Shown: positions 1 to 64,000 of the stretch, piece by piece
Position numbering within the stretch: the stretch's first letter is position 1
Layout of the letters: each line of letters starts with the position of its first letter
Sequence record: PP777464.1
Strand: one strand, 5' to 3'
Length of the DNA: 64,000 bases
Origin: Escherichia phage fEgEco12
Program-made: the position numbers and the translations under genes
The notes under the pieces: model-generated
What the model saw: only the letters and a program-made list of their open reading frames with translations
Databases searched by the model: none
What the model was told of the DNA's origin: nothing

Positions 1-26
1 AAACTTGTTTATGATAAGGTTGAATA

Positions 27-242
27 ATGACTACCAATGAAATGATGCAGGTTATTTGGGATAAAGGTTGCGATCTTAAAATCACCAGTACTGATGTTCG
101 TGTATTCAAAACTGAATATATGGAGTACTTGGACCTTGATACTTATAATAATATTGTATCAATTGAACACAAAGGTGCAGTACTGGAAACAATTGACGTA
201 GTACTGAAGAAAGCTACCGACCTATTAGGAGCGGCAGTGTGA
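27..242 (+). CDS. hypothetical protein (71 aa)
   Basis: ATG ORF at head of + strand gene series. Confidence 0.45.
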   Translation: MTTNEMMQVIWDKGCDLKITSTDVRVFKTEYMEYLDLDTYNNIVSIEHKGAVLETIDVVLKKATDLLGAAV

Positions 243-395
243 ATAACAAAGAGTGGGAAGAGTACCGTAAGAAGTGCAGGGAGTTTGATAAAGAACTAAC
301 TGGTACAGTGAATGCAGTAATGTGGGTATCTGTAATTATTGCAGTTCTTGCGTTGGGTGCTATTATTATTAATAAATTATTCTAAGGCGAATATC

Positions 396-596
396 ATGTT
401 TACTTTATATCTCGCAGTAGTTCTCACCAATGGTGAAATCACTCGTACTATTGGTGAAGGTGTATATAAAACACCAGACCAGTGCTACTCTGCTACTCAT
501 TGGCCTCGCGATAGTGGGGATGAAACACGCACTGAATTCAAATGCATGAAAGTAAAAGGTGATTTTGTTAACCTTAAGGTTATCGAGGCGAAATAA
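396..596 (+). CDS. hypothetical small protein, hydrophobic N-terminus
   Basis: in-frame ATG at 396; the track ORF at 339 begins with TTG. Confidence 0.4.
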   Translation: MFTLYLAVVLTNGEITRTIGEGVYKTPDQCYSATHWPRDSGDETRTEFKCMKVKGDFVNLKVIEAK

Positions 597-1111
597 TGGA
601 TATTAATGAGTTGTTGATCTTATTGTTTAATCGTGGAAATGATGTAAGACGTTCTGAATATCAAGACAAAATTCACATTGAAACTGATAAATGTTATGGT
701 AAAACAACTCATGAGATTTTGAAGCCAAATGGCAAACGATATGCCGATGTATGTTTTCATGAACGAAGTGATGGTAGTGAAATAATCAGTACTGAAATTG
801 TGTTTTATGATAGATCCTCGGCAGGTTCGTATGAAATAGAACTTATATATTGTCCTGGTTCAGAAACACACAATAAACGTCAGATATTATATGATGTTTA
901 TTCACCTCCAGGTGTAGCTGAATATTTTGTTATTGATTACAGTACTGAAGAAAGTGTGTTTCAACAGAGCTTGATTCATAACTTCCAGTTGAATGATCCA
1001 AATGTACCAAAGTTGTTCAAACTACTCGATACTATCGATGTTGATTTTGAATTTGTTATGTGCATTAGAACTTCCTTGATCGATGAATTTATGGAACTAC
1101 TTAATATATGA
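596..1111 (+). CDS. hypothetical protein (171 aa)
   Basis: ATG overlaps upstream stop (TAATGG), translational coupling. Confidence 0.5.
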   Translation: MDINELLILLFNRGNDVRRSEYQDKIHIETDKCYGKTTHEILKPNGKRYADVCFHERSDGSEIISTEIVFYDRSSAGSYEIELIYCPGSETHNKRQILYDVYSPPGVAEYFVIDYSTEESVFQQSLIHNFQLNDPNVPKLFKLLDTIDVDFEFVMCIRTSLIDEFMELLNI

Positions 1112-1329
1112 ATCGTTACTACATTGTGTATGAGCATGTATCTGAGTTTAATAATGTACGTGGTTATAAGAAAGAAGTACAGAAGATTGATGTATTTGTT
1201 CGTGCATTAAGTCCAACACATGCACTATTTAAATTGTTTGATGAAGTAACTAAGTACAACACACCAAAAACACAACGCTATATTGAAACAGTACATAGTG
1301 TAATACTCACTGAATATGATGGAGAATGA
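1108..1329 (+). CDS. hypothetical protein (73 aa)
   Basis: ATGA stop/start overlap with upstream gene. Confidence 0.5.
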   Translation: MNRYYIVYEHVSEFNNVRGYKKEVQKIDVFVRALSPTHALFKLFDEVTKYNTPKTQRYIETVHSVILTEYDGE

Positions 1330-1332
1330 CAA

Positions 1333-1551
1333 ATGAATTTATATCTAGTTGAAGGGTCAGTACAAGTATCCAAGCAAGACGGAGAAGGGTATCGTTTTTC
1401 ACATGTAGAATATTTTAAGTACGTAGTAAAGGCCGATGGTCAGTACGACGCAGAAATTCAGGTTGAAGAATCATTCCGTAAGAAGAATGATATTGGTAAA
1501 TTTGAATACCAAGACTTACAATTCACTGTATGGCCTAGCATTAATGACTAA
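1333..1551 (+). CDS. hypothetical protein (72 aa)
   Basis: ATG 4 nt after upstream stop. Confidence 0.5.
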   Translation: MNLYLVEGSVQVSKQDGEGYRFSHVEYFKYVVKADGQYDAEIQVEESFRKKNDIGKFEYQDLQFTVWPSIND

Positions 1552-1552
1552 G

Positions 1553-1759
1553 ATGTGGTGGTGTCATGGTGTCTACAATGTCTATGAATATGGTAGATTC
1601 AAAATGAGCAGTACCTATGCCAGACGTGTTAATGCGAAAACCCAAGTTGATGCTGCTTGTGAGATTGTAGAGTGGTATGCAGAGTTCAATGCAATTGAAT
1701 ATATGTACGAAATAGTTACAATAAATGTTGTACAAATTGACACGTCTTTGATACAATAA
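1553..1759 (+). CDS. hypothetical protein (68 aa)
   Basis: in-frame ATG just after upstream stop; longer track ORF 1436 overlaps the previous gene. Confidence 0.4.
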   Translation: MWWCHGVYNVYEYGRFKMSSTYARRVNAKTQVDAACEIVEWYAEFNAIEYMYEIVTINVVQIDTSLIQ

Positions 1760-1792
1760 CTACATCAAAAAACAACTGCAACTGAGGATACT

Positions 1793-2455
1793 ATGTTAGT
1801 AAATCTTAATTTCATCACTTCTCCTGATTGGGCATTGCGTGGTGTTTCTTTGAACTTTAAAGAAACTAATTTCGACTACATTGGTGATTGTACTTTAGTT
1901 AATGCTACATTTGATCCTCATCATCCTTTTTGGGCTGAAATTCATGATCCTAATGTAAACAATAGTACATCTGTTATGACTATTGTACAGACGAAACATA
2001 CAGGTATCCTCGCAGGTTACAGACCAGGACATGCGATTGAACACTTCACTGATTATGATGTAGTAGATGAGTATCCAATGATCCATGAAGATGGAAGTTT
2101 ATACACGTCAGAAGACTTCCGTGCTATCTTTAATAGTACTGATGACATTCTACCAAGTGGTCGTCCACGCCCTGAGTCTTATCTTATGCACCCGTCTTAT
2201 GGTGTAGCAGATACGCTTGAACAGATTTTGACGAAGTACAAGAACCTTATTGAAGGTCCAGAAGAAATTGTCTTGTGCTATCATCCAGTACTGAAGTCTG
2301 ACCAACCAGAGAGTGGTGGGTGGCGTTGGCATAAGAATGGTGAGTACATCGGTACTAAGCGTAGTAAAGAACGCTTTGAGTACTTGTATGATGAGCCAGA
2401 TGTTGAGGTTGTTTTATGTTATAATTTTCTTAAGGTGAAAAAGAAATGTATCTAG
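1793..2455 (+). CDS. hypothetical protein (220 aa)
   Basis: ATG with GAGGA RBS upstream. Confidence 0.55.
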   Translation: MLVNLNFITSPDWALRGVSLNFKETNFDYIGDCTLVNATFDPHHPFWAEIHDPNVNNSTSVMTIVQTKHTGILAGYRPGHAIEHFTDYDVVDEYPMIHEDGSLYTSEDFRAIFNSTDDILPSGRPRPESYLMHPSYGVADTLEQILTKYKNLIEGPEEIVLCYHPVLKSDQPESGGWRWHKNGEYIGTKRSKERFEYLYDEPDVEVVLCYNFLKVKKKCI

Positions 2456-2688
2456 TATTGAGTTTTGTAGTTGCATTATTGTTTATGTTCTACCCTACAC
2501 TAGTAGCAGTAGCCACTAAACGAAAGCTGGTGGATATCACTACTGTATTCTTGCTAAACGTGGCACTCGTTCTAGTGTCTATTATCATTCCCGTGAGCTT
2601 TACGGTTATTGATATGGCATCTGTATTACTATTCGTCTTCAGTTATCTTATGCTTATTGAAGAAAAACCTGTTGACAAACGTTTGTAG
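2446..2688 (+). CDS. small hydrophobic membrane protein
   Basis: ORF; two predicted hydrophobic helices. Confidence 0.5.
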   Translation: MYLVLSFVVALLFMFYPTLVAVATKRKLVDITTVFLLNVALVLVSIIIPVSFTVIDMASVLLFVFSYLMLIEEKPVDKRL

Positions 2689-2746
2689 TACTGTATAATG
2701 GTTCTTGTAGTCTGAAACTTAACACTTAAACTTGAGGATATAAAAC

Positions 2747-3073
2747 ATGTTATCAGTTCTAATTTCAATTCCTGCTCTAATTCTTTTATGGGTTATGGTT
2801 TTCGAATTCTTCATTAAAGACGAAACCGAGCGTGATGAGTTTCGTGAGTTGTTTATGTTAGACTCACCCATTGCACGAATCTTCTTCGTTGTAGTACTTA
2901 TTTCAGTACTGTCATGGTTAGTAAGTTTTGTATTACCAATTGGACCATTTGTTTCAATTATGAATTTAGTTGAGAACATTGTTGGTATTGTGTGGTTTAC
3001 TAATGCATTGTTTGCTGGTAAAGTTTCCATTTGGTTTGATATCTTGAAAGATAAACTAACTAGTAAGAAGTAA
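2747..3073 (+). CDS. small membrane protein
   Basis: ATG with GAGGA RBS; hydrophobic segments. Confidence 0.5.
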   Translation: MLSVLISIPALILLWVMVFEFFIKDETERDEFRELFMLDSPIARIFFVVVLISVLSWLVSFVLPIGPFVSIMNLVENIVGIVWFTNALFAGKVSIWFDILKDKLTSKK

Positions 3074-3099
3074 CGTTCAAAAAGTCTCTAATAGTATTA

Positions 3100-3134
3100 A
3101 ATACTTCTGTACAAATAATATGTGCAGAAGTATT
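3100..3134 (+). other. intergenic hairpin (10-bp perfect inverted repeat AATACTTCTG/CAGAAGTATT)
   Basis: inverted repeat between stop 3073 and ATG 3152; no T-run. Confidence 0.5.
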
Positions 3135-3151
3135 ACTCGTTAGAGGTTATA

Positions 3152-3517
3152 ATGAAAAAATATATAAGAATGATAATGGTGTTTGTAGTATTCATGCTTT
3201 ATTCAAGGTTCAGTACAGCCGTACCTGCTTACCTTGATTGTATGGGAAACGATGGAACATGGCATGTACTTTCTAATGACCCACAAAATGGAAACAATAT
3301 TGTCGTAGATAATGAGGTTTACCGTTTCAGGGCCGAGAGTTTGATTGGGAATAAAAAGGTATCGACATATAAATCAGATGCTGGTATAATAGCAAATGTA
3401 ATATTGATAGTGGACCCCAAGACAAAGGATGGGGATATTTACATAGTCATTTATCAAGATTCGTCGAACAAACGCGATCAGGATATTGATAAATTGAATA
3501 TTCATTGTGAACTTTAA
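3152..3517 (+). CDS. putative secreted protein (signal-peptide-like N-terminus)
   Basis: ATG with GAGG RBS; N-term MKKYIRMIMVFVVFML. Confidence 0.5.
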   Translation: MKKYIRMIMVFVVFMLYSRFSTAVPAYLDCMGNDGTWHVLSNDPQNGNNIVVDNEVYRFRAESLIGNKKVSTYKSDAGIIANVILIVDPKTKDGDIYIVIYQDSSNKRDQDIDKLNIHCEL

Positions 3518-3527
3518 GGTATAACAA

Positions 3528-3911
3528 ATGATAAACGATGTAATGCTTTATGTATTAATTACTCCGATTCTTATTAACTCAGTAATAACTATTTCAATGG
3601 CATTATTTGGTATAGTAGCAATTGTTTATGCTGTTAGTACTGGGAAGTATACTTTAATTAGTAAGGTTGATTCATGGTTCGCATCTGATAGTGTACCATA
3701 TTCAGCTAGTATGATTACGATTGGTATTCTAATCGTTGCATTTACACTGCACTGTATTGGTTTTATTAATACAAGTATTTTTTCAGTTTTTATTGGTCTA
3801 TCATTATATCCATCACTTTGGTACTTGATTTATGTAATCGATGTTTGGTATAATAACTACAAGCAGTACAAAGTGAAGAAATCCATTTTATCCAAAGGAA
3901 ACAAATCATGA
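3528..3911 (+). CDS. membrane protein (about 4 hydrophobic helices)
   Basis: ORF; strongly hydrophobic. Confidence 0.5.
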   Translation: MINDVMLYVLITPILINSVITISMALFGIVAIVYAVSTGKYTLISKVDSWFASDSVPYSASMITIGILIVAFTLHCIGFINTSIFSVFIGLSLYPSLWYLIYVIDVWYNNYKQYKVKKSILSKGNKS

Positions 3912-4258
3912 AAGTAATTTTGTTTTTTGTTTGTATGATTATATGTGGTATGTCTTATGCAGAACCATTACCTGGACTAGTCTGTACTGAAGGTGATATT
4001 AAACACATTTACCAAGGTGATAGCGATGACCATACTATCGTTTATATCGATGGTGAAGTGTATAATTTTGTTAAAGAACATACTGTAGGTGACATTAGTT
4101 TTACGCAGTACTCGAATGATACTGATCCCAATATGCTTGCATTTCTTCAAGTTGATGTATATGAAGAAAGTAATGGCGAACAGTATGTTAAACTTGTGAT
4201 GATGCGTAAGGCAGCAAAACAGGCAACATTCGGTGGCTTGTGTAAATATGAGGACTAA
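3908..4258 (+). CDS. putative secreted protein
   Basis: ATGA overlap with upstream gene; signal-like N-terminus. Confidence 0.5.
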   Translation: MKVILFFVCMIICGMSYAEPLPGLVCTEGDIKHIYQGDSDDHTIVYIDGEVYNFVKEHTVGDISFTQYSNDTDPNMLAFLQVDVYEESNGEQYVKLVMMRKAAKQATFGGLCKYED

Positions 4259-4454
4259 ACATATGTTGATTTATCAATGTGGTAACATTCGTGTTATGCA
4301 GCATCCCTACTTACAAATCTTTGATGTGCAGCAGTATATGGAAGGTGATGATCCAAGAACCTATGGTCGTAAGTATGATTACTTCACTGTAAAGCAGTGT
4401 CATAACATCAAAGAAGTACGACAATTAGTTCAAGAACTTCAAAATAAAGGTTGA
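4233..4454 (+). CDS. hypothetical protein
   Basis: ORF; start uncertain (alternative ATGs at 4248 and 4263). Confidence 0.4.
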   Translation: MACVNMRTKHMLIYQCGNIRVMQHPYLQIFDVQQYMEGDDPRTYGRKYDYFTVKQCHNIKEVRQLVQELQNKG

Positions 4455-4481
4455 CTTCGGTCAACCTTTTTTGTTATAATT
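4449..4481 (+). terminator. composite terminator-promoter: hairpin AGGTTGACTTCGGTCAACCT + T-run, TTGACT inside stem, TATAAT downstream
   Basis: 8-bp stem hairpin, T6 run, -10 TATAAT 4475-4480. Confidence 0.7.
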
Positions 4482-4509
4482 ATTTCATCAACTACTGGGG
4501 ATTTTAATT

Positions 4510-4950
4510 ATGTACGTATATCGTTTTGAACTTAAATTCAGTTATATTGAACCTAACTTAGATCCAGCAAAAACAGTAGGGCCGTTCGCACGGTACTCTT
4601 CACGATACAGTACTAAAAATGGATTTGACCGTTTGTGCATGACCACGCCTTCGCAATTCCAACCAGAACCAACTGAAGATGGAATCTATTCAATCAAACG
4701 TGGCTGGGCATTTGGCTGTCAGAGTTTGAATGATTTGTTTAAGTTCTTTACTATGGACTTGGGTAAATTACATCGTGCAGGGTTTGCTGTATCAGTATAT
4801 GAAGTTCCTGATAATCATGTTGACATTGGTCGTAGTCAAGTTCAGTACTATTGTGGTAGTGCCAATCTGGTTCGTATCATGTCAGTGAGAGAAGCAAAGG
4901 ATGAGTACCGCCAAAGTAAAAGAGTAATACATGAGGCTGTATATGGATAA
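4510..4950 (+). CDS. hypothetical protein (146 aa)
   Basis: ATG after conserved leader CATCAACTACTGGGG. Confidence 0.55.
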   Translation: MYVYRFELKFSYIEPNLDPAKTVGPFARYSSRYSTKNGFDRLCMTTPSQFQPEPTEDGIYSIKRGWAFGCQSLNDLFKFFTMDLGKLHRAGFAVSVYEVPDNHVDIGRSQVQYYCGSANLVRIMSVREAKDEYRQSKRVIHEAVYG

Positions 4951-5287
4951 GACACAAATAGAATTAAAAAAATTTGTATCGTTTTATCTACCCAATGACC
5001 CACGTTGTACACAATATGATGTTGCATATTACAATGCATTGACTACACAGTTAATGAAGAAATTCAAACAGTGTTTGACTGTATTCAATGATGATGGTAG
5101 ACGTAGATATAGAATCATTCCAATGAATGATGAAAACGATAACTACTTTGACTTTGATGTTGTTTTTCGAGCATACAATGATGATAGAATAAAATTAAAT
5201 TATGAGCAAATAATGCTTGACCTGAGTGTTATCTGTGTTATAATTACTCACATAGCCGAACTTGATGGTTTAAAAGAATGGTATTAA
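4931..5287 (+). CDS. hypothetical protein
   Basis: ORF; alternative ATG at 4943. Confidence 0.45.
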   Translation: MRLYMDKTQIELKKFVSFYLPNDPRCTQYDVAYYNALTTQLMKKFKQCLTVFNDDGRRRYRIIPMNDENDNYFDFDVVFRAYNDDRIKLNYEQIMLDLSVICVIITHIAELDGLKEWY

Positions 5288-5301
5288 CTTAGAGGATAAT
5301 C

Positions 5302-5568
5302 ATGAAGCTTAAATTACAATACAATGGTTTTACTTTGCGTAACGACACTGAGTTTGTCAATCGTTCACCAGGTGCTGAGTTGTTTTTGCGAGAGATGAAC
5401 ATTCCTTTCGTCATCACTACTGTTGGTGACCGTGAAGTGCTACAATACGCAGAGCATCCAGTTATTGATGTTCCGTGGTATTCTGAGCATATGTATATGG
5501 ATATGGCCCGTCGCTACGACTGTAAGTTCGTAGTTGAAGGTGATAAAATTACAGTCCAATTCAAATAA
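5302..5568 (+). CDS. hypothetical protein (88 aa)
   Basis: ATG with GAGGA RBS. Confidence 0.5.
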   Translation: MKLKLQYNGFTLRNDTEFVNRSPGAELFLREMNIPFVITTVGDREVLQYAEHPVIDVPWYSEHMYMDMARRYDCKFVVEGDKITVQFK

Positions 5569-5579
5569 GGTAACTTAAA

Positions 5580-5873
5580 ATGATCAGTACTTCAGTAAAT
5601 GCAAGCATCGTGGCAGACGTAGAAATGGTTAAAGAATGTACAGACGAAACCCTTCGCAACATGTACATCAATGATTTGATTTCAGAGTACGGAAGTCGTG
5701 GTGTTCATGAGTTTGTTCGCCTAAGCGGTGAATTGATGAAGAATCGCATTCGTATGAAGCTTAATGTGCATCCAAAAGCATGGGCGTTTACAATGAAGTA
5801 CGCTGAAGATATTGTTGAGTTGCGTCGCAATGATGTGTATAATCGTTTACACAATGGTACATTAAAGGACTAA
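5580..5873 (+). CDS. hypothetical protein (97 aa)
   Basis: ATG ORF. Confidence 0.5.
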   Translation: MISTSVNASIVADVEMVKECTDETLRNMYINDLISEYGSRGVHEFVRLSGELMKNRIRMKLNVHPKAWAFTMKYAEDIVELRRNDVYNRLHNGTLKD

Positions 5874-5879
5874 ATTATA

Positions 5880-5911
5880 GGAATCCGTAAAAGGATTCCT
5901 GTTCTTGTTTG
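5880..5911 (+). terminator. intrinsic terminator-like hairpin GGAATCC(GTAAAA)GGATTCC + T-rich tail
   Basis: 7-bp stem, followed by TGTTCTTGTTT. Confidence 0.55.
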
Positions 5912-5923
5912 TAAGGTAATAAA

Positions 5924-6148
5924 ATGAAATATCTAGTACTAGTACTGCTATTCTTGAGTACTGTTGTATGTGCTAAACCAAAGTATCATGTAGTGTGTAT
6001 CAACGAGATGGAAGGATATACTGAAACATATAAGAACCATATTGTTGAAGTTGCAGCCCAAGGTTCCTATGGGACCATCATCTTCCTTAAGAACAATGTG
6101 ATTGTTCAGTACAAAAAAGATTCAAATTGTAAAGTGACTAAAAATTGA
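5924..6148 (+). CDS. putative secreted small protein
   Basis: signal-like N-term MKYLVLVLLFLSTVVCA. Confidence 0.5.
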   Translation: MKYLVLVLLFLSTVVCAKPKYHVVCINEMEGYTETYKNHIVEVAAQGSYGTIIFLKNNVIVQYKKDSNCKVTKN

Positions 6149-6163
6149 TCTAGATCATTTTTT
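6146..6163 (+). terminator. palindrome TGATCTAGATCA + T6
   Basis: 12-bp perfect palindrome followed by TTTTTT. Confidence 0.35.
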
Positions 6164-6218
6164 CAGATATTCTCTGTAAATAATAGCAGTACAGAACATT
6201 ATTTTACGGAGGTGTAAT

Positions 6219-6455
6219 ATGGAAACTATAATCATCATATGTGCGTTGTTTGCATTTTTGGTAATGTGGTCACCAACATTCATTGCATATAAAATGAAAA
6301 ATAAAAATGCAGAAGCAATTATGTACGTAAACTTATGTTGCATACTAACTTATGGAATACTTTTATTCTTTACTGAATTTACATTAATCCCAGTAGTAGT
6401 TTGTTCATCAATGTTTATTTGGTTGTTTCTGCTTTATGAATCTATTAAAAAATAA
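6219..6455 (+). CDS. small membrane protein
   Basis: ATG with GGAGG RBS; hydrophobic. Confidence 0.5.
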   Translation: METIIIICALFAFLVMWSPTFIAYKMKNKNAEAIMYVNLCCILTYGILLFFTEFTLIPVVVCSSMFIWLFLLYESIKK

Positions 6456-6463
6456 AAGATATA

Positions 6464-6490
6464 GGGTTGGTAATATGCCATCCCTTTTAC
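6464..6490 (+). terminator. hairpin GGGTTGG..CCATCCC + T-run
   Basis: imperfect 7-bp stem then TTTTAC. Confidence 0.4.
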
Positions 6491-6509
6491 TTTATGTGGG
6501 GTTTAATTA

Positions 6510-7082
6510 ATGAATAGAAAAGGTAAGTTCAAAGTATCAAAGAAGAACAAAAGTTCTAGATTTAGACCTATAACTTTAACTTTTAAGGCTAAAGAAGAAT
6601 TAACTGCACTTAGTAAAAAGATAATTTCATCTAAGATTAAAGTATCATACGTAAATTCGTTAAAATTTCAGAAGGTTAAACCACAAGACAAACTCATTTC
6701 ACTTATATTTGAACGTAATGATTTTGAGATATTAGTAGATGATTATAGAGCCTATAATGCTGGATTCATCCATGTCACTTGTAATACCGAACTAACTGAG
6801 TTGGAACATTTGACATGTATCATAAGTGTAGATAACGGTGTGGTGAAGTACAAATTTTTACATTTTACCAATATCAATAATGGAATGGGTGTACAATCCA
6901 GAACTATAGTACCTACATGTGATGTGACTAATTTAGCAAAGCTCAATGAAGAAGAATATTTTCAAGAAAGCATTGTAACTGAGCATTTAGATGCTATAAT
7001 AGCAACTTACAAAGAATGCATATGGGTTTTGAATGCGATAAAGCCCAAATTGTGTTTAATGAATGTCGTTCGTGATTTATAA
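6510..7082 (+). CDS. hypothetical protein (190 aa), basic N-terminus
   Basis: ATG ORF. Confidence 0.5.
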   Translation: MNRKGKFKVSKKNKSSRFRPITLTFKAKEELTALSKKIISSKIKVSYVNSLKFQKVKPQDKLISLIFERNDFEILVDDYRAYNAGFIHVTCNTELTELEHLTCIISVDNGVVKYKFLHFTNINNGMGVQSRTIVPTCDVTNLAKLNEEEYFQESIVTEHLDAIIATYKECIWVLNAIKPKLCLMNVVRDL

Positions 7083-7095
7083 CTGGAGATGTAGT

Positions 7096-7539
7096 ATGGG
7101 TTGGATTAACGTTAATAGCATTGAGCTAAATGAGCAAGACATATTTGCCTTTGTTAATTTGGTAGAGAACATTGCTATTAAAGGTCGTCTGTTTAGTTCA
7201 TCGGACGGTAAAAAATGGATCTCTCTTATGAACGACAATGGCGAGATTTATGACGTTATGCAACTACCTCATTGGGCTTATAAGAATACATCTGATGATG
7301 TGATGGCTGCTGTTATGCGTGAGTTTGAGAAGCTGCCAGGTGGTGATATTAAGAACATCGTATTCAATGCAGAACGCATGAACTACACACCAGAGCAGCT
7401 TCAACAGTTGGCAATTGCTGCCTATCAAGCTGCCATTAAGAAACCTGAATGTGTGATATTAAAGTACACACCGGACTTGAAGTTAACACTAGAAGATATG
7501 GATTCCTTTATCTTCAGTTCAGAACTTAAACAGTACTGA
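7096..7539 (+). CDS. hypothetical protein (147 aa)
   Basis: ATG with GGAG RBS; track start 7063 overlaps the upstream gene. Confidence 0.5.
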   Translation: MGWINVNSIELNEQDIFAFVNLVENIAIKGRLFSSSDGKKWISLMNDNGEIYDVMQLPHWAYKNTSDDVMAAVMREFEKLPGGDIKNIVFNAERMNYTPEQLQQLAIAAYQAAIKKPECVILKYTPDLKLTLEDMDSFIFSSELKQY

Positions 7540-7577
7540 TTTGACTTTGGGACAACCATTTCTTACGTGATATAATC
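7540..7577 (+). promoter_or_regulatory. candidate promoter with TGATATAAT -10 region
   Basis: TG immediately upstream of ATATAAT at 7568-7576. Confidence 0.3.
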
Positions 7578-7650
7578 TTAAGTGTCTGTAGAAATAAACA
7601 GCACATGAAGTATAAATATTAAAGTAATTTATCTCTTTAAGGAGTATGAA

Positions 7651-8034
7651 ATGGTTGATAAATGGAATAAGAAAGATCCATCGCATGATGTGGATATTTC
7701 TGGAATTGATAATGCACATAAGCATAAGTATCTTGATTCACTAGGTCTACTAAAGCCTGACCAAAGTCTTGCACATGATCGTCCTTCACGTGAAAAAGCT
7801 TTCAGTCTAGAATCACTAGGTCATGAATTGAATCGTGTATTTGAAGATCATCCAATTTATGTACGTGATATCATTGAGAAACTTAAAGTGACTCCTAAAG
7901 AGCACTTCAAGGCAACAGTACACGCAGCATTCCGTGCACTACATGAAGCACTAAAGAAAACTCATAACCTTCGTAAGATTCATGATGATATCGTGAACTC
8001 TATTGAAGGTGAAAAACATAAGTTTAAAAAATAA
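7651..8034 (+). CDS. hypothetical protein with SLGLL motif
   Basis: ATG with AAGGAG RBS. Confidence 0.55.
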   Translation: MVDKWNKKDPSHDVDISGIDNAHKHKYLDSLGLLKPDQSLAHDRPSREKAFSLESLGHELNRVFEDHPIYVRDIIEKLKVTPKEHFKATVHAAFRALHEALKKTHNLRKIHDDIVNSIEGEKHKFKK

Positions 8035-8040
8035 TTAAAA

Positions 8041-8074
8041 GGGGTTGACTTCAGTCAGCCCTTTGTCGTATAAT
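8041..8074 (+). terminator. composite terminator-promoter (GGGGTTGACTTCAGTCAGCCC hairpin, TATAAT 8069-8074)
   Basis: member of repeated hairpin family. Confidence 0.65.
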
Positions 8075-8121
8075 ATTTTCATCAAGTGATACAAAATACA
8101 AACAACGTGAGGTATTAAATT

Positions 8122-8235
8122 ATGCAAGGTACTAAATTCATCATCGCTGCCCTAATCGCTGCTGTTGTAGTGGGTACAGTATGTTATTCAATTGACACCT
8201 ATATCAATACACCTAGTGTTGAACAAACCAAATAA
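8122..8235 (+). CDS. very small membrane protein (37 aa)
   Basis: ATG with GTGAGG RBS; below the track length cutoff. Confidence 0.35.
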   Translation: MQGTKFIIAALIAAVVVGTVCYSIDTYINTPSVEQTK

Positions 8236-8243
8236 GGGATATC

Positions 8244-8507
8244 ATGGCTGAAACATTATCACTATATGCGTTAGTACTGTTATTTGTCGGATTTCTTCCC
8301 GCACTCATTACAGCCATTCGTGTTGTTAAACATGAAGCTGCATTGATTGTATGTAGTATTGGGTCGAACATTCTATTGTATTTCTTTTTGACAAATACTA
8401 TTGTACTGTTTGCTTTCTTTATCATGATTCTGTGGGTACTTGTAATTCTCGGATTCTTCATTTGGTCATTGGTTGATCCTAAGAAAAAAACAGGAGAAGT
8501 GAAATGA
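8244..8507 (+). CDS. small membrane protein
   Basis: ORF; hydrophobic. Confidence 0.5.
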   Translation: MAETLSLYALVLLFVGFLPALITAIRVVKHEAALIVCSIGSNILLYFFLTNTIVLFAFFIMILWVLVILGFFIWSLVDPKKKTGEVK

Positions 8508-8800
8508 AATTAATTATTGTAATGATGATGTGTTTGGCTTTCCCAGTACTGGCTACTCCTAATCTGGACTGCACACTGTTGCGTTCAGATGGTGACACAC
8601 TTGAAATCAACACATATGAACTCTTTGGTCCAAGTGTAGTGGAGAATGAAACCACCTACAATTTCAAAGCTATTGACTTTGAAGGTAATGTTCCAGTACT
8701 AACTACAATGACTATTGACAAAACTACTTTGCTCGGACGAATCACCACACAACGCGGAGAAAGTAAAACATTCACAGCGAAAGCTGACTGTAACTACTAA
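8504..8800 (+). CDS. putative secreted protein
   Basis: ATGA overlap; RBS GGAGAAG; signal-like N-terminus. Confidence 0.55.
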   Translation: MKLIIVMMMCLAFPVLATPNLDCTLLRSDGDTLEINTYELFGPSVVENETTYNFKAIDFEGNVPVLTTMTIDKTTLLGRITTQRGESKTFTAKADCNY

Positions 8801-8821
8801 TGGTATAGTACAGTGAAAATA

Positions 8822-8852
8822 GGGTTGACTTCGGTCAACCTTTTCTTTATAC
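8822..8852 (+). terminator. composite terminator-promoter (GGGTTGACTTCGGTCAACC hairpin)
   Basis: hairpin + T-run, TATACT downstream. Confidence 0.65.
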
Positions 8853-8881
8853 TATAAATATAGTCATAGAGAATAAACAAT

Positions 8882-10393
8882 ATGAAATCTATGGAGAGAA
8901 ATCAAATGCCAGGTCAATTTACTGATAAAAATGGCGGGAACATGGCAGGTCACTCTGATAAATGGAGTGAACGCAATCGTCGTCAAAATAGCTACCAAGC
9001 AGGACAGGGGTCACGTGGTTCACGTAATCAAGGGACAGGTTTAGCTGGTAAGGCAAACGCAGAAGCAGGTGAAGTTAAGAGTACTGAGAACATGACTGAG
9101 CTAGAAAAGCTACGTTATGTTAACTCATTAGGTCTTCTTAACGCAACACAGAAACAACGCCTTGCTGATATGGAACGTGCTGAGAAAGAACAAGCAGTTC
9201 CTAAAGAAGAACCAAAACCAGAAGCTCCTAAAGCAGCTAACCCTGTTAAAGAGTTATCTGATAACTTAGGTAAGATCTTTGCTAACAAACCACAGTTGAT
9301 TCAGGGTATTGTCAAAGCACTACAGGCAGTTCCTAAAGAAGAACTCAAAGGTAAAGCACAAGCTGTACTTGATGCAATGAAAGGTAATAAGAGCACTGAA
9401 CCTACTGAAGTATTCAGTACTATCATGCGTGCACTTGAAGGTACACACAAAGAAGATTCGAAAGAACCTGAACAGGGTGAAGCAAGTCTTGATGGTATTC
9501 TTAAAACTTTTGATAGTATTGGTAAAGCAGACCGTGCTAATGCCCAGCAAGTCAAGAATGTACTGGCTAAACTTGAAAACCGTTTAGAAGGTAAAGACGA
9601 TAAGGTTAAGCTCGTATCAGATGCAGTTAACAGTGCACTTAAATCTTATGTACAAGGTGAGAAAAGTCGCTTCGTAACAGCTATGGATGCTGCATTCAAC
9701 ACTATGAAAAAGTATGAAGCAGAACATGGTGAGAAAGTGACACCTGATGGATATCTACTACGTAAAGATGAAGAAGGTGCAGTTGAACAGAAAGATGTTG
9801 AGCCTGAGCAAGAAGATCTACCTGATACCGTTGATATGGATGGATACATTCATCGTCCTGAGATGGAAGAGTTTGGGTCAGATAAAGAAGGTTTTGAACA
9901 TGCAATGGCAGTATATAAAGCATTAGTTAAAAATCCAGATTATGCTAACCGTTTTGTTGACGAGTTTGATAGTGCATGGAATAACTATAAAGACAAAGGT
10001 TATGACTTCCCTGCTGAAGCTGCATTCTTTGAACTTGGTAAACTATTAGCTAAACATGGAATTGACGTTGGTTCATCTGATTCTGATGGTATGGAAGAAG
10101 AACATCTTGAAATGACTGATAAATCAATTCATGAACTTCAAAAGTTAATGATGTGGATATCCGAGATTGGTAAAAAAGCAGGTGCTGATAGTAAAAGTAT
10201 CAACAAAAATATTAGTTGGATTAAAGATAATGTTGGTAACAATGCTCGTAAACTTCAAAAGGCTTGGGCTGATTTAGTAAATGGTGCAGATGATGTTGAC
10301 ATTGAATCACCAGAAGCATATGAGTATGCACTAACTACACTTGATAACTCATTCAAAGAGTACGACCGTGGTGTTGGAAAGGATAAAAAATAA
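8882..10393 (+). CDS. large acidic/lysine-rich low-complexity protein with SLGLL motif
   Basis: longest ORF; better RBS (GGAGAG) favours ATG 8906. Confidence 0.6.
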   Translation: MKSMERNQMPGQFTDKNGGNMAGHSDKWSERNRRQNSYQAGQGSRGSRNQGTGLAGKANAEAGEVKSTENMTELEKLRYVNSLGLLNATQKQRLADMERAEKEQAVPKEEPKPEAPKAANPVKELSDNLGKIFANKPQLIQGIVKALQAVPKEELKGKAQAVLDAMKGNKSTEPTEVFSTIMRALEGTHKEDSKEPEQGEASLDGILKTFDSIGKADRANAQQVKNVLAKLENRLEGKDDKVKLVSDAVNSALKSYVQGEKSRFVTAMDAAFNTMKKYEAEHGEKVTPDGYLLRKDEEGAVEQKDVEPEQEDLPDTVDMDGYIHRPEMEEFGSDKEGFEHAMAVYKALVKNPDYANRFVDEFDSAWNNYKDKGYDFPAEAAFFELGKLLAKHGIDVGSSDSDGMEEEHLEMTDKSIHELQKLMMWISEIGKKAGADSKSINKNISWIKDNVGNNARKLQKAWADLVNGADDVDIESPEAYEYALTTLDNSFKEYDRGVGKDKK

Positions 10394-10402
10394 ACATTTA
10401 AA

Positions 10403-10428
10403 AGGTTGACTTCGGTCAACCTTTTTTT
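10403..10428 (+). terminator. terminator hairpin AGGTTGACTTCGGTCAACCT + T7
   Basis: same hairpin family. Confidence 0.7.
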
Positions 10429-10464
10429 GTAAATATTGTAGAGGGTTTTATAAGAGGTAATGCA

Positions 10465-10716
10465 ATGTTTAAATATGTTTTATTTTCACTTGTATTGTTT
10501 ACTGATATAGTTTATAGTACTGAATACCAGTGCTCCATTGCTAGACAGGAGTTTAGAAACGGTGAGTTCTATACCAAGTCTTACACTAGAGGATTGGTAC
10601 ATGACAATAATAAAACTATAGGGTTCAATGCATTTGATAACAAAGATCGATATACGTCTGGAATACTATCTGAACGTAAGTCGGATGTAATAGGTATCGA
10701 GCATGAATTCCGGTGA
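10465..10716 (+). CDS. putative secreted small protein
   Basis: signal-like N-terminus. Confidence 0.5.
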   Translation: MFKYVLFSLVLFTDIVYSTEYQCSIARQEFRNGEFYTKSYTRGLVHDNNKTIGFNAFDNKDRYTSGILSERKSDVIGIEHEFR

Positions 10717-11077
10717 CACAGTTGCAATGTGTAATGATATTGAGAGTACTAAGAAAGTATATACTAATGGTGAAACTACCTTTAGATTCCACAATCTTAC
10801 TACTAATGAAAGTTTATACTTCTACAACTGTAAAGAGTTCATTAAACCTGTGGATAACTCATGTGATATGCCGGAGCCAAAAGCTGCTGTATGTGAGGAA
10901 CCACAATCCAAAGCTGACAAAGATTCAAAAGATAAGAAAGACAAAGCTGACAAATCGGATAAAAAAGAAAACAAAAAGAAAGCTAAAGATGATAAAGATA
11001 AAAAGTCCCCTAAGCCAAATCCATTTGAAAAGCCAAAGAATGAAAAGCCAAAACCAGACATGACATGTAAAATATAA
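10703..11077 (+). CDS. hypothetical protein with lysine/aspartate-rich C-terminal tail
   Basis: ORF; KDKKDKADKSDKK low-complexity tail. Confidence 0.5.
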   Translation: MNSGDTVAMCNDIESTKKVYTNGETTFRFHNLTTNESLYFYNCKEFIKPVDNSCDMPEPKAAVCEEPQSKADKDSKDKKDKADKSDKKENKKKAKDDKDKKSPKPNPFEKPKNEKPKPDMTCKI

Positions 11078-11084
11078 AAGAAAA

Positions 11085-11117
11085 GGGTTGACTTCGGTCG
11101 GCCCTTTTTGCTATAAT
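11085..11117 (+). terminator. composite terminator-promoter (GGGTTGACTTCGGTCGGCCC, TATAAT 11112-11117)
   Basis: hairpin family; conserved leader CATTTCATCAACTACTGGAGG follows. Confidence 0.7.
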
Positions 11118-11143
11118 CATTTCATCAACTACTGGAGGCAAAC

Positions 11144-11557
11144 ATGTTAAAAGTTATTTTCCGTTCTATCAGTTCATTACTTCTTATGATTAGTTCAGTT
11201 TGTTATGCAAATGAAGTATCTGATTTATTTGAGAAGAATTACCCAACTGCACAAGAGATGGGTGTTTTAAAATGCAAGCTAACTTCGTACAACATCATCG
11301 GCAGTAAACTTGTACTGGAACATGAACGTAGTACACCAATCCCTCTAGTGGAAGAAGGTAGTACCTTTAGCTTCAAGTACGGGGTGAATGTAACATCTGG
11401 TGTAATGAACAATGTTGATGCAGAGACTGGTTCAACATGGAGTACTAGCGGTAAAGATGTGTTTCATCGTATGCGTGAAAATGGTAAACTGAAGTACGTA
11501 TATGAAAGTTCATTCATGAAACGTGTATTCATTATAAAAAATTGTGTACCAGCATAA
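11144..11557 (+). CDS. putative secreted protein
   Basis: signal-like N-terminus; RBS GGAGG. Confidence 0.55.
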   Translation: MLKVIFRSISSLLLMISSVCYANEVSDLFEKNYPTAQEMGVLKCKLTSYNIIGSKLVLEHERSTPIPLVEEGSTFSFKYGVNVTSGVMNNVDAETGSTWSTSGKDVFHRMRENGKLKYVYESSFMKRVFIIKNCVPA

Positions 11558-11568
11558 GGAACAACATC

Positions 11569-11844
11569 ATGCGTTCATTTGAAAACTTAATCGGTAAACT
11601 TCGCTTACAAGAAATTGAAGCTGATGTGAAGGAATTATCTGAAACTAAGAGTTACATTCATTTAGATGAACTGTTTATTAAGTACGGTGAGATTGGTTTT
11701 AAGTCATTATTTGTGTTTGTCATGAAGGTGCATAGTTTAAAGTACTTTGATTTGAGTTCAAAAGACGGACAACCAAATCTGTATTACATGTATTATCTTA
11801 AGAACATAGACGAAGCTAATACATTATTCTTAGAATATATGTAG
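11569..11844 (+). CDS. hypothetical protein (91 aa)
   Basis: ATG with AAGGAAC RBS; track start 11542 is TTG. Confidence 0.5.
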   Translation: MRSFENLIGKLRLQEIEADVKELSETKSYIHLDELFIKYGEIGFKSLFVFVMKVHSLKYFDLSSKDGQPNLYYMYYLKNIDEANTLFLEYM

Positions 11845-11853
11845 GGGTAAAAA

Positions 11854-12192
11854 ATGGAACAACATTTTGAATTAATTAATAAGGTATCATTTTATGTAGT
11901 ATCGTTAATTTGGGTGTATTACATGTTTTGTTACATTATTGCATTCTTCCGATACACGACCTTGTATCAACGCATATACTACGATGCACCAATTTCATTT
12001 TTGATGTTCAGTGCATGTACGTGGGGGATAATTGAAGCACTGGCATGTGGATATAGTACGGACGAATTAAATCTCGTATCGGTGTTGACATTACTAACAA
12101 TTGCTACTATGATAGCTACAGTTCCGATATTTTTGCTCTTTAAACTGCTTCATCGCATCGATGAGTGGCGTAATAAAATCCCTGAAAAGTAA
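11854..12192 (+). CDS. small 3-helix membrane protein, paralog family
   Basis: hydrophobic; C-terminal R..KIPE-type tail. Confidence 0.55.
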   Translation: MEQHFELINKVSFYVVSLIWVYYMFCYIIAFFRYTTLYQRIYYDAPISFLMFSACTWGIIEALACGYSTDELNLVSVLTLLTIATMIATVPIFLLFKLLHRIDEWRNKIPEK

Positions 12193-12201
12193 GGATTGAT
12201 A

Positions 12202-12543
12202 ATGATTTTTTACACTAATGCGTTTGCTTATGCCGTTGCATCAATCTACATTGTGTACTTCTTATTTGGTGGAGTACTGTACTTCTTTAAGTACAAAACA
12301 TTGTTTAACCGAATGTATCCAAATCATCCAATTGTAGTAGTACTTTTGATTATTTCTGTTGCTCACATCATTGTAGAAACAATAATGGGTATTAGTGCAG
12401 TACATTACAGTCTAGGTACTATTGTGATTATTACTATGATCATCGCATACATTTTAGTAATGGGTTCTGGTTTATTTGGGAATGTAGCAATGAAATTGTA
12501 TAATCGAATTAAAACCTTACGTGATAATCTACCGGAGCGTTGA
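12202..12543 (+). CDS. small 3-helix membrane protein, paralog family
   Basis: ATG with AAGGA RBS; track start 12196 is TTG. Confidence 0.55.
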   Translation: MIFYTNAFAYAVASIYIVYFLFGGVLYFFKYKTLFNRMYPNHPIVVVLLIISVAHIIVETIMGISAVHYSLGTIVIITMIIAYILVMGSGLFGNVAMKLYNRIKTLRDNLPER

Positions 12544-12544
12544 G

Positions 12545-12889
12545 ATGTATAATTTAAATTTAATCTCATATATCATAACAACACTGTTTACTTTCTATAC
12601 CTTTGTTGGTATACTCCTACTGTACTTTAAATTTTATAAACTCTTTGACCGTTTATATCCATCATTGGAACATGAATTCTTATTGGTGATGTACATCTGT
12701 TTAACGTGTATGTCTACATTTTTCACTGTATTTGATGGTATCATCGGTATTAAAGCTGAAGATCCAAATGGTAGTACACTTGTTGCCTTTATCCTGGTAG
12801 GATTCTTCGGTACTTATATCACTTTCATTTCAACATGGTCTGTGGTTGATTATCTCATTAGATTACGAGATAAAATGCCAAATCGATAG
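12545..12889 (+). CDS. small 3-helix membrane protein, paralog family
   Basis: ATG with GGAG RBS; track start 12521 is GTG. Confidence 0.55.
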   Translation: MYNLNLISYIITTLFTFYTFVGILLLYFKFYKLFDRLYPSLEHEFLLVMYICLTCMSTFFTVFDGIIGIKAEDPNGSTLVAFILVGFFGTYITFISTWSVVDYLIRLRDKMPNR

Positions 12890-12898
12890 GGGGTTGCT

Positions 12899-13156
12899 AT
12901 GTTTGCATTGCGTAATAAAAATACAAAAGAGATTCTATGTATCTCAACAGTATGGGATTGTGCAGGAAGTGAAATGATTCTCGAAGAAGGTTCAGGTGAT
13001 TGTGTTTATGTTGTTCAGGATCGTCGCGAACTGGAATCATTACTTGACGAATTTAATGCTGGTGGAAATCCTAAAAGTACTCAATTCCCTGAGATCAGGA
13101 ATCCAGCACCACCAGGCTCTTATGAAATTCTACAACTGTGGGAGATGGATAAGTAA
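12899..13156 (+). CDS. hypothetical protein (85 aa)
   Basis: ATG ORF. Confidence 0.5.
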   Translation: MFALRNKNTKEILCISTVWDCAGSEMILEEGSGDCVYVVQDRRELESLLDEFNAGGNPKSTQFPEIRNPAPPGSYEILQLWEMDK

Positions 13157-13536
13157 TGCGTCAAATGCACAAAGTAACCGAGCTAAACAAGCGTCTGATT
13201 AAACAATCAATGTTTGAGGATAAAGAGTCTTACTATAACTTCAAACGTGCTGTAGAGGCTGCTATCCACATTCAGAAGCTTAAAGATAGTGGATGTATTA
13301 TTCTCGAAAATGGTTCTGACGTTGTTACTGATGACTTCAGTGTAGCGTTTGATGTTTCACCTGATGGTTCGCTATCAATGCCACGCTTAGGGACTGGTGA
13401 CATGACTGTGTGGGTAGGTTTCACTATGGGGAATGTACCAGGTACGGTGTATGTAGATGATGCTGAGTTGAAAGAAAGCTTCAAAAACTTATCGCATCTT
13501 GAACCACAATACGCACATGAAATGAATTTATTTTGA
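13156..13536 (+). CDS. hypothetical protein (126 aa)
   Basis: stop/start overlap. Confidence 0.5.
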   Translation: MRQMHKVTELNKRLIKQSMFEDKESYYNFKRAVEAAIHIQKLKDSGCIILENGSDVVTDDFSVAFDVSPDGSLSMPRLGTGDMTVWVGFTMGNVPGTVYVDDAELKESFKNLSHLEPQYAHEMNLF

Positions 13537-13537
13537 G

Positions 13538-13595
13538 TTGACAAACTCATTCAGTACTGTATAATGTTTATCAAGGGGATGAACTTCTCATCCCC
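13538..13595 (+). promoter_or_regulatory. sigma70-like promoter with leader hairpin
   Basis: TTGACA 13538-13543, TATAAT 13560-13565, hairpin GGGGATGAACTTCTCATCCCC. Confidence 0.6.
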
Positions 13596-13612
13596 ACAAT
13601 CGAGGAATTGTC

Positions 13613-14167
13613 ATGATTACTTTTAAGAAAACTGCTAACCACATCCATGAGATCTACATTAACGGTCACAAAGCTGGCCTTCTTCGTTTACTCGCCCATC
13701 ATCCGAATATTACCGTATCTGATAATGAACCTAAAGATTGGCGTGTATTTTTCTTTGGAAAGTACAGTGATTTTCAAGTATCAAACCTGAAGAACATTCG
13801 TTCAGTATGCACGTTAACTGAAATTAAAGAAAAGTTAACCAAAGCATTGAAAACTAATCCAGATAGTGTTCTTCCACCTGATAACTTTGTAGAGAAAGGA
13901 TATGCCTTAGCTCATTTCAAAGATGGTACTATTCAATCTATCAGTACTGAATATGAATATCAATGGACTGAGTACTTCACTTATGGATCGCGTAATACAT
14001 TGATGGCTTCACGTAGTAAATTGGAAGAAGTACTGACTCGTATGAATGAACGCGAGCGTCAATTTTATGACAAACCAGAAATGTGGAGTTCAACTTACAT
14101 TGACCGTATTGACTATGTTATTATGACTCCAATCTTTGACACTGCTTACTATGATTCTTTGAAATAA
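13613..14167 (+). CDS. hypothetical protein (184 aa)
   Basis: ATG with GAGGAA RBS. Confidence 0.55.
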   Translation: MITFKKTANHIHEIYINGHKAGLLRLLAHHPNITVSDNEPKDWRVFFFGKYSDFQVSNLKNIRSVCTLTEIKEKLTKALKTNPDSVLPPDNFVEKGYALAHFKDGTIQSISTEYEYQWTEYFTYGSRNTLMASRSKLEEVLTRMNERERQFYDKPEMWSSTYIDRIDYVIMTPIFDTAYYDSLK

Positions 14168-14178
14168 GGATAACTTAT

Positions 14179-14355
14179 ATGAAACTACGTACTCGTAATC
14201 GACTGATGGATGCACTGTACCATGAACAGCTTTCACTGAATGAAGTGAAGCGACAGTTAATGTACACATATCTGTTACCCGCTCGCATTGCAAAACAACG
14301 TGCTAAAGAATTGCTGAAAGAAGCAATCGAGTACTGGGAATCTGATTCGTACTAA
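14179..14355 (+). CDS. hypothetical small protein (58 aa)
   Basis: ATG with AAGGA RBS; below track cutoff. Confidence 0.4.
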   Translation: MKLRTRNRLMDALYHEQLSLNEVKRQLMYTYLLPARIAKQRAKELLKEAIEYWESDSY

Positions 14356-14383
14356 TTGTCACGTTAATTAAGTGAGGCGATAA

Positions 14384-14635
14384 ATGAAAATTTTATTAGT
14401 TCTAATACTACTAATTGTTTTACCATTTACGTTAGTATCCCCTGAACTTGCATGGAATGTGTTTGTGTACTTACTATGTACTATTGTAGTAAATGGTATC
14501 TTGTTCTTAGTTCTATTCATAAATGGAATAGGACACGGTGGAGGATGGACCAGTACTGCTGATATTGTACATAAAACCACTATGTCTTTATTTGTAGTGT
14601 GGAATTTATTCTGGACTTGGTTTGTGTTCTTCTAA
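14384..14635 (+). CDS. small membrane protein
   Basis: RBS GTGAGG; hydrophobic. Confidence 0.5.
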   Translation: MKILLVLILLIVLPFTLVSPELAWNVFVYLLCTIVVNGILFLVLFINGIGHGGGWTSTADIVHKTTMSLFVVWNLFWTWFVFF

Positions 14636-14644
14636 TTAAAAAAT

Positions 14645-15016
14645 ATGAATATAGATTTGAAAGGTGCAACACGAACTGTCATACTCATTGGGGAATATGC
14701 TATCAAGATTCCAACCTTTAAAAGTTGGAAGCTATTCTTAACAGGGATGATAGCTAACCTCAATGAACGTTCGTGGATGCAGTACTCCAAGCGTAGTAAT
14801 AGTGGTATCTGCCCTACGTTGTGGTCATCATGTACTGGACTAGTAACTGTACAGAAGCGTTGTAAGCCAGTGCAACATAGGGGTTTATTTTGGGTGGAGT
14901 TGTGTGCTTTAGCATTGGATTCAGAGTTAAGTACTGACTTCTTCTATTCAGATGCGAAGCCAGAAAACTTTGGGTATCTGTGTGGTAAGTTGGTTAAACT
15001 TGATTATGGAGATTAA
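14645..15016 (+). CDS. hypothetical protein (123 aa)
   Basis: ATG ORF. Confidence 0.5.
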   Translation: MNIDLKGATRTVILIGEYAIKIPTFKSWKLFLTGMIANLNERSWMQYSKRSNSGICPTLWSSCTGLVTVQKRCKPVQHRGLFWVELCALALDSELSTDFFYSDAKPENFGYLCGKLVKLDYGD

Positions 15017-15017
15017 T

Positions 15018-15287
15018 ATGTACGCATTGTATAATAAAGAAAAGAAACGATTTGCTAAGGTTGAAATTTCGATTGATACATTTGACATGTTGGAGTACTG
15101 TATTGTAACGGATTTATATGCTAACTTGTATTACGTTCTTGATGACGTATCAGTACTGCAACGATTGCTTGAGAATTCCAAAAGTCAATGCCAGGGCATC
15201 CATGATGGTTCATCTTATGAAACACCTGAGTGTTCCTACGGCTATCTGGACGGGTATGAGATTGTGAAGTTGGGGATTGTTGAATAA
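15018..15287 (+). CDS. hypothetical protein (89 aa)
   Basis: ATG with GGAG RBS; track start 14952 overlaps the upstream gene. Confidence 0.45.
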   Translation: MYALYNKEKKRFAKVEISIDTFDMLEYCIVTDLYANLYYVLDDVSVLQRLLENSKSQCQGIHDGSSYETPECSYGYLDGYEIVKLGIVE

Positions 15288-15299
15288 ATGGATTAAACA

Positions 15300-15713
15300 A
15301 TGAAGAAGTGTATCACGTGTAATATTGAAAAAGACATTAGTGAATTTGGTATAAGAAAAGATACTGGGAAACATAGAAATACATGCAAAGGTTGTAGTAA
15401 TATTACCAGTAAGAAAACCAGAAATAAAAAAACTGATGTCAAAAAACTTGAAGAAATCAAAAGAAAAAATAAAGATTTCATGACCAGAGTTAAATCATTT
15501 TATGGTTGTAGTATTTGCATGATGAAGTATCCAGAATGTTTAGACTTTCACCATCTTGATCCTAATACCAAAGAACATACACCAAGTTCTATGTTCAGTA
15601 AAAGTCGAGAATCTATCAAAGATGAAATTCGAAAGTGTATGATTCTTTGTTCTAATCACCATCGCATGGTACATTCTGGTAGACTATGTTTGATTGAAAG
15701 AAAAAAGGGTTGA
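15300..15713 (+). CDS. HNH-family endonuclease (putative homing endonuclease)
   Basis: paired CxxC motifs and DFHHLDP...N...CSNHHRMVH His-Asn-His signature. Confidence 0.65.
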   Translation: MKKCITCNIEKDISEFGIRKDTGKHRNTCKGCSNITSKKTRNKKTDVKKLEEIKRKNKDFMTRVKSFYGCSICMMKYPECLDFHHLDPNTKEHTPSSMFSKSRESIKDEIRKCMILCSNHHRMVHSGRLCLIERKKG

Positions 15714-15739
15714 CTTCGGTCAGCCCTTTTTGCTATAAT
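15707..15739 (+). terminator. composite terminator-promoter (GGGTTGACTTCGGTCAGCCC, TATAAT 15734-15739)
   Basis: hairpin overlaps the HNH stop codon. Confidence 0.7.
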
Positions 15740-15767
15740 CATTTCATCGAAACGAGAGGATGAATAC

Positions 15768-16283
15768 ATGACACGCATTAACTTAGTACACGTTAAAGAA
15801 CTTGCTGACCAACATCTGATGGCTGAATATCGTGAACTCCCACGTGTGTTTGGTGCTGTACAAAAACATGTTCAAGCACGTAAGCGAGTCCGTGATTTCA
15901 AAATTAACAGTACTTATCTGTTAGGTTCAGGTCATGTAACATTCTTCTACGACAAGTTATTGTACTTACAGAAGCGTCATATTGAAATTGTTAACGAATG
16001 TTTGCGTCGTGGGATGAAGATTCAAAACACTGAAGTAAACGACATTAGCGGCATCCCTGCTGAGTTTTGTAATGACTACGCACCATCGGAGTCAGAGATT
16101 AAAATGTCTCGTGAGCGTTTGATTGAGAAGCTCCAGATGAAGCCTACTTGGTATAAATTTACTGACGTTGAACGCCCAGAGTACGTTAAAGATATGCAGG
16201 ACGTAAGTAGTAATATAGAATCTAGTACTGATATGTTCGACGAAATTGAAGAACAAATCAAAGATGAAATGAATAATTATTAA
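15768..16283 (+). CDS. denV: pyrimidine dimer DNA glycosylase (T4 endonuclease V homolog) with C-terminal acidic extension
   Basis: N-terminal block [30 protein letters not shown]...KRVRDFKI.....[12 protein letters not shown] matches my recollection of T4 endo V. Confidence 0.85.
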
Positions 16284-16289
16284 AGGAAA

Positions 16290-16322
16290 GGGTTGACTTC
16301 GGTCAGCCCTTTTTGCTATAAT
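16290..16322 (+). terminator. composite terminator-promoter (GGGTTGACTTCGGTCAGCCC, TATAAT 16317-16322)
   Basis: hairpin family. Confidence 0.7.
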
Positions 16323-16350
16323 TATTTCATCAACTGATGAGGATAACGAA

Positions 16351-17121
16351 ATGACCAGAGAAGCACGTAGCATTCAAATCCAGAAAAACTTCAACTCCAT
16401 GATGGTTGCTCTTGAGTGTTTGCTCGACGATAGCAGTACTGTAAAAAGTATGGTTGTCAGCGGTGCACCTGGTGTTGGTAAGACTTACACCCTGTCACAA
16501 CGCCTCCAGAAAGCTCATGACGCAGCAGAATGGAACGTAGCCACTATCAGTGGTAAGATGACTACTCTTGCTCTGTATGAAGTTCTGTACAAGAATCGTC
16601 ACAGCACTAATGTATTAGTACTGGATGATATGGACAGCATCTTTGATTCAGAAGACGGTATGAACCTGCTCAAAGCAGTACTGGACAGTGGTAAACGTAC
16701 TGTGTCTTACATGACTAGCTCTAAGTACTTAACTACCAACGGTATCCCTAACAGCTTTGATTTTAACGGTCGTATCGTATTCATTACTAACAAAGATTTA
16801 GCACTGAATGCTAAAGCTAAAACCAAAATGTCTGCTCACTATGCTGCTCTTATGTCTCGCTCTGTGTATGTTGACTTACAGATCCAGACTAAAAGCGATA
16901 TCATGATTCACATTGAAAACGTAATGAACAAGACCAACATCCTGTCAACTAAAGGTGTTAATAGTAATGGTAGCAAAGCAATCCTGAATTGGATGCTGAA
17001 ACATGAAGATGCACTTCGTGCTCCTTCACTGCGTATGCCTCTGTTGATTTCAGCAGTATACAACAACAACCCGTATGATTGGGAAGAGCAGTGCGAAAAC
17101 TTGTTCCTTGAGAAAATTTAA
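16351..17121 (+). CDS. P-loop NTPase (Walker A GAPGVGKT, Walker B VLVLDD)
   Basis: Walker A and B motifs. Confidence 0.65.
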   Translation: MTREARSIQIQKNFNSMMVALECLLDDSSTVKSMVVSGAPGVGKTYTLSQRLQKAHDAAEWNVATISGKMTTLALYEVLYKNRHSTNVLVLDDMDSIFDSEDGMNLLKAVLDSGKRTVSYMTSSKYLTTNGIPNSFDFNGRIVFITNKDLALNAKAKTKMSAHYAALMSRSVYVDLQIQTKSDIMIHIENVMNKTNILSTKGVNSNGSKAILNWMLKHEDALRAPSLRMPLLISAVYNNNPYDWEEQCENLFLEKI

Positions 17122-17130
17122 TTACATGTA

Positions 17131-17160
17131 TTGACAGTACTACCATAGTGTAGTACTATA
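17131..17160 (+). promoter_or_regulatory. candidate promoter TTGACA-17-TACTAT
   Basis: TTGACA 17131-17136. Confidence 0.4.
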
Positions 17161-17188
17161 ACTTAATATTCACCACCGGAGATACGAT

Positions 17189-17527
17189 ATGCTTGAGTTT
17201 TTTAATTCAGATACAATGCTTAGTATTACTTTGATTTATCTATTTGGTTTTTTCTTTTATCATGCACTAGTTGTAGTACTATGGTATTTTAAAAAGAAAA
17301 TCGTTTTCAAACTGTATCCTGATGGAAACATTTCACTACTTCTTTTCACTATTATCCAAGGTATGTTTGCAATTGTTGGTCTTATCGCACACTTAATTTA
17401 TTGTGCTAATCCACAGTTGAACTCAATATCACAATATATTGTATTCCTTGGATTACTAATTTGGGTGCTGATATACTTGTTTAATCTCATTATTAATGGT
17501 AGAGCAAAAATTCGTGGGGACTTCTAA
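17189..17527 (+). CDS. small 3-helix membrane protein, paralog family
   Basis: RBS GGAG; hydrophobic; basic C-terminal tail. Confidence 0.55.
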   Translation: MLEFFNSDTMLSITLIYLFGFFFYHALVVVLWYFKKKIVFKLYPDGNISLLLFTIIQGMFAIVGLIAHLIYCANPQLNSISQYIVFLGLLIWVLIYLFNLIINGRAKIRGDF

Positions 17528-17874
17528 TGTTTGAATCTTATCTTGAGTTTTTAAAGAGTAGTTCTGTTGCACATTCAATTGCAGGGATTATTCTAACAGG
17601 TTATGTAACATTTTGGGTGGTTATGTTTCTAGGATGGTATTTTAAACGACAATTCTATAAGCGTAATGGTGAAGATTTTATGAATTCTGTTATTAATCAA
17701 TCGTTGTTTGCATCAACATTGATAGCATGTATTGTAGCAACACTCACAGGAAAGGTACTGCCAGCATTCTCCGCAGTTTACGGTACATTGGGTATGATAT
17801 GTGTAGTTTTTTACTTGACCATTAAACTTTGTTGTGTTATGATTGACCTTCGAAACAAGATACCGGAGGAATGA
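17527..17874 (+). CDS. small 3-helix membrane protein, paralog family
   Basis: stop/start overlap; tail DLRNKIPEE. Confidence 0.55.
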   Translation: MFESYLEFLKSSSVAHSIAGIILTGYVTFWVVMFLGWYFKRQFYKRNGEDFMNSVINQSLFASTLIACIVATLTGKVLPAFSAVYGTLGMICVVFYLTIKLCCVMIDLRNKIPEE

Positions 17875-18209
17875 TGGAATATTTTTTACACTTACTGCCG
17901 TGGTATATGAAAGTTAGTACTATGTACTATATTCTTAGTGCTGGATTCTACTTTCTGATGTGGTTCTTCAAACGACCAATTTCAGTATTCATCTCTGATA
18001 ACATGCTGCAATTAAAATTACACGCATGGTTTTTTATGGCGATGTTTATGCCTATTATTCACTACTCAATGATTAGTAGAGGTTTACGTTCTAATGGTGA
18101 ACCAATTATATTAGTATTCTATTGGGGTTCAACTATTGCATATGTAAGTTTGTTGTTGATCCCAGCCGTTCATAAATTACGTGCTAAAGTTCCTGATGCG
18201 AGGTACTAA
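17871..18209 (+). CDS. small 3-helix membrane protein, paralog family
   Basis: ATGA overlap. Confidence 0.55.
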   Translation: MMEYFLHLLPWYMKVSTMYYILSAGFYFLMWFFKRPISVFISDNMLQLKLHAWFFMAMFMPIIHYSMISRGLRSNGEPIILVFYWGSTIAYVSLLLIPAVHKLRAKVPDARY

Positions 18210-18523
18210 TGGATATCGTAACATTGATTTACACGCTTTATTCATTCTATTTTATTATGTGTTGGGTTGGATTTTTATTTGTATTGAAGATGTTTGATTA
18301 TGTTGAAAAACAGATAAAAGAATTTTGTATTCCTTTTATTGGGTCAACCATAATTAGTATTACTTGTTTGTATTATTTGGTATGTGATCCACCTGTTAAT
18401 ACAGCAATGATTGACTTCATGTTATTACCAACAACTGTTATTTTTTTATGTAGTCTGATGCCACCGATTAGTCGTGGGCTAACCGAATTTAGACGCAATC
18501 AAAAGCGTAAACGAGGGATGTGA
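18209..18523 (+). CDS. small membrane protein, paralog family
   Basis: stop/start overlap. Confidence 0.5.
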   Translation: MDIVTLIYTLYSFYFIMCWVGFLFVLKMFDYVEKQIKEFCIPFIGSTIISITCLYYLVCDPPVNTAMIDFMLLPTTVIFLCSLMPPISRGLTEFRRNQKRKRGM

Positions 18524-18891
18524 TGGAAATTGCACTTATTATATTAACTGCTATGTTGTTTATTAGTACAATTGTTATTATTGGCAAGTTCTTCTGTGTA
18601 TCCTTCTTGGAAACCGTATACGATGAAATTGCTGATGATTATGAATTACATGCGGGATTTTTTACTACGTATTGGATTAGTTTATTACTACTTATCACTG
18701 TATGGATTTTACATATATTCAAATGGGGTATGGTAGATGGTGATCCAGTACTGGCAATTATCTGTGTAGTGTTTGGTCTACTCGGTGGTGCTGTCCATAA
18801 TCTGATGGTAATTTGGCAAACCGTACAATATGTATTAGTTCCACATTTTCAGAGAATGCACCAAAGCATCAAATACCGCAAACGAGGATAA
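18523..18891 (+). CDS. small membrane protein, paralog family
   Basis: ATG with GAGGG RBS; track start 18520 is GTG. Confidence 0.5.
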   Translation: MEIALIILTAMLFISTIVIIGKFFCVSFLETVYDEIADDYELHAGFFTTYWISLLLLITVWILHIFKWGMVDGDPVLAIICVVFGLLGGAVHNLMVIWQTVQYVLVPHFQRMHQSIKYRKRG

Positions 18892-18892
18892 C

Positions 18893-19255
18893 ATGAATAA
18901 TATTGAATTATCTTTTATTGGTCAATTAATGGTAATGGCGTATACATTTATCTTCTCACTGAATGCATTCGTGTGCATTGGGAAGTACTTCCATAAGCGA
19001 CCATTATCAAATATATATGATGTAATACAAAGGAGATATAGTCCAGCATATACTGTGTTGAGTACAGCATTCAATTTTGGTTTTATTCTAATGCTGGTTG
19101 CATTATTAACATCGAGTTCGAATTTTATAACATTTGGTATTATGGTATGTTCACTAACACTGTGTGTGGTTATTCTCTGTGCATCCGTTGAGTTGCTGGC
19201 ATGGATGTATAATAAGATTTCCGAAATCCATGAGCGTTTAGGTAAGAGGAACTAA
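18893..19255 (+). CDS. small membrane protein, paralog family
   Basis: RBS GAGGA. Confidence 0.5.
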   Translation: MNNIELSFIGQLMVMAYTFIFSLNAFVCIGKYFHKRPLSNIYDVIQRRYSPAYTVLSTAFNFGFILMLVALLTSSSNFITFGIMVCSLTLCVVILCASVELLAWMYNKISEIHERLGKRN

Positions 19256-19256
19256 A

Positions 19257-19628
19257 ATGAGTTATCGTGAAATATTTTCGATCATTACTATTATTGTGTT
19301 TAGTTTAGGTTCTTTGATTTGGTTATTGTATTACTTCTGTGTAACCCCAGTATATAATATGCTAAATTCAGTTCGCTCTGATGTTGGTATTGTTTCTTTT
19401 ATTATCTTCATGACATATTATATGCTAAGTATCACAGGTTTGGTTTTGGTTGTTATCTTTGACCTTGGACCGAATCAAGATGGCATGGAGATGTGGGAAT
19501 TGATAACGATGTTTGCATGTATGATACCTGCATTTGGTGTATGTGCTGGTGTATTTTATGGGTTGTGTAAAGGTGTGAACTACTTAAAAAATATCCACAA
19601 TACTATTCGTAAAAAACGTATGTTATAA
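19257..19628 (+). CDS. small membrane protein, paralog family
   Basis: RBS AAGAGGA. Confidence 0.5.
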   Translation: MSYREIFSIITIIVFSLGSLIWLLYYFCVTPVYNMLNSVRSDVGIVSFIIFMTYYMLSITGLVLVVIFDLGPNQDGMEMWELITMFACMIPAFGVCAGVFYGLCKGVNYLKNIHNTIRKKRML

Positions 19629-19632
19629 TAAA

Positions 19633-19660
19633 AAATCCAGTACTATAATAGTACTGGATT
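19633..19660. terminator. bidirectional terminator hairpin (ATCCAGTACTATAATAGTACTGGAT) between convergent genes
   Basis: perfect inverted repeat flanked by A/T runs between + gene end 19628 and - gene end 19665. Confidence 0.7.
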
Positions 19661-19664
19661 AATT

Positions 19665-20789
19665 TTAATTATCTAAGCCACCAATTACACTGAACTGTGT
19701 GGTAACGTCTGAACTATTATCTATGTAAGTTCTTCTACCAACATAATATAGTTGTCCTTTTGCTTGAATAAAAGTTACGGTCCCTGTATTGAATGTTATA
19801 ATATCATTGTATGTAATGTCAGGTGGTAGTGCTGCTGATAACGCAGTAACTTTACTTAATGCAGCACTAGTACTACCATTTATACCAGCAGCAATACTAC
19901 CAGTACCATAGAACTTATTATCTTTACCAATGAATACGTTGGCTGATGCTTGTGTAGCTGATGTTATTGCCTTACCAATTTGGAATGCGGTTCCTATGGT
20001 GTATGGTGTGCTCCTGGCTGCGTCTATGCTTTGTGTATATCCATCCCCTAGCTGACCATTAACTTTGTCACCACATGAGTATAGAGTACCATTGAGGCTG
20101 TATATGATCCCACGGTTAGAGAAGCTAACAGCTTCTGCATTAGTCCATACTGGTGCGGTGTATGAGTTTACACGACTAGCGGTAGTTCCTAGACCTAGTA
20201 TACCATATGTGTTATCACCACATCCAAACCATTGTCCAGAACTGTTTTGATAGAACACTGAACGTTCTGTTGATTCCATGCGTACAGCATCCACAGCACC
20301 ACTTTTAACGAACGAAGTTGATGAGGATGTAGTACCAGTACCCAATGCACCATAAGTGTTTGTACCAATCGCATAGATTGATCCTAGTGGTGTCATAACA
20401 CGTATGCAGTTATATCCCAATTGAACTTTACATTCAAATAGGTTGTCCCATATTTCAGGAACAGCAGAAAATAAATTTGTAATTTCGAACCATGATGTTG
20501 TCGAATCAGTTAATCCAATACTGCTTTTGTTTCCTAAAATGAAAACAGTTTTGTCCTTCTTAATTATCCATGATGATAGGAAACCTATCTCACAGCTATG
20601 AACATTTGATTCTATTTGGGTAATATAATACTTAACTGTGTTATCACCCATGAATGCCGCAGCACCGGATGCAAAAAGGTTTCCAGTTTGTTTATTTAAA
20701 ATGTAGTTATTGTTTCCATATACACTAACATCATAAGAACTTTCTTGTTTTTCGTTCCCATAATCAAATAACAATACGAAAGGTAACAT
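19665..20789 (-). CDS. RCC1-like repeat protein, array member 1 (leader MLPFVLLFDYGN)
   Basis: repeated G.N..GQLGDG-type motifs; shared N-terminal leader. Confidence 0.75.
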   Translation of the reverse strand: MLPFVLLFDYGNEKQESSYDVSVYGNNNYILNKQTGNLFASGAAAFMGDNTVKYYITQIESNVHSCEIGFLSSWIIKKDKTVFILGNKSSIGLTDSTTSWFEITNLFSAVPEIWDNLFECKVQLGYNCIRVMTPLGSIYAIGTNTYGALGTGTTSSSTSFVKSGAVDAVRMESTERSVFYQNSSGQWFGCGDNTYGILGLGTTASRVNSYTAPVWTNAEAVSFSNRGIIYSLNGTLYSCGDKVNGQLGDGYTQSIDAARSTPYTIGTAFQIGKAITSATQASANVFIGKDNKFYGTGSIAAGINGSTSAALSKVTALSAALPPDITYNDIITFNTGTVTFIQAKGQLYYVGRRTYIDNSSDVTTQFSVIGGLDN

Positions 20790-20866
20790 GATAAAATCTC
20801 CTTGTGTTATACTTTATTTAATCATTTTATAATGTACAATTTTACAGCGATTTAATTGAGGTACTC
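20790..20866. promoter_or_regulatory. divergent promoter region (array member 1 and + gene 20867)
   Basis: AT-rich; TATAAT-like boxes on both strands. Confidence 0.4.
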
Positions 20867-21517
20867 ATGAATAAAAGAAGTAAGTTCTATCAAGAATATT
20901 TCACTAAACAGAAACGATTCACAAAAAAATACTTTACATCATCCCACCGACCAGTTGCAAGTTACAAACGTCCTAATACTAACTATCTTACTGGTGGCAA
21001 GTTTAGTGCAAAGTTCGAATTACTTATGCGTGAAAAGAATATCAAGATGCATTACGCAGAGACGAGAAAAAACTCATCAATTATTTGTTCTGATTTTCTT
21101 GAGTACGGTTGTTTAACTTATAAATTCAACGATGTATATTTGTATATTGATGTTGATTGTAACAGTACTCGTATGTTTGAGATTTCAATTCACCCAAATC
21201 ACAACCGTTATATAAACATTAACTTGGTTGATAAAGTACTGATTGGTATATCTAGTACTGATGGTGGTGGATTTGAATTTATTGCTTCAAAATATGATGA
21301 GGACTTTGTACTGTTCCCAGTACTTGATGATGTGAAAGATATTCTCAATTCATTAAAAGGAAGTCAATACAAATTATCTGAAGAACAGCTATTTCAGTAC
21401 TCACTTATTCATGATGATATCGAGATATACTTAGAGTGTGCGAGAATATTGGAGTATCTTTATAATGAACTAACAACAACTGGTAAAGTGACAGCATTCA
21501 CATTATATAATATGTAA
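20867..21517 (+). CDS. hypothetical protein (216 aa) embedded in the array on the opposite strand
   Basis: ATG with GAGG RBS. Confidence 0.55.
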   Translation: MNKRSKFYQEYFTKQKRFTKKYFTSSHRPVASYKRPNTNYLTGGKFSAKFELLMREKNIKMHYAETRKNSSIICSDFLEYGCLTYKFNDVYLYIDVDCNSTRMFEISIHPNHNRYININLVDKVLIGISSTDGGGFEFIASKYDEDFVLFPVLDDVKDILNSLKGSQYKLSEEQLFQYSLIHDDIEIYLECARILEYLYNELTTTGKVTAFTLYNM

Positions 21518-21549
21518 AAGAAAAGCCAGTACATAGTACTGGCATTATA
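21518..21549. terminator. bidirectional terminator hairpin GCCAGTACATAGTACTGGC
   Basis: inverted repeat between convergent genes. Confidence 0.6.
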
Positions 21550-22686
21550 TTAAACTGGTGGAGAATTATATGGCTCAAATTTATAAGTTGTCGTAGCAGT
21601 ACCAGCAATGGCGTTGTTAGCTAGTATGTACATAGTCCTGTAGTCGATTACCACTACAGTAATACTACCACCAAAAGCATAGTCTGTTATGTTATTAGTG
21701 TTGAATGGTAAATTAGATGAACTGGTCCATGTATTAGCTGTTGTGCTATTTGTACCATTGGAATAACCTACACTAGATGCACCAGTTGTCCATAAGTTTC
21801 CATCATTGAACAAGGAGACATGGTTAGTTGTATATGATTTATTAGGTATAGAACTATCAATTGGTGTATTCCAAACTTTAGTAACCCATGTTGTAACTGC
21901 TGTATTATTAGTAACGCCATTACCTAATGAACCATTTATTGGTATACCTCTTATATAAGAAGTGTTAGTACTAGGGTCAACATATCCAAATGTATATGTA
22001 TCAAATGCAAATTGAAAACAATCAGAACTCGGTAATGTGTACAGTAATGTATATGAAGACGTGTTTATTGATGAATTTGTACCGTTCACGCCTTGGTATA
22101 AAATACCACTAGCCAATATTTGATTATTATTTTTTGTTATAGTGTTCATTGATGGATATGTTTTCACATCACGCACATCATTAGTCACATATGTTTGTGT
22201 TGATAATGCAACGTTACTACCATTACCTATAACCCCTGTATTTGCACCACTCCCATAAAGTGAACCATCATTCAAAAGAACCATTGTAACATTACCATTT
22301 CCCGTAATTGTTTTAATATTACTAACATCCACCGCAGCAAATACAGTTGATGTTAAATCAGTGAAACGTGTATAATGTGATGTTGTGCCATTGATTGGTG
22401 TCGCAAAACCAGAATACAAAATTCTATTTTCTTTGGTAATAAGGAATGTGCCAGTAACACCATTTGAATGGATATCAACAATATTATCGCCCATTAATAC
22501 CCAATCACTTACGAATGTTGTTGTACCAGTACCCAACCCATATGTCGTATTGTATCCACGTCCATACACTCTACCATCACTGAGTAATGTTACCACACAT
22601 TGACCACCACCACCAAGGATAACTTTTTGGATAGTACTCTTTACTTTTATATTCCCGTACTTAACCATTCTTGCAAAAGGTAACAT
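21550..22686 (-). CDS. RCC1-like repeat protein, array member 2 (leader MLPFARMVKYGN)
   Basis: GYNTTYGLGTGTTT-type motifs; only RBS upstream, co-transcribed with member 3. Confidence 0.75.
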   Translation of the reverse strand: MLPFARMVKYGNIKVKSTIQKVILGGGGQCVVTLLSDGRVYGRGYNTTYGLGTGTTTFVSDWVLMGDNIVDIHSNGVTGTFLITKENRILYSGFATPINGTTSHYTRFTDLTSTVFAAVDVSNIKTITGNGNVTMVLLNDGSLYGSGANTGVIGNGSNVALSTQTYVTNDVRDVKTYPSMNTITKNNNQILASGILYQGVNGTNSSINTSSYTLLYTLPSSDCFQFAFDTYTFGYVDPSTNTSYIRGIPINGSLGNGVTNNTAVTTWVTKVWNTPIDSSIPNKSYTTNHVSLFNDGNLWTTGASSVGYSNGTNSTTANTWTSSSNLPFNTNNITDYAFGGSITVVVIDYRTMYILANNAIAGTATTTYKFEPYNSPPV

Positions 22687-22700
22687 TCTTTTTCTCCTTG

Positions 22701-23849
22701 TTATATTGATGGCATATCCAACACATATGAGTTGCTAGTGATTGATGAATATGTAGAATTTAAACCTGTACTATAAACATAATCACCTGCCCATAAGAAT
22801 GTTCTATCCAATGTTGTATGTATTTCAATATCATCATATGATGATAATGATATTTGTGCCAGTGTATATGTAGTAGCATCAATGTTTGAACCAATACCCA
22901 AAGTACCATTGTATTGTGATTGGGAGTTTTGACCAGTTGCATATATACCAGATTTGGTTATTAAATGCTGATTGTACATTGACGTACCTTTAAACAATTT
23001 AATTAAATTAGAGTTGGGTGTTGTTATTTGTGCAGGAGCAAGTATTGTTGTTGTAGTGCCACCATCACCCAATTGACCATATCGTTGGTAACCACCAGCG
23101 TATACCTGTTTAACTCCAGCAGTAGTTTCTATAATAAAGAATGAACCATAGCCAGTAGTATTAAAGTCTATTATTTTATTTGTACTCAAACCAACATTAT
23201 ATCTAGTAAATGTTGTTGCATTTGCTGAACCACCAGCATTCCCACCGACCATTTGACCACTATAATAAAATGCACCAGTACTGTCAGTATAAGCCATACA
23301 GTTTTCACTACCATATATTTTCACTGGTGTACTGGGGAAACTAGAGGTTATATTCACACATGTATTATATTTTGCAGTAGTTCCAGTAATTTCACCATTG
23401 TTGTTTTGACCAATGACCCAAACTGTGTCATCTGAACGTATAGCCATTGAGCTATAAAACGAGGATACAAATTGTTTAATAAAGGAACCAGGGAGAGAAG
23501 TAAGCATACTATTGATTTGTGCACTCACATTGGTCCATGTATTCACAACTGAATTGACACCTGCTGCTGCACCGGAACCAGAACTCCACCATGATTCATC
23601 ATTCTTTTTAATCAATGTACCGTTAGCAGAGCAATAAACATCAGCAACTGAACTATTAACTAATATCCATTCCCTCGCTGCTGTTGTATTACCAGTACCT
23701 AGCTGTCCTGCTGCATTACTACCCTTAGCATATAAATCGCCATTCTGCGTTAAAAGCATAGTATGTTGGTATCCAGTTGACAATTTCTTTATTTTTGGTA
23801 ATGCTGGTGCTTCATTTCCATAATCAAACATTCTAACAAAAGGTAACAT
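22701..23849 (-). CDS. RCC1-like repeat protein, array member 3 (leader MLPFVRMFDYGN)
   Basis: GSNAAGQLGTGNTT, YQRYGQLGDGGTTT motifs. Confidence 0.75.
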   Translation of the reverse strand: MLPFVRMFDYGNEAPALPKIKKLSTGYQHTMLLTQNGDLYAKGSNAAGQLGTGNTTAAREWILVNSSVADVYCSANGTLIKKNDESWWSSGSGAAAGVNSVVNTWTNVSAQINSMLTSLPGSFIKQFVSSFYSSMAIRSDDTVWVIGQNNNGEITGTTAKYNTCVNITSSFPSTPVKIYGSENCMAYTDSTGAFYYSGQMVGGNAGGSANATTFTRYNVGLSTNKIIDFNTTGYGSFFIIETTAGVKQVYAGGYQRYGQLGDGGTTTTILAPAQITTPNSNLIKLFKGTSMYNQHLITKSGIYATGQNSQSQYNGTLGIGSNIDATTYTLAQISLSSYDDIEIHTTLDRTFLWAGDYVYSTGLNSTYSSITSNSYVLDMPSI

Positions 23850-23926
23850 AATTCCCTCCTTTATTCATTATACTATATTTAATCAAAAAGAAAAGCCAGC
23901 ACTCTGTACTGGCATAGTATTAAGGT
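23850..23926 (-). promoter_or_regulatory. array cassette: terminator hairpin + TATAAT + AAGGAGG RBS
   Basis: conserved about 75-bp cassette. Confidence 0.6.
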
Positions 23927-25057
23927 TTAAATATTTTTATAATTAATTTCTACATAGTTACGTTGTGTTCCAGTATATCCTGGAACATTACCTATATTTC
24001 CATTACCTGCACCAAACAGACGTTCTCCGACTGCAAAATATGTCCCATAGAAACAACCATCAAACACAGGAACATCATTATAATTTGATATGTAATTATC
24101 CATAGAATCCATTCTAGTGTATACTGTCAGAGCTACATTCGTACCCATACCATATGCACCATACGGGTTAGTACCAGCAACATAATACCCAGTGGGTGTA
24201 CATATTACTGGTGAATTTGCCCCTGATCTCGTGTGGATAAATCTAAATGTACCTTCAGGTACTGGTGCTTCTTTACTGAATAATGTTGTAGCTACTACTG
24301 GGTAATCAATACCATAACTATTACCACTCAACCACGTTTTACCATCACTATCTTTGAATAATGAACAGGATTGTGTGCATCCGAACAGATTCAAATTGGT
24401 TACATTTGGAAATTTACTAATTTGTGTATATACCAGAACTGTGGTTGCGGCAGCACTACCAAGTTGTCCACGACCATTATCACCCGCACTGTACATGTAC
24501 CCATCGGTCTTTAATATTATACTAGCGTTTCCTAAAATATCAAAATCAACAACATCCGTTTGTGTTAATGTAGCTATAGGATAACGAAAATTCACTGCCT
24601 CACCAGTACCAAATTGACAATTGGTGTTTGCCCCACATCCATATAAGTTGCCGTTTTGCATTAATATAAACAAACCTGTTGTCATTTTAATTTTCTTAAT
24701 ATTAAGAATATCTATATCTTGGAATATGTGTGTTACATTTACAAATGTGGTTGAGTTAACAGCACTTGAACCATAATAAGAACCGTTCCCGCTGCCAAAG
24801 AATTCATCGCCTTTTCTGTACATTGCACATAGACTACCACCCCATACATCATCAACCCCAGTGTCAATTTGAATAACAGAAGTAACACTAGTTGTTGTAC
24901 CAGTGCCAAGTTCACCACCTGAATTGTATCCAAAACCATACAAATCCCCACTTTCTGTTAGCACCAAAACACTGTTATTGGTTGTGCATGAAATCTTTTT
25001 GATATTATTAGATGGTCTTTTATTTCCGTACTTAACCATTCTTGCAAAAGGTAACAT
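23927..25057 (-). CDS. RCC1-like repeat protein, array member 4 (MLPFARMVKYGN)
   Basis: GYNSGGELGTGTTT, GDNGRGQLG motifs. Confidence 0.75.
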   Translation of the reverse strand: MLPFARMVKYGNKRPSNNIKKISCTTNNSVLVLTESGDLYGFGYNSGGELGTGTTTSVTSVIQIDTGVDDVWGGSLCAMYRKGDEFFGSGNGSYYGSSAVNSTTFVNVTHIFQDIDILNIKKIKMTTGLFILMQNGNLYGCGANTNCQFGTGEAVNFRYPIATLTQTDVVDFDILGNASIILKTDGYMYSAGDNGRGQLGSAAATTVLVYTQISKFPNVTNLNLFGCTQSCSLFKDSDGKTWLSGNSYGIDYPVVATTLFSKEAPVPEGTFRFIHTRSGANSPVICTPTGYYVAGTNPYGAYGMGTNVALTVYTRMDSMDNYISNYNDVPVFDGCFYGTYFAVGERLFGAGNGNIGNVPGYTGTQRNYVEINYKNI

Positions 25058-25136
25058 ATTTCCCTCCTTTATTCATTATACTATATTTAATACAAAAAGA
25101 AATGCCAGTATCAAGTACTGGCATAGTTTTATAGTA
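25058..25136 (-). promoter_or_regulatory. array cassette: terminator hairpin GCCAGTA(CTTGA)TACTGGC + promoter + RBS
   Basis: conserved cassette. Confidence 0.6.
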
Positions 25137-26246
25137 TCATTTCGGCATTGTAATTGCAGACCATGAGTTCGTGGTAATAGGACCTGGCACATACAAAAAA
25201 GAACCACAAGCATAAATTTGATTATTACCATCAAATACTATACTAAAATGTGCACATGTGTATAATGCTGATTTTTCTGGGTTGTAATTATCTAAAGTTA
25301 GTGTATTGGTGAATCTACTCAAACCACCACCAGAACCATTTCTACCAAATTCACCAGTACTATATATCTTTCCTTCGGTTGTTGCGTACATATTAACATA
25401 TGAAGTTGCACTTGATTTTGATATTTTATGTATCTTACTATCAATAGTAGTGGAGTTAAATGCAAATGGATATACTTGTGTGTTCGTTGTAATACCGTTA
25501 CCAAGTTGACCAACATACTGCCAACCTGCGTTGTATATATTGCTGGCTGAATAAGCAAGAGTACCAGTACTGTTACCACCAAACAGTTTAACACTGGTTA
25601 ACCTGCTTACTAGTGTAGTATACTGTCCTGGACTTACGCCAAGTGAACCATACCCACTACTCCCACAACCGAGAAGTTCACCATTTGATGTTAATATTAA
25701 TGTGTTATTCTGTGTACCCAATATATCAAGGACTGTATTAGCTCCGGTATTAATAACTGAAACAAAAGTACTCTGAGCCGTGGAATACCCAGCACCGAGT
25801 GAATAGTTACCATTCATGCCTCTACCATAAACAATCGAACCACTAGCATCAACGTAGTGCATTGTATCTACACCAATTGATATCATTTTAATATTAGATA
25901 TATGTGGAAATGAAGAAGTAACATTCAAACCACCCAACTGAATCGTAGTATTTCCTGTGCCTAATTGTGTGGTAACTCCATGCATTATGAATTCTTCACC
26001 CTTGAGATAAAGAATATTGTACGCCCCAGCCCATGCATCAGTAACACCTTCTGAAATTAATATCCAAGTATTTCTTGTTGCTGTATTTTCAACGTTTAAC
26101 TGAAAATAAGTATTAACCCCACAACCATAAAGTGAGCCATCGCCATAGAGGACGTACAAATTATCAAGACCGCACAGTACTTTCTTTATCTTTGGATCTT
26201 CAGGTGCAATATTCCCGTAATCAAACATTCTAACAAAAGGTAACAT
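25137..26246 (-). CDS. RCC1-like repeat protein, array member 5 (MLPFVRMFDYGN)
   Basis: start set at the MLPF Met; track ORF extends through the cassette. Confidence 0.75.
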   Translation of the reverse strand: MLPFVRMFDYGNIAPEDPKIKKVLCGLDNLYVLYGDGSLYGCGVNTYFQLNVENTATRNTWILISEGVTDAWAGAYNILYLKGEEFIMHGVTTQLGTGNTTIQLGGLNVTSSFPHISNIKMISIGVDTMHYVDASGSIVYGRGMNGNYSLGAGYSTAQSTFVSVINTGANTVLDILGTQNNTLILTSNGELLGCGSSGYGSLGVSPGQYTTLVSRLTSVKLFGGNSTGTLAYSASNIYNAGWQYVGQLGNGITTNTQVYPFAFNSTTIDSKIHKISKSSATSYVNMYATTEGKIYSTGEFGRNGSGGGLSRFTNTLTLDNYNPEKSALYTCAHFSIVFDGNNQIYACGSFLYVPGPITTNSWSAITMPK

Positions 26247-26318
26247 ATTTCCTCCTTTATTCATTATACTATATTTAATACAAAAAGAAAAGCCAGTACT
26301 CAAGTACTGGCCTATATT
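26247..26318 (-). promoter_or_regulatory. array cassette (terminator hairpin + promoter + RBS)
   Basis: conserved cassette. Confidence 0.6.
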
Positions 26319-27056
26319 TTAGACTGAATTGTTAGGATAATATCTCCCACGTCCCCATATTATTCGCACAGCACCACCACCAGCAGCAGTATAAGAAGAA
26401 TTATCCCATATACTACCACCACCACCATACCTCTTACCAGCACCACCACTACCAGCACCACCATTATATGAACCACCGTAGCTACCACCAATACCATTAG
26501 CACCTTGAACAATGATACCAGTACCACCACCCGTACCAATGAACGAGGTACTATAGAATGTACCACCCCCACCGCCGCCGCCAGCACCATTTTCACCAGT
26601 GATTGCATCTCCGTTACCACCTTTACCAGTGTAGCCACCAGCACCACCACCAATGACTGCACCACCACTTACACCAGTGTTGCCACCATTACCACCACCA
26701 TCATTAATAGCGTTAGCAGCTTTTCCACCTAGTCCACCAACCGTATATGCACCAGTGAAGCTAACACATAGTTTTTCAGTTCCACGGTATAAACCGTTTT
26801 CAACTGCTGTAGTAGTGTTGGAATGTGTAAGAGAAACACTTAAGTACTCACCACCAGAAACTGGAATATTATTACGCCACGATAAGCCGCCACCAGCACC
26901 ACGTTGACCACCCGGTGAAATAACACATACTGATATTTCGGTAACGCCAGCAGGAACTGTAAATTGTGTTGTTCCTATTGCCGTGATTAATTGTTCACCA
27001 TGTGGCTTATATTCAATTTTATTCCCGTACTTAACCATTCTTGCAAAAGGTAACAT
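26319..27056 (-). CDS. glycine-rich protein carrying the array leader (MLPFARMVKYGN)
   Basis: same leader and cassette, body replaced by poly-Gly low-complexity sequence. Confidence 0.7.
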   Translation of the reverse strand: MLPFARMVKYGNKIEYKPHGEQLITAIGTTQFTVPAGVTEISVCVISPGGQRGAGGGLSWRNNIPVSGGEYLSVSLTHSNTTTAVENGLYRGTEKLCVSFTGAYTVGGLGGKAANAINDGGGNGGNTGVSGGAVIGGGAGGYTGKGGNGDAITGENGAGGGGGGGTFYSTSFIGTGGGTGIIVQGANGIGGSYGGSYNGGAGSGGAGKRYGGGGSIWDNSSYTAAGGGAVRIIWGRGRYYPNNSV

Positions 27057-27128
27057 AATTCCCTCCTTTATTCATTATACTATATTTAATACAAATAATA
27101 ATGCCAGTATCAAGTACTGGCATTATTA
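27057..27128 (-). promoter_or_regulatory. array cassette
   Basis: conserved cassette. Confidence 0.6.
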
Positions 27129-28319
27129 TTACAATTGTCTAGGTGTATCCAGAACATATCTATTTGTTTTAGGACCACCATCATCATAAGTTCCGGTTGA
27201 ATATATATTTTTCATATCAGCAGTCAGGAAAGTACGCAACGAACCGCGATATATTTTTATTTTATCATACATAGAATATGTTATTTCTGACGGCAATGGA
27301 CATGCAGTAAATTTACCAATGGTAGCATCATAACCAACACCCAATGTGCCAGCATAACTACTCGCATTTAAACCAGTTGCATATACACCTGTACTCGTAA
27401 CTAGTATACTAGATTGTGCTGGGTATCCAGTATGGATTGAATAATAAGTACCGGGTGGTAATGTAGCACTATTATTTCCTAAAACTCCATTAACAGTGCT
27501 AGATGTAGTTTTATTTCCCCATGCTCCATTATTAGCTAATCCACCAACTAGAAACTGACGTGCTCCTGTATTTGGATTCTCCACTAAAGCACTGACAGCA
27601 CCAAATGAACAAACAGTATATTGTAATGTTTTTGTATATGTGGTACTTGGCTTATACAAAGTATATTCATTAAATGGTGTCCATGTGGTACTAGTACTTA
27701 TGCCAGATGTACTACCACCAATATATAAATTATTTTGTGTATCATAAAACATTACACAGCTATTTGTTGACTGTATTCGTGCAATATCAACATTAGGCGT
27801 GACAGCTTTTACAAATGAACCATCTGATATTTGATAAGTAGTTCCTGTACCATCTGCGAATTGTCTAGCACTATTCCACCCTGTACTCCATATTGTATTA
27901 TTATCCATTAAGAAAGTAAACCACGTAGTACCTGCATACATCTGTTTAATTGAAGTACTTGAACTTTGTGTGTACAAATTTTCAATATATTGGTTATAAC
28001 TTAAAAATGATGTAGTACTAGTTTCTAAACCAATATGACTACCATATCCACAATAAAAATAATTTAAGTCCTTATCTTGAACTAACAAAGTTCCTTGTGT
28101 CATCCAGCAATCTTTGACATTTTCTCTAATTAATGTCCACGACCTTACTGCATTATTATTTCCTCTACCAAACTTCCCATAACTATTACTACCTCGTGCG
28201 TATAGTTGACCGTCGGTATAAAGTACAACAACCTCAGTATCAGTTGGTATTATTTTCTTAATTTGAAGAGGTTCAGGTGTGATATTCCCATAATCAAACA
28301 TTCTAACAAAAGGTAACAT
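27129..28319 (-). CDS. RCC1-like repeat protein, array member 7
   Basis: GSNSYGKFGRGNNNAVRSW motif; leader. Confidence 0.75.
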   Translation of the reverse strand: MLPFVRMFDYGNITPEPLQIKKIIPTDTEVVVLYTDGQLYARGSNSYGKFGRGNNNAVRSWTLIRENVKDCWMTQGTLLVQDKDLNYFYCGYGSHIGLETSTTSFLSYNQYIENLYTQSSSTSIKQMYAGTTWFTFLMDNNTIWSTGWNSARQFADGTGTTYQISDGSFVKAVTPNVDIARIQSTNSCVMFYDTQNNLYIGGSTSGISTSTTWTPFNEYTLYKPSTTYTKTLQYTVCSFGAVSALVENPNTGARQFLVGGLANNGAWGNKTTSSTVNGVLGNNSATLPPGTYYSIHTGYPAQSSILVTSTGVYATGLNASSYAGTLGVGYDATIGKFTACPLPSEITYSMYDKIKIYRGSLRTFLTADMKNIYSTGTYDDGGPKTNRYVLDTPRQL

Positions 28320-28390
28320 AATTCCCTCCTTTATTCATTATACTATATTTAATCAAAAAAGAAAAGCCAGTATCAAGTACTGGCGTAATG
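28320..28390 (-). promoter_or_regulatory. array cassette
   Basis: conserved cassette. Confidence 0.6.
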
Positions 28391-29533
28391 TCAATAAGTA
28401 TCCCAAGGTAATGGTGTCTTCCTAAATCCATACCTGGTTGTGCTCGCACCATCACCAGCAATGTATCTACCTATACCACATTGGTATAACTCTGTACTAC
28501 TACATATAGCACCACCAATAGTACCACTACTCCACTGAATTATATTAGAATATGTTATTGGTAAATCACTACATTTAGTATATATTCCAACAGTAGCACC
28601 ACCACTAATACCACCAAACATACTTCGGTTAGCACCAGTGTAATATATACCATCTGGACTCATAAATGCAGAGGTGTAAGTTGTACTGCAATCCACTGGA
28701 CTTCTTATTGTATTAAGATCGCCTGGGTATGTCCTGACACCAAAGGTGTATACATTACCATCAGTTGTAATACCATTACCTAACTGCCCACTGTTTTGTC
28801 CACCACATGTAAGCAACAATGCAGAACCAGAAACAATTGCAGTAGCATTATACGAAGTACCCATTGCAATAGAAGCACCAGACAATAGTTTTGGAGTAAC
28901 AATAGCTGTTGTATTACCCTGGCCTAATTCACCATTGATATTTCGTCCCCATGCGTATATAGAAGTCGTGTCCAATCGACATAGTACTGAACCATAACTA
29001 AACGTATATCGCATGTCAATTACCGCATTAGGCAAATTAACCTTAGTTGCAACACTAATAACACCACCAGTAACACCACTGTTTGCGTTCATGTTACGAC
29101 CATATGCATATAAAGAACCATCTGAAGTTTTAATATGCATCATACCATCTGTACAATATAATGCATCTATACTCTCCACCGCAACCGGACCCATACTGGT
29201 AGTTATATCGGTCCACCCAAGAGAGGTAGTACTAGAAATTAAGTTATTTCCGGCGTATAGTATTCTATTATTATTAGTAACTACAACTGTATATCTGGTA
29301 GTAACACCAATTAATCGAACATCAGTATATATCTTAGACCACGCACCTAATGAATTGGTGTTTGCATCCAAAAAGCCCAACTGCCCATCTGTATTGTATC
29401 CAATACCCCATACATCACCTGCACTGTCCAATAACACTTCATGTGAAAATCCAATCTTAAAATCTTTTATTGTAGGAACTACCGGAACTGGTGCAATATT
29501 CCCGTACTTAACCATTCTAGCAAAAGGTAACAT
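28391..29533 (-). CDS. RCC1-like repeat protein, array member 8
   Basis: GYNTDGQLG, GQNSGQLGNG, GRNINGELGQG motifs. Confidence 0.75.
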   Translation of the reverse strand: MLPFARMVKYGNIAPVPVVPTIKDFKIGFSHEVLLDSAGDVWGIGYNTDGQLGFLDANTNSLGAWSKIYTDVRLIGVTTRYTVVVTNNNRILYAGNNLISSTTSLGWTDITTSMGPVAVESIDALYCTDGMMHIKTSDGSLYAYGRNMNANSGVTGGVISVATKVNLPNAVIDMRYTFSYGSVLCRLDTTSIYAWGRNINGELGQGNTTAIVTPKLLSGASIAMGTSYNATAIVSGSALLLTCGGQNSGQLGNGITTDGNVYTFGVRTYPGDLNTIRSPVDCSTTYTSAFMSPDGIYYTGANRSMFGGISGGATVGIYTKCSDLPITYSNIIQWSSGTIGGAICSSTELYQCGIGRYIAGDGASTTRYGFRKTPLPWDTY

Positions 29534-29607
29534 AATTCCCTCCTTTATTCATTATACTATATTTAATACAAATAAGAATGCCAGTACTCTGTACTGGCAT
29601 TTTAATT
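29534..29607 (-). promoter_or_regulatory. array cassette
   Basis: conserved cassette. Confidence 0.6.
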
Positions 29608-30762
29608 TTAACTCGGTGTAACTATTTTTTTAAATAATCCTGTATTTCCGGCATTTTCTTCTTCATACGGAATTGTACCCATACCAGCAGTTCTACTACC
29701 ATTCCCTGAACCATATAATTCACCGTTTTTTAACATGAATGTTATCATATAACCATGTGTCATTTTATCATATGGAACTGGTTCAGTTATATTAGTACAT
29801 GCACGCCATGTTTTAATAACATTAGAGTTCGTTATTCCATCTCCAGAAGCGTTTCCACGCCCAGCGAAATACCATATACCACCTGCTCTAACGTGTGCTT
29901 CATAATTAGAACCACCTATGTAATCAATCGCAGTACTAGGAATACTAGAAGCTGGTATCTTTGTGATTGTTCTAAGACTGTTAATAGTGCCATCAGTGCC
30001 ATCACCCAACTGTCCATCTATTTGTGAACCGAATACATATAGCCCATCACTCTTTAATACGTAATTAGCACTATATGCATTTTCTGAATTTATCTGTAAT
30101 ACTCCAGTAGTAACAGTAGTCAATGTGGTAGTTGTACTAGTCGTACCAGTCGAACCAATACTAGATTTATTCCCACTGTACTTTAATGTCCCATCATTGT
30201 ATAATACAAATGAAGCATTATTCGCGGTTACACCAATATCTTTAACATCAACTTCAGGTGTCAATGTCAGTACTGATACTCTTTGTCCAACAGCCCCAGT
30301 AAAAACTTCACCGTTGTTATTGTCACCCATCTTATATAATTTATTATCTATTGTTAATAATAATGTAACGCCGTTTCCTATAACTATTTTACTATATGTG
30401 TCATTCACATTATTAAAAATACCAAGTATTTCTGTCCATACACGATAAGTAGTATTAACACCACGATAGATTTGAGTACCAGTACTCCACCATGTGCCAT
30501 CATTTTTACGTACTAATATTCCTTGTGTATCACCAGTAGTCCAAAATTCCTTTACATCAGTTAAACATAAAACCCACTCTTCAACTATAGTAGGAGAACT
30601 ACTACCAGTACCTAATTGATAGTAAAAATTATGCCCTCTGCCATATAATCTTCCGTCTTCTAATAAAATAAACACATTATTCTGTAAAACTTTTACCATC
30701 TTTATACCAACTGGCACAGGTGCTTCATTCCCATAATCAAACATTCTAACAAAAGGTAACAT
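29608..30762 (-). CDS. RCC1-like repeat protein, array member 9
   Basis: GHNFYYQLGTG, GSQIDGQLGDG motifs. Confidence 0.75.
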   Translation of the reverse strand: MLPFVRMFDYGNEAPVPVGIKMVKVLQNNVFILLEDGRLYGRGHNFYYQLGTGSSSPTIVEEWVLCLTDVKEFWTTGDTQGILVRKNDGTWWSTGTQIYRGVNTTYRVWTEILGIFNNVNDTYSKIVIGNGVTLLLTIDNKLYKMGDNNNGEVFTGAVGQRVSVLTLTPEVDVKDIGVTANNASFVLYNDGTLKYSGNKSSIGSTGTTSTTTTLTTVTTGVLQINSENAYSANYVLKSDGLYVFGSQIDGQLGDGTDGTINSLRTITKIPASSIPSTAIDYIGGSNYEAHVRAGGIWYFAGRGNASGDGITNSNVIKTWRACTNITEPVPYDKMTHGYMITFMLKNGELYGSGNGSRTAGMGTIPYEEENAGNTGLFKKIVTPS

Positions 30763-30832
30763 ATTTCCCTCCTTTATTCATTATACTATATTTAATCAAA
30801 AAGAATGCCAGTACTTGAGTACTGGCATTATG
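30763..30832 (-). promoter_or_regulatory. array cassette
   Basis: conserved cassette. Confidence 0.6.
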
Positions 30833-31942
30833 TTATTTTGGTAAATCAATTTTAGCAAAGACTGCAACATCTGCACTTGCACCTGGAATGGCGTAATACG
30901 ATCCAGTACTATATACATTCCCGTCTTTGGTTAATAATGATGTTAATCCGTCACTAAAAGCAACATCACTAATCTCACTAACTTCTACAGGTAATTGTAA
31001 ATTAGCAGCACTATAGATAGCACCCGTTTGAGAATTGTTTAATCCCAAACCACGGTTTCCCCCAATACCTTTCTGATATGCACTAGTTAATATAATTTGC
31101 GTAGCCGTGCTTGTTGCCTCTGAATTTGTCATAAACAAAGGTGAATTATTAGGTAAAGTACTTACAGGAACTGCTTTGAATGTAGTTGAATCTGAACTAA
31201 GAAAGTTTGGAGTTGTACCACATGTGAAATATGATGTACCATTATAGTAATTGAGTGTATGTCCACCAATAGCTGCATCTATTACACCAGAACTACGCAG
31301 TCCCCAAATGTTAACTTGTGTTCTGTTCCCTGTGCCATGTAATCCACGGTCATTCCACCCTGAACTATATAACTTATTATCTATGCTAATATACATACTA
31401 TCATTAGGAGTAGACATAACTTTACGCACATTAGAAGCACATAGTGTTAATGTATATATTGATGAAGAACCAATCCCCAATACACCACGGTATCCATTAG
31501 CCCCAGCACCATAGAGTACTGAACTTGAACTGAGTACAAATATTACACCACCATTGCATACAATATTAGCAATTTGATTCACAGGAATTGTATTTGTAAA
31601 CCACTCCGTTCTATCAACTAATGTAGTACTGTAAGAAGTTGTTGTTGATGATGTGAACCAATATGTTTCACCTGATGTCCATATCGTATTGTCATTTTTA
31701 ATAATAACAAGTGTTCGTCCTCCAGTGAAAAAATTAGAAACATCTGCACTTACTAATGTCCAAGAAGATACCGTGTTTTTATTACCATTTCCAGATTCAC
31801 CACCTTGATTTCTGCCTATGTAATATAATTCATGTGAATCAGTCAATACGAATTGACCTTGTGTAGAAGCACCAACTTTTATTATATTTTTAGGACCAGG
31901 TGTAATATTCCCATAATCAAATAGTCTTACAAAAGGTAACAT
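30833..31942 (-). CDS. RCC1-like repeat protein, array member 10
   Basis: start at MLPF Met; 8-nt gap with GGAGGAAT RBS, co-transcribed with member 11. Confidence 0.75.
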   Translation of the reverse strand: MLPFVRLFDYGNITPGPKNIIKVGASTQGQFVLTDSHELYYIGRNQGGESGNGNKNTVSSWTLVSADVSNFFTGGRTLVIIKNDNTIWTSGETYWFTSSTTTSYSTTLVDRTEWFTNTIPVNQIANIVCNGGVIFVLSSSSVLYGAGANGYRGVLGIGSSSIYTLTLCASNVRKVMSTPNDSMYISIDNKLYSSGWNDRGLHGTGNRTQVNIWGLRSSGVIDAAIGGHTLNYYNGTSYFTCGTTPNFLSSDSTTFKAVPVSTLPNNSPLFMTNSEATSTATQIILTSAYQKGIGGNRGLGLNNSQTGAIYSAANLQLPVEVSEISDVAFSDGLTSLLTKDGNVYSTGSYYAIPGASADVAVFAKIDLPK

Positions 31943-31950
31943 AATTCCTC

Positions 31951-33144
31951 CTATTGTTGCCATAACTGCGTTGGCATTAATGTTAATGTTTTAATTAAGT
32001 AAGTACCATCCGGTAATTTACTACCTGAACCGTTAAAGCCCCCACATGCATATAATTTATAATCTTTAGTTATAATTATTGTTCTGGACCAGTCTTTGGA
32101 TGCCATAAGAACATTGTCATATCCACCCTGTATCGCACTTAAAGAAAACGCCCCCCACGAAGTAATTATTGTTGTATTTCCCGTCCCTTCTTGACCATAT
32201 GTATTGATGCCTGCACTCCTGACATATGATGGGTATTGAGCCATAGGTGCACCAATTGTTGAGTTACCCATATTACTAGGACACAGGAAACCATCACTAA
32301 TATTCACTATAACCTGTGAATTCTGAACTGTAGTTAATTGGTTTGTAGTTGAAGTAGTACCATTCCCAGCTTGTCCAGAATTGTTTCTACCACTCCAGTA
32401 CACCCTACCGGCAGTAAACCACCAGGTAACATCATAAGTAGTACTTATATAATCGACGTTGGTTCGTATTAATTTATTAGTAAAAACGTATGAGCTAGTC
32501 CCACCACCACTTTCACCAAAGTTATCCTTACCACAAAACCATGCTTCTTTATTTGTTTTGAGATAGTGCGTACCCTGTAATGAACACGCCAATTGAGAAA
32601 CTTCACCCATACCAGTAACAACTGTTAGTACTGGAATGGGATTTTGGTTACCTGTTCCACATTCGGCATTTGCATTTTTACCACAAACAACGACTCTTCC
32701 ATCGTGTAGTAATATTCTAGTACTTTCACCTATATGTACACTCTTGATTAAATTAGCGTGTATATTTATTTTGTTAAATGCGGCAGTAACATCAGTCCAT
32801 GTTCTAAAATAACCATTAACTGGAGTTGCATCTCCATAATCGGGGAATGCTACTGTATTCCCTGTGAAATATATTCTATTATCCAAGTCAATCATCAATG
32901 ATCCATGAACGCCTAACCAAAAGGCTGCACAGTGCGTTGCCAGTACTGTAAAAGTTGAAACTGCCGATTGATTCCCTAGACCTAATTGGCTCAAGTTATT
33001 ACCACCATAACCGTATAGTGTATTCGTGGGCTTATGTAGATACATAGCATTAGTATAATGTTGCTGTAAAACATCAGTGAACTCAACTGGTTCAGGAATA
33101 GGCAGTTTATTCCCGTACTTAACCATTCTTGCAAAAGGTAACAT
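31951..33144 (-). CDS. RCC1-like repeat protein, array member 11
   Basis: GGNNLSQLGLG, GRNNSGQAGNG motifs; start at MLPF Met (alternative 33159). Confidence 0.7.
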   Translation of the reverse strand: MLPFARMVKYGNKLPIPEPVEFTDVLQQHYTNAMYLHKPTNTLYGYGGNNLSQLGLGNQSAVSTFTVLATHCAAFWLGVHGSLMIDLDNRIYFTGNTVAFPDYGDATPVNGYFRTWTDVTAAFNKINIHANLIKSVHIGESTRILLHDGRVVVCGKNANAECGTGNQNPIPVLTVVTGMGEVSQLACSLQGTHYLKTNKEAWFCGKDNFGESGGGTSSYVFTNKLIRTNVDYISTTYDVTWWFTAGRVYWSGRNNSGQAGNGTTSTTNQLTTVQNSQVIVNISDGFLCPSNMGNSTIGAPMAQYPSYVRSAGINTYGQEGTGNTTIITSWGAFSLSAIQGGYDNVLMASKDWSRTIIITKDYKLYACGGFNGSGSKLPDGTYLIKTLTLMPTQLWQQ

Positions 33145-33159
33145 AACTAAAATCTCCAT

Positions 33160-33219
33160 ATAATAATTATAATGTATTTACAAAAAAATACCAGTACGTA
33201 TTTCAGTACTGGTATAATG
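33160..33219 (-). promoter_or_regulatory. variant array cassette (hairpin ACCAGTAC..GTACTGGT, TATAAT, GGAG)
   Basis: diverged cassette. Confidence 0.5.
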
Positions 33220-34401
33220 TTATGGTAAAATAATAGCTTGTAACGAACTCATACCCAATGTTGGAACACTCGCCTGTGGTGCTGGTGCATTCACTTTTGG
33301 TGATGAAACCGCATATGTCATTCCTGAACCCAAATCTGGATCAAAAACTACAGCACAATAATTCCCACTATATATAAGTCCATTCTTGTATCCTTGTGCA
33401 CTTTGAATGCATTTCGTGAACGTCCCAATATCTGTAGTGGCATTTATTAAGTTCCTCCCACGATAACCGCAGGTGTATATGAAATTATCATCGCCTATGT
33501 ACATACTAGAATCCCCAGCAGAACTACATAGATACGACATATAAGCACGCATGTTTTTAGGAGCAACTGACAATGTACCAGCATAGAATTTATTATTCGA
33601 ACCCGAAATATCACCATCACCCAAAGCACCAAAACTCCCCCAACCAGTACCATAATATCTCTTATCACTCAAGAATATAATACAGTTGTTATTACACATC
33701 TTGACTTGATATATCAATGAAGGATCAACCCCAGGGAATGATTCAGTGTATGTTAGAACAGCCAGATCAGTACTAGCATTACATTGATGATATGTATTAG
33801 TACCAGAGGACAATATTGTACCATCAACTAATAGAATCCTCGAAGTGCCAGTACCAGCAGTACAAGCAACTGCACTTCCTGCACTTCCGGTGTATATTTG
33901 TCTGAAAGTAAAGAAACCAACAGTCTTACTCCCTTGTCCACTCCAACCAGTATTATCAACACCACACGCCCATACTGAACCATCTTCCATGATCATCATT
34001 ACACCATAACGTTCTATTGAAATATAAACAATCTTTTTAGTATCAACTGCACTAAATCTAGAAGTTATATCCGTCCAAACCTTTACACTTACCGCCGTCG
34101 CACTGGAAGTAGGATCTTCACCTGCTATCATTATCCTACCATTGTTAGTCAGATACATTGTCTGACTATAACCAGTACTACAAAACTTAACACTATCAGT
34201 CTCTGGAACTTTTAACCACTCGTTGTAACGTGTTACGTTAGTGTTATTACCTAACTGATAATAGTTATTCATCCCAGATACATATAACACACCATCCTTT
34301 ATTAAACTATAAGTCGCACTATAGTCACTACAGGTATAACGTGTACCCACAGGTGGCTCAACGACGTTCCCATAATCAAACATTCTAACAAAAGGTAACA
34401 T
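33220..34401 (-). CDS. RCC1-like repeat protein, array member 12
   Basis: GMNNYYQLGNNTN motif; leader. Confidence 0.75.
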   Translation of the reverse strand: MLPFVRMFDYGNVVEPPVGTRYTCSDYSATYSLIKDGVLYVSGMNNYYQLGNNTNVTRYNEWLKVPETDSVKFCSTGYSQTMYLTNNGRIMIAGEDPTSSATAVSVKVWTDITSRFSAVDTKKIVYISIERYGVMMIMEDGSVWACGVDNTGWSGQGSKTVGFFTFRQIYTGSAGSAVACTAGTGTSRILLVDGTILSSGTNTYHQCNASTDLAVLTYTESFPGVDPSLIYQVKMCNNNCIIFLSDKRYYGTGWGSFGALGDGDISGSNNKFYAGTLSVAPKNMRAYMSYLCSSAGDSSMYIGDDNFIYTCGYRGRNLINATTDIGTFTKCIQSAQGYKNGLIYSGNYCAVVFDPDLGSGMTYAVSSPKVNAPAPQASVPTLGMSSLQAIILP

Positions 34402-34474
34402 AATAAAATCTCCGTAATTAAATTATATAGTATTTACAAAAAATACCAGTACATATTTCAGTACTGACCTATTA
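34402..34474 (-). promoter_or_regulatory. variant array cassette
   Basis: hairpin + TATAAT + GGAG. Confidence 0.5.
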
Positions 34475-35596
34475 TTAAAAGGGCAACGGTAACTCAGTAA
34501 AAGTACTTACGTCCGGTAAACCATACATTGAATTAGCATCACCACAGTAATACCACTTCGTAGAATCATGTACCACCGATAAACGCTGTGCACATAACAC
34601 TTCCTGTATGTCATTAAACACCATCGGGACTAACTCATATGTATCCGCAAATGAAGATACACCACCACTCGCATGAAAAGTATTCGTCCCAGCATAAAAT
34701 AACTGATTAGTGTTCTTACCCACAGCAAATGTCATCAATATCCCATCATTCTCCCATAAAGAAGAAAACTTATCAACACTACCAGAAAGCTCTGTGTAAG
34801 TACTCGTAATGGCACTCGCAGCCGCCGCATTACCCATCTGTTTATTCAAGTTCTGTCCAGCAATAAAATATCTCGTTCGTGCACTAGAATCAGTATATAA
34901 TAACCCAGTGTTCGTAGTCATCATACCAATGTCCTTAATCGTCATACCAGTCTGTGAATAACTTAGATACGAAGTTAAATTAACATTATTACCCAACGAA
35001 CCGTTATCACTCATGCCACAACGATGTAATATACCACTTGTATCAACGTAGATTGTACTAACTAAACTCGTATACAACTCTTGTACATTATTCGCAATAA
35101 ACACAGCAGTCGCCTTATTACTAACCCCACCAAATGATAGGTTATTATCAAATCCCTTAGCGTATAATTGATTATTAGTAGTCAATAATCCAATCGTGAA
35201 ATAAGACATTTTCATATCCCTTACTGTACTCAAATCTACTGCCCCAAATTGGTGCGTAACATCTGTCCATGTGAAAATCTGTGCACTACCAACACCACCC
35301 GTTTCAAACCATTTGTCACCACAGTACAATATGCGATTACCCTTAGTAAAGATAACTGTTACCAATCCACTACCACACGCAAACTTTACATCACTTCTAA
35401 CCTTCGTCCAATCAAGTACATAGGTAGTGGTGTTATTACCTATACCTAACTTGCCATAACGGTTATAACCACGCACCCACAAATCACCACTCTTAGTAAT
35501 TAATAGTAATGCGTCTCCTGTACTTATTATTCGAAATCCCGAACTAGGATCAGGTACTTCATTTCCATAATCAAACATTCTAACAAAAGGTAACAT
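34475..35596 (-). CDS. RCC1-like repeat protein, array member 13
   Basis: GYNRYGKLGIGNNTT motif. Confidence 0.75.
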   Translation of the reverse strand: MLPFVRMFDYGNEVPDPSSGFRIISTGDALLLITKSGDLWVRGYNRYGKLGIGNNTTTYVLDWTKVRSDVKFACGSGLVTVIFTKGNRILYCGDKWFETGGVGSAQIFTWTDVTHQFGAVDLSTVRDMKMSYFTIGLLTTNNQLYAKGFDNNLSFGGVSNKATAVFIANNVQELYTSLVSTIYVDTSGILHRCGMSDNGSLGNNVNLTSYLSYSQTGMTIKDIGMMTTNTGLLYTDSSARTRYFIAGQNLNKQMGNAAAASAITSTYTELSGSVDKFSSLWENDGILMTFAVGKNTNQLFYAGTNTFHASGGVSSFADTYELVPMVFNDIQEVLCAQRLSVVHDSTKWYYCGDANSMYGLPDVSTFTELPLPF

Positions 35597-35668
35597 ATTT
35601 CCCTCCTTTATTCATTATAATATATTTAATACAAAAAAGAAAAGCCAGTACAGAGTACTGGCATAGTA
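35597..35668 (-). promoter_or_regulatory. array cassette
   Basis: conserved cassette. Confidence 0.6.
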
Positions 35669-36778
35669 TTACTTGGGTAATGGAATTGTAGTCCATCTAT
35701 TAGCGGCAACGCCCCCTGGTACATATGTAGGACTACCACTTACAGCAATAGTTTCATTACCATCATACACAACACTGAAGTTTGTGCACGTATACAACGA
35801 GGCGGTATCTGGATTGTAATTTATAAGTGTTAATGTATTGGTGAACAAATTCAATGCAGTAGTTGACCCGTTTTTACCAAACGAACCTGTCGTATATATC
35901 TTTCCTTCTGTTGTTGAGTACATGTTAACATATGACCCAGATGATGATTTGGCAATTTTATCTATCTTGCTATCTATCGTTTTAGAGTTAAATTGAAATG
36001 GATATACCTGTACGTTAGTATCTAAACCATTTCCTAGTTCCCCATTTAACTGCCACCCTGAGTGGTACATTCCCGAATTTGTATATGCAAGCGTACTATA
36101 CCCATTACCACCCATTATTTTAGTGCCAGATAATTTTAAACCAAACGATGTCCACTTACCAGTTTCATTTCCTATAGAACCATAAGCACTTGTCCCACAT
36201 GCTCGAAGCTCACCATTCGATGTTAGAAGCACTGTATTATTAACGTTACCAAATATATCAATAACCTGATTAGTTCCATTATTCAGTACTGAAGTGAAAG
36301 TACTCTGTGAGTAAGTACTACCTGAACCAACAGAACCATTTGTGTTCATACCTCTTCCATATACAGTTGTACCATCAGCACTAACATAGTGCATTGAATC
36401 AAAACCAATGGATATCATTTTAATATTAGAGATATCTGGGAATGAAGAAGTTACATCTACTCCACCTAATGGAATTGTAGTATTTCCTAAACCTAATGAG
36501 ACATTAGTTCCGTGCATTATAAATTTATCTTCTTTCAAATATAAAATATTGTATCCACCAGCCCATGCATTACTAACACCATTGGTAATTAGTACCCAAT
36601 TATTTTGTGTAGCAGTTCCATCAATATTTAACTGTTGATAGTTATTGATTCCACAACCATATAGCGAACCATCACCATATAGTACATATAAATTATCATA
36701 TCCTGCTATAACTTTCTTTATTTTTTTCGGTACTGGTGCAATATTCCCGTACTTAACCATTCTTACAAAAGGTAACAT
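35669..36778 (-). CDS. RCC1-like repeat protein, array member 14 (close paralog of member 5)
   Basis: start at MLPF Met. Confidence 0.75.
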   Translation of the reverse strand: MLPFVRMVKYGNIAPVPKKIKKVIAGYDNLYVLYGDGSLYGCGINNYQQLNIDGTATQNNWVLITNGVSNAWAGGYNILYLKEDKFIMHGTNVSLGLGNTTIPLGGVDVTSSFPDISNIKMISIGFDSMHYVSADGTTVYGRGMNTNGSVGSGSTYSQSTFTSVLNNGTNQVIDIFGNVNNTVLLTSNGELRACGTSAYGSIGNETGKWTSFGLKLSGTKIMGGNGYSTLAYTNSGMYHSGWQLNGELGNGLDTNVQVYPFQFNSKTIDSKIDKIAKSSSGSYVNMYSTTEGKIYTTGSFGKNGSTTALNLFTNTLTLINYNPDTASLYTCTNFSVVYDGNETIAVSGSPTYVPGGVAANRWTTIPLPK

Positions 36779-36850
36779 ATTTCCTCCTTTATTCATTATA
36801 CTATATTTAATACAAAAAGAAAAGCCAGTATCAAGTACTGGCATATTAAA
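36779..36850 (-). promoter_or_regulatory. array cassette
   Basis: conserved cassette. Confidence 0.6.
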
Positions 36851-37999
36851 TCACTGCCAAAATGACATATCAACTTCTGTGAAATTAAGCACGCTCTGCG
36901 TAGAAAGACCACCCATTGCTACCATCGCAATTCCACAATAATATAACTTCCCTTTGTCATTGAGTAACAATGTCCCAGATGGTGTTGTTACTAAATTGCA
37001 CGAAGTATTAAAAGAAGTATATGAAGGAGTATAGTAGTACTGATTAATGGTATTACCTACACCTAATTTTCCATACCCATTTTCTCCAGATGCGTAAAGT
37101 ACTTCATCACCTTTAGCAATATGTGATGCCATGTTACTAACACACGTGTATACAGCTCTAACTCCTGTACTCAATAATGTAGGAGTCTTGTATTGGATAT
37201 CAGTACTAGTAGATGTCCCACCTGTACCAAATTCATTACCGTATTGTGCACCGTATTGTTTACCACAAGCGTACAAATTATTATCCGATTTGATAAAAAA
37301 TGTACTCTGATAACTTACATTAAAATCTATAACATCCGAAGAAATCATCGTCACCCCAGTAATAGAAGTTTGATTACCCGTGCCCAACTGGTAGTAATAG
37401 TTAAAACCACAACCCCATAAAGTATTATCTTCTCGCAAATAAATGTTACCAACTGCCTTTTTAACCGAAGTTATAGTATCTACTCTTTTGAATGTGTTAA
37501 AAGAATTAATGTTTGTGCCATCACCAAATGATGATATGTTCGATATATTGTTAGTTCCACAACAATACAATGTACCATCGTTTGTTATCAAATTCACCTT
37601 CATATCATAAAAACTACTCATGTATTTTATATCAGAAACATTAATACCACTTGATGTTATCCACGTAGTACAGTCCGTCCACAAAGTTTTTCTATCAGTT
37701 ACACCAGTGAATGCCTTCGTGTTACCAGTGATAAAAACTTTTCCAGTACCTTTCTCTTCATACAATTGACAATCACTACTGTTATCTTCCAATAGAACTC
37801 GTTTAACATTCTCCGCACAAAGAATAAATTTACTCGATGCTACACCTGTACCAGTACCCCAATTCGTCGCAGAAGATGCATACAACTTGTCAGTATAAGT
37901 ATCATGAAGATACATAGAATCACTGGAATATATTTTATAACGACCAGAGTTGGTAGGAGCTTCATTCCCATAATCAAACATTCTAACAAAAGGTAACAT
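36851..37999 (-). CDS. RCC1-like repeat protein, array member 15
   Basis: GFNYYYQLGTGNQ, GENGYGKLGVGNT motifs; start at MLPF Met. Confidence 0.75.
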   Translation of the reverse strand: MLPFVRMFDYGNEAPTNSGRYKIYSSDSMYLHDTYTDKLYASSATNWGTGTGVASSKFILCAENVKRVLLEDNSSDCQLYEEKGTGKVFITGNTKAFTGVTDRKTLWTDCTTWITSSGINVSDIKYMSSFYDMKVNLITNDGTLYCCGTNNISNISSFGDGTNINSFNTFKRVDTITSVKKAVGNIYLREDNTLWGCGFNYYYQLGTGNQTSITGVTMISSDVIDFNVSYQSTFFIKSDNNLYACGKQYGAQYGNEFGTGGTSTSTDIQYKTPTLLSTGVRAVYTCVSNMASHIAKGDEVLYASGENGYGKLGVGNTINQYYYTPSYTSFNTSCNLVTTPSGTLLLNDKGKLYYCGIAMVAMGGLSTQSVLNFTEVDMSFWQ

Positions 38000-38047
38000 A
38001 TTTCCTCCTTTATTCATTATATCATATTTACCCCAAAAAGAAAACCC
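38000..38047 (-). promoter_or_regulatory. promoter/RBS cassette of array member 15
   Basis: same cassette sequence. Confidence 0.5.
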
Positions 38048-38094
38048 TTGACAACCTTTCAGTACTGGTGTACTATAGAAGGAATATAAGGAGA
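38048..38094 (+). promoter_or_regulatory. promoter of tiny-protein array (TTGACA-17-TACTAT, RBS AAGGAG)
   Basis: TTGACA 38048-38053, TACTAT 38071-38076. Confidence 0.6.
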
Positions 38095-38101
38095 ACTGTA
38101 C

Positions 38102-38329
38102 ATGACAACTACACTTAAGTACTACATTAATACTCTAACTGAACTAGAGTACGCGAAGTTTCTCGCGGATAGTTCGTGGCTAATTGAGCTAAAAACACAT
38201 AACAGTACTGGATGTAACCTTATGCTGAACAATGCACTTGATACCCTTGTAGTGAGTATTTTACACAGCAACATCTGCGGGAATAGCAATAAACAATTAT
38301 CAAAAATCTTAGTACTGGTAGCTCTATGA
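38102..38329 (+). CDS. tiny-protein family member (75 aa)
   Basis: first gene after promoter. Confidence 0.5.
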   Translation: MTTTLKYYINTLTELEYAKFLADSSWLIELKTHNSTGCNLMLNNALDTLVVSILHSNICGNSNKQLSKILVLVAL

Positions 38330-38538
38330 ACACTATGAACATTGAACAGTACTACATCGATGCACTACCAACAAAAGGTCTACGAGAAAGCCTACTGTAT
38401 ACACAAAATAATTATATAAACTTCAAACATTGTCCTAAACTCTTGAACTCGTACAGGAATAATAAAATAAGAAATGCTGTACAAGGGGTAGAAAGTATGC
38501 AATACTATTACATCCTAACCCTTTTAATCGAGCACTAA
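38326..38538 (+). CDS. tiny-protein family member (70 aa)
   Basis: ATGA overlap. Confidence 0.5.
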   Translation: MNTMNIEQYYIDALPTKGLRESLLYTQNNYINFKHCPKLLNSYRNNKIRNAVQGVESMQYYYILTLLIEH

Positions 38539-38539
38539 T

Positions 38540-38725
38540 ATGTATAAAGAATTCTACTGTAGTAAGCTGCACAAACAATACAGAGATTCATTTCCCAATG
38601 AACCTATGGATATGAATAGTCCCTTTTATAAATTTGACTTCAGACTGGAGACACGTTATGCAATAGAACATCAATTTCCTGAAACTAAGTACTTATCTAT
38701 CATGAACCTCATCTTTAAGTTCTAA
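38540..38725 (+). CDS. tiny-protein family member (61 aa, MYKEFY..)
   Basis: tandem paralog. Confidence 0.5.
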   Translation: MYKEFYCSKLHKQYRDSFPNEPMDMNSPFYKFDFRLETRYAIEHQFPETKYLSIMNLIFKF

Positions 38726-38736
38726 AAGAGTACTAT

Positions 38737-38949
38737 ATGAAAACTATGAACATACACCAGTACTACTTAGATATTCTCCCTAAAGATGTACAGTTCATCC
38801 TTAAACAAGAATACAGTACTTTAAAAAACCTTAAAAGAACCGCACCGAATGTATTAATCCTGCACCAAGAAAATGTAGTTGATAATATTCTACAAGGTGT
38901 ACCAGGGACCGAGTACTTTAACATAATAAGGCTAATTACATTACCATGA
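38737..38949 (+). CDS. tiny-protein family member (70 aa)
   Basis: tandem paralog. Confidence 0.5.
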   Translation: MKTMNIHQYYLDILPKDVQFILKQEYSTLKNLKRTAPNVLILHQENVVDNILQGVPGTEYFNIIRLITLP

Positions 38950-39131
38950 ATCATATATTATACTATTACCTAAATCTATCCGACAGGGACAAGTACACCC
39001 ACAACTCCAATGTATGGTACTACAAACGCGGTAGTATAAGAGACAAACAACATTACTTCTGTATTGCTATAAAAGAAGCACTAACAACTAAGTACACGTA
39101 CAGAGCAGTACTGAAACTTATTGATATGTAA
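38946..39131 (+). CDS. tiny-protein family member (61 aa, ..YRAVLKLIDM)
   Basis: tandem paralog. Confidence 0.5.
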   Translation: MNHILYYYLNLSDRDKYTHNSNVWYYKRGSIRDKQHYFCIAIKEALTTKYTYRAVLKLIDM

Positions 39132-39141
39132 AGAGAATACT

Positions 39142-39324
39142 ATGAGCATTGAATTGTACTTAAGTAAATTACAGCCTGGCGATAGATTCATCTACAATAA
39201 GTTCGAATTCAACTACAAGAACGGGAGCAACAAATATCGTCGAGGATACCTATATACAAGCACAAGAGATGCACAAAACGAAAAGTACACATACAGAGAA
39301 GTACTTAAACTAATCTCTATTTGA
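39142..39324 (+). CDS. tiny-protein family member (60 aa, ..YREVLKLISI)
   Basis: ATG start; track start 39121 is TTG. Confidence 0.5.
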   Translation: MSIELYLSKLQPGDRFIYNKFEFNYKNGSNKYRRGYLYTSTRDAQNEKYTYREVLKLISI

Positions 39325-39332
39325 GGTAATAT

Positions 39333-39518
39333 ATGAATACATTTGAGTACTATACAAATAAACTATCTATGCCTGAAAGATCTCATCTCTATGTGTGGAG
39401 AAATGCGTATAAAAGCGGCAATAAACTTATACAAAGAAATTCCCTTACAGTGTGTACAAATTTAATTAAAGCAGAGTACCGCACATATATTGAAGTACTC
39501 AAACTGATAGCAATATAA
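39333..39518 (+). CDS. tiny-protein family member (61 aa)
   Basis: tandem paralog. Confidence 0.5.
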   Translation: MNTFEYYTNKLSMPERSHLYVWRNAYKSGNKLIQRNSLTVCTNLIKAEYRTYIEVLKLIAI

Positions 39519-39526
39519 GGTACTCT

Positions 39527-39706
39527 ATGCAAGAATTCTATATCTATAACCTCCAGCACAAAGATAGATACAACTATAATAAATTCCAAAGGTACTACAC
39601 AGTCGGGAACAAAAGAGATAAAAAACGATACCTACTATCATGTACAGTAGAAGCACAAAACGAAAAGTACACGTACAGAGAAGTACTTAAACTAATCTTA
39701 ATCTAA
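39527..39706 (+). CDS. tiny-protein family member (59 aa, ..YREVLKLILI)
   Basis: below track cutoff; ATG ORF with family C-terminus. Confidence 0.45.
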   Translation: MQEFYIYNLQHKDRYNYNKFQRYYTVGNKRDKKRYLLSCTVEAQNEKYTYREVLKLILI

Positions 39707-39713
39707 GGTAGAC

Positions 39714-39902
39714 ATGAACACTTTTGAGTACTACTTCAATAAACTAAACCACATAGAACAAAGTATGCACAACTCATTTATTCAGCACCATCAATCATCT
39801 GCACATGGAATTAAAAATATATCGATTGAGATTATCACTACCCGTGTACTGTCATCTGAACGTTATATGTATATTGATGTACTGAAACTCATCTCTATGT
39901 AA
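39714..39902 (+). CDS. tiny-protein family member (62 aa)
   Basis: tandem paralog. Confidence 0.5.
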   Translation: MNTFEYYFNKLNHIEQSMHNSFIQHHQSSAHGIKNISIEIITTRVLSSERYMYIDVLKLISM

Positions 39903-39910
39903 GGAATAAT

Positions 39911-40090
39911 ATGCAAGAATACTATATAGAACACATAAGCATTAAAGACCGTTTCATGTACGACACCTTCGTGAAGTACTACAACCTGGCAACTAATAGT
40001 ACTAAAAATATTAATCTCAATAGCTGCATTCATCACGCACTAACAAAAGATAATCCCTTCAGGGAAATCCTCGCTCTCGCATCTGTATAA
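39911..40090 (+). CDS. tiny-protein family member (59 aa, MQEYYI..)
   Basis: below track cutoff. Confidence 0.4.
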   Translation: MQEYYIEHISIKDRFMYDTFVKYYNLATNSTKNINLNSCIHHALTKDNPFREILALASV

Positions 40091-40100
40091 AGGAAACCAA

Positions 40101-40760
40101 ATGAAACTTAATGCACACAGCAAACAATACCTTAAGCACTTTAAATACCTCAACAGTATTCAAGCAGAATCTTTTACACCAGCATATACTTACGACCCGT
40201 GTGTACTAAAGAAACGAAATAAAAAGAAAAAATCCAGAAATGTTCTCGTATCTAAGAACCTCAAATCGTACTTGAAGAAAAATAATATAGCTCTTGCTTT
40301 TATTAATATCTATAATACTGATTTAAAAGTATTGAGTACTAATACCAGCACAAAAGCACTAAAGAATGCATCTATCTATATACACATGGATAATATCCCG
40401 TGCACTATAATTCTATCTTTCGGGAATGTATACTTCTTCGGGAATTGTAATAGCACCCATGATATCAGTACTGCACAATTCCAAATCGGCGATATGTACT
40501 GCATGGGTTCAGAAAAAATACACGATAACATGCACTTCTTCCAAAAGCAACGTACTAACGAAACTGATACAGTACTGCAATTCCTCAAAGAACTAGAACA
40601 CAAAGAATTATCCGAGGAAGAAGAATTCATGTACAGTACTGTAATCGATAATCCAGGACTCTATAAAAACGCGTACAAACTAACAAAACATGTACAGGAA
40701 CTTATCAGTACTGATAAGAAATTTCATCACCTCATTACGTATATTTCAAACTATGTATAA
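40101..40760 (+). CDS. hypothetical protein (219 aa) inside the tiny-protein array
   Basis: ATG with AGGAAA RBS. Confidence 0.55.
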   Translation: MKLNAHSKQYLKHFKYLNSIQAESFTPAYTYDPCVLKKRNKKKKSRNVLVSKNLKSYLKKNNIALAFINIYNTDLKVLSTNTSTKALKNASIYIHMDNIPCTIILSFGNVYFFGNCNSTHDISTAQFQIGDMYCMGSEKIHDNMHFFQKQRTNETDTVLQFLKELEHKELSEEEEFMYSTVIDNPGLYKNAYKLTKHVQELISTDKKFHHLITYISNYV

Positions 40761-40926
40761 AGAATTCTACCTCTCGTACCTTAATTCCGATATAGTAACA
40801 TCCAATACATTCAGTACTAAAATTATCTATAATGAAGTAATGAAAGAATGTATTAAAGGTGCTATTAACCCTAAAGATACGTATGACTTGTACTATGCAG
40901 TACTAACCCTTGTTTTCACGAAATAA
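40753..40926 (+). CDS. tiny-protein family member (57 aa, MYKEFYLSYL..)
   Basis: in-frame ATG; track start 40690 overlaps upstream gene. Confidence 0.45.
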   Translation: MYKEFYLSYLNSDIVTSNTFSTKIIYNEVMKECIKGAINPKDTYDLYYAVLTLVFTK

Positions 40927-40934
40927 CACATAAT

Positions 40935-41126
40935 ATGAATAACCACAAAGAATACTACATAGAGAAACTCCCAATGTATCTCCAACACCTTCTACCAACA
41001 GAACCATTGGGTATAGAAAAAAACTACGAAAAAGACTACTTCATTCAGTGCACTAAATCCTCGATATATATTGAAGACTATAATCGAGTACTGTATCACA
41101 TCCTTTTACTAATATATAGGTACTAA
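40935..41126 (+). CDS. tiny-protein family member (63 aa, MNNHKEYY..LLIYRY)
   Basis: tandem paralog. Confidence 0.5.
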   Translation: MNNHKEYYIEKLPMYLQHLLPTEPLGIEKNYEKDYFIQCTKSSIYIEDYNRVLYHILLLIYRY

Positions 41127-41127
41127 T

Positions 41128-41310
41128 ATGCACAAAGAATACTACACACAATTTCTCCCCAGTATATTTGAACACTACGCCAGATATAAAGTCCCCCTGG
41201 ATAACGATTTGGCAGTACTGGGATTCAATAATTGCATAGAACGCAGTATAGAAAATAGTAGTAGCTATGACCAATTATATAACACTATCCTACTTATATT
41301 CAGGTACTAA
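41128..41310 (+). CDS. tiny-protein family member (60 aa)
   Basis: tandem paralog. Confidence 0.5.
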   Translation: MHKEYYTQFLPSIFEHYARYKVPLDNDLAVLGFNNCIERSIENSSSYDQLYNTILLIFRY

Positions 41311-41311
41311 T

Positions 41312-41500
41312 ATGCATAAAGAATACTACACAAAATATTTCCCAATGTACCTCAGTACTAATCTATTAGATAAACCTCGCGGTATCAATGCACAAAACGA
41401 TAAAGTGTACTTTACTATGTGCACTAAAGCATGTATACTAGATTTTGATAGCTATCATCGAGTACTGTATCATACCCTGTACCTAGCTTTCGTGTACTAA
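41312..41500 (+). CDS. tiny-protein family member (62 aa, MHKEYYTKYF..)
   Basis: in-frame ATG after upstream stop. Confidence 0.5.
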   Translation: MHKEYYTKYFPMYLSTNLLDKPRGINAQNDKVYFTMCTKACILDFDSYHRVLYHTLYLAFVY

Positions 41501-41510
41501 AGAGGCCAAT

Positions 41511-41717
41511 ATGAACGAACAGAAAGAATTTTACACCAAACACCTCAGTGCATCAGAACAAATGTTTCTAAGGAGTGTATCACCTTTACGTTTAGATACA
41601 CCACACGCCAGAGATTGCTTTAATAATTGTATACGTATTACTCTAGAAGCTTTAGAAAACAATAACAAAAATATTCAGTACTCAGGCGTAATGGGACTAA
41701 TATTTTTCTATGAATAA
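41511..41717 (+). CDS. tiny-protein family member (68 aa, MNEQKEFYTKHLS..)
   Basis: near-duplicate of 42094. Confidence 0.5.
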   Translation: MNEQKEFYTKHLSASEQMFLRSVSPLRLDTPHARDCFNNCIRITLEALENNNKNIQYSGVMGLIFFYE

Positions 41718-41901
41718 TTACAAAGAATTCTACTTAAGCCATCTCGATCTAAACTCCCAAATGCTTATACCACTAAACCCAATAGATATCAAGGATAAGA
41801 AAAATACCAAACAATTCCACTACCACACACTATGTGCTATCAACCCAGATTATAATACATATAAACTGTACTACATTCTCGCCCTAATATATAGGTACTG
41901 A
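41710..41901 (+). CDS. tiny-protein family member (63 aa)
   Basis: tandem paralog. Confidence 0.5.
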   Translation: MNNYKEFYLSHLDLNSQMLIPLNPIDIKDKKNTKQFHYHTLCAINPDYNTYKLYYILALIYRY

Positions 41902-41902
41902 T

Positions 41903-42088
41903 ATGCATAGAGAATACTATATACAATTTGTTAAAGGGAACTACAAACACGCCGTCCCCGTAAACCCCTTAAATTCTAATGACCCAAGTACTATATTCTT
42001 GTTCCATGACGCAATACGTACAGTACTCAATACTAAAGATGAACAGGTGCAGTACGTATTCTTACTATTACTTATATACAGACACTAA
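41903..42088 (+). CDS. tiny-protein family member (61 aa)
   Basis: tandem paralog. Confidence 0.5.
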   Translation: MHREYYIQFVKGNYKHAVPVNPLNSNDPSTIFLFHDAIRTVLNTKDEQVQYVFLLLLIYRH

Positions 42089-42093
42089 CTAAT

Positions 42094-42303
42094 ATGAATA
42101 AAGAACATAAAGAATTCTATTCCAAACACCTCAGCCCCACAGAACAAATGTTTCTAAGGACTACAGCACCTTTAAGTACTGATACTTATTTCGGCAGAGT
42201 ATGCTACAATAATTGTATTCAAATGACTTTAAACGCAAACGACAATAATAACAGTACTAATATGTACTCCGGCATCATAGGTATACTATTTCTATATGAA
42301 TAA
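42094..42303 (+). CDS. tiny-protein family member (69 aa)
   Basis: near-duplicate of 41511. Confidence 0.5.
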   Translation: MNKEHKEFYSKHLSPTEQMFLRTTAPLSTDTYFGRVCYNNCIQMTLNANDNNNSTNMYSGIIGILFLYE

Positions 42304-42487
42304 AGAACATAAAGAGTACTATATAAGTAAACTCAAAGAGAATGAACAAGCATGGGTTAACAATTTAATCCCCCTGGCAATGACTCAATACGAATTTAAT
42401 ATGTGTACAAAGATTGTTTTAACTACTAATGATATCTCTAATACGTACTACTTCCTATTAAGAGTACTATATGGTACTTTGAAATAA
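42296..42487 (+). CDS. tiny-protein family member (63 aa)
   Basis: tandem paralog. Confidence 0.5.
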   Translation: MNKEHKEYYISKLKENEQAWVNNLIPLAMTQYEFNMCTKIVLTTNDISNTYYFLLRVLYGTLK

Positions 42488-42498
42488 TAAGGTATACT

Positions 42499-42705
42499 AT
42501 GCAGAACATAAAAAACTATAAAGAGTACTATATAAGTAAACTACCACCGACTGACCAAGCATGGATTAGATCTATAATAGTACTGGCATTTAATAGATAT
42601 GCATTTAACAGATGTACCGAGATTGCTATAGACCCTTATAATATTAAAGAGAATGTACAGCATAATCAGTACTACTATATGTTAATGCTTATATATAGGA
42701 AGTAA
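42499..42705 (+). CDS. tiny-protein family member (68 aa)
   Basis: last array member. Confidence 0.5.
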   Translation: MQNIKNYKEYYISKLPPTDQAWIRSIIVLAFNRYAFNRCTEIAIDPYNIKENVQHNQYYYMLMLIYRK

Positions 42706-43372
42706 TTCAACATATAGACAGGGGAAGCTCCGCAGGGAAAGCATTGGACAGGCTTTAACAATTAGAAGAATTGTTAAAATTCAGCCTGGACAAATGCGAT
42801 CACTAGGATTCTCCCCAGGCTAAACCCCGTAATCATATGTAGTCATAAGTAATCATATATAAACATTTATATGAGCACCGTAGAATCACAGAATGATTAT
42901 ATATGATTCAGTACTGATTATTATAGACAAGATTACTCAAGAATGCTAGGGAAGGATTCAGTACTGCCCTAAAAGTATTCAGTACTGAAGGTGGCGATAT
43001 CCCACTAAGTAGGCAGAGGAAGTCTGCCGTACTTTGTAGTTTCCAAGCTCCTTTTCCATTTTGCAAATTACATCAAATGTAATCAAAAGTAATCACGCAA
43101 TGATTAGTACTGAATTATTACTTTCACCTTAATTACAATTACCCTTTTACCCTTCGGGGTAAAATTCCATTACCCCTTGAGGCTCCAGCAAAAAGTTGGT
43201 TAGTACTCCATCCTAAATCTCGATCCTAAAAATTTTGGAGTACCTATGAAATAAAAGTTGGATCTTCGAAAGTTGAAATTTACGTTGGGACGTTTATGAT
43301 TTGTGGGATATAATGATGTTTGTAATCGGGTAGTTCTCAAGAATATCAGTACTGAAAGATGAAAGAAAGTTA

Positions 43373-43400
43373 TTGACTTTATGATTCAGTACTGTATAAT
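43373..43400 (+). promoter_or_regulatory. orphan sigma70-like promoter (TTGACT-16-TATAAT) with no ORF downstream
   Basis: TTGACT 43373-43378, TATAAT 43395-43400. Confidence 0.45.
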
Positions 43401-43584
43401 GTTCTACATAGGGTGATGAGTTGCTGCGAACAATTCATTTACTCTACCTCCTGTCGTGAGACAGTACAGAAAAGATAGTTCCTCCTGTGGTGGTACATCT
43501 TTTTGAACCTCATATGAAAATCGTAATAACAGTACTGATATTAACAGAATGGTGTCAGTACTGATTTTAATCTAAAGCATTATG

Positions 43585-43604
43585 CCACCAGCTTGTGCTG
43601 GTGG
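43585..43604 (+). other. hairpin CCACCAGC(TTGT)GCTGGTGG containing a Chi octamer
   Basis: perfect 8-bp inverted repeat; GCTGGTGG at 43597-43604. Confidence 0.5.
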
Positions 43605-43740
43605 ATTCCCTCTAACAGTATTCAGTACTACATGATGGTCTTCATCCTCCTAGGGTAACATAGTGAGGGCTATGATGGCAGTACTGAATACTCCCTTTCA
43701 AAAGATAGATCTATGGTATAGTACTGACGGATTTTGGGTG

Positions 43741-43920
43741 TAGTTACCCTGGATGGATTTTGGGCGTAGATATGTCTAGCCCTCCAGAAGTCTGGAAGTA
43801 AAGATGGCTATCCATCTAGACGGCTAAACGGCTAGATTTCTGGATGGCTGGATGGCTGGATGGCTAGACGTTTGGACGGCTAAACGGCTAGATGGTTACA
43901 CGTCTGGAAGTATAGACGGC
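43741..43920. repeat. iteron-like repeat cluster (3x tandem TGGATGGC; 2x 19-bp GACGGCTAAACGGCTAGAT; 2x GTCTGGAAGTA) followed by AT-rich stretch
   Basis: direct repeats read from sequence; no ORF. Confidence 0.6.
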
Positions 43921-44551
43921 TAAATCAAAATTTTATTTTGTTTTTTCCAATAGTTCCCCTACCGCGTGGGGATAGTTTCCCCGCAGTATCTGGTGTTAGA
44001 TTTTTCTGAATCTGGAATCATTATCTTATAAACTGGGGGCAATGTCAACGGCCTGGACGGATATTTTTAAAAATTTTTTCAGTACTGAATTTTGGGCGTA
44101 ACTATGCACCCGGTGGGCTTGAGTCTTTCTCGACTTGATGGAACTATTATACAGTACTGAAAAAATAAAGCAATACCCTGGAAGCAAAAAAGTTTTAATT
44201 AATTTGCTTGCTATCCTGGGCCGGACTATGGTACTATATTTCAGTACTGAGAAAGTGCGTTTACCTGCTAGGGTGCGGGAGTGTATCCTTTTTTTATATC
44301 TTGAATTTTGGACGGATCTTCCCACCCCCTGGGGTATCCGCTTTCTCGCGTCTATGTAGTAATTATACGCTTTTTCAGGATCAAGTCAATACCTAAAAAC
44401 AAAATAATTGAAAATAATTTAACGCGTTTAAACGGCCTGTAAAGCCCTGGAATGATTGGAATGGTGCAAATGTATAGCTTATGTGTATTAATGCGTTAGA
44501 ATGCGTCTGAGGACGTTTTACGGGGTATAGGGATGATTTAGTGGATTGATT

Positions 44552-44638
44552 CAGTACTGAATAATAGTACTCCTATATAGAAAGATAGTTCCCCTGGATG
44601 ATTGCAGTACTGAATAATAGTACTCCTATATAGAAAGA
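44552..44638. repeat. 34-bp direct repeat CAGTACTGAATAATAGTACTCCTATATAGAAAGA x2 (period 53)
   Basis: copies at 44552-44585 and 44605-44638. Confidence 0.65.
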
Positions 44639-44666
44639 AAACTATTTTAAAAGTATTTGTAGAAAG

Positions 44667-44729
44667 TACTTGCACCGTACTGATAAAAGCGTATAATGTT
44701 TTACATCGAGAGCGGGAACACTTCCCGCT
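44667..44729 (+). promoter_or_regulatory. promoter + leader stem-loop module
   Basis: TTGCAC 44670-44675, TATAAT 44692-44697, hairpin AGCGGGAACACTTCCCGCT. Confidence 0.65.
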
Positions 44730-44752
44730 ACACATTAAGAGAGATTAAAACG

Positions 44753-45115
44753 ATGGCGACTCAAATCAATAAAATCATGCTTAACCTGGTAAACTTCCGC
44801 GATGAGATGAAAGGTCTTCCGGCTGAAACTGTAAAAATTCACATTGCAGCTTATCGGGAACTTATTGCAATGTTGCCGCTTAAGCGTGAACAATACGCCG
44901 CTACTTTGATGCTGGATTCAATGATCCATATAATGATCTCAAATGATTTGACGATGGTTTATCAGTATATGGGCGAAAATTTCGCGGTGTGTAGTAAGCC
45001 AGTACCAGGGATGGCAACAACTGAGGAATTGCACGGCTTAAACTTAAAACAAGATGCATGGGATAATATGCCTCGTTTCCTGGTATGGGCTGACAGTGGC
45101 AAAATTTACAAATAA
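44753..45115 (+). CDS. hypothetical protein (120 aa)
   Basis: ATG downstream of the module; track ORF N-terminus is promoter read-through. Confidence 0.55.
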   Translation: MATQINKIMLNLVNFRDEMKGLPAETVKIHIAAYRELIAMLPLKREQYAATLMLDSMIHIMISNDLTMVYQYMGENFAVCSKPVPGMATTEELHGLNLKQDAWDNMPRFLVWADSGKIYK

Positions 45116-45125
45116 GTTTAATAAA

Positions 45126-45188
45126 GTACTTGCAAACTATGTTTAATGGCGTATAATGTTTTACATCAGGTGGGGAATAGTTCCCCCC
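45126..45188 (+). promoter_or_regulatory. promoter + leader stem-loop module
   Basis: TTGCAA 45130-45135, TATAAT 45152-45157, hairpin GGGGAATAGTTCCCC. Confidence 0.65.
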
Positions 45189-45208
45189 TATATAAGAGGA
45201 TTAAAAAA

Positions 45209-45448
45209 ATGGCTAAATCAAAAATGTTCTTAGGTCACAAAAACAAAACTCATTGGAATGTAAGCCTGTGGATTAATAACGATGAGGGATTGTATCGGTT
45301 GGCCCTGGACTTTATTGCCGCCAATACTAATCGCAATGATGCGGCCCGTCATATGATGTTATTTTTAGAACAGACTGGACAAGATAAAACACCGGACGGA
45401 TTCAAATATAGCACTACTGCGATCCGTGCGGCGATGGTTGGAATGTAA
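45209..45448 (+). CDS. hypothetical protein (79 aa)
   Basis: ATG after leader hairpin and AGAGGA RBS. Confidence 0.5.
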   Translation: MAKSKMFLGHKNKTHWNVSLWINNDEGLYRLALDFIAANTNRNDAARHMMLFLEQTGQDKTPDGFKYSTTAIRAAMVGM

Positions 45449-45534
45449 TAGAATTTATTTAAAGTACTATCATTTTTTTGCGATAGTACTTTATAATAGT
45501 GTTTTATTCATACACCAACGATAAGGGCAACAGC

Positions 45535-45801
45535 ATGAATATTAAGTATTTTGCGACGCGTGAACAAGCTCGGATCGCCGCACGCCAGGACGGGGCAACG
45601 TTTAAAGATATGGGCGTACAATCGGAACGTGGTAAACGTTGGGCCATTGTAAAGCGTAGTACCGCCAGATCATTACAGTACTGGTTAGCGGCCTTAAAAA
45701 GTCCCGATAGTGTATCGCGTCGAGTGGTAGAAATAAAGCTCGACCGAAAGGGCAACCGCGTGACCGTGTACCGTACTAAAAAGATTGCAGTACTTGAATA
45801 A
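45535..45801 (+). CDS. hypothetical protein (88 aa), KYFATREQARIAAR family
   Basis: paralog of 57853-58248. Confidence 0.5.
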   Translation: MNIKYFATREQARIAARQDGATFKDMGVQSERGKRWAIVKRSTARSLQYWLAALKSPDSVSRRVVEIKLDRKGNRVTVYRTKKIAVLE

Positions 45802-45804
45802 AAA

Positions 45805-45868
45805 GTACTTGCAAACTATGTTTAAAGGCGTATAATGTTTTACATCGAGAGCGGGAACTCTTCCCGCC
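45805..45868 (+). promoter_or_regulatory. promoter + leader stem-loop module
   Basis: TTGCAA 45809-45814, TATAAT 45831-45836, hairpin GCGGGAACTCTTCCCGC. Confidence 0.65.
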
Positions 45869-45882
45869 TATAACCTGGAGTA

Positions 45883-46119
45883 ATGAAAATGACTAATATG
45901 TATATGACTGAAGTTAAAACCGTAAAAGATACTACCACGAATAAAACTACTTACTTACAGCGGATCTGTGGTGTATGGCAACGTATCAGCAAATCAAAGT
46001 ACTTTAAATTAACATCATATGCAAACCGTTCGGATTCATTCAGTACTGAAATAAAAGGTAATAAAGTACACCAATACGGCACTTATTATTATTATAGCCT
46101 GGACGCGATTGCAGTATAA
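45883..46119 (+). CDS. hypothetical protein (78 aa)
   Basis: ATG after GGAG RBS. Confidence 0.5.
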   Translation: MKMTNMYMTEVKTVKDTTTNKTTYLQRICGVWQRISKSKYFKLTSYANRSDSFSTEIKGNKVHQYGTYYYYSLDAIAV

Positions 46120-46149
46120 GCAGTTTACAAATCTTTACAATTGCCGGTA

Positions 46150-46178
46150 TTGACTTATTTTGTCAGTACTGGCATAAT
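46150..46178 (+). promoter_or_regulatory. orphan promoter TTGACT-17-CATAAT (rightward)
   Basis: TTGACT 46150-46155, CATAAT 46173-46178; no ORF downstream. Confidence 0.5.
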
Positions 46179-46293
46179 GTATTCATTGGCAGATAAGCCG
46201 TAGCCCATAGGGTGCGGGAGTGTATCTATAGAAAAAGTAGTTTATTACAGTTACAATTGTGCACCCGGTGGGTTAGCTGTTGTCATGGGGTAT
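46179..46293. ncRNA. candidate small RNA locus between convergent promoters
   Basis: contains TAGCCCATAGGGTGC (46201-46215) and its near reverse complement (46260-46276); no ORF. Confidence 0.3.
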
Positions 46294-46322
46294 ATTATGC
46301 CAGTACTTGATAATGCTGTCAA
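46294..46322 (-). promoter_or_regulatory. orphan promoter on minus strand (TTGACA-17-CATAAT), convergent with 46150
   Basis: reverse complement of 46294-46322 gives TTGACA and CATAAT boxes. Confidence 0.5.
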
Positions 46323-46364
46323 TACTTTTTTTTACTATTCAGTACTGAAAACTATTTTTAAAAA

Positions 46365-46396
46365 GTACTTGCAAACTATGTTTAAAGGCGTATAAT
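46365..46396 (+). promoter_or_regulatory. promoter (TTGCAA-16-TATAAT) upstream of a structured non-coding element
   Basis: TTGCAA 46369-46374, TATAAT 46391-46396. Confidence 0.6.
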
Positions 46397-46397
46397 G

Positions 46398-46486
46398 TTT
46401 TACATCAGGACGGGGAACGAAATAAGTAACTTCCCGTTAAGTAGCCCAGGAGTAAGGCACACGAAAAACTCCCCTGATAAAATAGT
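46398..46486 (+). ncRNA. candidate small RNA / structured leader (copy 1 of duplicated element)
   Basis: about 85 nt between two promoters, no ORF; near-identical copy at 56652-56738. Confidence 0.35.
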
Positions 46487-46514
46487 TTGACAAATGTTTT
46501 TAAAAGCGTATAAT
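46487..46514 (+). promoter_or_regulatory. promoter TTGACA-16-TATAAT for gene 46547
   Basis: TTGACA 46487-46492, TATAAT 46509-46514. Confidence 0.6.
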
Positions 46515-46546
46515 ACTTACATCAACTACTGAATGAGGGTTACAAA

Positions 46547-47158
46547 ATGAAAACTATCACTACTACTACTTTCGTTATGGATTTTTCTGAATTGAACGCA
46601 GAACAAAAAACGTCAGCTATCGAACTGGTTCGGGAACGTGAAAAAAACTCAAACGACAATTATTTTTCTGAAAGTGAAATTGAATACTATAAAGAAACAG
46701 TACTACCGGAATATGGCATTAATGACGCTGAAATACAATTCAGTGGCTTTTGGTCCCAGGGTGACGGTGCATCAATCAGTACTGACCACGTTGACGCAGT
46801 GAAGTTTTTACGCAAGGTAAGAGCATTAACTAAGTATCGCTCAATCCGTCACTTGCTGAATGAAGATGATTTGGCGATGAGTGTAAAGCGTTCGCACTCC
46901 CACTACTCGCATGAGAATACTGTAAGCGGGTACATTGAATCGGCTTACACTGATTTAACCGCAAAACAAGAAACGTTAGTTAATGAGCTTGAGGAACTAC
47001 TCACTGAAACTATTCGTGAATTATCCCGCAAGTTGTACCGTGATTTAGAGAATGCATATGAGGATCAATTCACTACTGAAAACATTACGGCACTGATTGA
47101 GGGTAACGAGTATCAATTCAATGTTATTGATGGCGTAGTGGAATCAATCGAATATTAA
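46547..47158 (+). CDS. hypothetical acidic protein (203 aa)
   Basis: ATG with GAGGG RBS. Confidence 0.6.
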   Translation: MKTITTTTFVMDFSELNAEQKTSAIELVREREKNSNDNYFSESEIEYYKETVLPEYGINDAEIQFSGFWSQGDGASISTDHVDAVKFLRKVRALTKYRSIRHLLNEDDLAMSVKRSHSHYSHENTVSGYIESAYTDLTAKQETLVNELEELLTETIRELSRKLYRDLENAYEDQFTTENITALIEGNEYQFNVIDGVVESIEY

Positions 47159-47166
47159 TTTAAAAA

Positions 47167-47230
47167 GTACTTGCAAACTAAGTTTAAAAGCGTATAATAC
47201 TTTATATCGAGAGCGGGAATAGTTCCCGCT
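47167..47230 (+). promoter_or_regulatory. promoter + leader stem-loop module
   Basis: TTGCAA 47171-47176, TATAAT 47193-47198, hairpin AGCGGGAATAGTTCCCGCT. Confidence 0.65.
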
Positions 47231-47250
47231 ACTAATGAGGAATACTACAA

Positions 47251-47415
47251 ATGAATACTTTTACCTTCGCTCAATTGAACGCCCTGGATGTATTGTCTGA
47301 TGCTTTGCGGGATGCAACTGAAAGCGGTTTATTTGACAATGTTGACATTCACCCTGATGTAATTAATAATTTTTGTGATGCTATCGCAGAAGTACTGGAA
47401 GATCTAAAAAAATAA
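47251..47415 (+). CDS. hypothetical small acidic protein (54 aa)
   Basis: ATG after module with GAGGAA RBS; below track cutoff. Confidence 0.45.
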   Translation: MNTFTFAQLNALDVLSDALRDATESGLFDNVDIHPDVINNFCDAIAEVLEDLKK

Positions 47416-47421
47416 TAGAAA

Positions 47422-47485
47422 GTACTTGCAATTAGTTTTCAGTACTGTATAATGGTTTACATCAAAGGGAGAAATGGTTCTCCCT
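47422..47485 (+). promoter_or_regulatory. promoter + leader stem-loop module
   Basis: TTGCAA 47426-47431, TATAAT 47448-47453, hairpin GGGAGAAATGGTTCTCCC. Confidence 0.65.
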
Positions 47486-47503
47486 GGTAATGAGGAAAAT
47501 ACA

Positions 47504-47725
47504 ATGGCTAATATCACTACTCTTTCCCAACTGGAAGCACTGGTTAAATCTATGCGGGAACATGCTGACAAAATCGGCGTACAAGATCCAGCCGTTTGCT
47601 TCTGCGACGAATTGAATGATGATACCCTGGTAATAGCAGAAGTCCAGGACGTTTCTAACTATTCCTCGCGTTACACTGGCGGCGTAGCAAATAAAGGTGA
47701 CTTCTGTTTATACCTTACAAAATAA
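47504..47725 (+). CDS. hypothetical protein (73 aa)
   Basis: ATG after GAGGAAA RBS. Confidence 0.5.
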   Translation: MANITTLSQLEALVKSMREHADKIGVQDPAVCFCDELNDDTLVIAEVQDVSNYSSRYTGGVANKGDFCLYLTK

Positions 47726-47728
47726 CAA

Positions 47729-47760
47729 CGCGGGGAGATAATAACTCCCCGTTACTTTTT
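47729..47760 (+). terminator. intrinsic terminator hairpin CGGGGAG..CTCCCCG + T-run
   Basis: 7-bp stem then TTACTTTTT. Confidence 0.6.
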
Positions 47761-47839
47761 CAGTACTGAATCATTTAATAGACGGATCTCGGCACCCGGT
47801 GGGTTAGTGACAGTTTCGTCTTGATGTAATAATTATGCC

Positions 47840-47876
47840 AGTACTGGATGCACTTGTCAACAACTATTTTTTCAAA
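47840..47876 (-). promoter_or_regulatory. orphan minus-strand promoter (TTGACA-17-CATAAT) reading into the 3' end of gene 47504
   Basis: reverse complement gives TTGACAAGTGCATCCAGTACTGGCATAAT; leader carries the TAACCCACCGGGTGC motif. Confidence 0.45.
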
Positions 47877-47890
47877 TACTTTTTATTAAA

Positions 47891-47950
47891 ATACTTGCAA
47901 TTAGTTTTTAAACGCGTATAATGTTTTGCATAGGGGGAGCGGTTCCCCTG
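47891..47950 (+). promoter_or_regulatory. promoter + leader stem-loop module
   Basis: TTGCAA 47895-47900, TATAAT 47917-47922, hairpin GGGGAGCGGTTCCCC. Confidence 0.65.
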
Positions 47951-47969
47951 GTAACTAAGGAATAAGAAA

Positions 47970-48206
47970 ATGCTTGAACAAATCAAATCAACGTCTGCGA
48001 ATGTAACGGGAACGGTAGTACACTTTACTAGTGATGAATCGCGGGGTGTACCCTATTGTGCTGTACATGTAAACACTGAGGGTAACTACTGGTTTACGGT
48101 TTACGGATCATATTCATTTGGACGGCCTGGGCATCAAAAAATTCTGGATAAAGTACAACCAACGGGTAAAAATATCACGGCTGAAATGTTTTATAAAAAA
48201 TCATAA
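47970..48206 (+). CDS. hypothetical protein (78 aa)
   Basis: ATG after AAGGAA RBS. Confidence 0.55.
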   Translation: MLEQIKSTSANVTGTVVHFTSDESRGVPYCAVHVNTEGNYWFTVYGSYSFGRPGHQKILDKVQPTGKNITAEMFYKKS

Positions 48207-48271
48207 AGTACTTGATAATAGTTTTTAGTACTGTATAATATTTTACATCGCAAGGGGGAGCGGTTCCCCCT
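48207..48271 (+). promoter_or_regulatory. promoter + leader stem-loop module
   Basis: CTTGAT -35, TATAAT 48234-48239, hairpin GGGGGAGCGGTTCCCCC. Confidence 0.6.
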
Positions 48272-48290
48272 GGTAACTAAGGATAATCAA

Positions 48291-48590
48291 ATGAAAATTG
48301 CAATCATCGCCCTGGCTTTATCTGTTTCCTCTTTCGCTGTTAATGCGTCATTAGATGTAAGTAGTGAAAAATTCATTCAGTGCACTGTTGCAATGACCGA
48401 TGAAAGAACTGGCGAGATTGTATTAAAGGATTTAGAGATCCAGCCGGAAGCATTTAAAAACGGCCCGTTCCATGAAGAAGACGAAAACGGTAGCACAACA
48501 ATTTATTATGATGCCAGTACTAAACGCGGTTCGGTCACTGTTATGGATACCGAGAAAGTAACTCATACCGGCGTTATTAATTGCCGTTGA
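48291..48590 (+). CDS. putative secreted protein (99 aa)
   Basis: signal-like N-term MKIAIIALALSVSSFAVNA. Confidence 0.55.
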   Translation: MKIAIIALALSVSSFAVNASLDVSSEKFIQCTVAMTDERTGEIVLKDLEIQPEAFKNGPFHEEDENGSTTIYYDASTKRGSVTVMDTEKVTHTGVINCR

Positions 48591-48611
48591 TAGATACTAC
48601 GGGGTAACATC

Positions 48612-48842
48612 ATGACTAAGCGAATTGTTTTACTTAACGAAAGCAGTACTACACAACTACTTAACGCCGTGCATTATGATATTGAAACGAGCGTTAATCT
48701 TATCAGTACTGTAGTTCTGTTGGACACTGGAAAGGTAGCCAATGATAAAGCGATTGCAGGTATACTAACGGATCTTGTGCCTGGTAGCAGTGCACCAATA
48801 ACGTTAAATGGTAAAGTGTTTAATATTTTACTCACTGATTAA
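48612..48842 (+). CDS. hypothetical protein (76 aa)
   Basis: ATG ORF. Confidence 0.5.
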   Translation: MTKRIVLLNESSTTQLLNAVHYDIETSVNLISTVVLLDTGKVANDKAIAGILTDLVPGSSAPITLNGKVFNILLTD

Positions 48843-48847
48843 GTACA

Positions 48848-48870
48848 TAGCCCACCTGGTGGGCTTTTTT
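48848..48870 (+). terminator. intrinsic terminator AGCCCACC/TGGTGGGCT + T6
   Basis: hairpin + TTTTTTG. Confidence 0.7.
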
Positions 48871-48924
48871 GTTTTTGTAGTATCGTAGTACTGAGATACT
48901 TTGAAAATAGTTTTAAAAAAGTAG

Positions 48925-48952
48925 TTGACATTACCACAGAAAAGCGTAGAAT
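48925..48952 (+). promoter_or_regulatory. promoter TTGACA-16-TAGAAT with long structured leader
   Basis: TTGACA 48925-48930; about 120-nt leader resembling the 46398 element. Confidence 0.5.
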
Positions 48953-49075
48953 GTATTACATCAAGACGGGGAGCACTAAGTAGACCGCCAGTAAGTCGAA
49001 CGAAAAACTGGACACGTCGAGAAAACTTTGATACACTAATAAACGTAAACTAAACTTTAATTGAGGATTTATAAA

Positions 49076-49558
49076 ATGGCTAATGTAAAATCATTCATCA
49101 AAGCACTGGTAGCAAATGAAACTAACGTCGCGGCTGAGATCCTGGCTGAACTGGATAACGATACCATGAAAGCGGTACGCAATAATTTTAACATCGCGTA
49201 CAGTACTGCGAAAGAACTACAAGCAAATAAAGCGGCAGAAATTGAAGCGGCAAAGGCGGCCCGTGAAGCAGAACTACAAGCAACAATCGAAAGTATTCAG
49301 GCGGCAGTAGTTGGATTGGATCTGGAAGTAGTTACAGAGATGGCACAAAAAGCCCTGGCGGTTAAGTATGGGGAAGACAAGCCAGAAGTAAAAGCCAAAA
49401 AATGGATTCAGGAACGCGTAGCGGTAGTACTGGACAACGGGGAAGAATATCTGATTCCGGTGCGTGGTAACTGTATTGCGGTAGTACTGGACGCGATTAA
49501 CTCCAGTGGTATGACTCGCGAGGAATGGATCGAAGCTCATCGCAAAGTTGAAGCATAA
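49076..49558 (+). CDS. hypothetical alanine-rich protein (160 aa)
   Basis: ATG after GAGGA RBS; track start 49061 is TTG. Confidence 0.55.
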   Translation: MANVKSFIKALVANETNVAAEILAELDNDTMKAVRNNFNIAYSTAKELQANKAAEIEAAKAAREAELQATIESIQAAVVGLDLEVVTEMAQKALAVKYGEDKPEVKAKKWIQERVAVVLDNGEEYLIPVRGNCIAVVLDAINSSGMTREEWIEAHRKVEA

Positions 49559-49578
49559 CAATTAAAGTACTGAATCAC

Positions 49579-49607
49579 TAGCCCACCTTAAACAGTGGGC
49601 TTTTTTG
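49579..49607 (+). terminator. intrinsic terminator GCCCAC..GTGGGC + T6
   Basis: hairpin + TTTTTTG. Confidence 0.7.
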
Positions 49608-49623
49608 TGTCTATAGTATTCCA

Positions 49624-49720
49624 GGCCACCAGCACCGCCTAGAAACGATTCTAACGCATTAAACTGATTATCTGATGCATCGCCCTAGCTGGTGGCGTTA
49701 AGGTCGTTAGAATGCGATTG
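49624..49720. repeat. interleaved inverted repeats (CCACCAGC/GCTGGTGG and TTCTAACGC/CGTTAGAATGCG)
   Basis: X-Y-X'-Y' arrangement; contains Chi octamer at 49688-49695. Confidence 0.4.
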
Positions 49721-49756
49721 AGAGCGTTTAAAGTATTTTGCAAAAAGTAATAAAAA

Positions 49757-49790
49757 GTACTTGCACGATTAAGAGATTAGCGTATAATTA
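49757..49790 (+). promoter_or_regulatory. promoter TTGCAC-16-TATAAT
   Basis: TTGCAC 49761-49766, TATAAT 49783-49788. Confidence 0.6.
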
Positions 49791-49833
49791 ATTACATCAA
49801 GGCGAGACACCTTAACTAACTGAGGATATAAAG

Positions 49834-49986
49834 ATGAATACTTATGAACTGGATTGTTTTACTTTACAAGTAATGTCAGTATGCAGTAAGAAAGATTGGT
49901 CATCAAAGGAATTTAAAGCAGTTATCGCGTGTGCAAAACACGGCAAGACTATCAATGAAACGGCATCAATCATTGATAAACTTTAA
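49834..49986 (+). CDS. hypothetical small protein (50 aa)
   Basis: ATG after GAGGA RBS; paralog of 53710-53853; below track cutoff. Confidence 0.45.
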   Translation: MNTYELDCFTLQVMSVCSKKDWSSKEFKAVIACAKHGKTINETASIIDKL

Positions 49987-49994
49987 AAAATAGT

Positions 49995-50023
49995 TTGACA
50001 ATAGTTTTAAGTACTGGCATAAT
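49995..50023 (+). promoter_or_regulatory. promoter TTGACA-17-CATAAT
   Basis: TTGACA 49995-50000, CATAAT 50018-50023. Confidence 0.6.
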
Positions 50024-50056
50024 ACATACATCAACTACTGAATAGGAATTAAAAAA

Positions 50057-50284
50057 ATGGCTATTATCATTACTCGCGTATCTGGTACTACTGGCAACGA
50101 ACAAGTAGTTGCAGTCATTACCAACAAGGAAGGTGCGGAATTGCAAAATGCAATGAATACCTGGGCCGTTAATGAGTTCGGTCAGTGGGCAAGTGTAGCA
50201 TACATTGAAACCTATCAAGTGCCGTCGATTAGTTTAACTGATTTGGGCGTTGAGCGTATCCTTTGCCTGGATGAATTAAATTAA
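50057..50284 (+). CDS. hypothetical protein (75 aa)
   Basis: ATG with AGGAA RBS. Confidence 0.55.
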   Translation: MAIIITRVSGTTGNEQVVAVITNKEGAELQNAMNTWAVNEFGQWASVAYIETYQVPSISLTDLGVERILCLDELN

Positions 50285-50288
50285 AAAA

Positions 50289-50352
50289 GTACTTGCAAAG
50301 TAAATCGAATAAAGTATAATACATTACATCAAGGGGAGAAATGATTCTCCCC
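50289..50352 (+). promoter_or_regulatory. promoter + leader stem-loop module
   Basis: TTGCAA 50293-50298, TATAAT 50315-50320, hairpin GGGGAGAAATGATTCTCCCC. Confidence 0.65.
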
Positions 50353-50369
50353 ACTACAAGGAAACTAAT

Positions 50370-50513
50370 ATGAAAACTTGTCAATGTGGTCAGAAATCTA
50401 TTACGGGTTTAAAGCGGGGCGTTGCTCTTTGCCAGTACCATTATAATTTACAAGTATGGGGTAAAGAATGGGCCGACCAGGTGGAAGCAGCAAAGAAAGC
50501 AAAAAGTAAGTAA
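50370..50513 (+). CDS. small cysteine-containing protein (47 aa; CxC..C..H)
   Basis: ATG after AAGGAAA RBS; below track cutoff. Confidence 0.45.
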   Translation: MKTCQCGQKSITGLKRGVALCQYHYNLQVWGKEWADQVEAAKKAKSK

Positions 50514-50525
50514 AAATATTATCAC

Positions 50526-50561
50526 AGTACTATTGACATAGTTTGATAGTACTGGCATAAT
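50526..50561 (+). promoter_or_regulatory. palindrome-embedded promoter (AGTACTAT-N12-ATAGTACT spanning -35 TTGACA; -10 CATAAT)
   Basis: TTGACA 50533-50538, CATAAT 50556-50561. Confidence 0.6.
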
Positions 50562-50602
50562 AGATTTTATCAAGACAACATATTAATTTAAGGAATACAA
50601 AA

Positions 50603-50926
50603 ATGGCTAAAACTATCATTAACACCGTTTCCCTGGCTGCAATCCGTGCAATCAATGTTGACGGTAAACGTTGGACTGATTCATATGGCAATACTTATCA
50701 TTCTTGTCATGTAAGCGTCGAACTGGATAACGGTTTGAATGATCTGGCGGTTGAATCATTTACTTATGGCTATGAAGATGCATATCAACAAACGGCGTTA
50801 GATCTATTAAAGGAATCAGTAGACGGGCTTAATACTGATGAAACCTCCCTTACTCGTTTGTGCAATGATCTTAATATCCCGTTGCATTGTACTGTACAGA
50901 ATGTTAAACGCAAAAAAGATCTTTAA
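50603..50926 (+). CDS. hypothetical protein (107 aa), RWTDSYGNTYHSC family
   Basis: paralog of 57434-57757. Confidence 0.55.
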   Translation: MAKTIINTVSLAAIRAINVDGKRWTDSYGNTYHSCHVSVELDNGLNDLAVESFTYGYEDAYQQTALDLLKESVDGLNTDETSLTRLCNDLNIPLHCTVQNVKRKKDL

Positions 50927-50940
50927 TTAGCTTTACTTTA

Positions 50941-50972
50941 TGCAGATACTTTGATATAGTGTCTGCATAGGG
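50941..50972 (+). other. intergenic hairpin TATGCAGATACT..AGTGTCTGCATA
   Basis: 11-bp inverted repeat with one mismatch. Confidence 0.45.
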
Positions 50973-51006
50973 GAAAGAAATTAAATTAACTTAAGAGGAA
51001 CGTATA

Positions 51007-51276
51007 ATGAAAAATATCAGTACTTTAATCGACGCAGGTACACATGTTCGGCGGTCTATGGTTGCAACCAGTACTACAAAACAAGTAGCGAGCGGTTATC
51101 TTGTATTTGTGCACGATGGTAAACTACTGGAACGTTCAATCAATTTTGATGTTAAAAACAATTGCCGTTTTATTATCTTTAAGCGTGAGCAATATAAAAT
51201 TGATTTACCAGCAAAGCCCATTAGTGGGGCGTACAACGTGCAATCATTGTTTGAACGTCAACCATACACCTATTAA
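51007..51276 (+). CDS. hypothetical protein (89 aa)
   Basis: ATG with GAGGAA RBS. Confidence 0.55.
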   Translation: MKNISTLIDAGTHVRRSMVATSTTKQVASGYLVFVHDGKLLERSINFDVKNNCRFIIFKREQYKIDLPAKPISGAYNVQSLFERQPYTY

Positions 51277-51327
51277 TCAAAACATCGTTAGCGGTCGATT
51301 CAGGCCGCTTATATTGGGGATTATACC

Positions 51328-51600
51328 ATGAACGTTAATCAAGTACTGAATGAAGTTGAAAGCATCATTAAACCAATGAAACGCATTGATGCTATGTTAA
51401 CACCGGAAGAATGCCGCCTATATGAGCGTTATAGCGTCGAACAAGTCCAGGCGATGGCTATGGCTACCCCAGCCGTTAAACCGCCTGAGAATGCGTTACA
51501 GGACGTTACAGGGGATTATATCATTAATCCAGTACTAGGGAAGATGGCTGCAATCACCGAAGATCAACAAGACTACTTAAGCCAGTACTTAAAAGGTTAA
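51328..51600 (+). CDS. hypothetical protein (90 aa)
   Basis: ATG ORF. Confidence 0.5.
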   Translation: MNVNQVLNEVESIIKPMKRIDAMLTPEECRLYERYSVEQVQAMAMATPAVKPPENALQDVTGDYIINPVLGKMAAITEDQQDYLSQYLKG

Positions 51601-51605
51601 TTAAT

Positions 51606-51815
51606 ATGCTTACTGTACAGGATAAGATCGACATCTTAAAGGTTAATATGTATGTGATTGATGCAGTACCTGGTAAAGTATTTGCATACGATGACACCAC
51701 TGTAAGCGATTTCTACTATAGCCAGGACGTGGGGGATCTTTCTGTACAGTCGGTTATTGAAAACGTAGTTAATGTAGCGTATGAGCATTTACTTTCAAAT
51801 AGTACTTGCAATTAG
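51606..51815 (+). CDS. hypothetical protein (69 aa)
   Basis: ATG 5 nt after upstream stop. Confidence 0.45.
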   Translation: MLTVQDKIDILKVNMYVIDAVPGKVFAYDDTTVSDFYYSQDVGDLSVQSVIENVVNVAYEHLLSNSTCN

Positions 51816-51866
51816 TTTTTAAACGCGTATAATGTTTTACATGAAGGGGAGAAATGATTCTCCCCA
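51802..51866 (+). promoter_or_regulatory. promoter + leader stem-loop module
   Basis: TTGCAA 51806-51811, TATAAT 51828-51833, hairpin GGGGAGAAATGATTCTCCCC. Confidence 0.65.
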
Positions 51867-51884
51867 CTAATTAAGGAATATGAA

Positions 51885-52031
51885 ATGAAAGCATCAAAAA
51901 AGAGTAATACTAAGAAAGCACGTTCACCTTTCGCTGGGGTATTCCCTTTACGTTTCGTTGATGAAGTAGTTTCCTACCCGCCGGGCCTTACTCCTGAGAT
52001 GGTAGAAAGTTTGCGTAAATCTAAAAAATAG
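51885..52031 (+). CDS. hypothetical small basic protein (48 aa)
   Basis: ATG after AAGGAA RBS; below track cutoff. Confidence 0.45.
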   Translation: MKASKKSNTKKARSPFAGVFPLRFVDEVVSYPPGLTPEMVESLRKSKK

Positions 52032-52094
52032 TACTTGCAATTAGTTTTTAGTACTGTATAATGTTTTACATGAAGGGGAGAAATGATTCTCCCC
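52031..52094 (+). promoter_or_regulatory. promoter + leader stem-loop module
   Basis: TTGCAA 52035-52040, TATAAT 52057-52062, hairpin GGGGAGAAATGATTCTCCCC. Confidence 0.65.
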
Positions 52095-52112
52095 AATAAC
52101 AGGAGAATCAAA

Positions 52113-52265
52113 ATGAAACAATACAACGCTCGGTTTGATGTTACTATCGGTAACGGCAAAGGTCAATTCTCTTTCAGTACTCGCAAAAGTTATACAGAAA
52201 ACTTCCTGCGTAATTGTGCACTGACCGCCGCACAAATTAAACATTACTTTCAGGCTAAAAAATGA
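52113..52265 (+). CDS. hypothetical small protein (50 aa)
   Basis: ATG after AGGAGAA RBS. Confidence 0.5.
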   Translation: MKQYNARFDVTIGNGKGQFSFSTRKSYTENFLRNCALTAAQIKHYFQAKK

Positions 52266-52351
52266 AATCATTAGCTTATTACAGTTCGGCCCTGGTCGGT
52301 GCATTGATCGCGGCGTTGTTAGTAACCTATCTATTCTTTATGGTGATTTAA
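52262..52351 (+). CDS. tiny hydrophobic peptide (29 aa)
   Basis: ATGA overlap; single predicted TM helix; speculative. Confidence 0.25.
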   Translation: MKSLAYYSSALVGALIAALLVTYLFFMVI

Positions 52352-52495
52352 ATGAATCCAACAGGTTTAAACTATAAAAGTTGTTCGGCGTTTACGAAAG
52401 CAAATAAAGCGAATGCACGTAAAGCGAAAGTACAGGAATACATCAAGCAAGGCATGACGCGAAAGGCGGCGATTCTAAAAGCTAAAAATAAATGA
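52352..52495 (+). CDS. small basic protein (47 aa)
   Basis: TAAATG overlap; speculative. Confidence 0.3.
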   Translation: MNPTGLNYKSCSAFTKANKANARKAKVQEYIKQGMTRKAAILKAKNK

Positions 52496-52501
52496 AAAAA
52501 G

Positions 52502-52533
52502 TGGTTGACTCCGGTCAGCCATTTTGCTATTAT
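52502..52533 (+). terminator. composite terminator-promoter (TGGTTGACTCCGGTCAGCCA; -10 TATTAT)
   Basis: right-arm variant of the left-arm hairpin family. Confidence 0.6.
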
Positions 52534-52622
52534 ATATTCATTGAGAGATAGCTCACTAGCCCACAGGGTGCATAAGTGTATCTATTATATAAGTATTGAG
52601 TACTGAAAACTATTTTTAAAAA
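52534..52622 (+). ncRNA. candidate short transcript carrying TAGCCCACAGGGTGCATAAGTGTATC motif
   Basis: between composite element and next promoter; no ORF. Confidence 0.3.
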
Positions 52623-52687
52623 GTACTTGCAAACTATCTCAATAAGCGTATAATGTTTTACATCGAAAGGGGAAACGGTTTCCCCTG
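52623..52687 (+). promoter_or_regulatory. promoter + leader stem-loop module
   Basis: TTGCAA 52627-52632, TATAAT 52649-52654, hairpin GGGGAAACGGTTTCCCC. Confidence 0.65.
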
Positions 52688-52705
52688 GTAATAAGGAAAC
52701 AAATC

Positions 52706-53047
52706 ATGACTATCTCAATTGCTCAATCTAACTTTGAAAATGAAATCATCGCCCAGGCACTGCGTTTAAATGATGGTCGGGCCGAAATTAATTACGGTTT
52801 CAATTCAGGCGGTTGTGAAAAATATCAGTACTTTGTAACGGCTGATGGCGGTGTCCTGGGTATCAATACAGTTATTGTAAACATACAGAAAATTAATTTC
52901 AATGATCCAGACGATAGCCAGTTTTACATCACTGGCGTAGACGTGAACTATGAGGATGACTCACTAACTGATGATCACACTGGCGAGCGGTTAGAAAGTG
53001 CATACGGTGAAGATGATTATCAGTCCGGTCCAGAAGATTTCGAATAA
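52706..53047 (+). CDS. hypothetical acidic protein (113 aa)
   Basis: ATG after AAGGAAA RBS. Confidence 0.55.
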   Translation: MTISIAQSNFENEIIAQALRLNDGRAEINYGFNSGGCEKYQYFVTADGGVLGINTVIVNIQKINFNDPDDSQFYITGVDVNYEDDSLTDDHTGERLESAYGEDDYQSGPEDFE

Positions 53048-53057
53048 TATAAAAAAA

Positions 53058-53121
53058 TAGTTTGACAATAGATTATAGTACTGTATAATAGTTTACATCA
53101 AGGGGAGAAAAACTTCTCCCC
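53058..53121 (+). promoter_or_regulatory. promoter + leader stem-loop module
   Basis: TTGACA 53062-53067, TATAAT 53084-53089, hairpin GGGGAGAAAAACTTCTCCCC. Confidence 0.65.
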
Positions 53122-53143
53122 ACTAACAGAGAGAAAAAACAAA

Positions 53144-53356
53144 ATGGCTAATATCTGCACTGTACTGAAAAATGCAAAACAAGTTTTATTTTCTGATCAC
53201 GATCATTTAAACAAGGATATTACTGGCGTTCGGAATATCAAAGATGTAAAAAGTGTTATGGGTATCTATTGCAATATGAAACGTGTTGGAACGTTCGGCG
53301 ACAAAGTACTATACCAGGCAGGGGATTACAATTTTACACTGACTATCATTAACTAA
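53144..53356 (+). CDS. hypothetical protein (70 aa)
   Basis: ATG after GAGAGA RBS. Confidence 0.5.
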   Translation: MANICTVLKNAKQVLFSDHDHLNKDITGVRNIKDVKSVMGIYCNMKRVGTFGDKVLYQAGDYNFTLTIIN

Positions 53357-53368
53357 AAATATTATCAC

Positions 53369-53404
53369 AGTACTATTGACATAGTTTGATAGTACTGACA
53401 TAAT
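53369..53404 (+). promoter_or_regulatory. palindrome-embedded promoter (near-duplicate of 50526-50561)
   Basis: TTGACA 53376-53381, CATAAT 53399-53404. Confidence 0.6.
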
Positions 53405-53439
53405 AACTTTTATCAACTACACTACTAAGGAATTAAAAA

Positions 53440-53619
53440 ATGGCTATCATCGCAAAAACTGAAATCGTTGGTCTGGATTCTATCATCATGACGTTTGAAG
53501 ATCAAAAAGGTATGTATGTAGTTTCATATGGTGATTATGTTCGGGAGTATGAAACGGTAGACGAAGCCTTTGAAAGTTATATTCGCCAGGTGAATAAAGC
53601 ATACGACGACTACCGCTAA
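53440..53619 (+). CDS. hypothetical small acidic protein (59 aa)
   Basis: ATG after AAGGAA RBS; below track cutoff. Confidence 0.45.
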   Translation: MAIIAKTEIVGLDSIIMTFEDQKGMYVVSYGDYVREYETVDEAFESYIRQVNKAYDDYR

Positions 53620-53630
53620 AATATATTACC

Positions 53631-53665
53631 AGTACTATTGACATAGATTGATAGTACTGTATAAT
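53631..53665 (+). promoter_or_regulatory. palindrome-embedded promoter variant
   Basis: TTGACA 53638-53643, TATAAT 53660-53665. Confidence 0.6.
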
Positions 53666-53709
53666 AAGTTTTATAAACAGTAGTTAACTTAACCTAAGAG
53701 AGAAATAAA

Positions 53710-53853
53710 ATGATCGCACTGGATTCATTCATCGACGCAGTACTGGCAAAAACTGGCGAGGATCTGACCGCAGAACAATACGCGATGATCGAGCAATGTC
53801 AGCAAAACGGTAAATCGGTGAAAGATACTGTTAAGATTATCCGCAAGATGTAA
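53710..53853 (+). CDS. hypothetical small protein (47 aa)
   Basis: ATG after AGAGAGAAA RBS; paralog of 49834-49986. Confidence 0.45.
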   Translation: MIALDSFIDAVLAKTGEDLTAEQYAMIEQCQQNGKSVKDTVKIIRKM

Positions 53854-53859
53854 TATTAT

Positions 53860-53890
53860 AGCCCACTGGTTAACGCTGGTGGGCTTTAAT
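53860..53890 (+). terminator. hairpin GCCCAC..GTGGGC containing a Chi octamer
   Basis: inverted repeat after stop; weak T-run; GCTGGTGG 53875-53882. Confidence 0.45.
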
Positions 53891-53958
53891 CATTTACCCT
53901 ATACAATGCCAGTACTAAACCGTTTATCTCGTTAGAATGCGTTACAGGACGTTTGACA

Positions 53959-54156
53959 ATGATTAGCATGAAATCAGTACAAAAACAAATAGAAACATTA
54001 TCAAAAATTAAACGTAAACAGTACTCGTTAGAATATACAATCAATGGTAACTATCATCTAATGAAAGAGAATAATTTCATTGTCATTGATGAATCATTGC
54101 AAGTTATTAGTATAGTACTGAAAGCATTAATCAATGACAGAAAAAAATTAAAATAA
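53959..54156 (+). CDS. hypothetical protein (65 aa), uncertain
   Basis: AT-rich ORF without a clear RBS; track start is TTG. Confidence 0.3.
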   Translation: MISMKSVQKQIETLSKIKRKQYSLEYTINGNYHLMKENNFIVIDESLQVISIVLKALINDRKKLK

Positions 54157-54160
54157 TCTA

Positions 54161-54189
54161 TTGACAATATCCTCCAGTACTGGCATAAT
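54161..54189 (+). promoter_or_regulatory. orphan promoter TTGACA-17-CATAAT
   Basis: TTGACA 54161-54166, CATAAT 54184-54189; leader carries AACCCATAGGGTGCAC. Confidence 0.5.
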
Positions 54190-54250
54190 ACTTACATCAA
54201 GACGAGAACGTCACTAACCCATAGGGTGCACAAATGTAACTATATAATAT
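54190..54250 (+). ncRNA. candidate short transcript with ACCCATAGGGTGC motif
   Basis: no ORF downstream. Confidence 0.3.
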
Positions 54251-54251
54251 C

Positions 54252-54324
54252 GATCAATAAATGATCAAAAAAGTACTGGATCAATTTAGCATAAGGCGTA
54301 TAATTCTGATCAATTCTTGATCAA
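54252..54324 (+). promoter_or_regulatory. cluster of five GATCAA repeats around a promoter (TATAAT 54299-54304)
   Basis: GATCAA at 54252, 54263, 54279, 54308, 54319; two pairs spaced 11 bp. Confidence 0.5.
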
Positions 54325-54485
54325 AGGCAATATACGCAGTTGAATTTATATAGACAGTACAAAGGCGTTACTATTCGTGGTAATGCTGGTGGATATGTAG
54401 TATCATATGGTTTGAATAAGATAAACACTAGTAGTATTATTGTAGCATTACAGTACTATAGTATTTTTATAATGAGGTTAAAATA

Positions 54486-54743
54486 ATGGCAGTAGGATAC
54501 GCGAAAGACGGGGCCGAACAAGACGAGATTCATGCAGTGATTCAGGCCGCCGTTAACCACGCTAGAAAGCAAATTAACGCACAAAGAGAATCACTTGTAC
54601 ATTGCCTCGACTGCGGCGATAAAATCCCTGAGAATCGACGCCAGGCCGTTATAGGGTGCATGTATTGTATTACTTGCCAGGAGGATCATGATAGTACTTT
54701 TAAAAGAGATCCGCGTAATTGTTGGCATAGATCTATGAGATAA
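54486..54743 (+). CDS. TraR/DksA-family C4 zinc-finger protein
   Basis: CLDCGDKIPENRR...CMYCITCQ C-x2-C-x17-C-x2-C motif. Confidence 0.7.
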   Translation: MAVGYAKDGAEQDEIHAVIQAAVNHARKQINAQRESLVHCLDCGDKIPENRRQAVIGCMYCITCQEDHDSTFKRDPRNCWHRSMR

Positions 54744-54748
54744 AAAGT

Positions 54749-54776
54749 ATTGACAGTACTGAAAGATAGTGTATAA
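54749..54776 (+). promoter_or_regulatory. promoter TTGACA-16-TATAAT
   Basis: TTGACA 54749-54754, TATAAT 54771-54776. Confidence 0.6.
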
Positions 54777-54806
54777 TGTTTTATATCTTAACTGAGGATA
54801 GTAATC

Positions 54807-55163
54807 ATGGGAATACAACATATCACGCGTACTACTGACAATGGCGAGATCACTGGCTATCAAGTACAGGGCAAAGTAGCACAATTGCAGTACTGGTTTG
54901 TTAAACGTGGAATCATTGCACCGGATCTTGATTATGACCGTGTAGCGTTTATTGATTCTCTTTATGTTGATCCTGATAGTCGGGGCAATGGTGAAGGTAA
55001 CGAATTAATGAATGCCTTTATTGATGCCGCCGATGATTCAGATTGTATCATCTTAGAATGCGATACGGGAGAAGATAACGCCTTTAATCTTAAAGAATGG
55101 TACGAAGGTTTCGGATTCGAGGTATTGATAGATAGTGAATATCCTATCATGATTTTATCATAG
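54807..55163 (+). CDS. GNAT-like N-acetyltransferase (small)
   Basis: VDPDSRGNGEGNELMNAF resembles GNAT motif A; C-terminal Y..GF. Confidence 0.5.
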   Translation: MGIQHITRTTDNGEITGYQVQGKVAQLQYWFVKRGIIAPDLDYDRVAFIDSLYVDPDSRGNGEGNELMNAFIDAADDSDCIILECDTGEDNAFNLKEWYEGFGFEVLIDSEYPIMILS

Positions 55164-55166
55164 TAC

Positions 55167-55223
55167 TTGCATTTAGTTTTCAGTACTGTTATAGTACTTG
55201 CATCAAGGGGAAACATCTTCCCC
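55167..55223 (+). promoter_or_regulatory. promoter + leader stem-loop module
   Basis: TTGCAT, TATAGT, hairpin GGGGAAACATCTTCCCC. Confidence 0.6.
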
Positions 55224-55241
55224 TACTAAGAGGAAATAAAA

Positions 55242-55430
55242 ATGGAAAACTTATCAAGTATTTTAGTACAAGATGATTTCGGTAATCCTGGAAGTGCTAT
55301 CATTGTTCGGGGCAATAAAGCAACGTTTGTTATTGCTGGTGGACCCGTACAGCGTAGCATTAAAAATAATGCTGTTACCATTAATAATGTACGCTATCGC
55401 TTAGATAAAGAATTAATTCATAAACTGTAA
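55242..55430 (+). CDS. hypothetical protein (62 aa)
   Basis: ATG after AGAGGAAA RBS. Confidence 0.5.
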   Translation: MENLSSILVQDDFGNPGSAIIVRGNKATFVIAGGPVQRSIKNNAVTINNVRYRLDKELIHKL

Positions 55431-55457
55431 TATTAATTTAATAGAGGATAACAATAA

Positions 55458-55781
55458 ATGTACATTCATACTACTGTCACAAAGGAAGTCCGTTGCCAGT
55501 TCGAAAGTATTCCGGGCGTATGTTTCATCACTGGTACGTTTTCCCCTGGTGATCGTGATAATCCAGTACTGTTACAGTTACGCCATCCATTATGGGATAA
55601 AGCATTTGATCTGCCGTTGAATGAATTCGCAACCACTGCTGATAAGTACATTAAAAATATTCGCGAGAATGATTGCCTATTCATTAATGCTTTTAGTGAT
55701 GCCGCGTTAAGTGAGATCCATGCTGTATTGGTTGCAATCATGGAATCAATGGAGAAAACTATATTCAAACAAGGTGAATAA
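55458..55781 (+). CDS. hypothetical protein (107 aa)
   Basis: ATG after GAGGA RBS. Confidence 0.55.
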   Translation: MYIHTTVTKEVRCQFESIPGVCFITGTFSPGDRDNPVLLQLRHPLWDKAFDLPLNEFATTADKYIKNIRENDCLFINAFSDAALSEIHAVLVAIMESMEKTIFKQGE

Positions 55782-55786
55782 AAACT

Positions 55787-55846
55787 ATTGACAATGCAAT
55801 CCAGTACTGTATAATAGTTTACATGAAGGGGAGAAATGATTCTCCC
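55787..55846 (+). promoter_or_regulatory. promoter + leader stem-loop module
   Basis: TTGACA 55787-55792, TATAAT 55808-55813, hairpin GGGGAGAAATGATTCTCCCC. Confidence 0.65.
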
Positions 55847-55864
55847 CACTAAGAGGAAAGAAAA

Positions 55865-56077
55865 ATGCAAGGTCAACTAATCGTTCGTAAATGGTCTGAT
55901 ACTAACGAAAAACCGTGGGATGTACAATACATCGCCCCAAATGGTGAATCCAGATATCAACCAGGTGTAACGCATAGTACTGAGCAATTCGCCGCCGCTC
56001 ATCGCGAACGTCTGTTACAATCAATGCAGCAAGGTTCCGGTGAAAAATTCATTCAGGATCATTGGCTGAAAGATTAA
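55865..56077 (+). CDS. hypothetical protein (70 aa)
   Basis: ATG after AGAGGAAAG RBS. Confidence 0.55.
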   Translation: MQGQLIVRKWSDTNEKPWDVQYIAPNGESRYQPGVTHSTEQFAAAHRERLLQSMQQGSGEKFIQDHWLKD

Positions 56078-56085
56078 AAAAGTAC

Positions 56086-56143
56086 TTGCACAGTACTGAA
56101 TAAAGTGTATAATGTTTTATATCGGAAGGGGAATAGTTCCCCT
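56086..56143 (+). promoter_or_regulatory. promoter + leader stem-loop module
   Basis: TTGCAC 56086-56091, TATAAT 56108-56113, hairpin AGGGGAATAGTTCCCCT. Confidence 0.65.
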
Positions 56144-56164
56144 CCTAACAAAGAGGAAAGTATA

Positions 56165-56338
56165 ATGGTCCAGGTAGAATTAACAGTACTGAAAGATCTG
56201 TTTTATCGGATTGGTACTACTGGCGAATATCCGAAGGGTGATAATGCAAAACTTTACGTATCACTCGACTTATGGCAACGCGAACAATTAGCAACGGCCT
56301 GGCGTAAAGGCAAAGCAGATCGAGAGGTGAAAGCATGA
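56165..56338 (+). CDS. hypothetical small protein (57 aa)
   Basis: ATG after AGAGGAAAG RBS. Confidence 0.5.
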   Translation: MVQVELTVLKDLFYRIGTTGEYPKGDNAKLYVSLDLWQREQLATAWRKGKADREVKA

Positions 56339-56484
56339 AAGAATTCTTATTTGAAGTAGTGTTTCAAGGTGTCGGTAATAACCAACTGATTCGATCAAGT
56401 GGTTATAATGTTAACCAGGCATGGAATAACATTAAACAAATGTACCCGAACGCTATCACATATCGCAACCCGAAAGAAGTTTAA
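56335..56484 (+). CDS. hypothetical small protein (49 aa)
   Basis: ATGA overlap; below track cutoff. Confidence 0.4.
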   Translation: MKEFLFEVVFQGVGNNQLIRSSGYNVNQAWNNIKQMYPNAITYRNPKEV

Positions 56485-56498
56485 AAATATTTGAAAAA

Positions 56499-56532
56499 GG
56501 GATTGACTCCGGTCAGTCCCTTTGCTATTATA
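56499..56532 (+). terminator. composite terminator-promoter (GGGATTGACTCCGGTCAGTCCC; -10 TATTAT)
   Basis: hairpin + TTTGC; TTGACT inside stem. Confidence 0.65.
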
Positions 56533-56622
56533 TACGCATAGAAACAAATTAGCCCACAGGGTGCATAAATGTATCTATTGTTTGCTGGTGGCTAGTACTG
56601 AAAACTATTTTTAAAAAAGTAC
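56533..56622 (+). ncRNA. candidate short transcript with TAGCCCACAGGGTGCATAAATGTATC motif and Chi octamer
   Basis: no ORF; GCTGGTGG 56584-56591. Confidence 0.3.
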
Positions 56623-56650
56623 TTGCATTGTACTTAGAATCAAGTATAAT
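56623..56650 (+). promoter_or_regulatory. promoter TTGCAT-16-TATAAT
   Basis: TTGCAT 56623-56628, TATAAT 56645-56650. Confidence 0.6.
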
Positions 56651-56651
56651 G

Positions 56652-56738
56652 TTTTACATCAGGACGGGGAACGAAATAAGTAACCCCGTTAAGTAGTCCA
56701 GGAGTAAGACATACGAAAAACTCCCCTGATAAAATAGT
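56652..56738 (+). ncRNA. candidate small RNA / structured leader (copy 2 of duplicated element)
   Basis: near-identical to 46398-46486; no ORF. Confidence 0.35.
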
Positions 56739-56766
56739 TTGACAATAGAAAGTAAACGAGTATAAT
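56739..56766 (+). promoter_or_regulatory. promoter TTGACA-16-TATAAT
   Basis: TTGACA 56739-56744, TATAAT 56761-56766. Confidence 0.6.
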
Positions 56767-56799
56767 ACTTACATCAACCACTGATAAGGAAACATTAAA

Positions 56800-57075
56800 A
56801 TGCGGACTTTACTTACAGCTAACGAAATCGAGCAAGTACTGACTACTAATCTGGAACAATGGAAACGTGAAGCAGATATCCAGGCGGTTCAATGCCTTAA
56901 CGATAAGTTAACGCCAGATGACTTAAGCACGATTGTTGATCCACAATTTTATGAAGATATTCACGACACGTCTTTAAGCGTCGAGGATGTACTTGATAAG
57001 CACTACATTGATACTGATTTACATGTTTACGGTCGTAAAAACTTTATCACTATTCACGACATTTACAATACTTAA
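56800..57075 (+). CDS. hypothetical protein (91 aa)
   Basis: ATG after AAGGAAA RBS. Confidence 0.55.
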   Translation: MRTLLTANEIEQVLTTNLEQWKREADIQAVQCLNDKLTPDDLSTIVDPQFYEDIHDTSLSVEDVLDKHYIDTDLHVYGRKNFITIHDIYNT

Positions 57076-57078
57076 GTA

Positions 57079-57140
57079 TTGACAAAGTATCTTAGTACTG
57101 TATAATAGTTTACATCAAGTGAGGGGAAACGGTTCCCCTC
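57079..57140 (+). promoter_or_regulatory. promoter + leader stem-loop module
   Basis: TTGACA 57079-57084, TATAAT 57101-57106, hairpin GAGGGGAAACGGTTCCCCTC. Confidence 0.65.
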
Positions 57141-57163
57141 CTAACAAAGAGAGAGAAATAAAA

Positions 57164-57346
57164 ATGGCTAAGTGCACTATCTGTAATAAAGAAATAGTAT
57201 TAGTTCCAAGTGCCCGTGAACGTGCCGCTCGGTTCGGTGGCAAAGCGTCAGACTATACAAAAATGTTTACTGCCCATACAGCTTGCCAGGTAGCAAAACG
57301 TTCACAAGAAAGCGTAGAATTAATGCGTAAACTTTCCAAAAAATAA
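57164..57346 (+). CDS. small protein with CxxC (60 aa)
   Basis: ATG after AGAGAGAGAAA RBS. Confidence 0.5.
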   Translation: MAKCTICNKEIVLVPSARERAARFGGKASDYTKMFTAHTACQVAKRSQESVELMRKLSKK

Positions 57347-57349
57347 GTA

Positions 57350-57411
57350 TTGACAAAGTATCTTAGTACTGTATAATAGTTTACATCAAGCGAGGGGAAT
57401 AGTTCCCCTCC
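57350..57411 (+). promoter_or_regulatory. promoter + leader stem-loop module (duplicate of 57079-57140)
   Basis: TTGACA 57350-57355, TATAAT 57372-57377, hairpin GAGGGGAATAGTTCCCCTC. Confidence 0.65.
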
Positions 57412-57433
57412 TAACAAAGAGAGAGAAATAAAA

Positions 57434-57757
57434 ATGGCTATGATCCTTGCCCAGAAAGTAGAATTGAAAATTGTAACCTCCTTTGACATTAACGTTAATC
57501 GGTGGACTGATTCACACGGCAATACTTACCACTCTTGCTACGTGTCTGCGTTAATTGGCGACCGCTGGGAAGACCTGGGACACGAAACCTTTACATACGG
57601 TTACGGTACACAAGGCGAATACACGGGCTTGGAGATCATTAAAGAAACCGTTATAGGTTTCAACCCGAAAGAAAAAGTTATTCATCGCATCGAGGAAGAG
57701 ATCAACAAAGAAATAACAGTTCGCTACCACGATGTAAAACGTAAGAAAGACATGTAA
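57434..57757 (+). CDS. hypothetical protein (107 aa), paralog of 50603-50926
   Basis: shared NRWTDSHGNTYHSC block. Confidence 0.55.
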   Translation: MAMILAQKVELKIVTSFDINVNRWTDSHGNTYHSCYVSALIGDRWEDLGHETFTYGYGTQGEYTGLEIIKETVIGFNPKEKVIHRIEEEINKEITVRYHDVKRKKDM

Positions 57758-57788
57758 TAGAATCCATTTAAAGTACTATTTGACATTG

Positions 57789-57817
57789 CCCAGATAGTAC
57801 TTTATAATAGACTCTAA
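57789..57817 (+). promoter_or_regulatory. promoter TTGACA-17-TATAAT
   Basis: TTGACA 57789-57794, TATAAT 57812-57817. Confidence 0.6.
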
Positions 57818-57852
57818 CTTGTAGTACTAACTCAACTAATAGGATGTATACC

Positions 57853-58248
57853 ATGATTACTAAATTCTACGCTACCCGTGAAGCTGCCCGTATTGTTGCA
57901 CGCGAGGAAGGAGCAGCATTTAAAGACATGGGCAAAGATGCAACGAAAGGACAACGCTGGGCCGTACAGTTCAAAGAAATCTCTGATATTGTGAATTCAC
58001 CTGAGCCAGTACTGACAGCAGCAGAACTAAAACGAGCGGATATGCTGGCGGCAATACTTGACGCACAAGATGAGTTTATCGCTGATTCTGATATCAAAGT
58101 ACAGGTAAACCACACCGCATGGACTCACGCGGATCACCTGGCAAACCTTAAGCGTCCAAGTGAACTGATTCGCAACCAGAAAGAGATCCGACATGATCGT
58201 AAGGGTAATCGTGTAACAGTATACAGTAAACGCCGCCAGGTTATCTAA
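57853..58248 (+). CDS. hypothetical protein (131 aa), paralog of 45535-45801
   Basis: shared KFYATREAARI...RKGNRVTVY blocks. Confidence 0.55.
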   Translation: MITKFYATREAARIVAREEGAAFKDMGKDATKGQRWAVQFKEISDIVNSPEPVLTAAELKRADMLAAILDAQDEFIADSDIKVQVNHTAWTHADHLANLKRPSELIRNQKEIRHDRKGNRVTVYSKRRQVI

Positions 58249-58270
58249 TAACTTGCAGTACTAACAACAC

Positions 58271-58295
58271 GGCGGGATCAGTTCCCGCCTTTTTT
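58271..58295 (+). terminator. intrinsic terminator GGCGGGATCAGTTCCCGCC + T6
   Basis: hairpin + TTTTTT. Confidence 0.7.
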
Positions 58296-58309
58296 ATAGG
58301 ACAAACAAA

Positions 58310-58564
58310 ATGATTAAGGTTCAACTATATAAAGATAACATCTTACGGGTACACTATAAAGCACCTCAGAGAATCATCACAAAGGCCGTACAGCTTGCTA
58401 ATGAGTTTATTAATGGTAACCTATTACCTAGGAAGTTAAGCAACGGGAAACTGCGTGTAATCGACGTGGACACTAACAACAGGATAGTAATCGAGAACAC
58501 AGGAAAGATAAACCTTTATGAGCATCAACAATACAATAAGAAAATAAAACTAATATCACGTTGA
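58310..58564 (+). CDS. hypothetical protein (84 aa)
   Basis: ATG ORF. Confidence 0.5.
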   Translation: MIKVQLYKDNILRVHYKAPQRIITKAVQLANEFINGNLLPRKLSNGKLRVIDVDTNNRIVIENTGKINLYEHQQYNKKIKLISR

Positions 58565-58589
58565 CAGTACTCAATTGTTTTAGTACTAT
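58561..58589 (+). promoter_or_regulatory. promoter TTGACA-17-TACTAT
   Basis: TTGACA 58561-58566; duplicated at 58837. Confidence 0.55.
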
Positions 58590-58617
58590 GTACACATACC
58601 AACACGGGAGAAACAAA

Positions 58618-58836
58618 ATGAAATTATCTAAAATCGAAAAGAAAACTATTGATGAAGCAGTTAAGCACGGTTATACCTTTCGTAATGATTCACATTTTAC
58701 CAATTTTCAACAAGGGTATCGTACTATTAAAAAACTAATTGACAAAGGTTTATTAGTTGAAGTCAATAACGGTAACGGTATCGAGTATCAACCAACACAG
58801 GACGCATTTTATTTTAAGAAATATAATATTATCTAA
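58618..58836 (+). CDS. hypothetical protein (72 aa)
   Basis: ATG after GGGAGAAA RBS; track ORF begins at TTG within the promoter. Confidence 0.5.
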   Translation: MKLSKIEKKTIDEAVKHGYTFRNDSHFTNFQQGYRTIKKLIDKGLLVEVNNGNGIEYQPTQDAFYFKKYNII

Positions 58837-58865
58837 TTGACAGTACTCAAATGTTTTAGTACTAT
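58837..58865 (+). promoter_or_regulatory. promoter TTGACA-17-TACTAT (duplicate of 58561)
   Basis: TTGACA 58837-58842. Confidence 0.55.
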
Positions 58866-58893
58866 ATGTACATACCAACACGGGGGAAACAAA

Positions 58894-59136
58894 ATGATTA
58901 CTTTAGAAAAACGTATCAAAGAAACTACATCGCTGGTGGAACTGTTAACAGTACTCAAATGTAAAACAACACCATTCAGCACGCCGGACTTTATTAATAT
59001 GGTTGATGTTAATGGTCGCTATCGTATCACGGTCGAACAAGGAGCGGCGAAAGTATTCAGTACTAAAAACACGAAGGAAGTGATCCACGCCGTTAATGTT
59101 AAAAAAGTAGTTGCCATTGATAGTAAAGTACTGTAA
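58894..59136 (+). CDS. hypothetical protein (80 aa)
   Basis: ATG after GGGGGAAA RBS. Confidence 0.5.
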   Translation: MITLEKRIKETTSLVELLTVLKCKTTPFSTPDFINMVDVNGRYRITVEQGAAKVFSTKNTKEVIHAVNVKKVVAIDSKVL

Positions 59137-59167
59137 TATAGTTTCATTAACTCAAGGAGAACATGCA

Positions 59168-59752
59168 ATGCGTAATTATACTAAATTCATCCGTACACTG
59201 TCAGAAATGGAAACCAACAAAGAGATCCTTTCAGCTTGTCGGTTAGCTGGCCTGGAGATCATCGGTGCTGGTTCTTCCCGTATAGTTTTCGCTTTAAATG
59301 ATCGGTTAGTGATTAAGGTCGCGAATTGTGATGCGGGTGTAGAACAAAATGAAACTGAATGTAAGGTATGGAATTTTTTAGACTATGACCGCCCTCAATT
59401 GAAACAGTACTTTGCAAAGGTGCATATGCATTTATGCGATCCTGATAATATGTTTATCGTTATGGATCGGTTGAGTACTGCAAGCAAAGGCAGTGTGAAG
59501 CACGTAAACGCGTGCAATGAATTAAAGTACAATATTAAACGTAATGCAATCGAACGCCAGCACCGCTTTGCTGATGCACTACAACACGTTGATGATACAT
59601 TATCAACACTAACGATAAGAGATATCAGAAAACAGAATATCGGCCAGGATCGTAATGGACTTATTAAAGTACTTGATTACGGTTTAACCAGCAATATCTG
59701 GAATCAGTACTATAAAAAGCGTGATGTGGCAGCAAGTAAGGTAACACGATAA
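59168..59752 (+). CDS. protein-kinase-like protein (ePK-fold motifs)
   Basis: GAGSSRIV glycine loop, VIKV lysine, IRDIRKQN catalytic-loop-like, DYG (DFG-like). Confidence 0.55.
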   Translation: MRNYTKFIRTLSEMETNKEILSACRLAGLEIIGAGSSRIVFALNDRLVIKVANCDAGVEQNETECKVWNFLDYDRPQLKQYFAKVHMHLCDPDNMFIVMDRLSTASKGSVKHVNACNELKYNIKRNAIERQHRFADALQHVDDTLSTLTIRDIRKQNIGQDRNGLIKVLDYGLTSNIWNQYYKKRDVAASKVTR

Positions 59753-59767
59753 AAAAAGATTAAAAAA

Positions 59768-59800
59768 GGGATTGACTCCGGTCAGTCCCTTTGCTATTAT
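59768..59800 (+). terminator. composite terminator-promoter (GGGATTGACTCCGGTCAGTCCC; -10 TATTAT)
   Basis: same element as 56499 and 62520. Confidence 0.65.
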
Positions 59801-59893
59801 ATATCCATTGAGAGATAACTCACTGACCCATAGGGTGCGGAAGTGTATCTATTATATAAGTATTCAGTACTGAAAACTATTTTTAAAAAAGTA
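59801..59893 (+). ncRNA. candidate short transcript with ACCCATAGGGTGCGGAAGTGTATC motif
   Basis: no ORF before next promoter. Confidence 0.3.
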
Positions 59894-59954
59894 CTTGCAT
59901 TGTACTTAGAATCAAGTATAATGTTTTATATCGAGAGGGGGAATGGTTCTCCCT
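59894..59954 (+). promoter_or_regulatory. promoter + leader stem-loop module
   Basis: TTGCAT 59894-59899, TATAAT 59917-59922, hairpin GGGGGAATGGTTCTCCC. Confidence 0.65.
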
Positions 59955-59973
59955 GGCAATAAGGAATAAAATC

Positions 59974-60195
59974 ATGACTACAATGACTTGCATTTACGCT
60001 TCTAATCTTCTGAATGATGCGGCCTTTAATGTTGATTCAGAATATCAATGTTATCGGGATGAAAATAAAAAAGTTTTTGTAGTTGATAATAATGGTTTCC
60101 ATATTGAATTACAATCCGGCTTCACTGGTGTTGATGGTAAATCAGTATGGGGCGTACAGGATGATAAAGGCACATATCATTTTAAACGTAATTAA
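59974..60195 (+). CDS. hypothetical protein (73 aa)
   Basis: ATG after AAGGAATAAA RBS. Confidence 0.55.
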   Translation: MTTMTCIYASNLLNDAAFNVDSEYQCYRDENKKVFVVDNNGFHIELQSGFTGVDGKSVWGVQDDKGTYHFKRN

Positions 60196-60198
60196 GTA

Positions 60199-60257
60199 TT
60201 GACAAAGTATATCAGTACTGTATAATAGTTTACATCAAGGGGAGAATAGTTCTCCCC
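60199..60257 (+). promoter_or_regulatory. promoter + leader stem-loop module
   Basis: TTGACA 60199-60204, TATAAT 60221-60226, hairpin GGGGAGAATAGTTCTCCCC. Confidence 0.65.
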
Positions 60258-60278
60258 GATACTAAAAGGAATAAAATC

Positions 60279-60683
60279 ATGACTACTACTAATCAAGCTC
60301 GGTCCATCGCCAACGATAAAAATCATGCTGCAATGGTCGCTGGTTACATTGAAGCTATGCAATTCAGTACTGTACACAATGAGAACGGCGATTACCTGGA
60401 AGATTATGAGTTATCTGATGAAGCACGTCAAGCGGCGGTGATTGCATGTTCTCGCTTCATTGAGAAACACGGTAATGATCTGGAAGTAGTTCGCGGTATG
60501 TTTATTGATTACGGTTATGAGCAAGCTGGTCATGATCTGTTCCTTACCCGCGAAGGTCACGGAACTGGTTTTTGGGATCGTGGTTTAGGTCACTATGGCG
60601 ATGTATTCACGAAGTACTGCGAAGAAATCAACGTTTGCGATCCCTATGTAGGCGATGATAATCTAATCTATATGGGCGAATAA
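60279..60683 (+). CDS. hypothetical protein (134 aa)
   Basis: ATG after AAAGGAA RBS. Confidence 0.55.
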   Translation: MTTTNQARSIANDKNHAAMVAGYIEAMQFSTVHNENGDYLEDYELSDEARQAAVIACSRFIEKHGNDLEVVRGMFIDYGYEQAGHDLFLTREGHGTGFWDRGLGHYGDVFTKYCEEINVCDPYVGDDNLIYMGE

Positions 60684-60689
60684 AAGTAT

Positions 60690-60748
60690 TTGACAAAGTA
60701 TATCAGTACTGTATAATAGTTTACATCAAGGGGAGAACTATTCTCCCC
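60690..60748 (+). promoter_or_regulatory. promoter + leader stem-loop module
   Basis: TTGACA 60690-60695, TATAAT 60712-60717, hairpin GGGGAGAACTATTCTCCCC. Confidence 0.65.
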
Positions 60749-60772
60749 ACACCAATAAAAGGAAACAAAATT

Positions 60773-61045
60773 ATGTCCAGCTACTCCGCTACTATGATCA
60801 TTAAAGATATGAACGGTAATCCTACTTCTGCTGGTGGATCATTTGGAAATATTAACTTAGATGGGCGGTTATCCATGCAATCAGCCATCGATACAGCGAA
60901 AGAAGTTTTTAAGAATGAATGTACTGTTAGTAAGCTGGATTATATGGGATTCGCTATCGAGAAAACTACTCGTTTTGTGAACTACAAAAATCCACTGATG
61001 ATTGATACTAACCTGAAAGCTAACGAAGTGGGGTACTTATTATGA
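60773..61045 (+). CDS. hypothetical protein (90 aa)
   Basis: ATG after AAAGGAAA RBS. Confidence 0.55.
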   Translation: MSSYSATMIIKDMNGNPTSAGGSFGNINLDGRLSMQSAIDTAKEVFKNECTVSKLDYMGFAIEKTTRFVNYKNPLMIDTNLKANEVGYLL

Positions 61046-61233
61046 CAGTAGAAGAAGTTAAAAAAGTACTGGCAGTACTACGATATCATAATCATTGCAA
61101 GGTGAAGAATGATCCTGATTATCTTGATTCATCCCTGGAGGAAGACACCTTGAACGCTATAAGCCATATGCAGACATTAGCAAAGCGTATGACTGAAAAG
61201 AACATGCCGGACTATATCGGAAATAAAATTTAA
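61042..61233 (+). CDS. hypothetical protein (63 aa)
   Basis: ATGA overlap. Confidence 0.5.
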   Translation: MTVEEVKKVLAVLRYHNHCKVKNDPDYLDSSLEEDTLNAISHMQTLAKRMTEKNMPDYIGNKI

Positions 61234-61239
61234 AAAGTA

Positions 61240-61302
61240 CTTGCATTGTAGTTAGATTAACGTATAATGTTTTATATCGAGAGGGGGAAATGGTTTCCCC
61301 TC
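61240..61302 (+). promoter_or_regulatory. promoter + leader stem-loop module
   Basis: TTGCAT 61240-61245, TATAAT 61263-61268, hairpin GAGGGGGAAATGGTTTCCCCTC. Confidence 0.65.
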
Positions 61303-61320
61303 AAGTCCAGGAGATACACC

Positions 61321-61584
61321 ATGAACACTATCGAAATCACTATCAATGCACACGTATACGACAACGTAGTACTGCAAACTACTATGACCGCCAATGATAC
61401 CAGTACTTTGCGGAATACTGTTATTAGTGCCGTATGTGCCGCTATCGGTGATGTCGCCCTGGAAAATGCAAAACACGTAAACGATGGTTTCACTATGTGC
61501 AAACGTGATAACGCAAAACATATCATCGTGGAAGGTTACGGCGGTGTAGAATTTAATGTTTATATGAAAAAAGTACTTGCATAA
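61321..61584 (+). CDS. hypothetical protein (87 aa)
   Basis: ATG after CAGGAGA RBS. Confidence 0.55.
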   Translation: MNTIEITINAHVYDNVVLQTTMTANDTSTLRNTVISAVCAAIGDVALENAKHVNDGFTMCKRDNAKHIIVEGYGGVEFNVYMKKVLA

Positions 61585-61632
61585 TAACTAAAACAAAGTA
61601 TAATGTTTTGCATAGGGGGAGATATCCTCCCC
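61577..61632 (+). promoter_or_regulatory. promoter + leader stem-loop module
   Basis: TTGCAT 61577-61582, TATAAT 61599-61604, hairpin GGGGGAGATATCCTCCCCC. Confidence 0.65.
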
Positions 61633-61651
61633 CACTAAAAGGAGTAATAAA

Positions 61652-61876
61652 ATGGCTAACTTTGATGAACTGATGCGGGAAGTAGCTAACCTGGCAGAAG
61701 AGAAGAAATCATTCGATTCTATCTATAACACCGCTCACCGTGATTCAGTACTGGCATGTAACCAGGATCAAAAAGATGAACTAATCGCCACCTATCATGA
61801 AGCATGGAAGTACTACCGACAATGGGAGAAAGAAGAAAGTGAGTCTACCATTGACGGCCTCAATAATCTAATCTAA
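61652..61876 (+). CDS. hypothetical protein (74 aa)
   Basis: ATG after AAGGAG RBS. Confidence 0.55.
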   Translation: MANFDELMREVANLAEEKKSFDSIYNTAHRDSVLACNQDQKDELIATYHEAWKYYRQWEKEESESTIDGLNNLI

Positions 61877-61888
61877 AAGTTTTATTTC

Positions 61889-61924
61889 AGTACTATTGAC
61901 ATAGCTTGATAGTACTGATGTAAT
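61889..61924 (+). promoter_or_regulatory. palindrome-embedded promoter (AGTACTATTGACATAGCTTGATAGTACT)
   Basis: TTGACA 61896-61901; weak -10. Confidence 0.5.
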
Positions 61925-61952
61925 AACTTTACTAACTACAAGGGGAAACATA

Positions 61953-62210
61953 ATGGATCAGTTCACACAATATCGGGTAAATCCACAAGCTATGGCCTAC
62001 GTAGAAGACCATAAAACGTTACCAGTACTGCAACCAGTTAAAGGCCATATCTATCGTGCAATGTCGTGGTGTACGGCCCAGGATGGCTATAAAACCGTAG
62101 CCGTGGGTATGTATTGCGGTGATGGTGAATGGTTTGATCCAAATAATCCGGTAGCCATTGACAGTACTGAAAAAATGAAATGGGCCGACTACATCGAAGA
62201 TATTTCATAA
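61953..62210 (+). CDS. hypothetical protein (85 aa)
   Basis: ATG after AAGGGGAAA RBS. Confidence 0.55.
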   Translation: MDQFTQYRVNPQAMAYVEDHKTLPVLQPVKGHIYRAMSWCTAQDGYKTVAVGMYCGDGEWFDPNNPVAIDSTEKMKWADYIEDIS

Positions 62211-62217
62211 AAACTAT

Positions 62218-62279
62218 TTGACAGTACTAACCAATAATGTATAATGTTTTACATAGAGCGGGGGAATAGTTCTCCCGCC
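62218..62279 (+). promoter_or_regulatory. promoter + leader stem-loop module
   Basis: TTGACA 62218-62223, TATAAT 62240-62245, hairpin GCGGGGGAATAGTTCTCCCGC. Confidence 0.65.
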
Positions 62280-62300
62280 AATAGTTTGGAGTAAAACATT

Positions 62301-62501
62301 ATGTCTATCGCTATCGCCCTGGTTGAAGTACTGAAAGAAGCTAAAGCCAACCAGATCGACGTAAAGATCCAGGAACTACAAAACGGCTTAATCGGCTGTA
62401 CTTGTACCGCTGGTGGAGCGGCAGACTATCGAGAACACGAATCACTCGAATCACTGGTTCGGTATCTTACCATGATCGTTGATGATTGGAGAATCATCTA
62501 A
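62301..62501 (+). CDS. hypothetical protein (66 aa)
   Basis: ATG after TGGAG RBS. Confidence 0.55.
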   Translation: MSIAIALVEVLKEAKANQIDVKIQELQNGLIGCTCTAGGAADYREHESLESLVRYLTMIVDDWRII

Positions 62502-62519
62502 CAAAAAAGAATAAAAAAA

Positions 62520-62552
62520 GGGATTGACTCCGGTCAGTCCCTTTGCTATTAT
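62520..62552 (+). terminator. composite terminator-promoter (GGGATTGACTCCGGTCAGTCCC; -10 TATTAT)
   Basis: third identical right-arm copy. Confidence 0.65.
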
Positions 62553-62660
62553 ATACGCATAGACAAAAACTAGCCCACAGGGTGCATAGGTGTATCCAAA
62601 ATATATAGTTAATAACGGTGAGTAACTATCTGCTGGTGGAACTAAAACTATTAATAAAAA
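62553..62660 (+). ncRNA. candidate short transcript with CTAGCCCACAGGGTGCATAGGTGTATC motif and Chi octamer
   Basis: no ORF; GCTGGTGG 62632-62639. Confidence 0.3.
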
Positions 62661-62664
62661 AGTA

Positions 62665-62692
62665 TTGACAAAGTATATCAGTACTGCAATAA
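62665..62692 (+). promoter_or_regulatory. promoter TTGACA with weak -10 (CAATAAT)
   Basis: TTGACA 62665-62670. Confidence 0.45.
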
Positions 62693-62746
62693 TGTATCTC
62701 GTAGGGCGGCAATGGTGCGACGGCCCACAAAGTTAGGAGATTCACC

Positions 62747-63079
62747 ATGAGTACTTCAATCGCTATCGTTAAAGCTTTCATCCGTACTAATGTTTCCTCT
62801 GTATTCATCGACGGCCTCGACCGTAACGTAGAATACTCAATCATTATCGCACAAACGGCAAACGGTTCTCGGTACATCCTGAATGATAGTGAAGCAAATC
62901 ACTACTACTTCACTAAAGCCACTGGCTTTAAACGCATCGATGCTGATGTAGTATACGCTAAGATGAATAAGCTGGTAGATAAGATTAACGCTAAAGGTAC
63001 TATAGATTTACAGTACTGGACCGAAACCGATCCAGAGTATGGATCTCACCGCTACCTGAATCCAGGTATCAAAATGTAA
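62747..63079 (+). CDS. hypothetical protein (110 aa)
   Basis: ATG after TAGGAGA RBS. Confidence 0.55.
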   Translation: MSTSIAIVKAFIRTNVSSVFIDGLDRNVEYSIIIAQTANGSRYILNDSEANHYYFTKATGFKRIDADVVYAKMNKLVDKINAKGTIDLQYWTETDPEYGSHRYLNPGIKM

Positions 63080-63086
63080 AAAGTAC

Positions 63087-63148
63087 TTGCATAGTACTTA
63101 GATTCATGTATAATGTTTTACATAGAGAGGGGGAAATGGTTCTCCCTC
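63087..63148 (+). promoter_or_regulatory. promoter + leader stem-loop module
   Basis: TTGCAT 63087-63092, TATAAT 63109-63114, hairpin GAGGGGGAAATGGTTCTCCCTC. Confidence 0.65.
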
Positions 63149-63168
63149 CTAAATTAAGGAGTTTTATC

Positions 63169-63570
63169 ATGACCTTCTCAATCACTTCCTTCGCTGACGT
63201 TTTAGTACTGGCCCGGACTTTTGGTAAAGATGCACTGGAGTACGCTGTAAGTAATGGCACTATCCAACCGGAACAGTGCCGCATCATTGGAAACTGCAAA
63301 CGTTGGGCGGTTTCCAATACTATTGCACTGGAAAACTTCCACGATGGCAACAATGAATATTCTGTTGATGTAGTATTCGAAGCCGTTGATCTCGGCGGTA
63401 TCTATAATACTAACCTGAATGATGTGCGTATCGTTCGCACTGGGTTCGGTGCTTATGATGTATCTATTCGTGAAGCTATGAACACCGGATACATTAGCAA
63501 GGACTTACTTGCTCACATCATGCAGCTGTGTACGGAACGTAACGAAGCACGCACTATCTTAGGACTGTAA
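63169..63570 (+). CDS. hypothetical protein (133 aa)
   Basis: ATG after TAAGGAG RBS; track N-terminus is promoter read-through. Confidence 0.55.
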   Translation: MTFSITSFADVLVLARTFGKDALEYAVSNGTIQPEQCRIIGNCKRWAVSNTIALENFHDGNNEYSVDVVFEAVDLGGIYNTNLNDVRIVRTGFGAYDVSIREAMNTGYISKDLLAHIMQLCTERNEARTILGL

Positions 63571-63584
63571 GCGTTACACATCAC

Positions 63585-63604
63585 CAAACATCATAGGCCG
63601 CCTT
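63585..63604 (+). other. hairpin AGGCCGC(CTTGTA)GCGGCCT
   Basis: 7-bp inverted repeat; no T-run. Confidence 0.35.
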
Positions 63605-63638
63605 GTAGCGGCCTTAACTATATCAGGAGTACATACAC

Positions 63639-63848
63639 ATGATCTATACAGTATACAACGTTCTAGGCACTATTGCAGGCGTACATGATAACGTCGATGG
63701 TGCTATGCGTACAGTACTGCAACAGGTTCCACTAAAGCCTAAGACCATTAAGCAGATGACAGCACGACTAACCAGGGCGACGGCTGGCGTGGAAGTATGG
63801 CAGGACTATGGGGATACACAGATAATCGTAAGCGTAACGAAGGATTAA
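63639..63848 (+). CDS. hypothetical protein (69 aa)
   Basis: ATG after CAGGAG RBS. Confidence 0.55.
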   Translation: MIYTVYNVLGTIAGVHDNVDGAMRTVLQQVPLKPKTIKQMTARLTRATAGVEVWQDYGDTQIIVSVTKD

Positions 63849-64000
63849 TGCGTAAAAGGATTTAGTACTGAATCATAAAAAAGTCAAGGCATTTTTAAAC
63901 TTCAGCGTTAAAAAAATGCATAGGTAATCCCTTGACTTTTATGAATAAAAAGGGATTGGACTATGGCAAAATGCGTAGGGGGCTAAAGGGCGGGTAACCT

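Follow-up and report, generated by a model that had tools for sequence, protein, structure and literature searches.

A gene-free region of jumbo coliphage fEgEco12 as the probable junction between unique DNA and a long direct terminal repeat

The region from 42706 to 44752 of the window, a 64,000-nt stretch of the Escherichia phage fEgEco12 genome (PP777464.1), is probably the junction of the unique genome and a 20,993-bp direct terminal repeat (DTR), together with a 1,745-bp non-coding leader that would open each copy of the repeat. The source is an Asteriusvirus jumbo coliphage (PBECO4/121Q/G17 group) with a 375-kb genome. Comparison with relatives shows that the DTR begins at base 43008, a fixed physical end of the virion DNA, and that the sequence 43008-64000 sits at both ends of the packaged molecule. 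From left to right, the region consists of 302 bp of unique, hypervariable DNA, the terminase cut site and the leader. No genes lie in the leader, which is conserved at least as well as the neighbouring genes and has a layout that is collinear across five or more related genera. What was an unexplained ORF-free gap in a 375-kb phage genome becomes a defined object, a chromosome end with its control region. The DTR boundary itself has already been published. The anatomy of the leader appears to be undescribed: the published accounts of the fEgEco12, G17, Sharanji, fENko-Kae01 and CBB repeats give the repeat length only, and those of fEgEco12 and Sharanji mention no promoters, non-coding DNA or origin in the leader.

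The physical end and the direct terminal repeat

The repeat and the sequences around its inner boundary are as follows, with the strand given where one applies.

43008-64000, plus strand: DTR, right-hand copy, 20,993 bp (G17 alignment and published lengths)
42721-42816, plus strand: structured 3' element behind the tiny-gene array, with a hairpin (42749-42788) inside an outer stem GGGGAAGC...GATTCTCCCC
42829-42916: left terminus-bracketing repeat, GTAATCA units with a 10-bp period, then AATCAC..AATGATTA..CAGTACTG
42996-43007: final 12 bp on the unique side of the cut (GATATCCCACTA; alignment of seven relatives)
43008-43033: physical end and imperfect palindrome AGTAGGCAGA-ggaag-TCTGCC(g)TACT (boundary mapping and fold)
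43072-43122: right terminus-bracketing repeat, GTAATCA twice and AATCACGCAATGATTAGTACTG (repeat families D5, 88% identity, and D10)
43203-43243: inverted repeat GTACTCCA-N25-TGGAGTAC (z = -3.8)

In the G17 record, positions 1-20668 are identical to 350150-370817, an exact duplication of 20,668 bp. Its inner DTR boundary (20668) maps to 43008 of the window, and its position 1 maps to 64000. The records of BF17, CRJP21 and E9.1 start, and that of WPEC3 ends, exactly at the base homologous to 43008. These four are independent assemblies from different countries and laboratories; with G17 included, five independent assemblies agree on ends that lie at a fixed nucleotide and are not permuted. The DTR of fEgEco12 has been published as 20,993 bp on the basis of PhageTerm and restriction digests, a length equal to that of the span 43008-64000. 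The DTR of Sharanji has been placed at 20,668 bp by PhageTerm and that of G17 at about 20 kb from read coverage. Because the window holds a single DTR copy, the right-hand one, the duplication is deduced from relatives and from the matching published length. The terminus has a homologous position in other genera, namely in fENko (from PhageTerm), CBB (from read depth) and GAP32, which reads CCACTA/TATCTG..GAAGTC with the slash at the terminus. A packaging site had been among the readings offered by the initial annotation, and a physical end of the packaged DNA, the inner boundary of the 20,993-bp DTR, does lie inside the region, as that reading requires. A headful pac site was rejected: the ends fall at one base in five assemblies, and the published restriction map is linear.

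The 12 bp before the cut are conserved among seven relatives, and everything farther left is indel-rich. In GAP32, which belongs to a different genus, CCACTA directly precedes the homologous terminus sequence. The fold of the terminal palindrome begins at base 1 (z = -3.8 against shuffles); the PhageTerm terminus of fENko likewise opens with a palindrome, and the palindrome is not kept in Mimasvirus termini. The left bracketing repeat belongs to families D5 and D10 (TRF period 10), and exact pattern search places GTAATCA at 42829, 42849, 43079 and 43089. Farther left, the 42749-42788 hairpin folds as DNA at -11.5 kcal/mol (z = -6.9 against shuffles), and the stem AACAATT/AATTGTT of the 42721-42816 element reads AACATAT/ATATGTT in G17, A4 and UE-S1, a compensatory change. 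On the DTR side, the sequence at 43203-43243 is kept across genera (...AAATCTCGATCCTAAAAATTTTGGAGTACC), with 93% identity to relatives, and its counterparts lie about 90-240 bp from the end in fENko, CBB, GAP32, XbC2 and pEa12. No obvious recognition motif common to both DTR boundaries was found. In about 40 deposited records of Asteriusvirus the sequence is opened at an arbitrary point, in some of them with spurious ORF calls across the leader; the conserved cut-site sequence CACTA/AGTAGGCAGAGGAAGTC lets such records be re-oriented without read data.

Coding status and conservation

The region is bounded by two genes.

42499-42705, plus strand: final gene (68 aa) in the array of tiny proteins, a paralog of phrog_11711 (phrog_11711 match), at the left edge
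44753-45115, plus strand: first DTR gene, 120 aa, phrog_7352 with no assigned function (phrog match 1e-57), at the right edge

The view that the region contains no convincing ORF was upheld: five candidate ORFs in 42706-44752 are all broken by stops or frameshifts in relatives, and their substitutions are flat over the codon positions (e.g., 46/43/37). The first real gene, 44753-45115, shows a third-position excess (48/72/157), and the 42499-42705 gene is intact in five of the six relatives that have it. A tRNA scan of the region found none, and Rfam gave no family match there, with two sub-threshold chance hits only (E = 0.18 and 0.79). Identity to seven relatives is 0.2-0.8 left of the boundary and 0.8-0.97 right of it. 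It reaches 92-97% across 43900-44500, above the flanking genes. The region had also been described as a module junction between two differing arms. Both descriptions hold, with a hypervariable array of tiny paralogous genes on the left and a conserved early-gene DTR on the right, GC content rising from 0.33 to 0.39 and GC skew moving from about -0.2 to about +0.1. The genes of the DTR are small and of early type, and each has a sigma-70 promoter to itself. The most prominent motif, missed in the initial annotation, is the palindrome CAGTACTG, which occurs 13 times in the region; the whole window has 73 copies where about one is expected.

Chi sites at the genome ends

An inverted repeat had been noted within the leader and is present there (z = -5.0 against shuffles).

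43585-43604: Chi/Chi' hairpin CCACCAGC-ttgt-GCTGGTGG, 8-bp stem (exact Chi octamer in both orientations)

Chi (5'-GCTGGTGG-3', exact match) lies at 43597-43604 on the top strand and at 43585-43592 on the bottom strand, and the window has 18 more sites. These 20 sites compare with about 0.3 expected per strand (about 0.7 in all), and Chi ranks first among 168 octamers of the same composition. Eight Asteriusvirus genomes and Klebsiella phage fENko share the Chi stem without change, whereas their loops differ (TTGT, ACAA, TTAA). EJP2 carries separate plus and minus Chi sites in place of the hairpin, and the leader of A4 is without Chi. The G17 annotators had labelled this hairpin a terminator.

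By the known orientation rule, RecBCD responds to Chi on the strand that has its 3' terminus at the entry end. This rule holds at both ends: the bottom-strand Chi of the hairpin is 578 bp from the 43008 end, and ten top-strand sites in the DTR are oriented toward the 64000 end, from which the nearest is about 1.4 kb away. The DTR contains these ten top-strand sites versus two on the bottom strand, and its Chi density is 0.5 per kb versus 0.02 per kb in an internal 50-kb sample. Terminally clustered Chi sites have precedents in P1 and LLS. The orientation of the DTR sites coincides with gene orientation and with the G-rich strand, both of which could contribute to the bias, and the phage may protect its ends in another way than Chi.

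The tandem array and its neighbours

Repeats and structured sequences occupy the middle and the right of the leader.

43730-43769, plus strand: two GATTTTGGG(T/C)GTAG repeats (repeat family D7; pattern search)
43816-43927, plus strand: array of about 14 units, consensus CTRGAYGG, 8-bp period, 112 bp (lag-8 identity and TRF)
43925-43950, plus strand: T-rich tract (TCAAAATTTTATTTTGTTTTTTCCAA) directly 3' of the array (pattern search)
43945-43990: invariant TTCC..CCGCG, covarying stem-loop (43967-43983) and invariant GCAGWATC (seven genera or lineages)
44542-44638, plus strand: 53-bp tandem duplication of varying copy number, the unit carrying CAGTACTGAATAATAGTACT (repeat family D4, 91% identity)

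Several short repeats listed in the initial annotation were recovered. Exact pattern search finds TGGATGGC three times in tandem at 43841-43864; the 19-bp direct repeat GACGGCTAAACGGCTAGAT lies at 43819 and 43875, and GTCTGGAAGTA occurs twice, at 43790 and 43902. The three tandem copies and the 19-bp pair both belong to the single array at 43816-43927, in its 8-bp register. The 34-bp direct repeat, with copies at 44552-44585 and 44605-44638, is really a 44-53-bp tandem unit; the 53-bp repeat is present once in G17 and at least three times in JNE01. Two other descriptions stood in part. Three copies of GATTTTGGG(T/C)GTAG had been counted, of which two are exact (43730 and 43756) but the third, at 44088, is only a variant, as is a fourth at 44304 (AATTTTGGGCGTAA, AATTTTGGACGG). 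The tract given as AT-rich at 43921-43950 is T-rich over 43925-43950 but only moderately unusual in AT content: these 26 nt reach 77.5% AT per 40-mer in a 64% AT genome, and the AT peak of the region lies elsewhere. Every genus compared has a homologous T-rich stretch behind its array.

The array has a lag-8 identity of 0.65 versus 0.25 +/- 0.04 (maximum 0.375) in 2000 shuffles, and TRF scores it 109 at period 32. Its length differs between genomes by -24, -8 or +35 bp. In CBB, GAP32 and pEa12 it is preceded by GAATTTTGGGTGTA, and the DRA copies of T5 read GGATTTTGGGG and AATTTGGGAAG. Look-alike arrays were found in 81 phage records of three families, near terminal-repeat boundaries, whereas 5,426 E. 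coli genomes yielded none. In the T7-like phage PGT2, an array of nearly the same sequence lies 43-115 bp from the end, inside a 260-bp DTR. In T5-like phages the array lies inside the repeat region at the terminal-repeat boundary. The stem-loop at 43967-43983 shows double compensatory changes in four of its six pairs, and 92% of cells are paired across seven genera or lineages. Its score was reached by 0 of 500 shuffles, and slid controls gave 21-50%.

It is possible, if on balance doubtful, that the array (CTRGAYGG units ending ...GACGTTTAGACGGCTAAAYG), the T-rich tract and the stem-loop form a mobile terminal-repeat boundary element that is common to Rak2-like jumbo myoviruses, T5-like siphoviruses and T7-like podoviruses of Gammaproteobacteria, and that one common factor, of the host or horizontally exchanged, recognises this element to mark or process ends. 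If so, the "injection stop" region of T5 and the DTR leader of jumbo phages would be versions of one end-control module.

Promoters and predicted transcripts

Promoters are found on both strands of the leader.

43373-43400, plus strand: orphan sigma-70 promoter TTGACT-16-TATAAT with CAGTACTG in the spacer (promoter scan, 11/12 match)
43451-43464, plus strand: invariant small hairpin CTGTC-GTGA-GACAG inside the predicted transcript (kept in 7/7 sequences)
44020-44048, minus strand: sigma-70 promoter TTGACA-17-GATAAT, directed toward the array and the genome end (11/12 match)
44146-44175, minus strand: inverted copy of the 43373-43400 core, TTGCTT-16-TATAAT with CAGTACTG (repeat family I2)
44362-44389, minus strand: sigma-70 promoter TTGACT-16-TATAAT (11/12 match)
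44670-44728, plus strand: promoter of the first DTR gene, TTGCAC-16-TATAAT, and 5'-UTR hairpin GCGGGAAC-a-CTTCCCGC (pattern search)

The orphan promoter at 43373-43400 had been pointed out before and was found at that place. Both of its hexamers are kept in 8/8 genomes, no ORF follows it, and a promoter lies at a comparable distance from the end in other genera. Its predicted product is a non-coding RNA some 200 nt long (about 43407-43610), for which the consensus fold has nine pairs with compensatory changes but only a small covariation term (-0.56). At 44020-44048, most of the promoter spacer is replaced in 121Q with both hexamers kept, and in Yen9 and CBB the sequence at the corresponding place reads TTGCAA-N16/17-GATAAT or TATTAT. 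The -10 region of the 44362-44389 promoter, GTAATTATAC, has a match of about 92% in Salmonella Munch/7t3 and Klebsiella fENko, and a counterpart of this promoter, TTGACG-N17-TATAAT, can be read in fENko. The 44146-44175 element is 80% complementary to 43371-43400 and was not picked up by the promoter scan; it is a weak, low-confidence candidate for a minus-strand promoter. The promoter at 44670-44728 is conserved and has GTATAATGTTnTACAT in common with the orphan promoter (repeat family D17). In the related jumbo phage PA5oct, the DTR genes have been shown to be expressed early, and two abundant ORF-less transcripts have been detected in the DTR.

Alternative readings of the region

The region could mainly be a regulatory ncRNA locus, with an RNA of about 200 nt from the 43373-43400 promoter on the plus strand, RNAs from 44048 and 44389 on the minus strand, and repeats and hairpins that are RNA features. 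Conserved promoters without downstream ORFs argue for such a locus, as do the invariant hairpin of the predicted 200-nt RNA, which also has some compensatory pairs, the covarying stem-loop at 43967-43983 and the two ORF-less DTR transcripts of PA5oct. However, there is no Rfam family match, the covariation term of the 200-nt RNA is small, and an RNA role explains neither the position of the block at a DNA end in every genus, nor a Chi stem that is invariant rather than covarying, nor the recurrence of the array at terminal-repeat boundaries of unrelated phages; such a locus is not very likely to be the main content of the region. Decayed genes or neutral spacer DNA, with repeats from chance slippage, would fit the short ORFs that automatic annotators call here and the copy numbers of the 8-bp unit and the 53-bp repeat, which differ between isolates. 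This origin is scarcely credible given the identity of 92-97% in 43900-44500 across seven relatives, which exceeds that of the flanking genes, an architecture collinear in at least five genera, the compensatory changes in the stem-loop and the promoter hexamers kept while one spacer was replaced.

The initial annotation had seen in iterons beside an AT-rich element the architecture of a replication origin. An initiator would bind the 43816-43927 repeats and melt the T-rich tract at 43925-43950, as at lambda ori and plasmid origins. The array directly adjoins the tract, promoters point into the block from both sides as at transcription-activated origins, the block is highly conserved, and the cumulative GC skew has its minimum at 42-43 kb, where its sign changes though the direction of transcription does not. 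This proposal was not supported. The unit is 8 bp instead of the roughly 17-22 bp that iteron origins show in at least three direct repeats, and its copy number drifts by whole units. No DnaA box (TTWTNCACA) occurs in 42706-44700, and no initiator or DNA-binding family was found among ten flanking proteins, within several kb. Look-alike arrays sit at a T7-like end and a T5-type boundary, while the origins of T5 are reported to map close to the middle of its genome. The change in skew falls at the module/DTR boundary and together with the composition change, and the AT content of the tract is modest. An iteron origin is accordingly quite improbable, whereas a start of replication primed by recombination from the Chi-carrying ends, which is another mechanism, is possible. 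A DNA-entry control region like the T5 injection-stop signal or the T7 leading-end leader is compatible with the junction reading and is, in its own right, unlikely. The terminal repeat with its early genes would enter and be expressed first, and the repeat-rich leader would pause transfer or promote it through transcription-coupled pulling. The resemblance to T5 Repeat Region 3 points this way: that region (1.2 kb, 9194-10409) lies mostly in the LTR and overruns 270 bp into unique DNA, against about 300 bp on the unique side here, and GATTTTGGG repeats and AATGCGAATGA..GAATCA palindromes are common to it and to jumbo-phage leaders. T5-like Vibrio phages hold the 8-bp array between DRD-type repeats and DnaA boxes, and the DTR genes of PA5oct are early. 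On the other hand, the T5 hallmarks, IRD'-spacer-IRC' with paired DnaA boxes and DRD repeats (TGTGCAAATCCGAC; DRD-type repeats are present in T5, Pontus and D254), are absent from the window, the orientation of transcription is opposite to that of the T5 pre-early genes, and no report of two-step transfer for this group was found in the fEgEco12, CBB and Sharanji literature.

A proposed end module

Under the preferred reading, that of a junction with a DTR leader, we infer that the leader is a cis-acting "end module" of the chromosome with four parts. At the cut, terminase would recognise concatemers and cleave them at CACTA/AGTAGGCAG..., a position bracketed by three elements: the 12 conserved bp, the palindrome at the terminus and the repeats of GTAATCA. 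A second cut would be made at 64000, and the DTR would then be duplicated by fill-in synthesis. Duplication of the repeat by fill-in synthesis is established for T7-type DTR phages. After injection, RecBCD on the free 43008 end would meet a correctly oriented Chi, that of the Chi/Chi' hairpin, after 578 bp, and at the 64000 end it would meet the first of the ten co-oriented sites after about 1.4 kb. Degradation would switch at Chi to RecA loading, leaving the DTR preserved and able to recombine, and this recombination could give circles or concatemers as well as D-loops that prime replication. Host sigma-70 RNA polymerase would fire from the conserved promoters on both strands to make short untranslated transcripts, and the right-edge promoter would drive the first gene of the early block in the DTR. 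The array, the T-rich tract and the covarying stem-loop form a putative protein-binding or structural platform tied to terminal-repeat boundaries, with a role that is most likely end recognition by the packaging machinery or DNA-entry control.

This module suggests hypotheses on the survival of a very large linear genome during entry, through Chi-guarded ends and early genes duplicated in the repeat, and on the recognition of its ends for packaging. The short-period array at jumbo, T5-like and T7-like boundaries links the leader to the T5 repeat region. The arrays of the T7 terminal repeat are likewise linked to the array of the leader. Its recurrence across phage groups offers a comparative route to the function of the T5 and T7 repeat regions.

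Comparison with known systems

The DTRs of Asteriusvirus and Rak2-like phages (fEgEco12, G17, Sharanji, fENko-Kae01 and CBB), published on the basis of PhageTerm, read depth or restriction digests, are the same object, about 20-22 kb long with a homologous boundary base. PA5oct, described as related to 121Q/PBECO4, also has non-coding transcribed DNA within a long early-gene DTR. Its ncRNAs differ in lying 8 and 22 kb into a 39-kb DTR and not at the edge, and the likeness is drawn without sequence comparison. Iteron origins (lambda ori, P1 oriR and those of plasmids) are alike in having tandem direct repeats that abut an A+T-rich tract, which here is a T-rich one of moderate AT content, but the array here has an 8-bp unit, is without an initiator gene or DnaA boxes and also occurs at the ends of unrelated DTR phages.

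In P1 and LLS-type lambdoids, as here, GCTGGTGG greatly exceeds its expected number, is concentrated at or close to the terminal repeat and has the orientation active for RecBCD entering from the end. The present case differs in that the phage is a virulent jumbo phage encoding its own RecA/UvsX-like recombinase, and in that one site, which would serve the opposite end, takes the form of a hairpin made of an inverted pair of Chi octamers. T5 Repeat Region 3 is similarly untranslated, has many repeats and palindromes, exceeds nearby ORFs in conservation and lies across a terminal-repeat boundary, where fEgEco12 too has a large untranslated repeat region (302 + 1,745 bp). Both carry GATTTTGGG-type repeats, and T5-like Vibrio and Aeromonas phages carry the 8-bp array there. 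In contrast, the DnaA-box pairs, IRD'/IRC' and DRD repeats are absent here, and the T5 pre-early genes are transcribed toward the repeat region whereas the jumbo DTR genes point away from the leader. Jumbo phages are not known to inject their DNA in two steps.

Dunn and Studier are said to have described, in 1983, short-repeat arrays (SRL/SRR) flanking or inside the terminal repeat at the T7-group concatemer junction. The T7 group resembles the present system in its exact DTR, fixed ends, arrays of 7-8-bp units near the end and host-polymerase early promoters in the first kilobase of the leading end. It differs in that the jumbo DTR has 80 times the length, the distance from the end to the array is about 810 bp here but tens of bp there, and the terminase and polymerase systems are unrelated.

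A physical end of the chromosome within the ORF-poor region

The ORF-poor region of Escherichia phage fEgEco12 (42706-44752) was matched by megablast to about 40 Asteriusvirus jumbo coliphages, including PBECO4, 121Q, G17 and phAPEC6, and is closest to Ecwhy_1 (99.1% identity). Several long assemblies put the region 19-21 kb from the end of the record, and a terminal repeat was therefore tested. G17 was found to carry an exact 20,668-bp duplication at both genome ends; its position 1 aligns to window position 64000 and its inner repeat boundary to 43008. The records of BF17, CRJP21 and E9.1 start, and that of WPEC3 ends, exactly at base 43008, with AGTAGGCAGAGGAAGTCTGCC. Published work has placed the terminal redundancy of G17 at about 20 kb by read coverage, that of Sharanji at 20,668 bp by PhageTerm, and that of fEgEco12 at 20,993 bp by PhageTerm with confirming restriction digests. 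The window span 43008-64000 is 20,993 bp and matches the published fEgEco12 figure.

From the boundary mapping and the published termini, the region therefore divides into the last 302 bp of unique DNA, which run up to a physical end (43008), and the initial 1,745 bp of the direct terminal repeat (DTR), all non-coding. A packaging site had been among the readings offered by the initial annotation, and the inner DTR boundary does lie within the region according to the G17 alignment, the four assemblies and the published lengths. Since G17 position 1 aligns to 64000, the window corresponds to the last 64 kb of a record whose ends are the true ones, and it stops exactly at the second physical terminus (...GGGCGGGTAACCT).

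An imperfect palindrome occupies the first 26 nt of the repeat, starting at base 1 (fold z = -3.8), and the PhageTerm terminus of fENko likewise opens with a palindrome. A terminal hairpin as a universal feature was rejected: Asteriusvirus and fENko have one, Mimasvirus termini do not. GTAATCA repeats with a 10-bp period lie on both sides of the cut. Between the two DTR boundaries (43008, and the junction of 64000 with the unique start taken from G17), no common motif was found except AGTACT-type words.

Conservation of the non-coding leader

Identity was compared between the window and seven relatives. The unique side of the cut is hypervariable (0.2-0.8), with changing gene content. Conserved sequence starts 12 bp ahead of the cut (GATATCCCACTA|), and identity in the leader, the non-coding start of the DTR, is 0.79-0.97. 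The segment 43900-44500 reaches 0.92-0.97, above the neighbouring genes (0.84-0.95). On the unique side, 38000-42705 (plus strand) holds an array of tiny (~60-70 aa) paralogous genes (phrog_11711) that varies strongly in copy number and content between isolates. In this tiny-gene array GC skew is negative and AT skew is strongly positive despite plus-strand transcription, opposite to the other plus-strand genes.

The absence of genes noted in the initial annotation was confirmed by comparison. Careful annotations leave the interval between the 121Q_265 and 121Q_266 homologues free of genes. The five candidate ORFs, including a 99-aa minus-strand ORF annotated by some pipelines, were rejected as genes: they are interrupted in relatives by stops and frameshifts, and their substitutions are flat across codon positions. 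The first real gene (44753-45115) shows the expected excess at the third codon position. An Rfam scan of 42000-45500 at a permissive threshold gave chance-level matches only, and a tRNA/tmRNA scan gave none.

The repeats named in the initial annotation were all recovered in place by exact pattern search, with one correction: the GATTTTGGG(T/C)GTAG repeat, reported three times, is present in only two exact copies. The TGGATGGC triplet and the 19-bp repeat belong to a single 8-bp-period array of some 14 units (43816-43927), whose lag-8 identity is 0.65 vs 0.25 +/- 0.04 in shuffles. At 44542-44638, a 53-bp unit directly 5' of the promoter of the first DTR gene behaves as a variable-number tandem repeat, with one copy in G17, two in the window and at least three in JNE01.

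Collinearity of the leader extends to fENko-Kae01 (an unassigned jumbo phage of Klebsiella), Eneladusvirus and Mimasvirus (CBB, GAP32, XbC2).

Order of elements shared by the leaders, from the terminus inward
1. Terminus at a homologous position (GAP32 CCACTA|TATCTGTTCCTGAAGTC; window CCACTA|AGTAGGCAGAGGAAGTC)
2. Inverted repeat ending in TTTTGGAGTACC
3. Sigma-70 promoter, ~260-365 bp from the end
4. GAATTTTGGGTGTA
5. 8-bp array, ~700-980 bp from the end
6. T-rich tract
7. TTCCGCG, stem-loop, GCAGWATC
8. Opposite-strand promoter

Chi sites in the terminal repeat

The stem of the hairpin at 43585-43604 is the exact RecBCD Chi octamer in both orientations, without covariation. Eight Asteriusvirus genomes and fENko have this stem unchanged, while the loop differs (TTGT, ACAA, TTAA). 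EJP2 is without the hairpin, yet retains one Chi per orientation. The window has 20 copies of Chi (GCTGGTGG) vs about 0.3 expected per strand; the flanks differ at all 20 sites, and Chi is the most frequent of 168 octamers of the same composition and of GC-rich octamers in the window.

Chi sites in the DTR
43597, 49688, 53875, 54385, 55335, 56584, 58932, 60830, 62409, 62632; plus strand; Chi
43585, 49626; minus strand; Chi

The DTR thus holds 10 top-strand and 2 bottom-strand sites (0.57 per kb), an orientation bias that runs parallel to gene orientation and to the G-rich strand. The G17 DTR has a matching pattern. Chi density is 0.02 per kb in a 50-kb internal sample of G17, over which the DTR is enriched about 25-fold, and no Chi was found in the unique flanks. 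By the orientation rule, the top-strand sites, of which the nearest is about 1.4 kb in, are predicted to act on RecBCD that enters at 64000; the bottom-strand hairpin site, 578 bp in, would be active for entry at 43008. Clustering of Chi in active orientation at genome ends has been documented in P1 and in LLS-type lambdoid phages; no report of such clusters in a jumbo phage was found in the literature.

Annotations in G17 100001-150000 include a RecA/UvsX-like recombinase, a RecD-like helicase and a Cas4-like PD-(D/E)XK nuclease. Phage-encoded proteins of these kinds bear on a possible use or bypass of host RecBCD at the Chi-rich ends. Several minus-strand Chi and Chi-like octamers are explained by glycine-rich coding repeats in 19665-38017, where a tandem minus-strand array comprises about 16 paralogs, each roughly 375-400 aa long; the one paralog tested (22701-23849) encodes an RCC1-repeat (beta-propeller) protein.

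Promoters and stem-loops

Promoters of the region
43373-43400; sigma-70 promoter with no ORF after it, kept in 8/8 genomes
44048-44020; minus strand; sigma-70 promoter, score 11/12
44389-44362; minus strand; sigma-70 promoter, score 11/12
44670-44728; promoter of the first DTR gene and 5' hairpin

In 121Q, the 44048-44020 promoter keeps both hexamers though most of its spacer has been replaced. In a predicted plus-strand transcript of about 200 nt, the hairpin CUGUC-GUGA-GACAG is invariant and some pairs are compensatory, but the covariation term is small. In the stem-loop at 43967-43983, the stem sequences vary by genus and complementarity is retained: double compensatory changes occur in four of six pairs and 92% of cells are paired. 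Its score was reached by 0 of 500 shuffles, and slid controls drop to 21-50%. A long hairpin at 44270-44330 was rejected as no better than shuffles in the window (z = 0.22); related arms exist in other genera.

An early-promoter cassette recurs in the DTR, TTGACA-aagtatat-CAGTACTG-TATAAT-agtttaCAT, followed by a 5'-UTR hairpin GGGGAGAA...TTCTCCCC (examples at 47410-47490, 55775-55850, 60185-60260 and 60675-60750). Such recurrence may place many early mRNAs under a common element of post-transcriptional control. The AGTACT palindrome fills the spacer just 5' of TATAAT in many right-arm promoters. It occurs 290 times in the window vs about 22 expected (13-fold; e.g. 42909, 43347, 43387, 44080, 44552), and its extended form, CAGTACTG, 73 times vs about 1. 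AGTACT lies in coding and non-coding DNA, with 6-8 copies per kb in both the DTR and the tiny-gene array and 0.8-2.9 per kb outside these two, and is also plentiful in the leaders of other jumbo genera. A palindrome so over-represented is unusual in a phage, and no literature on AGTACT over-representation in jumbo phages was found.

Chromosome end or replication origin

The best-supported reading of the region is a chromosome end with a cis-acting end module. This module would join the cut site and a Chi guard to early promoters and to a platform associated with the boundary, formed by the 8-bp array and the stem-loop. The initial annotation had also proposed an iteron origin. A real GC-skew sign change at 42-43 kb, without a change of transcription direction, speaks for an origin, but it coincides with the module boundary. 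A classical iteron origin fails three defining features: the array unit of 8 bp falls short of iteron length, the region has no DnaA boxes (nor is GATC enriched), and no initiator or DNA-binding gene is recognisable in the flanks. Such an origin is also hard to reconcile with the location of the array in T7-like and T5-like phages. Replication could plausibly be primed by recombination at the ends that carry Chi. Roles in T5-like entry control and through non-coding RNA would each be compatible additions to the end module rather than exclusive rivals.

The DTR and its length have already been published. The searchable literature made no mention of the leader anatomy, and literal motif strings gave only primer noise. 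This anatomy, which takes in the Chi hairpin, the abundance of Chi in the DTR, leader conservation between genera and an array common to phage families, is apparently undescribed in the papers that could be searched.

The array in other phages

Look-alikes of the array were found by BLAST in 81 phage records. A host origin of the array was rejected, as 5,426 complete E. coli genomes gave no match. For jumbo-phage records that begin at the physical end, the distance from that end to the array is about 700-980 bp. The T7-like phage PGT2 carries it at 43-115 bp, within an exact DTR of 260 bp, and a 20-nt stretch of the PGT2 array, GACGTTTAGACGGCTAAATG, is identical in CBB and GAP32.

Fur-box-like palindromes (AATGCGAATGA..GAATCATT) are present in the DTR leaders of fENko and Eneladusvirus (1027-1050, 700-800, ~340-365 and ~1040-1065) and in T5 Repeat Region 3 (9610-9640), and are absent from the window and from Mimasvirus. 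T5 and the jumbo leaders have an 11-mer in common.

In the T5-like Vibrio phages Pontus and D254, the array lies between T5-DRD-type repeats and TTATCCACA DnaA boxes. This locus corresponds to T5 Repeat Region 3, which in T5 straddles the terminal-repeat boundary. Strict positional homology with T5 was rejected: in T5 the genes are oriented the other way with respect to the repeat region, and the T5 boundary repeat differs in sequence. T5 itself is without the array, but has GATTTTGGG-type repeats in common.

Follow-up and report, generated by a model that had tools for sequence, protein, structure and literature searches.

The right arm of this DNA contains many copies of the octamer GCTGGTGG, nearly all pointing the same way, which raises the question of whether they are host Chi sites maintained for use at the genome ends or are present for other reasons. 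The window analysed here, that is the whole stretch of 64,000 nt, comes from an Asteriusvirus jumbo coliphage (121Q/fEgEco12 type). The host reported for fEgEco12 is avian pathogenic E. coli (PMC13070987), and the closest relatives, at 95-99% identity, are E. coli phages. Because the host of these relatives is E. coli, whose RecBCD is established to recognise GCTGGTGG, the octamer is the cognate Chi sequence.

Chi counts in the window and in the terminal repeat

An exact search found 20 copies in the window, all of them the exact enteric octamer 5'-GCTGGTGG-3', where 0.5-2.8 are expected. Dinucleotide-shuffled sequences contained a mean of 0.68 copies (maximum 4), and Markov models of orders 0-4 predicted 0.47-2.8. 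The 167 remaining words with this composition occur about once each on average (largest count 12), and one-mismatch neighbours that are not GGT repeats occur 0-4 times each. Counted on both strands against shuffled and Markov controls, the excess thus held.

Twelve copies (10 +, 2 -) lie in the direct terminal repeat (DTR; 43008..64000, + strand), where Markov models predict 0.2-0.46. The excess there is about 25-60 times chance, bearing out the right-arm enrichment that had been proposed from the sequence, and the same 167 words average 0.32 copies within the repeat, with a maximum of 5. The DTR was delimited by alignment with the relative WPEC3, and its 20,993 bp are exactly the length mapped for fEgEco12 by PhageTerm and restriction digests (PMC13070987). 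In WPEC3, positions 1-22503 and 361629-384131 are 100% identical (a 22,503-bp repeat); the record end (384131) aligns to window position 43008 and position 1 aligns to window position 64000. At 64000 the genome physically ends on the right, and 43008 marks the inner edge of this repeat copy and corresponds to the left terminus in the other one. The identical ends and mapped termini that mark an Asteriusvirus long DTR were both found, the second copy lying outside the window. The repeat is an early-gene region with about 40 small + strand genes and many consensus sigma-70 promoters; AGTACT, promoter modules and further repeated signals are abundant there as well. Chi density is 1 per 1.75 kb (0.57/kb) in the repeat of the window; in WPEC3 it is 0.533/kb in the DTR compared with 0.056/kb across the 339 kb of unique sequence (Poisson p=1e-8), so that the sites are clustered at the packaged ends.

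Of the repeat-borne copies, seven lie between genes and five within coding sequence, each set being larger than composition- or codon-aware nulls predict. The coding copies number 5 compared with 0.94 expected by a codon-aware null (P=0.001), although four of the five fall in the common frame GCT-GGT-GG. The seven non-coding copies occupy about 6.4 kb, for which our own estimate from base composition is about 0.06.

Outside the repeat, the left arm has two isolated + copies, at 2526..2533 inside an ORF and at 13058-13065, compared with 0.24 expected. Six - copies (23092, 23230, 26377, 26635, 26890 and 36555) fall among 14 annotated RCC1-repeat paralogs on the - strand (21550..38017). All six are in frame GCT-GGT-GG, and a synonymous-codon shuffle predicts 3.1 copies; they are for the most part a side product of Gly-rich coding and lie outside the terminal array. 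The positions listed in the original prediction were all recovered, with 2525 corrected to 2526, but the list was incomplete: it lacked the + copies at 55335, 58932, 60830 and 62409, which are inside its own interval, the + copy at 13058, and the six - copies of the RCC1 array.

Sequence contexts and recurrence in other lineages

The repeat-borne copies occupy varied positions. Five are in small ORFs: 62409..62416 in ORF 62301-62501 (read as Ala-Gly-Gly), 60830..60837 in ORF 60773-61045, 55335..55342 in ORF 55242-55430 and 54385..54392 in a 48-codon ORF (54340-54486) upstream of a DksA-like gene, all + and in frame GCT-GGT-GG, and 58932..58939 (+) in ORF 58837/58891-59136, in frame CTG-GTG-G. 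The copy at 54385 is lost in 121Q. Two intergenic + copies lie in a repeated module. The first (62632..62639, 1,361 bp from the right terminus) is inside a 17-nt insertion about 25 nt upstream of a AAAAAAGTATTGACA promoter, and the second (56584..56591, about 30 nt upstream of a AAAAAAGTACTTGCA promoter) is a local replacement of the module consensus. Only two of the four paralogous modules carry Chi, at differing positions, and their comparison indicates that Chi was gained independently in the two.

The remaining copies are associated with inverted sequences. A hairpin on the + strand (53860..53885), AGCCCACTGGT-TAAC-GCTGGTGGGCT, has Chi (53875-53882) as its 3' arm and reads as Chi on that strand only, because its stem contains G.U pairs; fENko-Kae01 has a hairpin with the same loop and a compensatory stem change. 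An inverted Chi pair (49625..49696; - copy 49626-49633, + copy 49688-49695) forms a 9-bp stem around 54 nt and sits between a terminator (49580-49606) and the next promoter. A perfect inverted pair, CCACCAGC-TTGT-GCTGGTGG (43585..43604; 8-bp stem, 4-nt loop), lies in a gene-poor stretch of the DTR, 577 bp in from the boundary that becomes the left terminus in the second copy. Across 26 Chi sites compared, no sequence is shared beyond the 8-mer, and at the divergence available within Asteriusvirus orthologous Chi sites are conserved no better than their flanks.

A Chi-rich terminal or early region was also found in four further jumbo-phage lineages. In the two with a PhageTerm-mapped repeat, fENko-Kae01 has 14 Chi (12+/2-) in 19.7 kb compared with 2 in the next 30 kb, and Muenster has 8 (7+/1-) in 20 kb compared with none in the next 30 kb. 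XbC2 has 9 in a 17.5-kb early region compared with 3 in 27.5 kb, and EJP2 has 4 in 9.3 kb compared with 1 in 30.7 kb; for these two, whose repeat boundaries are unannotated, the cut points were chosen by us. Reverse Chi are found roughly 0.5 kb and roughly 6.6-7.0 kb in from the left terminus both in the window and in fENko-Kae01, where an inverted pair 483 bp from that end is the positional counterpart of 43585..43604.

These contexts could also suggest that the octamer is bound or processed by a phage or host factor that has no connection with RecBCD and acts, for example, in transcription, packaging or replication, and that its identity with Chi is a coincidence. The two inverted pairs and the terminator-like hairpin in the window, the four promoter spacers that contain Chi in fENko-Kae01, and the abundance of other repeated signals in the region are consistent with such a factor. 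So is the enrichment in XbC2, whose recorded host is Xanthomonas; under a RecBCD-based reading, this enrichment fits only if the natural host, or the Chi of the host, is enteric-like. However, the sites have only the 8 bases in common and are found in promoter spacers, upstream of promoters, in a hairpin arm, in an insertion and, in four cases, in frame within coding sequence. The word is exactly the host Chi, at a density equal to that of P1 and the LLS-class phages discussed below. Furthermore, in 121Q the 49626/49688 pair has a mutated - arm without compensation in the other arm, yet the + Chi is kept. An unrelated factor is therefore an unlikely explanation.

Orientation relative to the genome ends

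RecBCD entering at a double-strand end approaches Chi from its 3' side, and the repeat-borne copies are arranged to suit this approach. Since window position 64000 is a physical end, the ten + copies, which face it from distances of 1.4-20.4 kb, are correctly oriented for RecBCD entering there, as comparison with the mapped genome end confirmed. The two - copies point towards the opposite terminus (43008 in its second copy): the one in pair 43585..43604 at 0.58 kb and the one at 49626 at 6.6 kb (6,618 bp). These reverse copies had been regarded as hairpin partners; the inverted pairs do exist, but because the - copies face the other physical end, pairing is probably not their only role.

The near-single orientation noted earlier was recovered in the right arm (10+:2-), but part of it reflects strand composition. 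All right-arm genes are on the + strand and G-rich octamers of the same composition are already 69% +, and the orientation bias is therefore only modestly above baseline: pooled counts are 36:7 (84% +; one-sided p=0.026), and 25 of the 36 + copies pooled from four phages fall in the right-hand half of the repeat. Across the whole window, Chi orientation tracks GC skew and gene direction, and the GC-skew minimum, at about 42 kb, is next to the repeat boundary.

This covariation would be expected if RecBCD acts but selection favours the repair of broken forks or rolling-circle tails during replication, with Chi co-oriented with forks, like the Chi of bacterial chromosomes, rather than placed for virion ends. 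The unique region of WPEC3, where 14 - and 5 + Chi accompany annotated genes mostly on the - strand (read from the tables and not a per-site test), appears to point the same way. Fork repair nevertheless leaves unexplained why the repeat is about tenfold denser in Chi than the other 339 kb, which is also replicated, and why two lineages have reverse Chi some 0.5 kb in from the opposite terminus. As the main source of selection it seems improbable.

Known systems and the proposed role of the array

P1 and its relatives P7 and D6 carry about 50 Chi, with the highest density in or close to the terminal redundancy, and P1 is reported to need RecBCD for growth (bioRxiv 10.1101/2021.07.08.451572; PMC12315714). 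P1 resembles this phage in having dense Chi at packaged ends or terminal repeats (1 per 1.9 kb, and 1 per 1.75 kb here), and the role proposed for it, RecBCD/RecA recombination of terminal repeats to give circles or concatemers, is the one proposed here. Unlike this phage, P1 is temperate, its headful packaging from pac leaves variable ends, and it has Chi on both strands (31/19); here a virulent 375-kb jumbo myovirus has fixed ends and an exact 21-kb repeat that holds its Chi.

Zheng et al. (2025, PMC12315714) describe the LLS-class lambdoid phages as 'no Rec module, high Chi', and a RecBCD-dependent role of Chi has been argued for both them and P1. They share with this phage a terminal Chi cluster mostly oriented for RecBCD entry at one end (20:3, and 10:2 here) at a similar density (1 per 1.86 kb, and 1 per 1.75 kb here). 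As in P1 and LLS phages, Chi density here is far above that expected from composition and not below that of the host (1 per 1.75 kb compared with 4.6 kb). LLS phages have cos ends, whereas this phage has long direct repeats. The class is also defined by the absence of phage recombination genes and of a RecBCD inhibitor, whereas the annotation of WPEC3 includes a UvsX-like recombinase and UvsW-, gp46/47- and gp49-superfamily proteins. Because WPEC3 encodes these proteins, we do not place the phage in the LLS class, although its Chi array may work in the LLS manner. The WPEC3 recombination proteins run against the published correlation between lack of a Rec module and high Chi.

The E. coli chromosome carries the same octamer about once per 4.6 kb, skewed to the leading strand, and chromosomal and phage Chi are alike co-directional with GC skew and transcription. 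The phage repeat is 2.6-fold denser than the host, in DNA of 38.5% G+C, and its Chi array is restricted to some 6% of the genome. Phage T5 also has a long exact terminal repeat (10.2 kb) and early genes behind strong host-type promoters. Its repeat holds pre-early genes and serves first-step transfer, and the two-step injection and nicks of T5 are without a demonstrated counterpart in this phage. The T5 repeat contains two Chi, both facing the right end, and the next 40 kb contain none; the density is about one third of that here (0.2 compared with 0.57 per kb), numbers too small to call. Dabert et al. in 1992 and Kuzminov et al. in 1994 reportedly found ExoV degradation to be attenuated, with a requirement for RecA, by a properly oriented Chi close to a free end. 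Such protection of linear or rolling-circle plasmids concerned engineered constructs, whereas the array described here is natural, multi-site and located at native genome ends.

Taken together, the sequence evidence suggests, with a probability of roughly 0.65, that the repeat-borne octamers are genuine host Chi accumulated by selection to handle RecBCD at both DNA ends, and that the array probably turns RecBCD into an enzyme that spares and recombines them. RecBCD would load on a free end, unwinding and degrading inward. From the right terminus it would meet ten properly oriented Chi between 1.4 and 20.4 kb, and from the other terminus two, at 0.58 and 6.6 kb; with 20-40% recognition per Chi, ten in series would be recognised with 89-99% probability before the repeat is consumed, and two with 36-64%. 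At Chi, RecBCD would cease degrading the 3' strand and load RecA. Because degradation would stay inside duplicated DNA, no unique sequence would be lost. The RecA-coated 3' tail could then undergo strand invasion into the second copy of the repeat, located either on that molecule or on a sister genome; circles or concatemers would result, and replication would be primed. As a benefit, recombination between repeats is no less likely than simple protection.

That RecBCD reaches the ends, that Chi is active there and that the benefit combines protection with repeat recombination is what we infer. A virion end cap or an unrecognised early RecBCD inhibitor may instead shield the ends; no RecBCD inhibitor was recognisable among the 40 repeat-encoded proteins, most early proteins being without known function. 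Several observations count against this reading: the left terminus is faced by only two Chi, and the orientation bias exceeds the strand baseline only modestly, and to these are added the WPEC3 recombination proteins, the enrichment in XbC2 and the conservation of orthologous Chi at no more than the level of their flanks.

The benefit of Chi could also lie in immune evasion, with Chi near the ends leaving fewer degradation fragments for CRISPR spacer acquisition or for other end-sensing defences; Chi is known to limit RecBCD-dependent spacer acquisition (Levy et al. 2015). The evidence for this is identical to that for protection and recombination of the ends, and the sequence data do not separate the two. 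By itself, though, immune evasion does not explain the confinement to duplicated DNA, and CRISPR adaptation is weakly active in many E. coli strains; we consider it quite unlikely. Finally, an origin of the repeat-borne copies without selection, as a side effect of base composition, codon usage, G-rich strand skew or repeat-unit amplification, has on its side the RCC1-array copies, the common coding frame and the 69% strand baseline, but is effectively refuted by the null models (at most 0.46 copies expected), the word controls, the intergenic excess, the unrelated flanks and the module gains at different positions.

None of the outcomes that would have told against the original prediction (no enrichment, no orientation bias, a host with a different Chi) was found, and its RecBCD/Chi interpretation is supported. 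If selection for handling RecBCD at the DNA ends is indeed responsible, these virulent jumbo phages would use a strategy like that of P1 and the LLS phages while encoding a recombinase of their own.

Chi copies in the terminal repeat

An exact search of both strands of the 64-kb window finds 20 copies of Chi, the recognition octamer of host RecBCD (GCTGGTGG on the + strand, CCACCAGC when reverse-oriented), versus 0.68 expected under dinucleotide shuffles (maximum 4) and 0.47-2.8 under Markov models of order 0-4. The enrichment of Chi claimed in the original prediction therefore withstands shuffle and Markov controls and is stronger than claimed. All nine copies that it listed were found again (with position 2525 corrected to 2526), but the list was incomplete, lacking + copies at 55335, 58932, 60830 and 62409 within its own interval, a + copy at 13058, and six - copies between 23092 and 36555. 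The outlier is the octamer itself, not G-rich words generally: the 168 words with the composition of Chi have a mean of 1.04 copies, the runner-up has 12, and the one-mismatch neighbours of Chi, GGTGGTGG excepted, have 0-4 each.

The window (35% G+C) belongs to a jumbo myovirus of the 121Q/PBECO4 group (Asteriusvirus), relatives of which infect E. coli. The complete sequence of the relative WPEC3 was assembled. Its first 22,503 bp recur at the genome end with 100% identity, position 1 aligns to window 64000 and the last base aligns to window 43008. This makes window 43008-64000 the direct terminal repeat, and its 20,993 bp are exactly the length determined for fEgEco12 by PhageTerm and restriction digests (PMC13070987). 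Most probably, then, the window represents the last 64 kb of the fEgEco12 genome or of one nearly identical to it. Terminal redundancies of ~20 kb have also been reported for G17 (PMC6563267). What had previously been described only as a right arm is thus this repeat, and on its right side the window stops at a physical DNA terminus.

Twelve Chi copies (10 +, 2 -) fall in this repeat, versus 0.2-0.46 expected. In WPEC3, Chi density is 0.533/kb in the repeat and 0.056/kb in the 339-kb unique part, and the 12 copies observed in its repeat compare with 1.26 expected at the unique-region rate (Poisson p=1e-8). Seven of the 12 copies in the window repeat are intergenic (43585/43597, 49626/49688, 53875, 56584 and 62632), in ~6.4 kb of non-coding DNA for which composition predicts ~0.06. 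The other five lie inside small ORFs, where four are read as GCT-GGT-GG, and exceed the 0.94 expected from a synonymous-codon shuffle that holds protein sequence and codon usage constant (P=0.001).

The same shuffle was applied to the RCC1 array (21550-38017, - strand), which carries the six - copies outside the repeat. Here 6 copies are observed versus 3.1 expected; the codon null accounts for about half, and all six are in-frame and Gly-rich, so they were rejected as part of the terminal phenomenon and are mostly a by-product of Gly-Ala-Gly-Gly coding. The array consists of 14 tandem paralogous genes of ~380 codons each, annotated in relatives as RCC1-repeat or 'regulator of chromosome condensation' proteins, with copy number and gene order varying among relatives. 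Between the array and the repeat, at ~38100-41500 (homologue WPEC3 23024-27208), relatives have ~20 head-to-tail genes of ~60 codons each, annotated as unknown function.

The gene content of the repeat is early-type, with ~40 small genes, all on the + strand, preceded by an exceptionally dense set of host-type promoters: window 43000-62999 contains 12 perfect sigma-70 promoters (TTGACA-16/17-TATAAT) and ~30 near-consensus ones, without exception on the + strand. The small early proteins encoded at 45209-63848, 40 in number, yield Pfam matches to a DksA/TraR zinc finger, a GNAT acetyltransferase, a ParE-like toxin domain and DUF7249/7247/7217, as well as a weak protein-kinase match, and all of their PHROG matches are 'unknown function'. 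A gene-poor stretch of ~3.5 kb (~41500-45200) straddles the repeat boundary at 43008, coincides with the GC-skew minimum and a switch in gene orientation, and is crowded with the palindrome CAGTACTG. It is a candidate site for packaging or terminus recognition, and replication may perhaps start there too.

AGTACT words head the octamer over-representation list for the window, far ahead of Chi. AGTACT occurs 290 times (~22 expected), often adjoining a -35 box (AAAAAGTACTTGCA/TTGACA) or sitting in promoter spacers, and 26 of the 73 copies of CAGTACTG lie at 40-48 kb (40001-48000) around the repeat boundary. This palindrome, which may be a regulator-binding or modification site, is hugely enriched in other jumbo phages as well (61 copies in the Muenster repeat, 28 in XbC2 and 65 in 40 kb of EJP2).

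Contexts of individual sites

The surroundings of the Chi copies are diverse. An inverted pair forms a perfect 8-bp stem with a 4-nt loop at 43585-43604; a 9-bp stem at 49625-49696 encloses 54 nt and carries Chi in both arms; a hairpin at 53860-53885 has Chi as its 3' arm, with G.U pairs that leave Chi on one strand only; and the copies at 56584 and 62632 lie upstream of promoters. Across the 26 repeat-borne copies of the window and the Klebsiella phage fENko-Kae01, the common sequence is the eight bases only, with flank information of at most 0.7 bit.

Four paralogous intergenic modules of ~200 nt (52490-52710, 56490-56680, 59758-59975 and 62510-62720) each comprise a 12-bp hairpin (AAAGGGATTGACTCCGGTCAGTCCCTTT) overlapping a TTGACT...TATTAT promoter, followed by TAGCCCACAGGGTGCATA, an A-tract and a second promoter. 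Only two of the four contain Chi, in one case by local replacement and in the other within a 17-nt insertion, so these sites were gained independently rather than copied. Selection thus appears to act on the octamer itself.

Two other lines of evidence were set aside. The stem at 49625-49696 has a fold z-score of -2.7, but was rejected as a conserved structured RNA since 121Q has one arm mutated without compensation and Rfam is blank; no Rfam family matched, and no tRNA gene was found, anywhere in the 64-kb window. Asteriusvirus relatives mostly keep the Chi sites, within flanks that are 86-100% identical, but per-site conservation was dropped as evidence of selection because retention is not clearly beyond neutral at this divergence.

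Recurrence and orientation in other jumbo phages

Chi is similarly concentrated in jumbo phages of further lineages. In fENko-Kae01 (~29% ANI with fEgEco12), the repeat at 1-19,736, annotated from PhageTerm, holds 14 copies (12 +, 2 -) versus 2 in the next 30 kb. The PhageTerm repeat of Klebsiella phage Muenster (Alcyoneusvirus), at 1-20,030, holds 8 (7 +, 1 -), with 0 in the next 30 kb. XbC2 (Mimasvirus) has 9 copies in its first 17.5 kb versus 3 in the following 27.5 kb, and EJP2 has 4 in a 9.3 kb early region versus 1 in the following 30.7 kb; in both of these the repeat is not annotated and the cut was chosen from gene layout, making the contrast correspondingly less firm. T5 (NC_005859.1), a classical coliphage with a long repeat, exhibits a faint echo of this pattern at one third the density, with two copies in its 10.2-kb repeat and 0 in the next 40 kb. 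Both T5 copies (8127 and 8689) are on the + strand, are the sole two in the first 50 kb, and lie just ahead of the annotated injection stop signal.

The repeats of the window and fENko-Kae01 are barely alignable outside promoter blocks and termini, yet they share the same Chi layout. The + copies lie 1.4-20.4 kb (window) and 0.4-19.2 kb (fENko-Kae01) from the right end, and exactly two - copies per repeat lie 577 and 6,618 bp, and 483 and 7,012 bp, respectively, from the left end. The - copy closest to the left end sits in both cases in an inverted pair, CCACCAGC-TTGT-GCTGGTGG in the window and the same with TTAA in fENko-Kae01. The hairpin loop TGGTTAACGCTGGTGG is also present in both phages, and its stem is changed in a compensatory way in fENko-Kae01; the sole reverse copy of Muenster lies at 6.45 kb. 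An IMG/VR scan for the inverted pair CCACCAGC-N4-GCTGGTGG was uninformative on jumbo phages: among 46 loci, 121Q is the only related one, and the others are mostly high-GC contigs.

XbC2 (OP292654.1; ~38% G+C and 7 +/2 - copies of GCTGGTGG in 1-17500), with Xanthomonas vesicatoria as its recorded host, was uninformative as a non-enteric negative control, since GCTGGTGG is enriched there too; the Pseudomonas-type GCTGGCGC was not found in XbC2. Either the natural host range is enteric, or the octamer serves something else. The recorded host may differ from the evolutionary host; the best-known member of its genus, Mimasvirus, is Cronobacter phage GAP32.

RecBCD entering from the right recognises top-strand GCTGGTGG (PMC12315714); therefore, the 10 + copies of the window repeat face the right terminus and the 2 - copies face the left. 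Four repeats pooled give a +:- ratio of 36:7 (p=9e-6 versus 0.5), and 25 of the 36 + copies lie in the right-end half. However, all repeat genes are on the + strand, and the 167 words of the same composition are already distributed 100:44 (69% +), a baseline that Chi exceeds with a one-sided p of 0.026. The orientation bias described in the original prediction is thus present in the pooled counts but only modestly beyond strand composition. Orientation supports the RecBCD model, while the strong evidence is density and localisation.

A possible role for RecBCD at the genome ends

RecBCD loads on a duplex end, then unwinds and degrades the DNA until Chi is recognised in the 3'-ended strand, past which it leaves that strand intact and loads RecA. 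If each site is recognised 20-40% of the time, the probability that Chi is recognised before the whole repeat has been degraded would be 89-99% for entry at the right end (ten sites) and 36-64% for entry at the left end (two sites). Only redundant DNA would be degraded, because the Chi array lies entirely within duplicated DNA. For the RecA-coated tail, the second copy of the repeat would offer a homologous target, and circular or concatemeric forms would result. Such forms were postulated by the authors of fEgEco12 on general grounds, without mention of Chi (PMC13070987). Beyond the presence of the sites, their location at the ends and their correct orientation, all of these steps are inferred. 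The earlier proposal that Chi could protect phage DNA from RecBCD acting from the right-hand end is supported by density, localisation at the physical end and orientation. No RecBCD inhibitor was recognisable among the 40 repeat-encoded proteins, and no T4 gp2-like DNA end protector was recognised in a limited scan of ten WPEC3 proteins near head-completion and tail genes.

Terminally clustered, oriented Chi is known from LLS-type lambdoid phages, in which 20 of 23 sites are oriented and the density is 1 per 1.86 kb (PMC12315714), and P1 and relatives have 50 Chi at 1 per 1.9 kb, most tightly packed within the terminal redundancy or close to it (PMC12315714; bioRxiv 10.1101/2021.07.08.451572). 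In both, the sites are interpreted as promoting RecBCD-dependent recombination for concatemer formation (PMC12315714). The window repeat has the same density (1 per 1.75 kb). However, the LLS class is marked by the lack of a phage recombination module, whereas WPEC3 encodes UvsX-, UvsW-, gp46/47- and gp49-like proteins. The sites would work as in P1 and LLS phages, but here the phages are virulent and jumbo, encode a recombinase of their own and have fixed ends with an exact 21-kb repeat. No publication on Chi in Asteriusvirus or any other jumbo phage turned up in literature searches.

Tentatively, with a probability of roughly 0.3, virulent jumbo phages of the 121Q/RaK2/GAP32 supergroup may depend on host RecBCD and Chi at the very start of infection, despite their own UvsX-type machinery. 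The ~20-kb repeat would then serve as a sacrificial buffer that repairs itself: an array of many Chi sites faces one physical end, and a conserved inverted pair lies ~0.5 kb from the other. RecBCD attack would be turned into recombination between the repeats, through which the genome becomes circular or concatenated ahead of the synthesis of any phage protein. If so, RecBCD would act in a pro-viral way here, and the end that is first to be exposed could be predicted from the asymmetry of the array.

Chi-rich ends have been known for temperate P1-like and lambdoid phages, where they are explained by missing recombination genes. Finding the same Chi density, strictly confined to mapped 20-kb repeats, in five recombinase-carrying virulent jumbo lineages broadens the phenomenon to phages very unlike those two groups and challenges, or partly contradicts, the rule that such phages lack a Rec module. 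It also suggests a rationale for the unusual length of the repeats: their DNA is redundant, and within it a switch of RecBCD from degradation to recombination would be safe. For phage-therapy candidates of Asteriusvirus, it points to a host factor that may influence how efficiently they infect.
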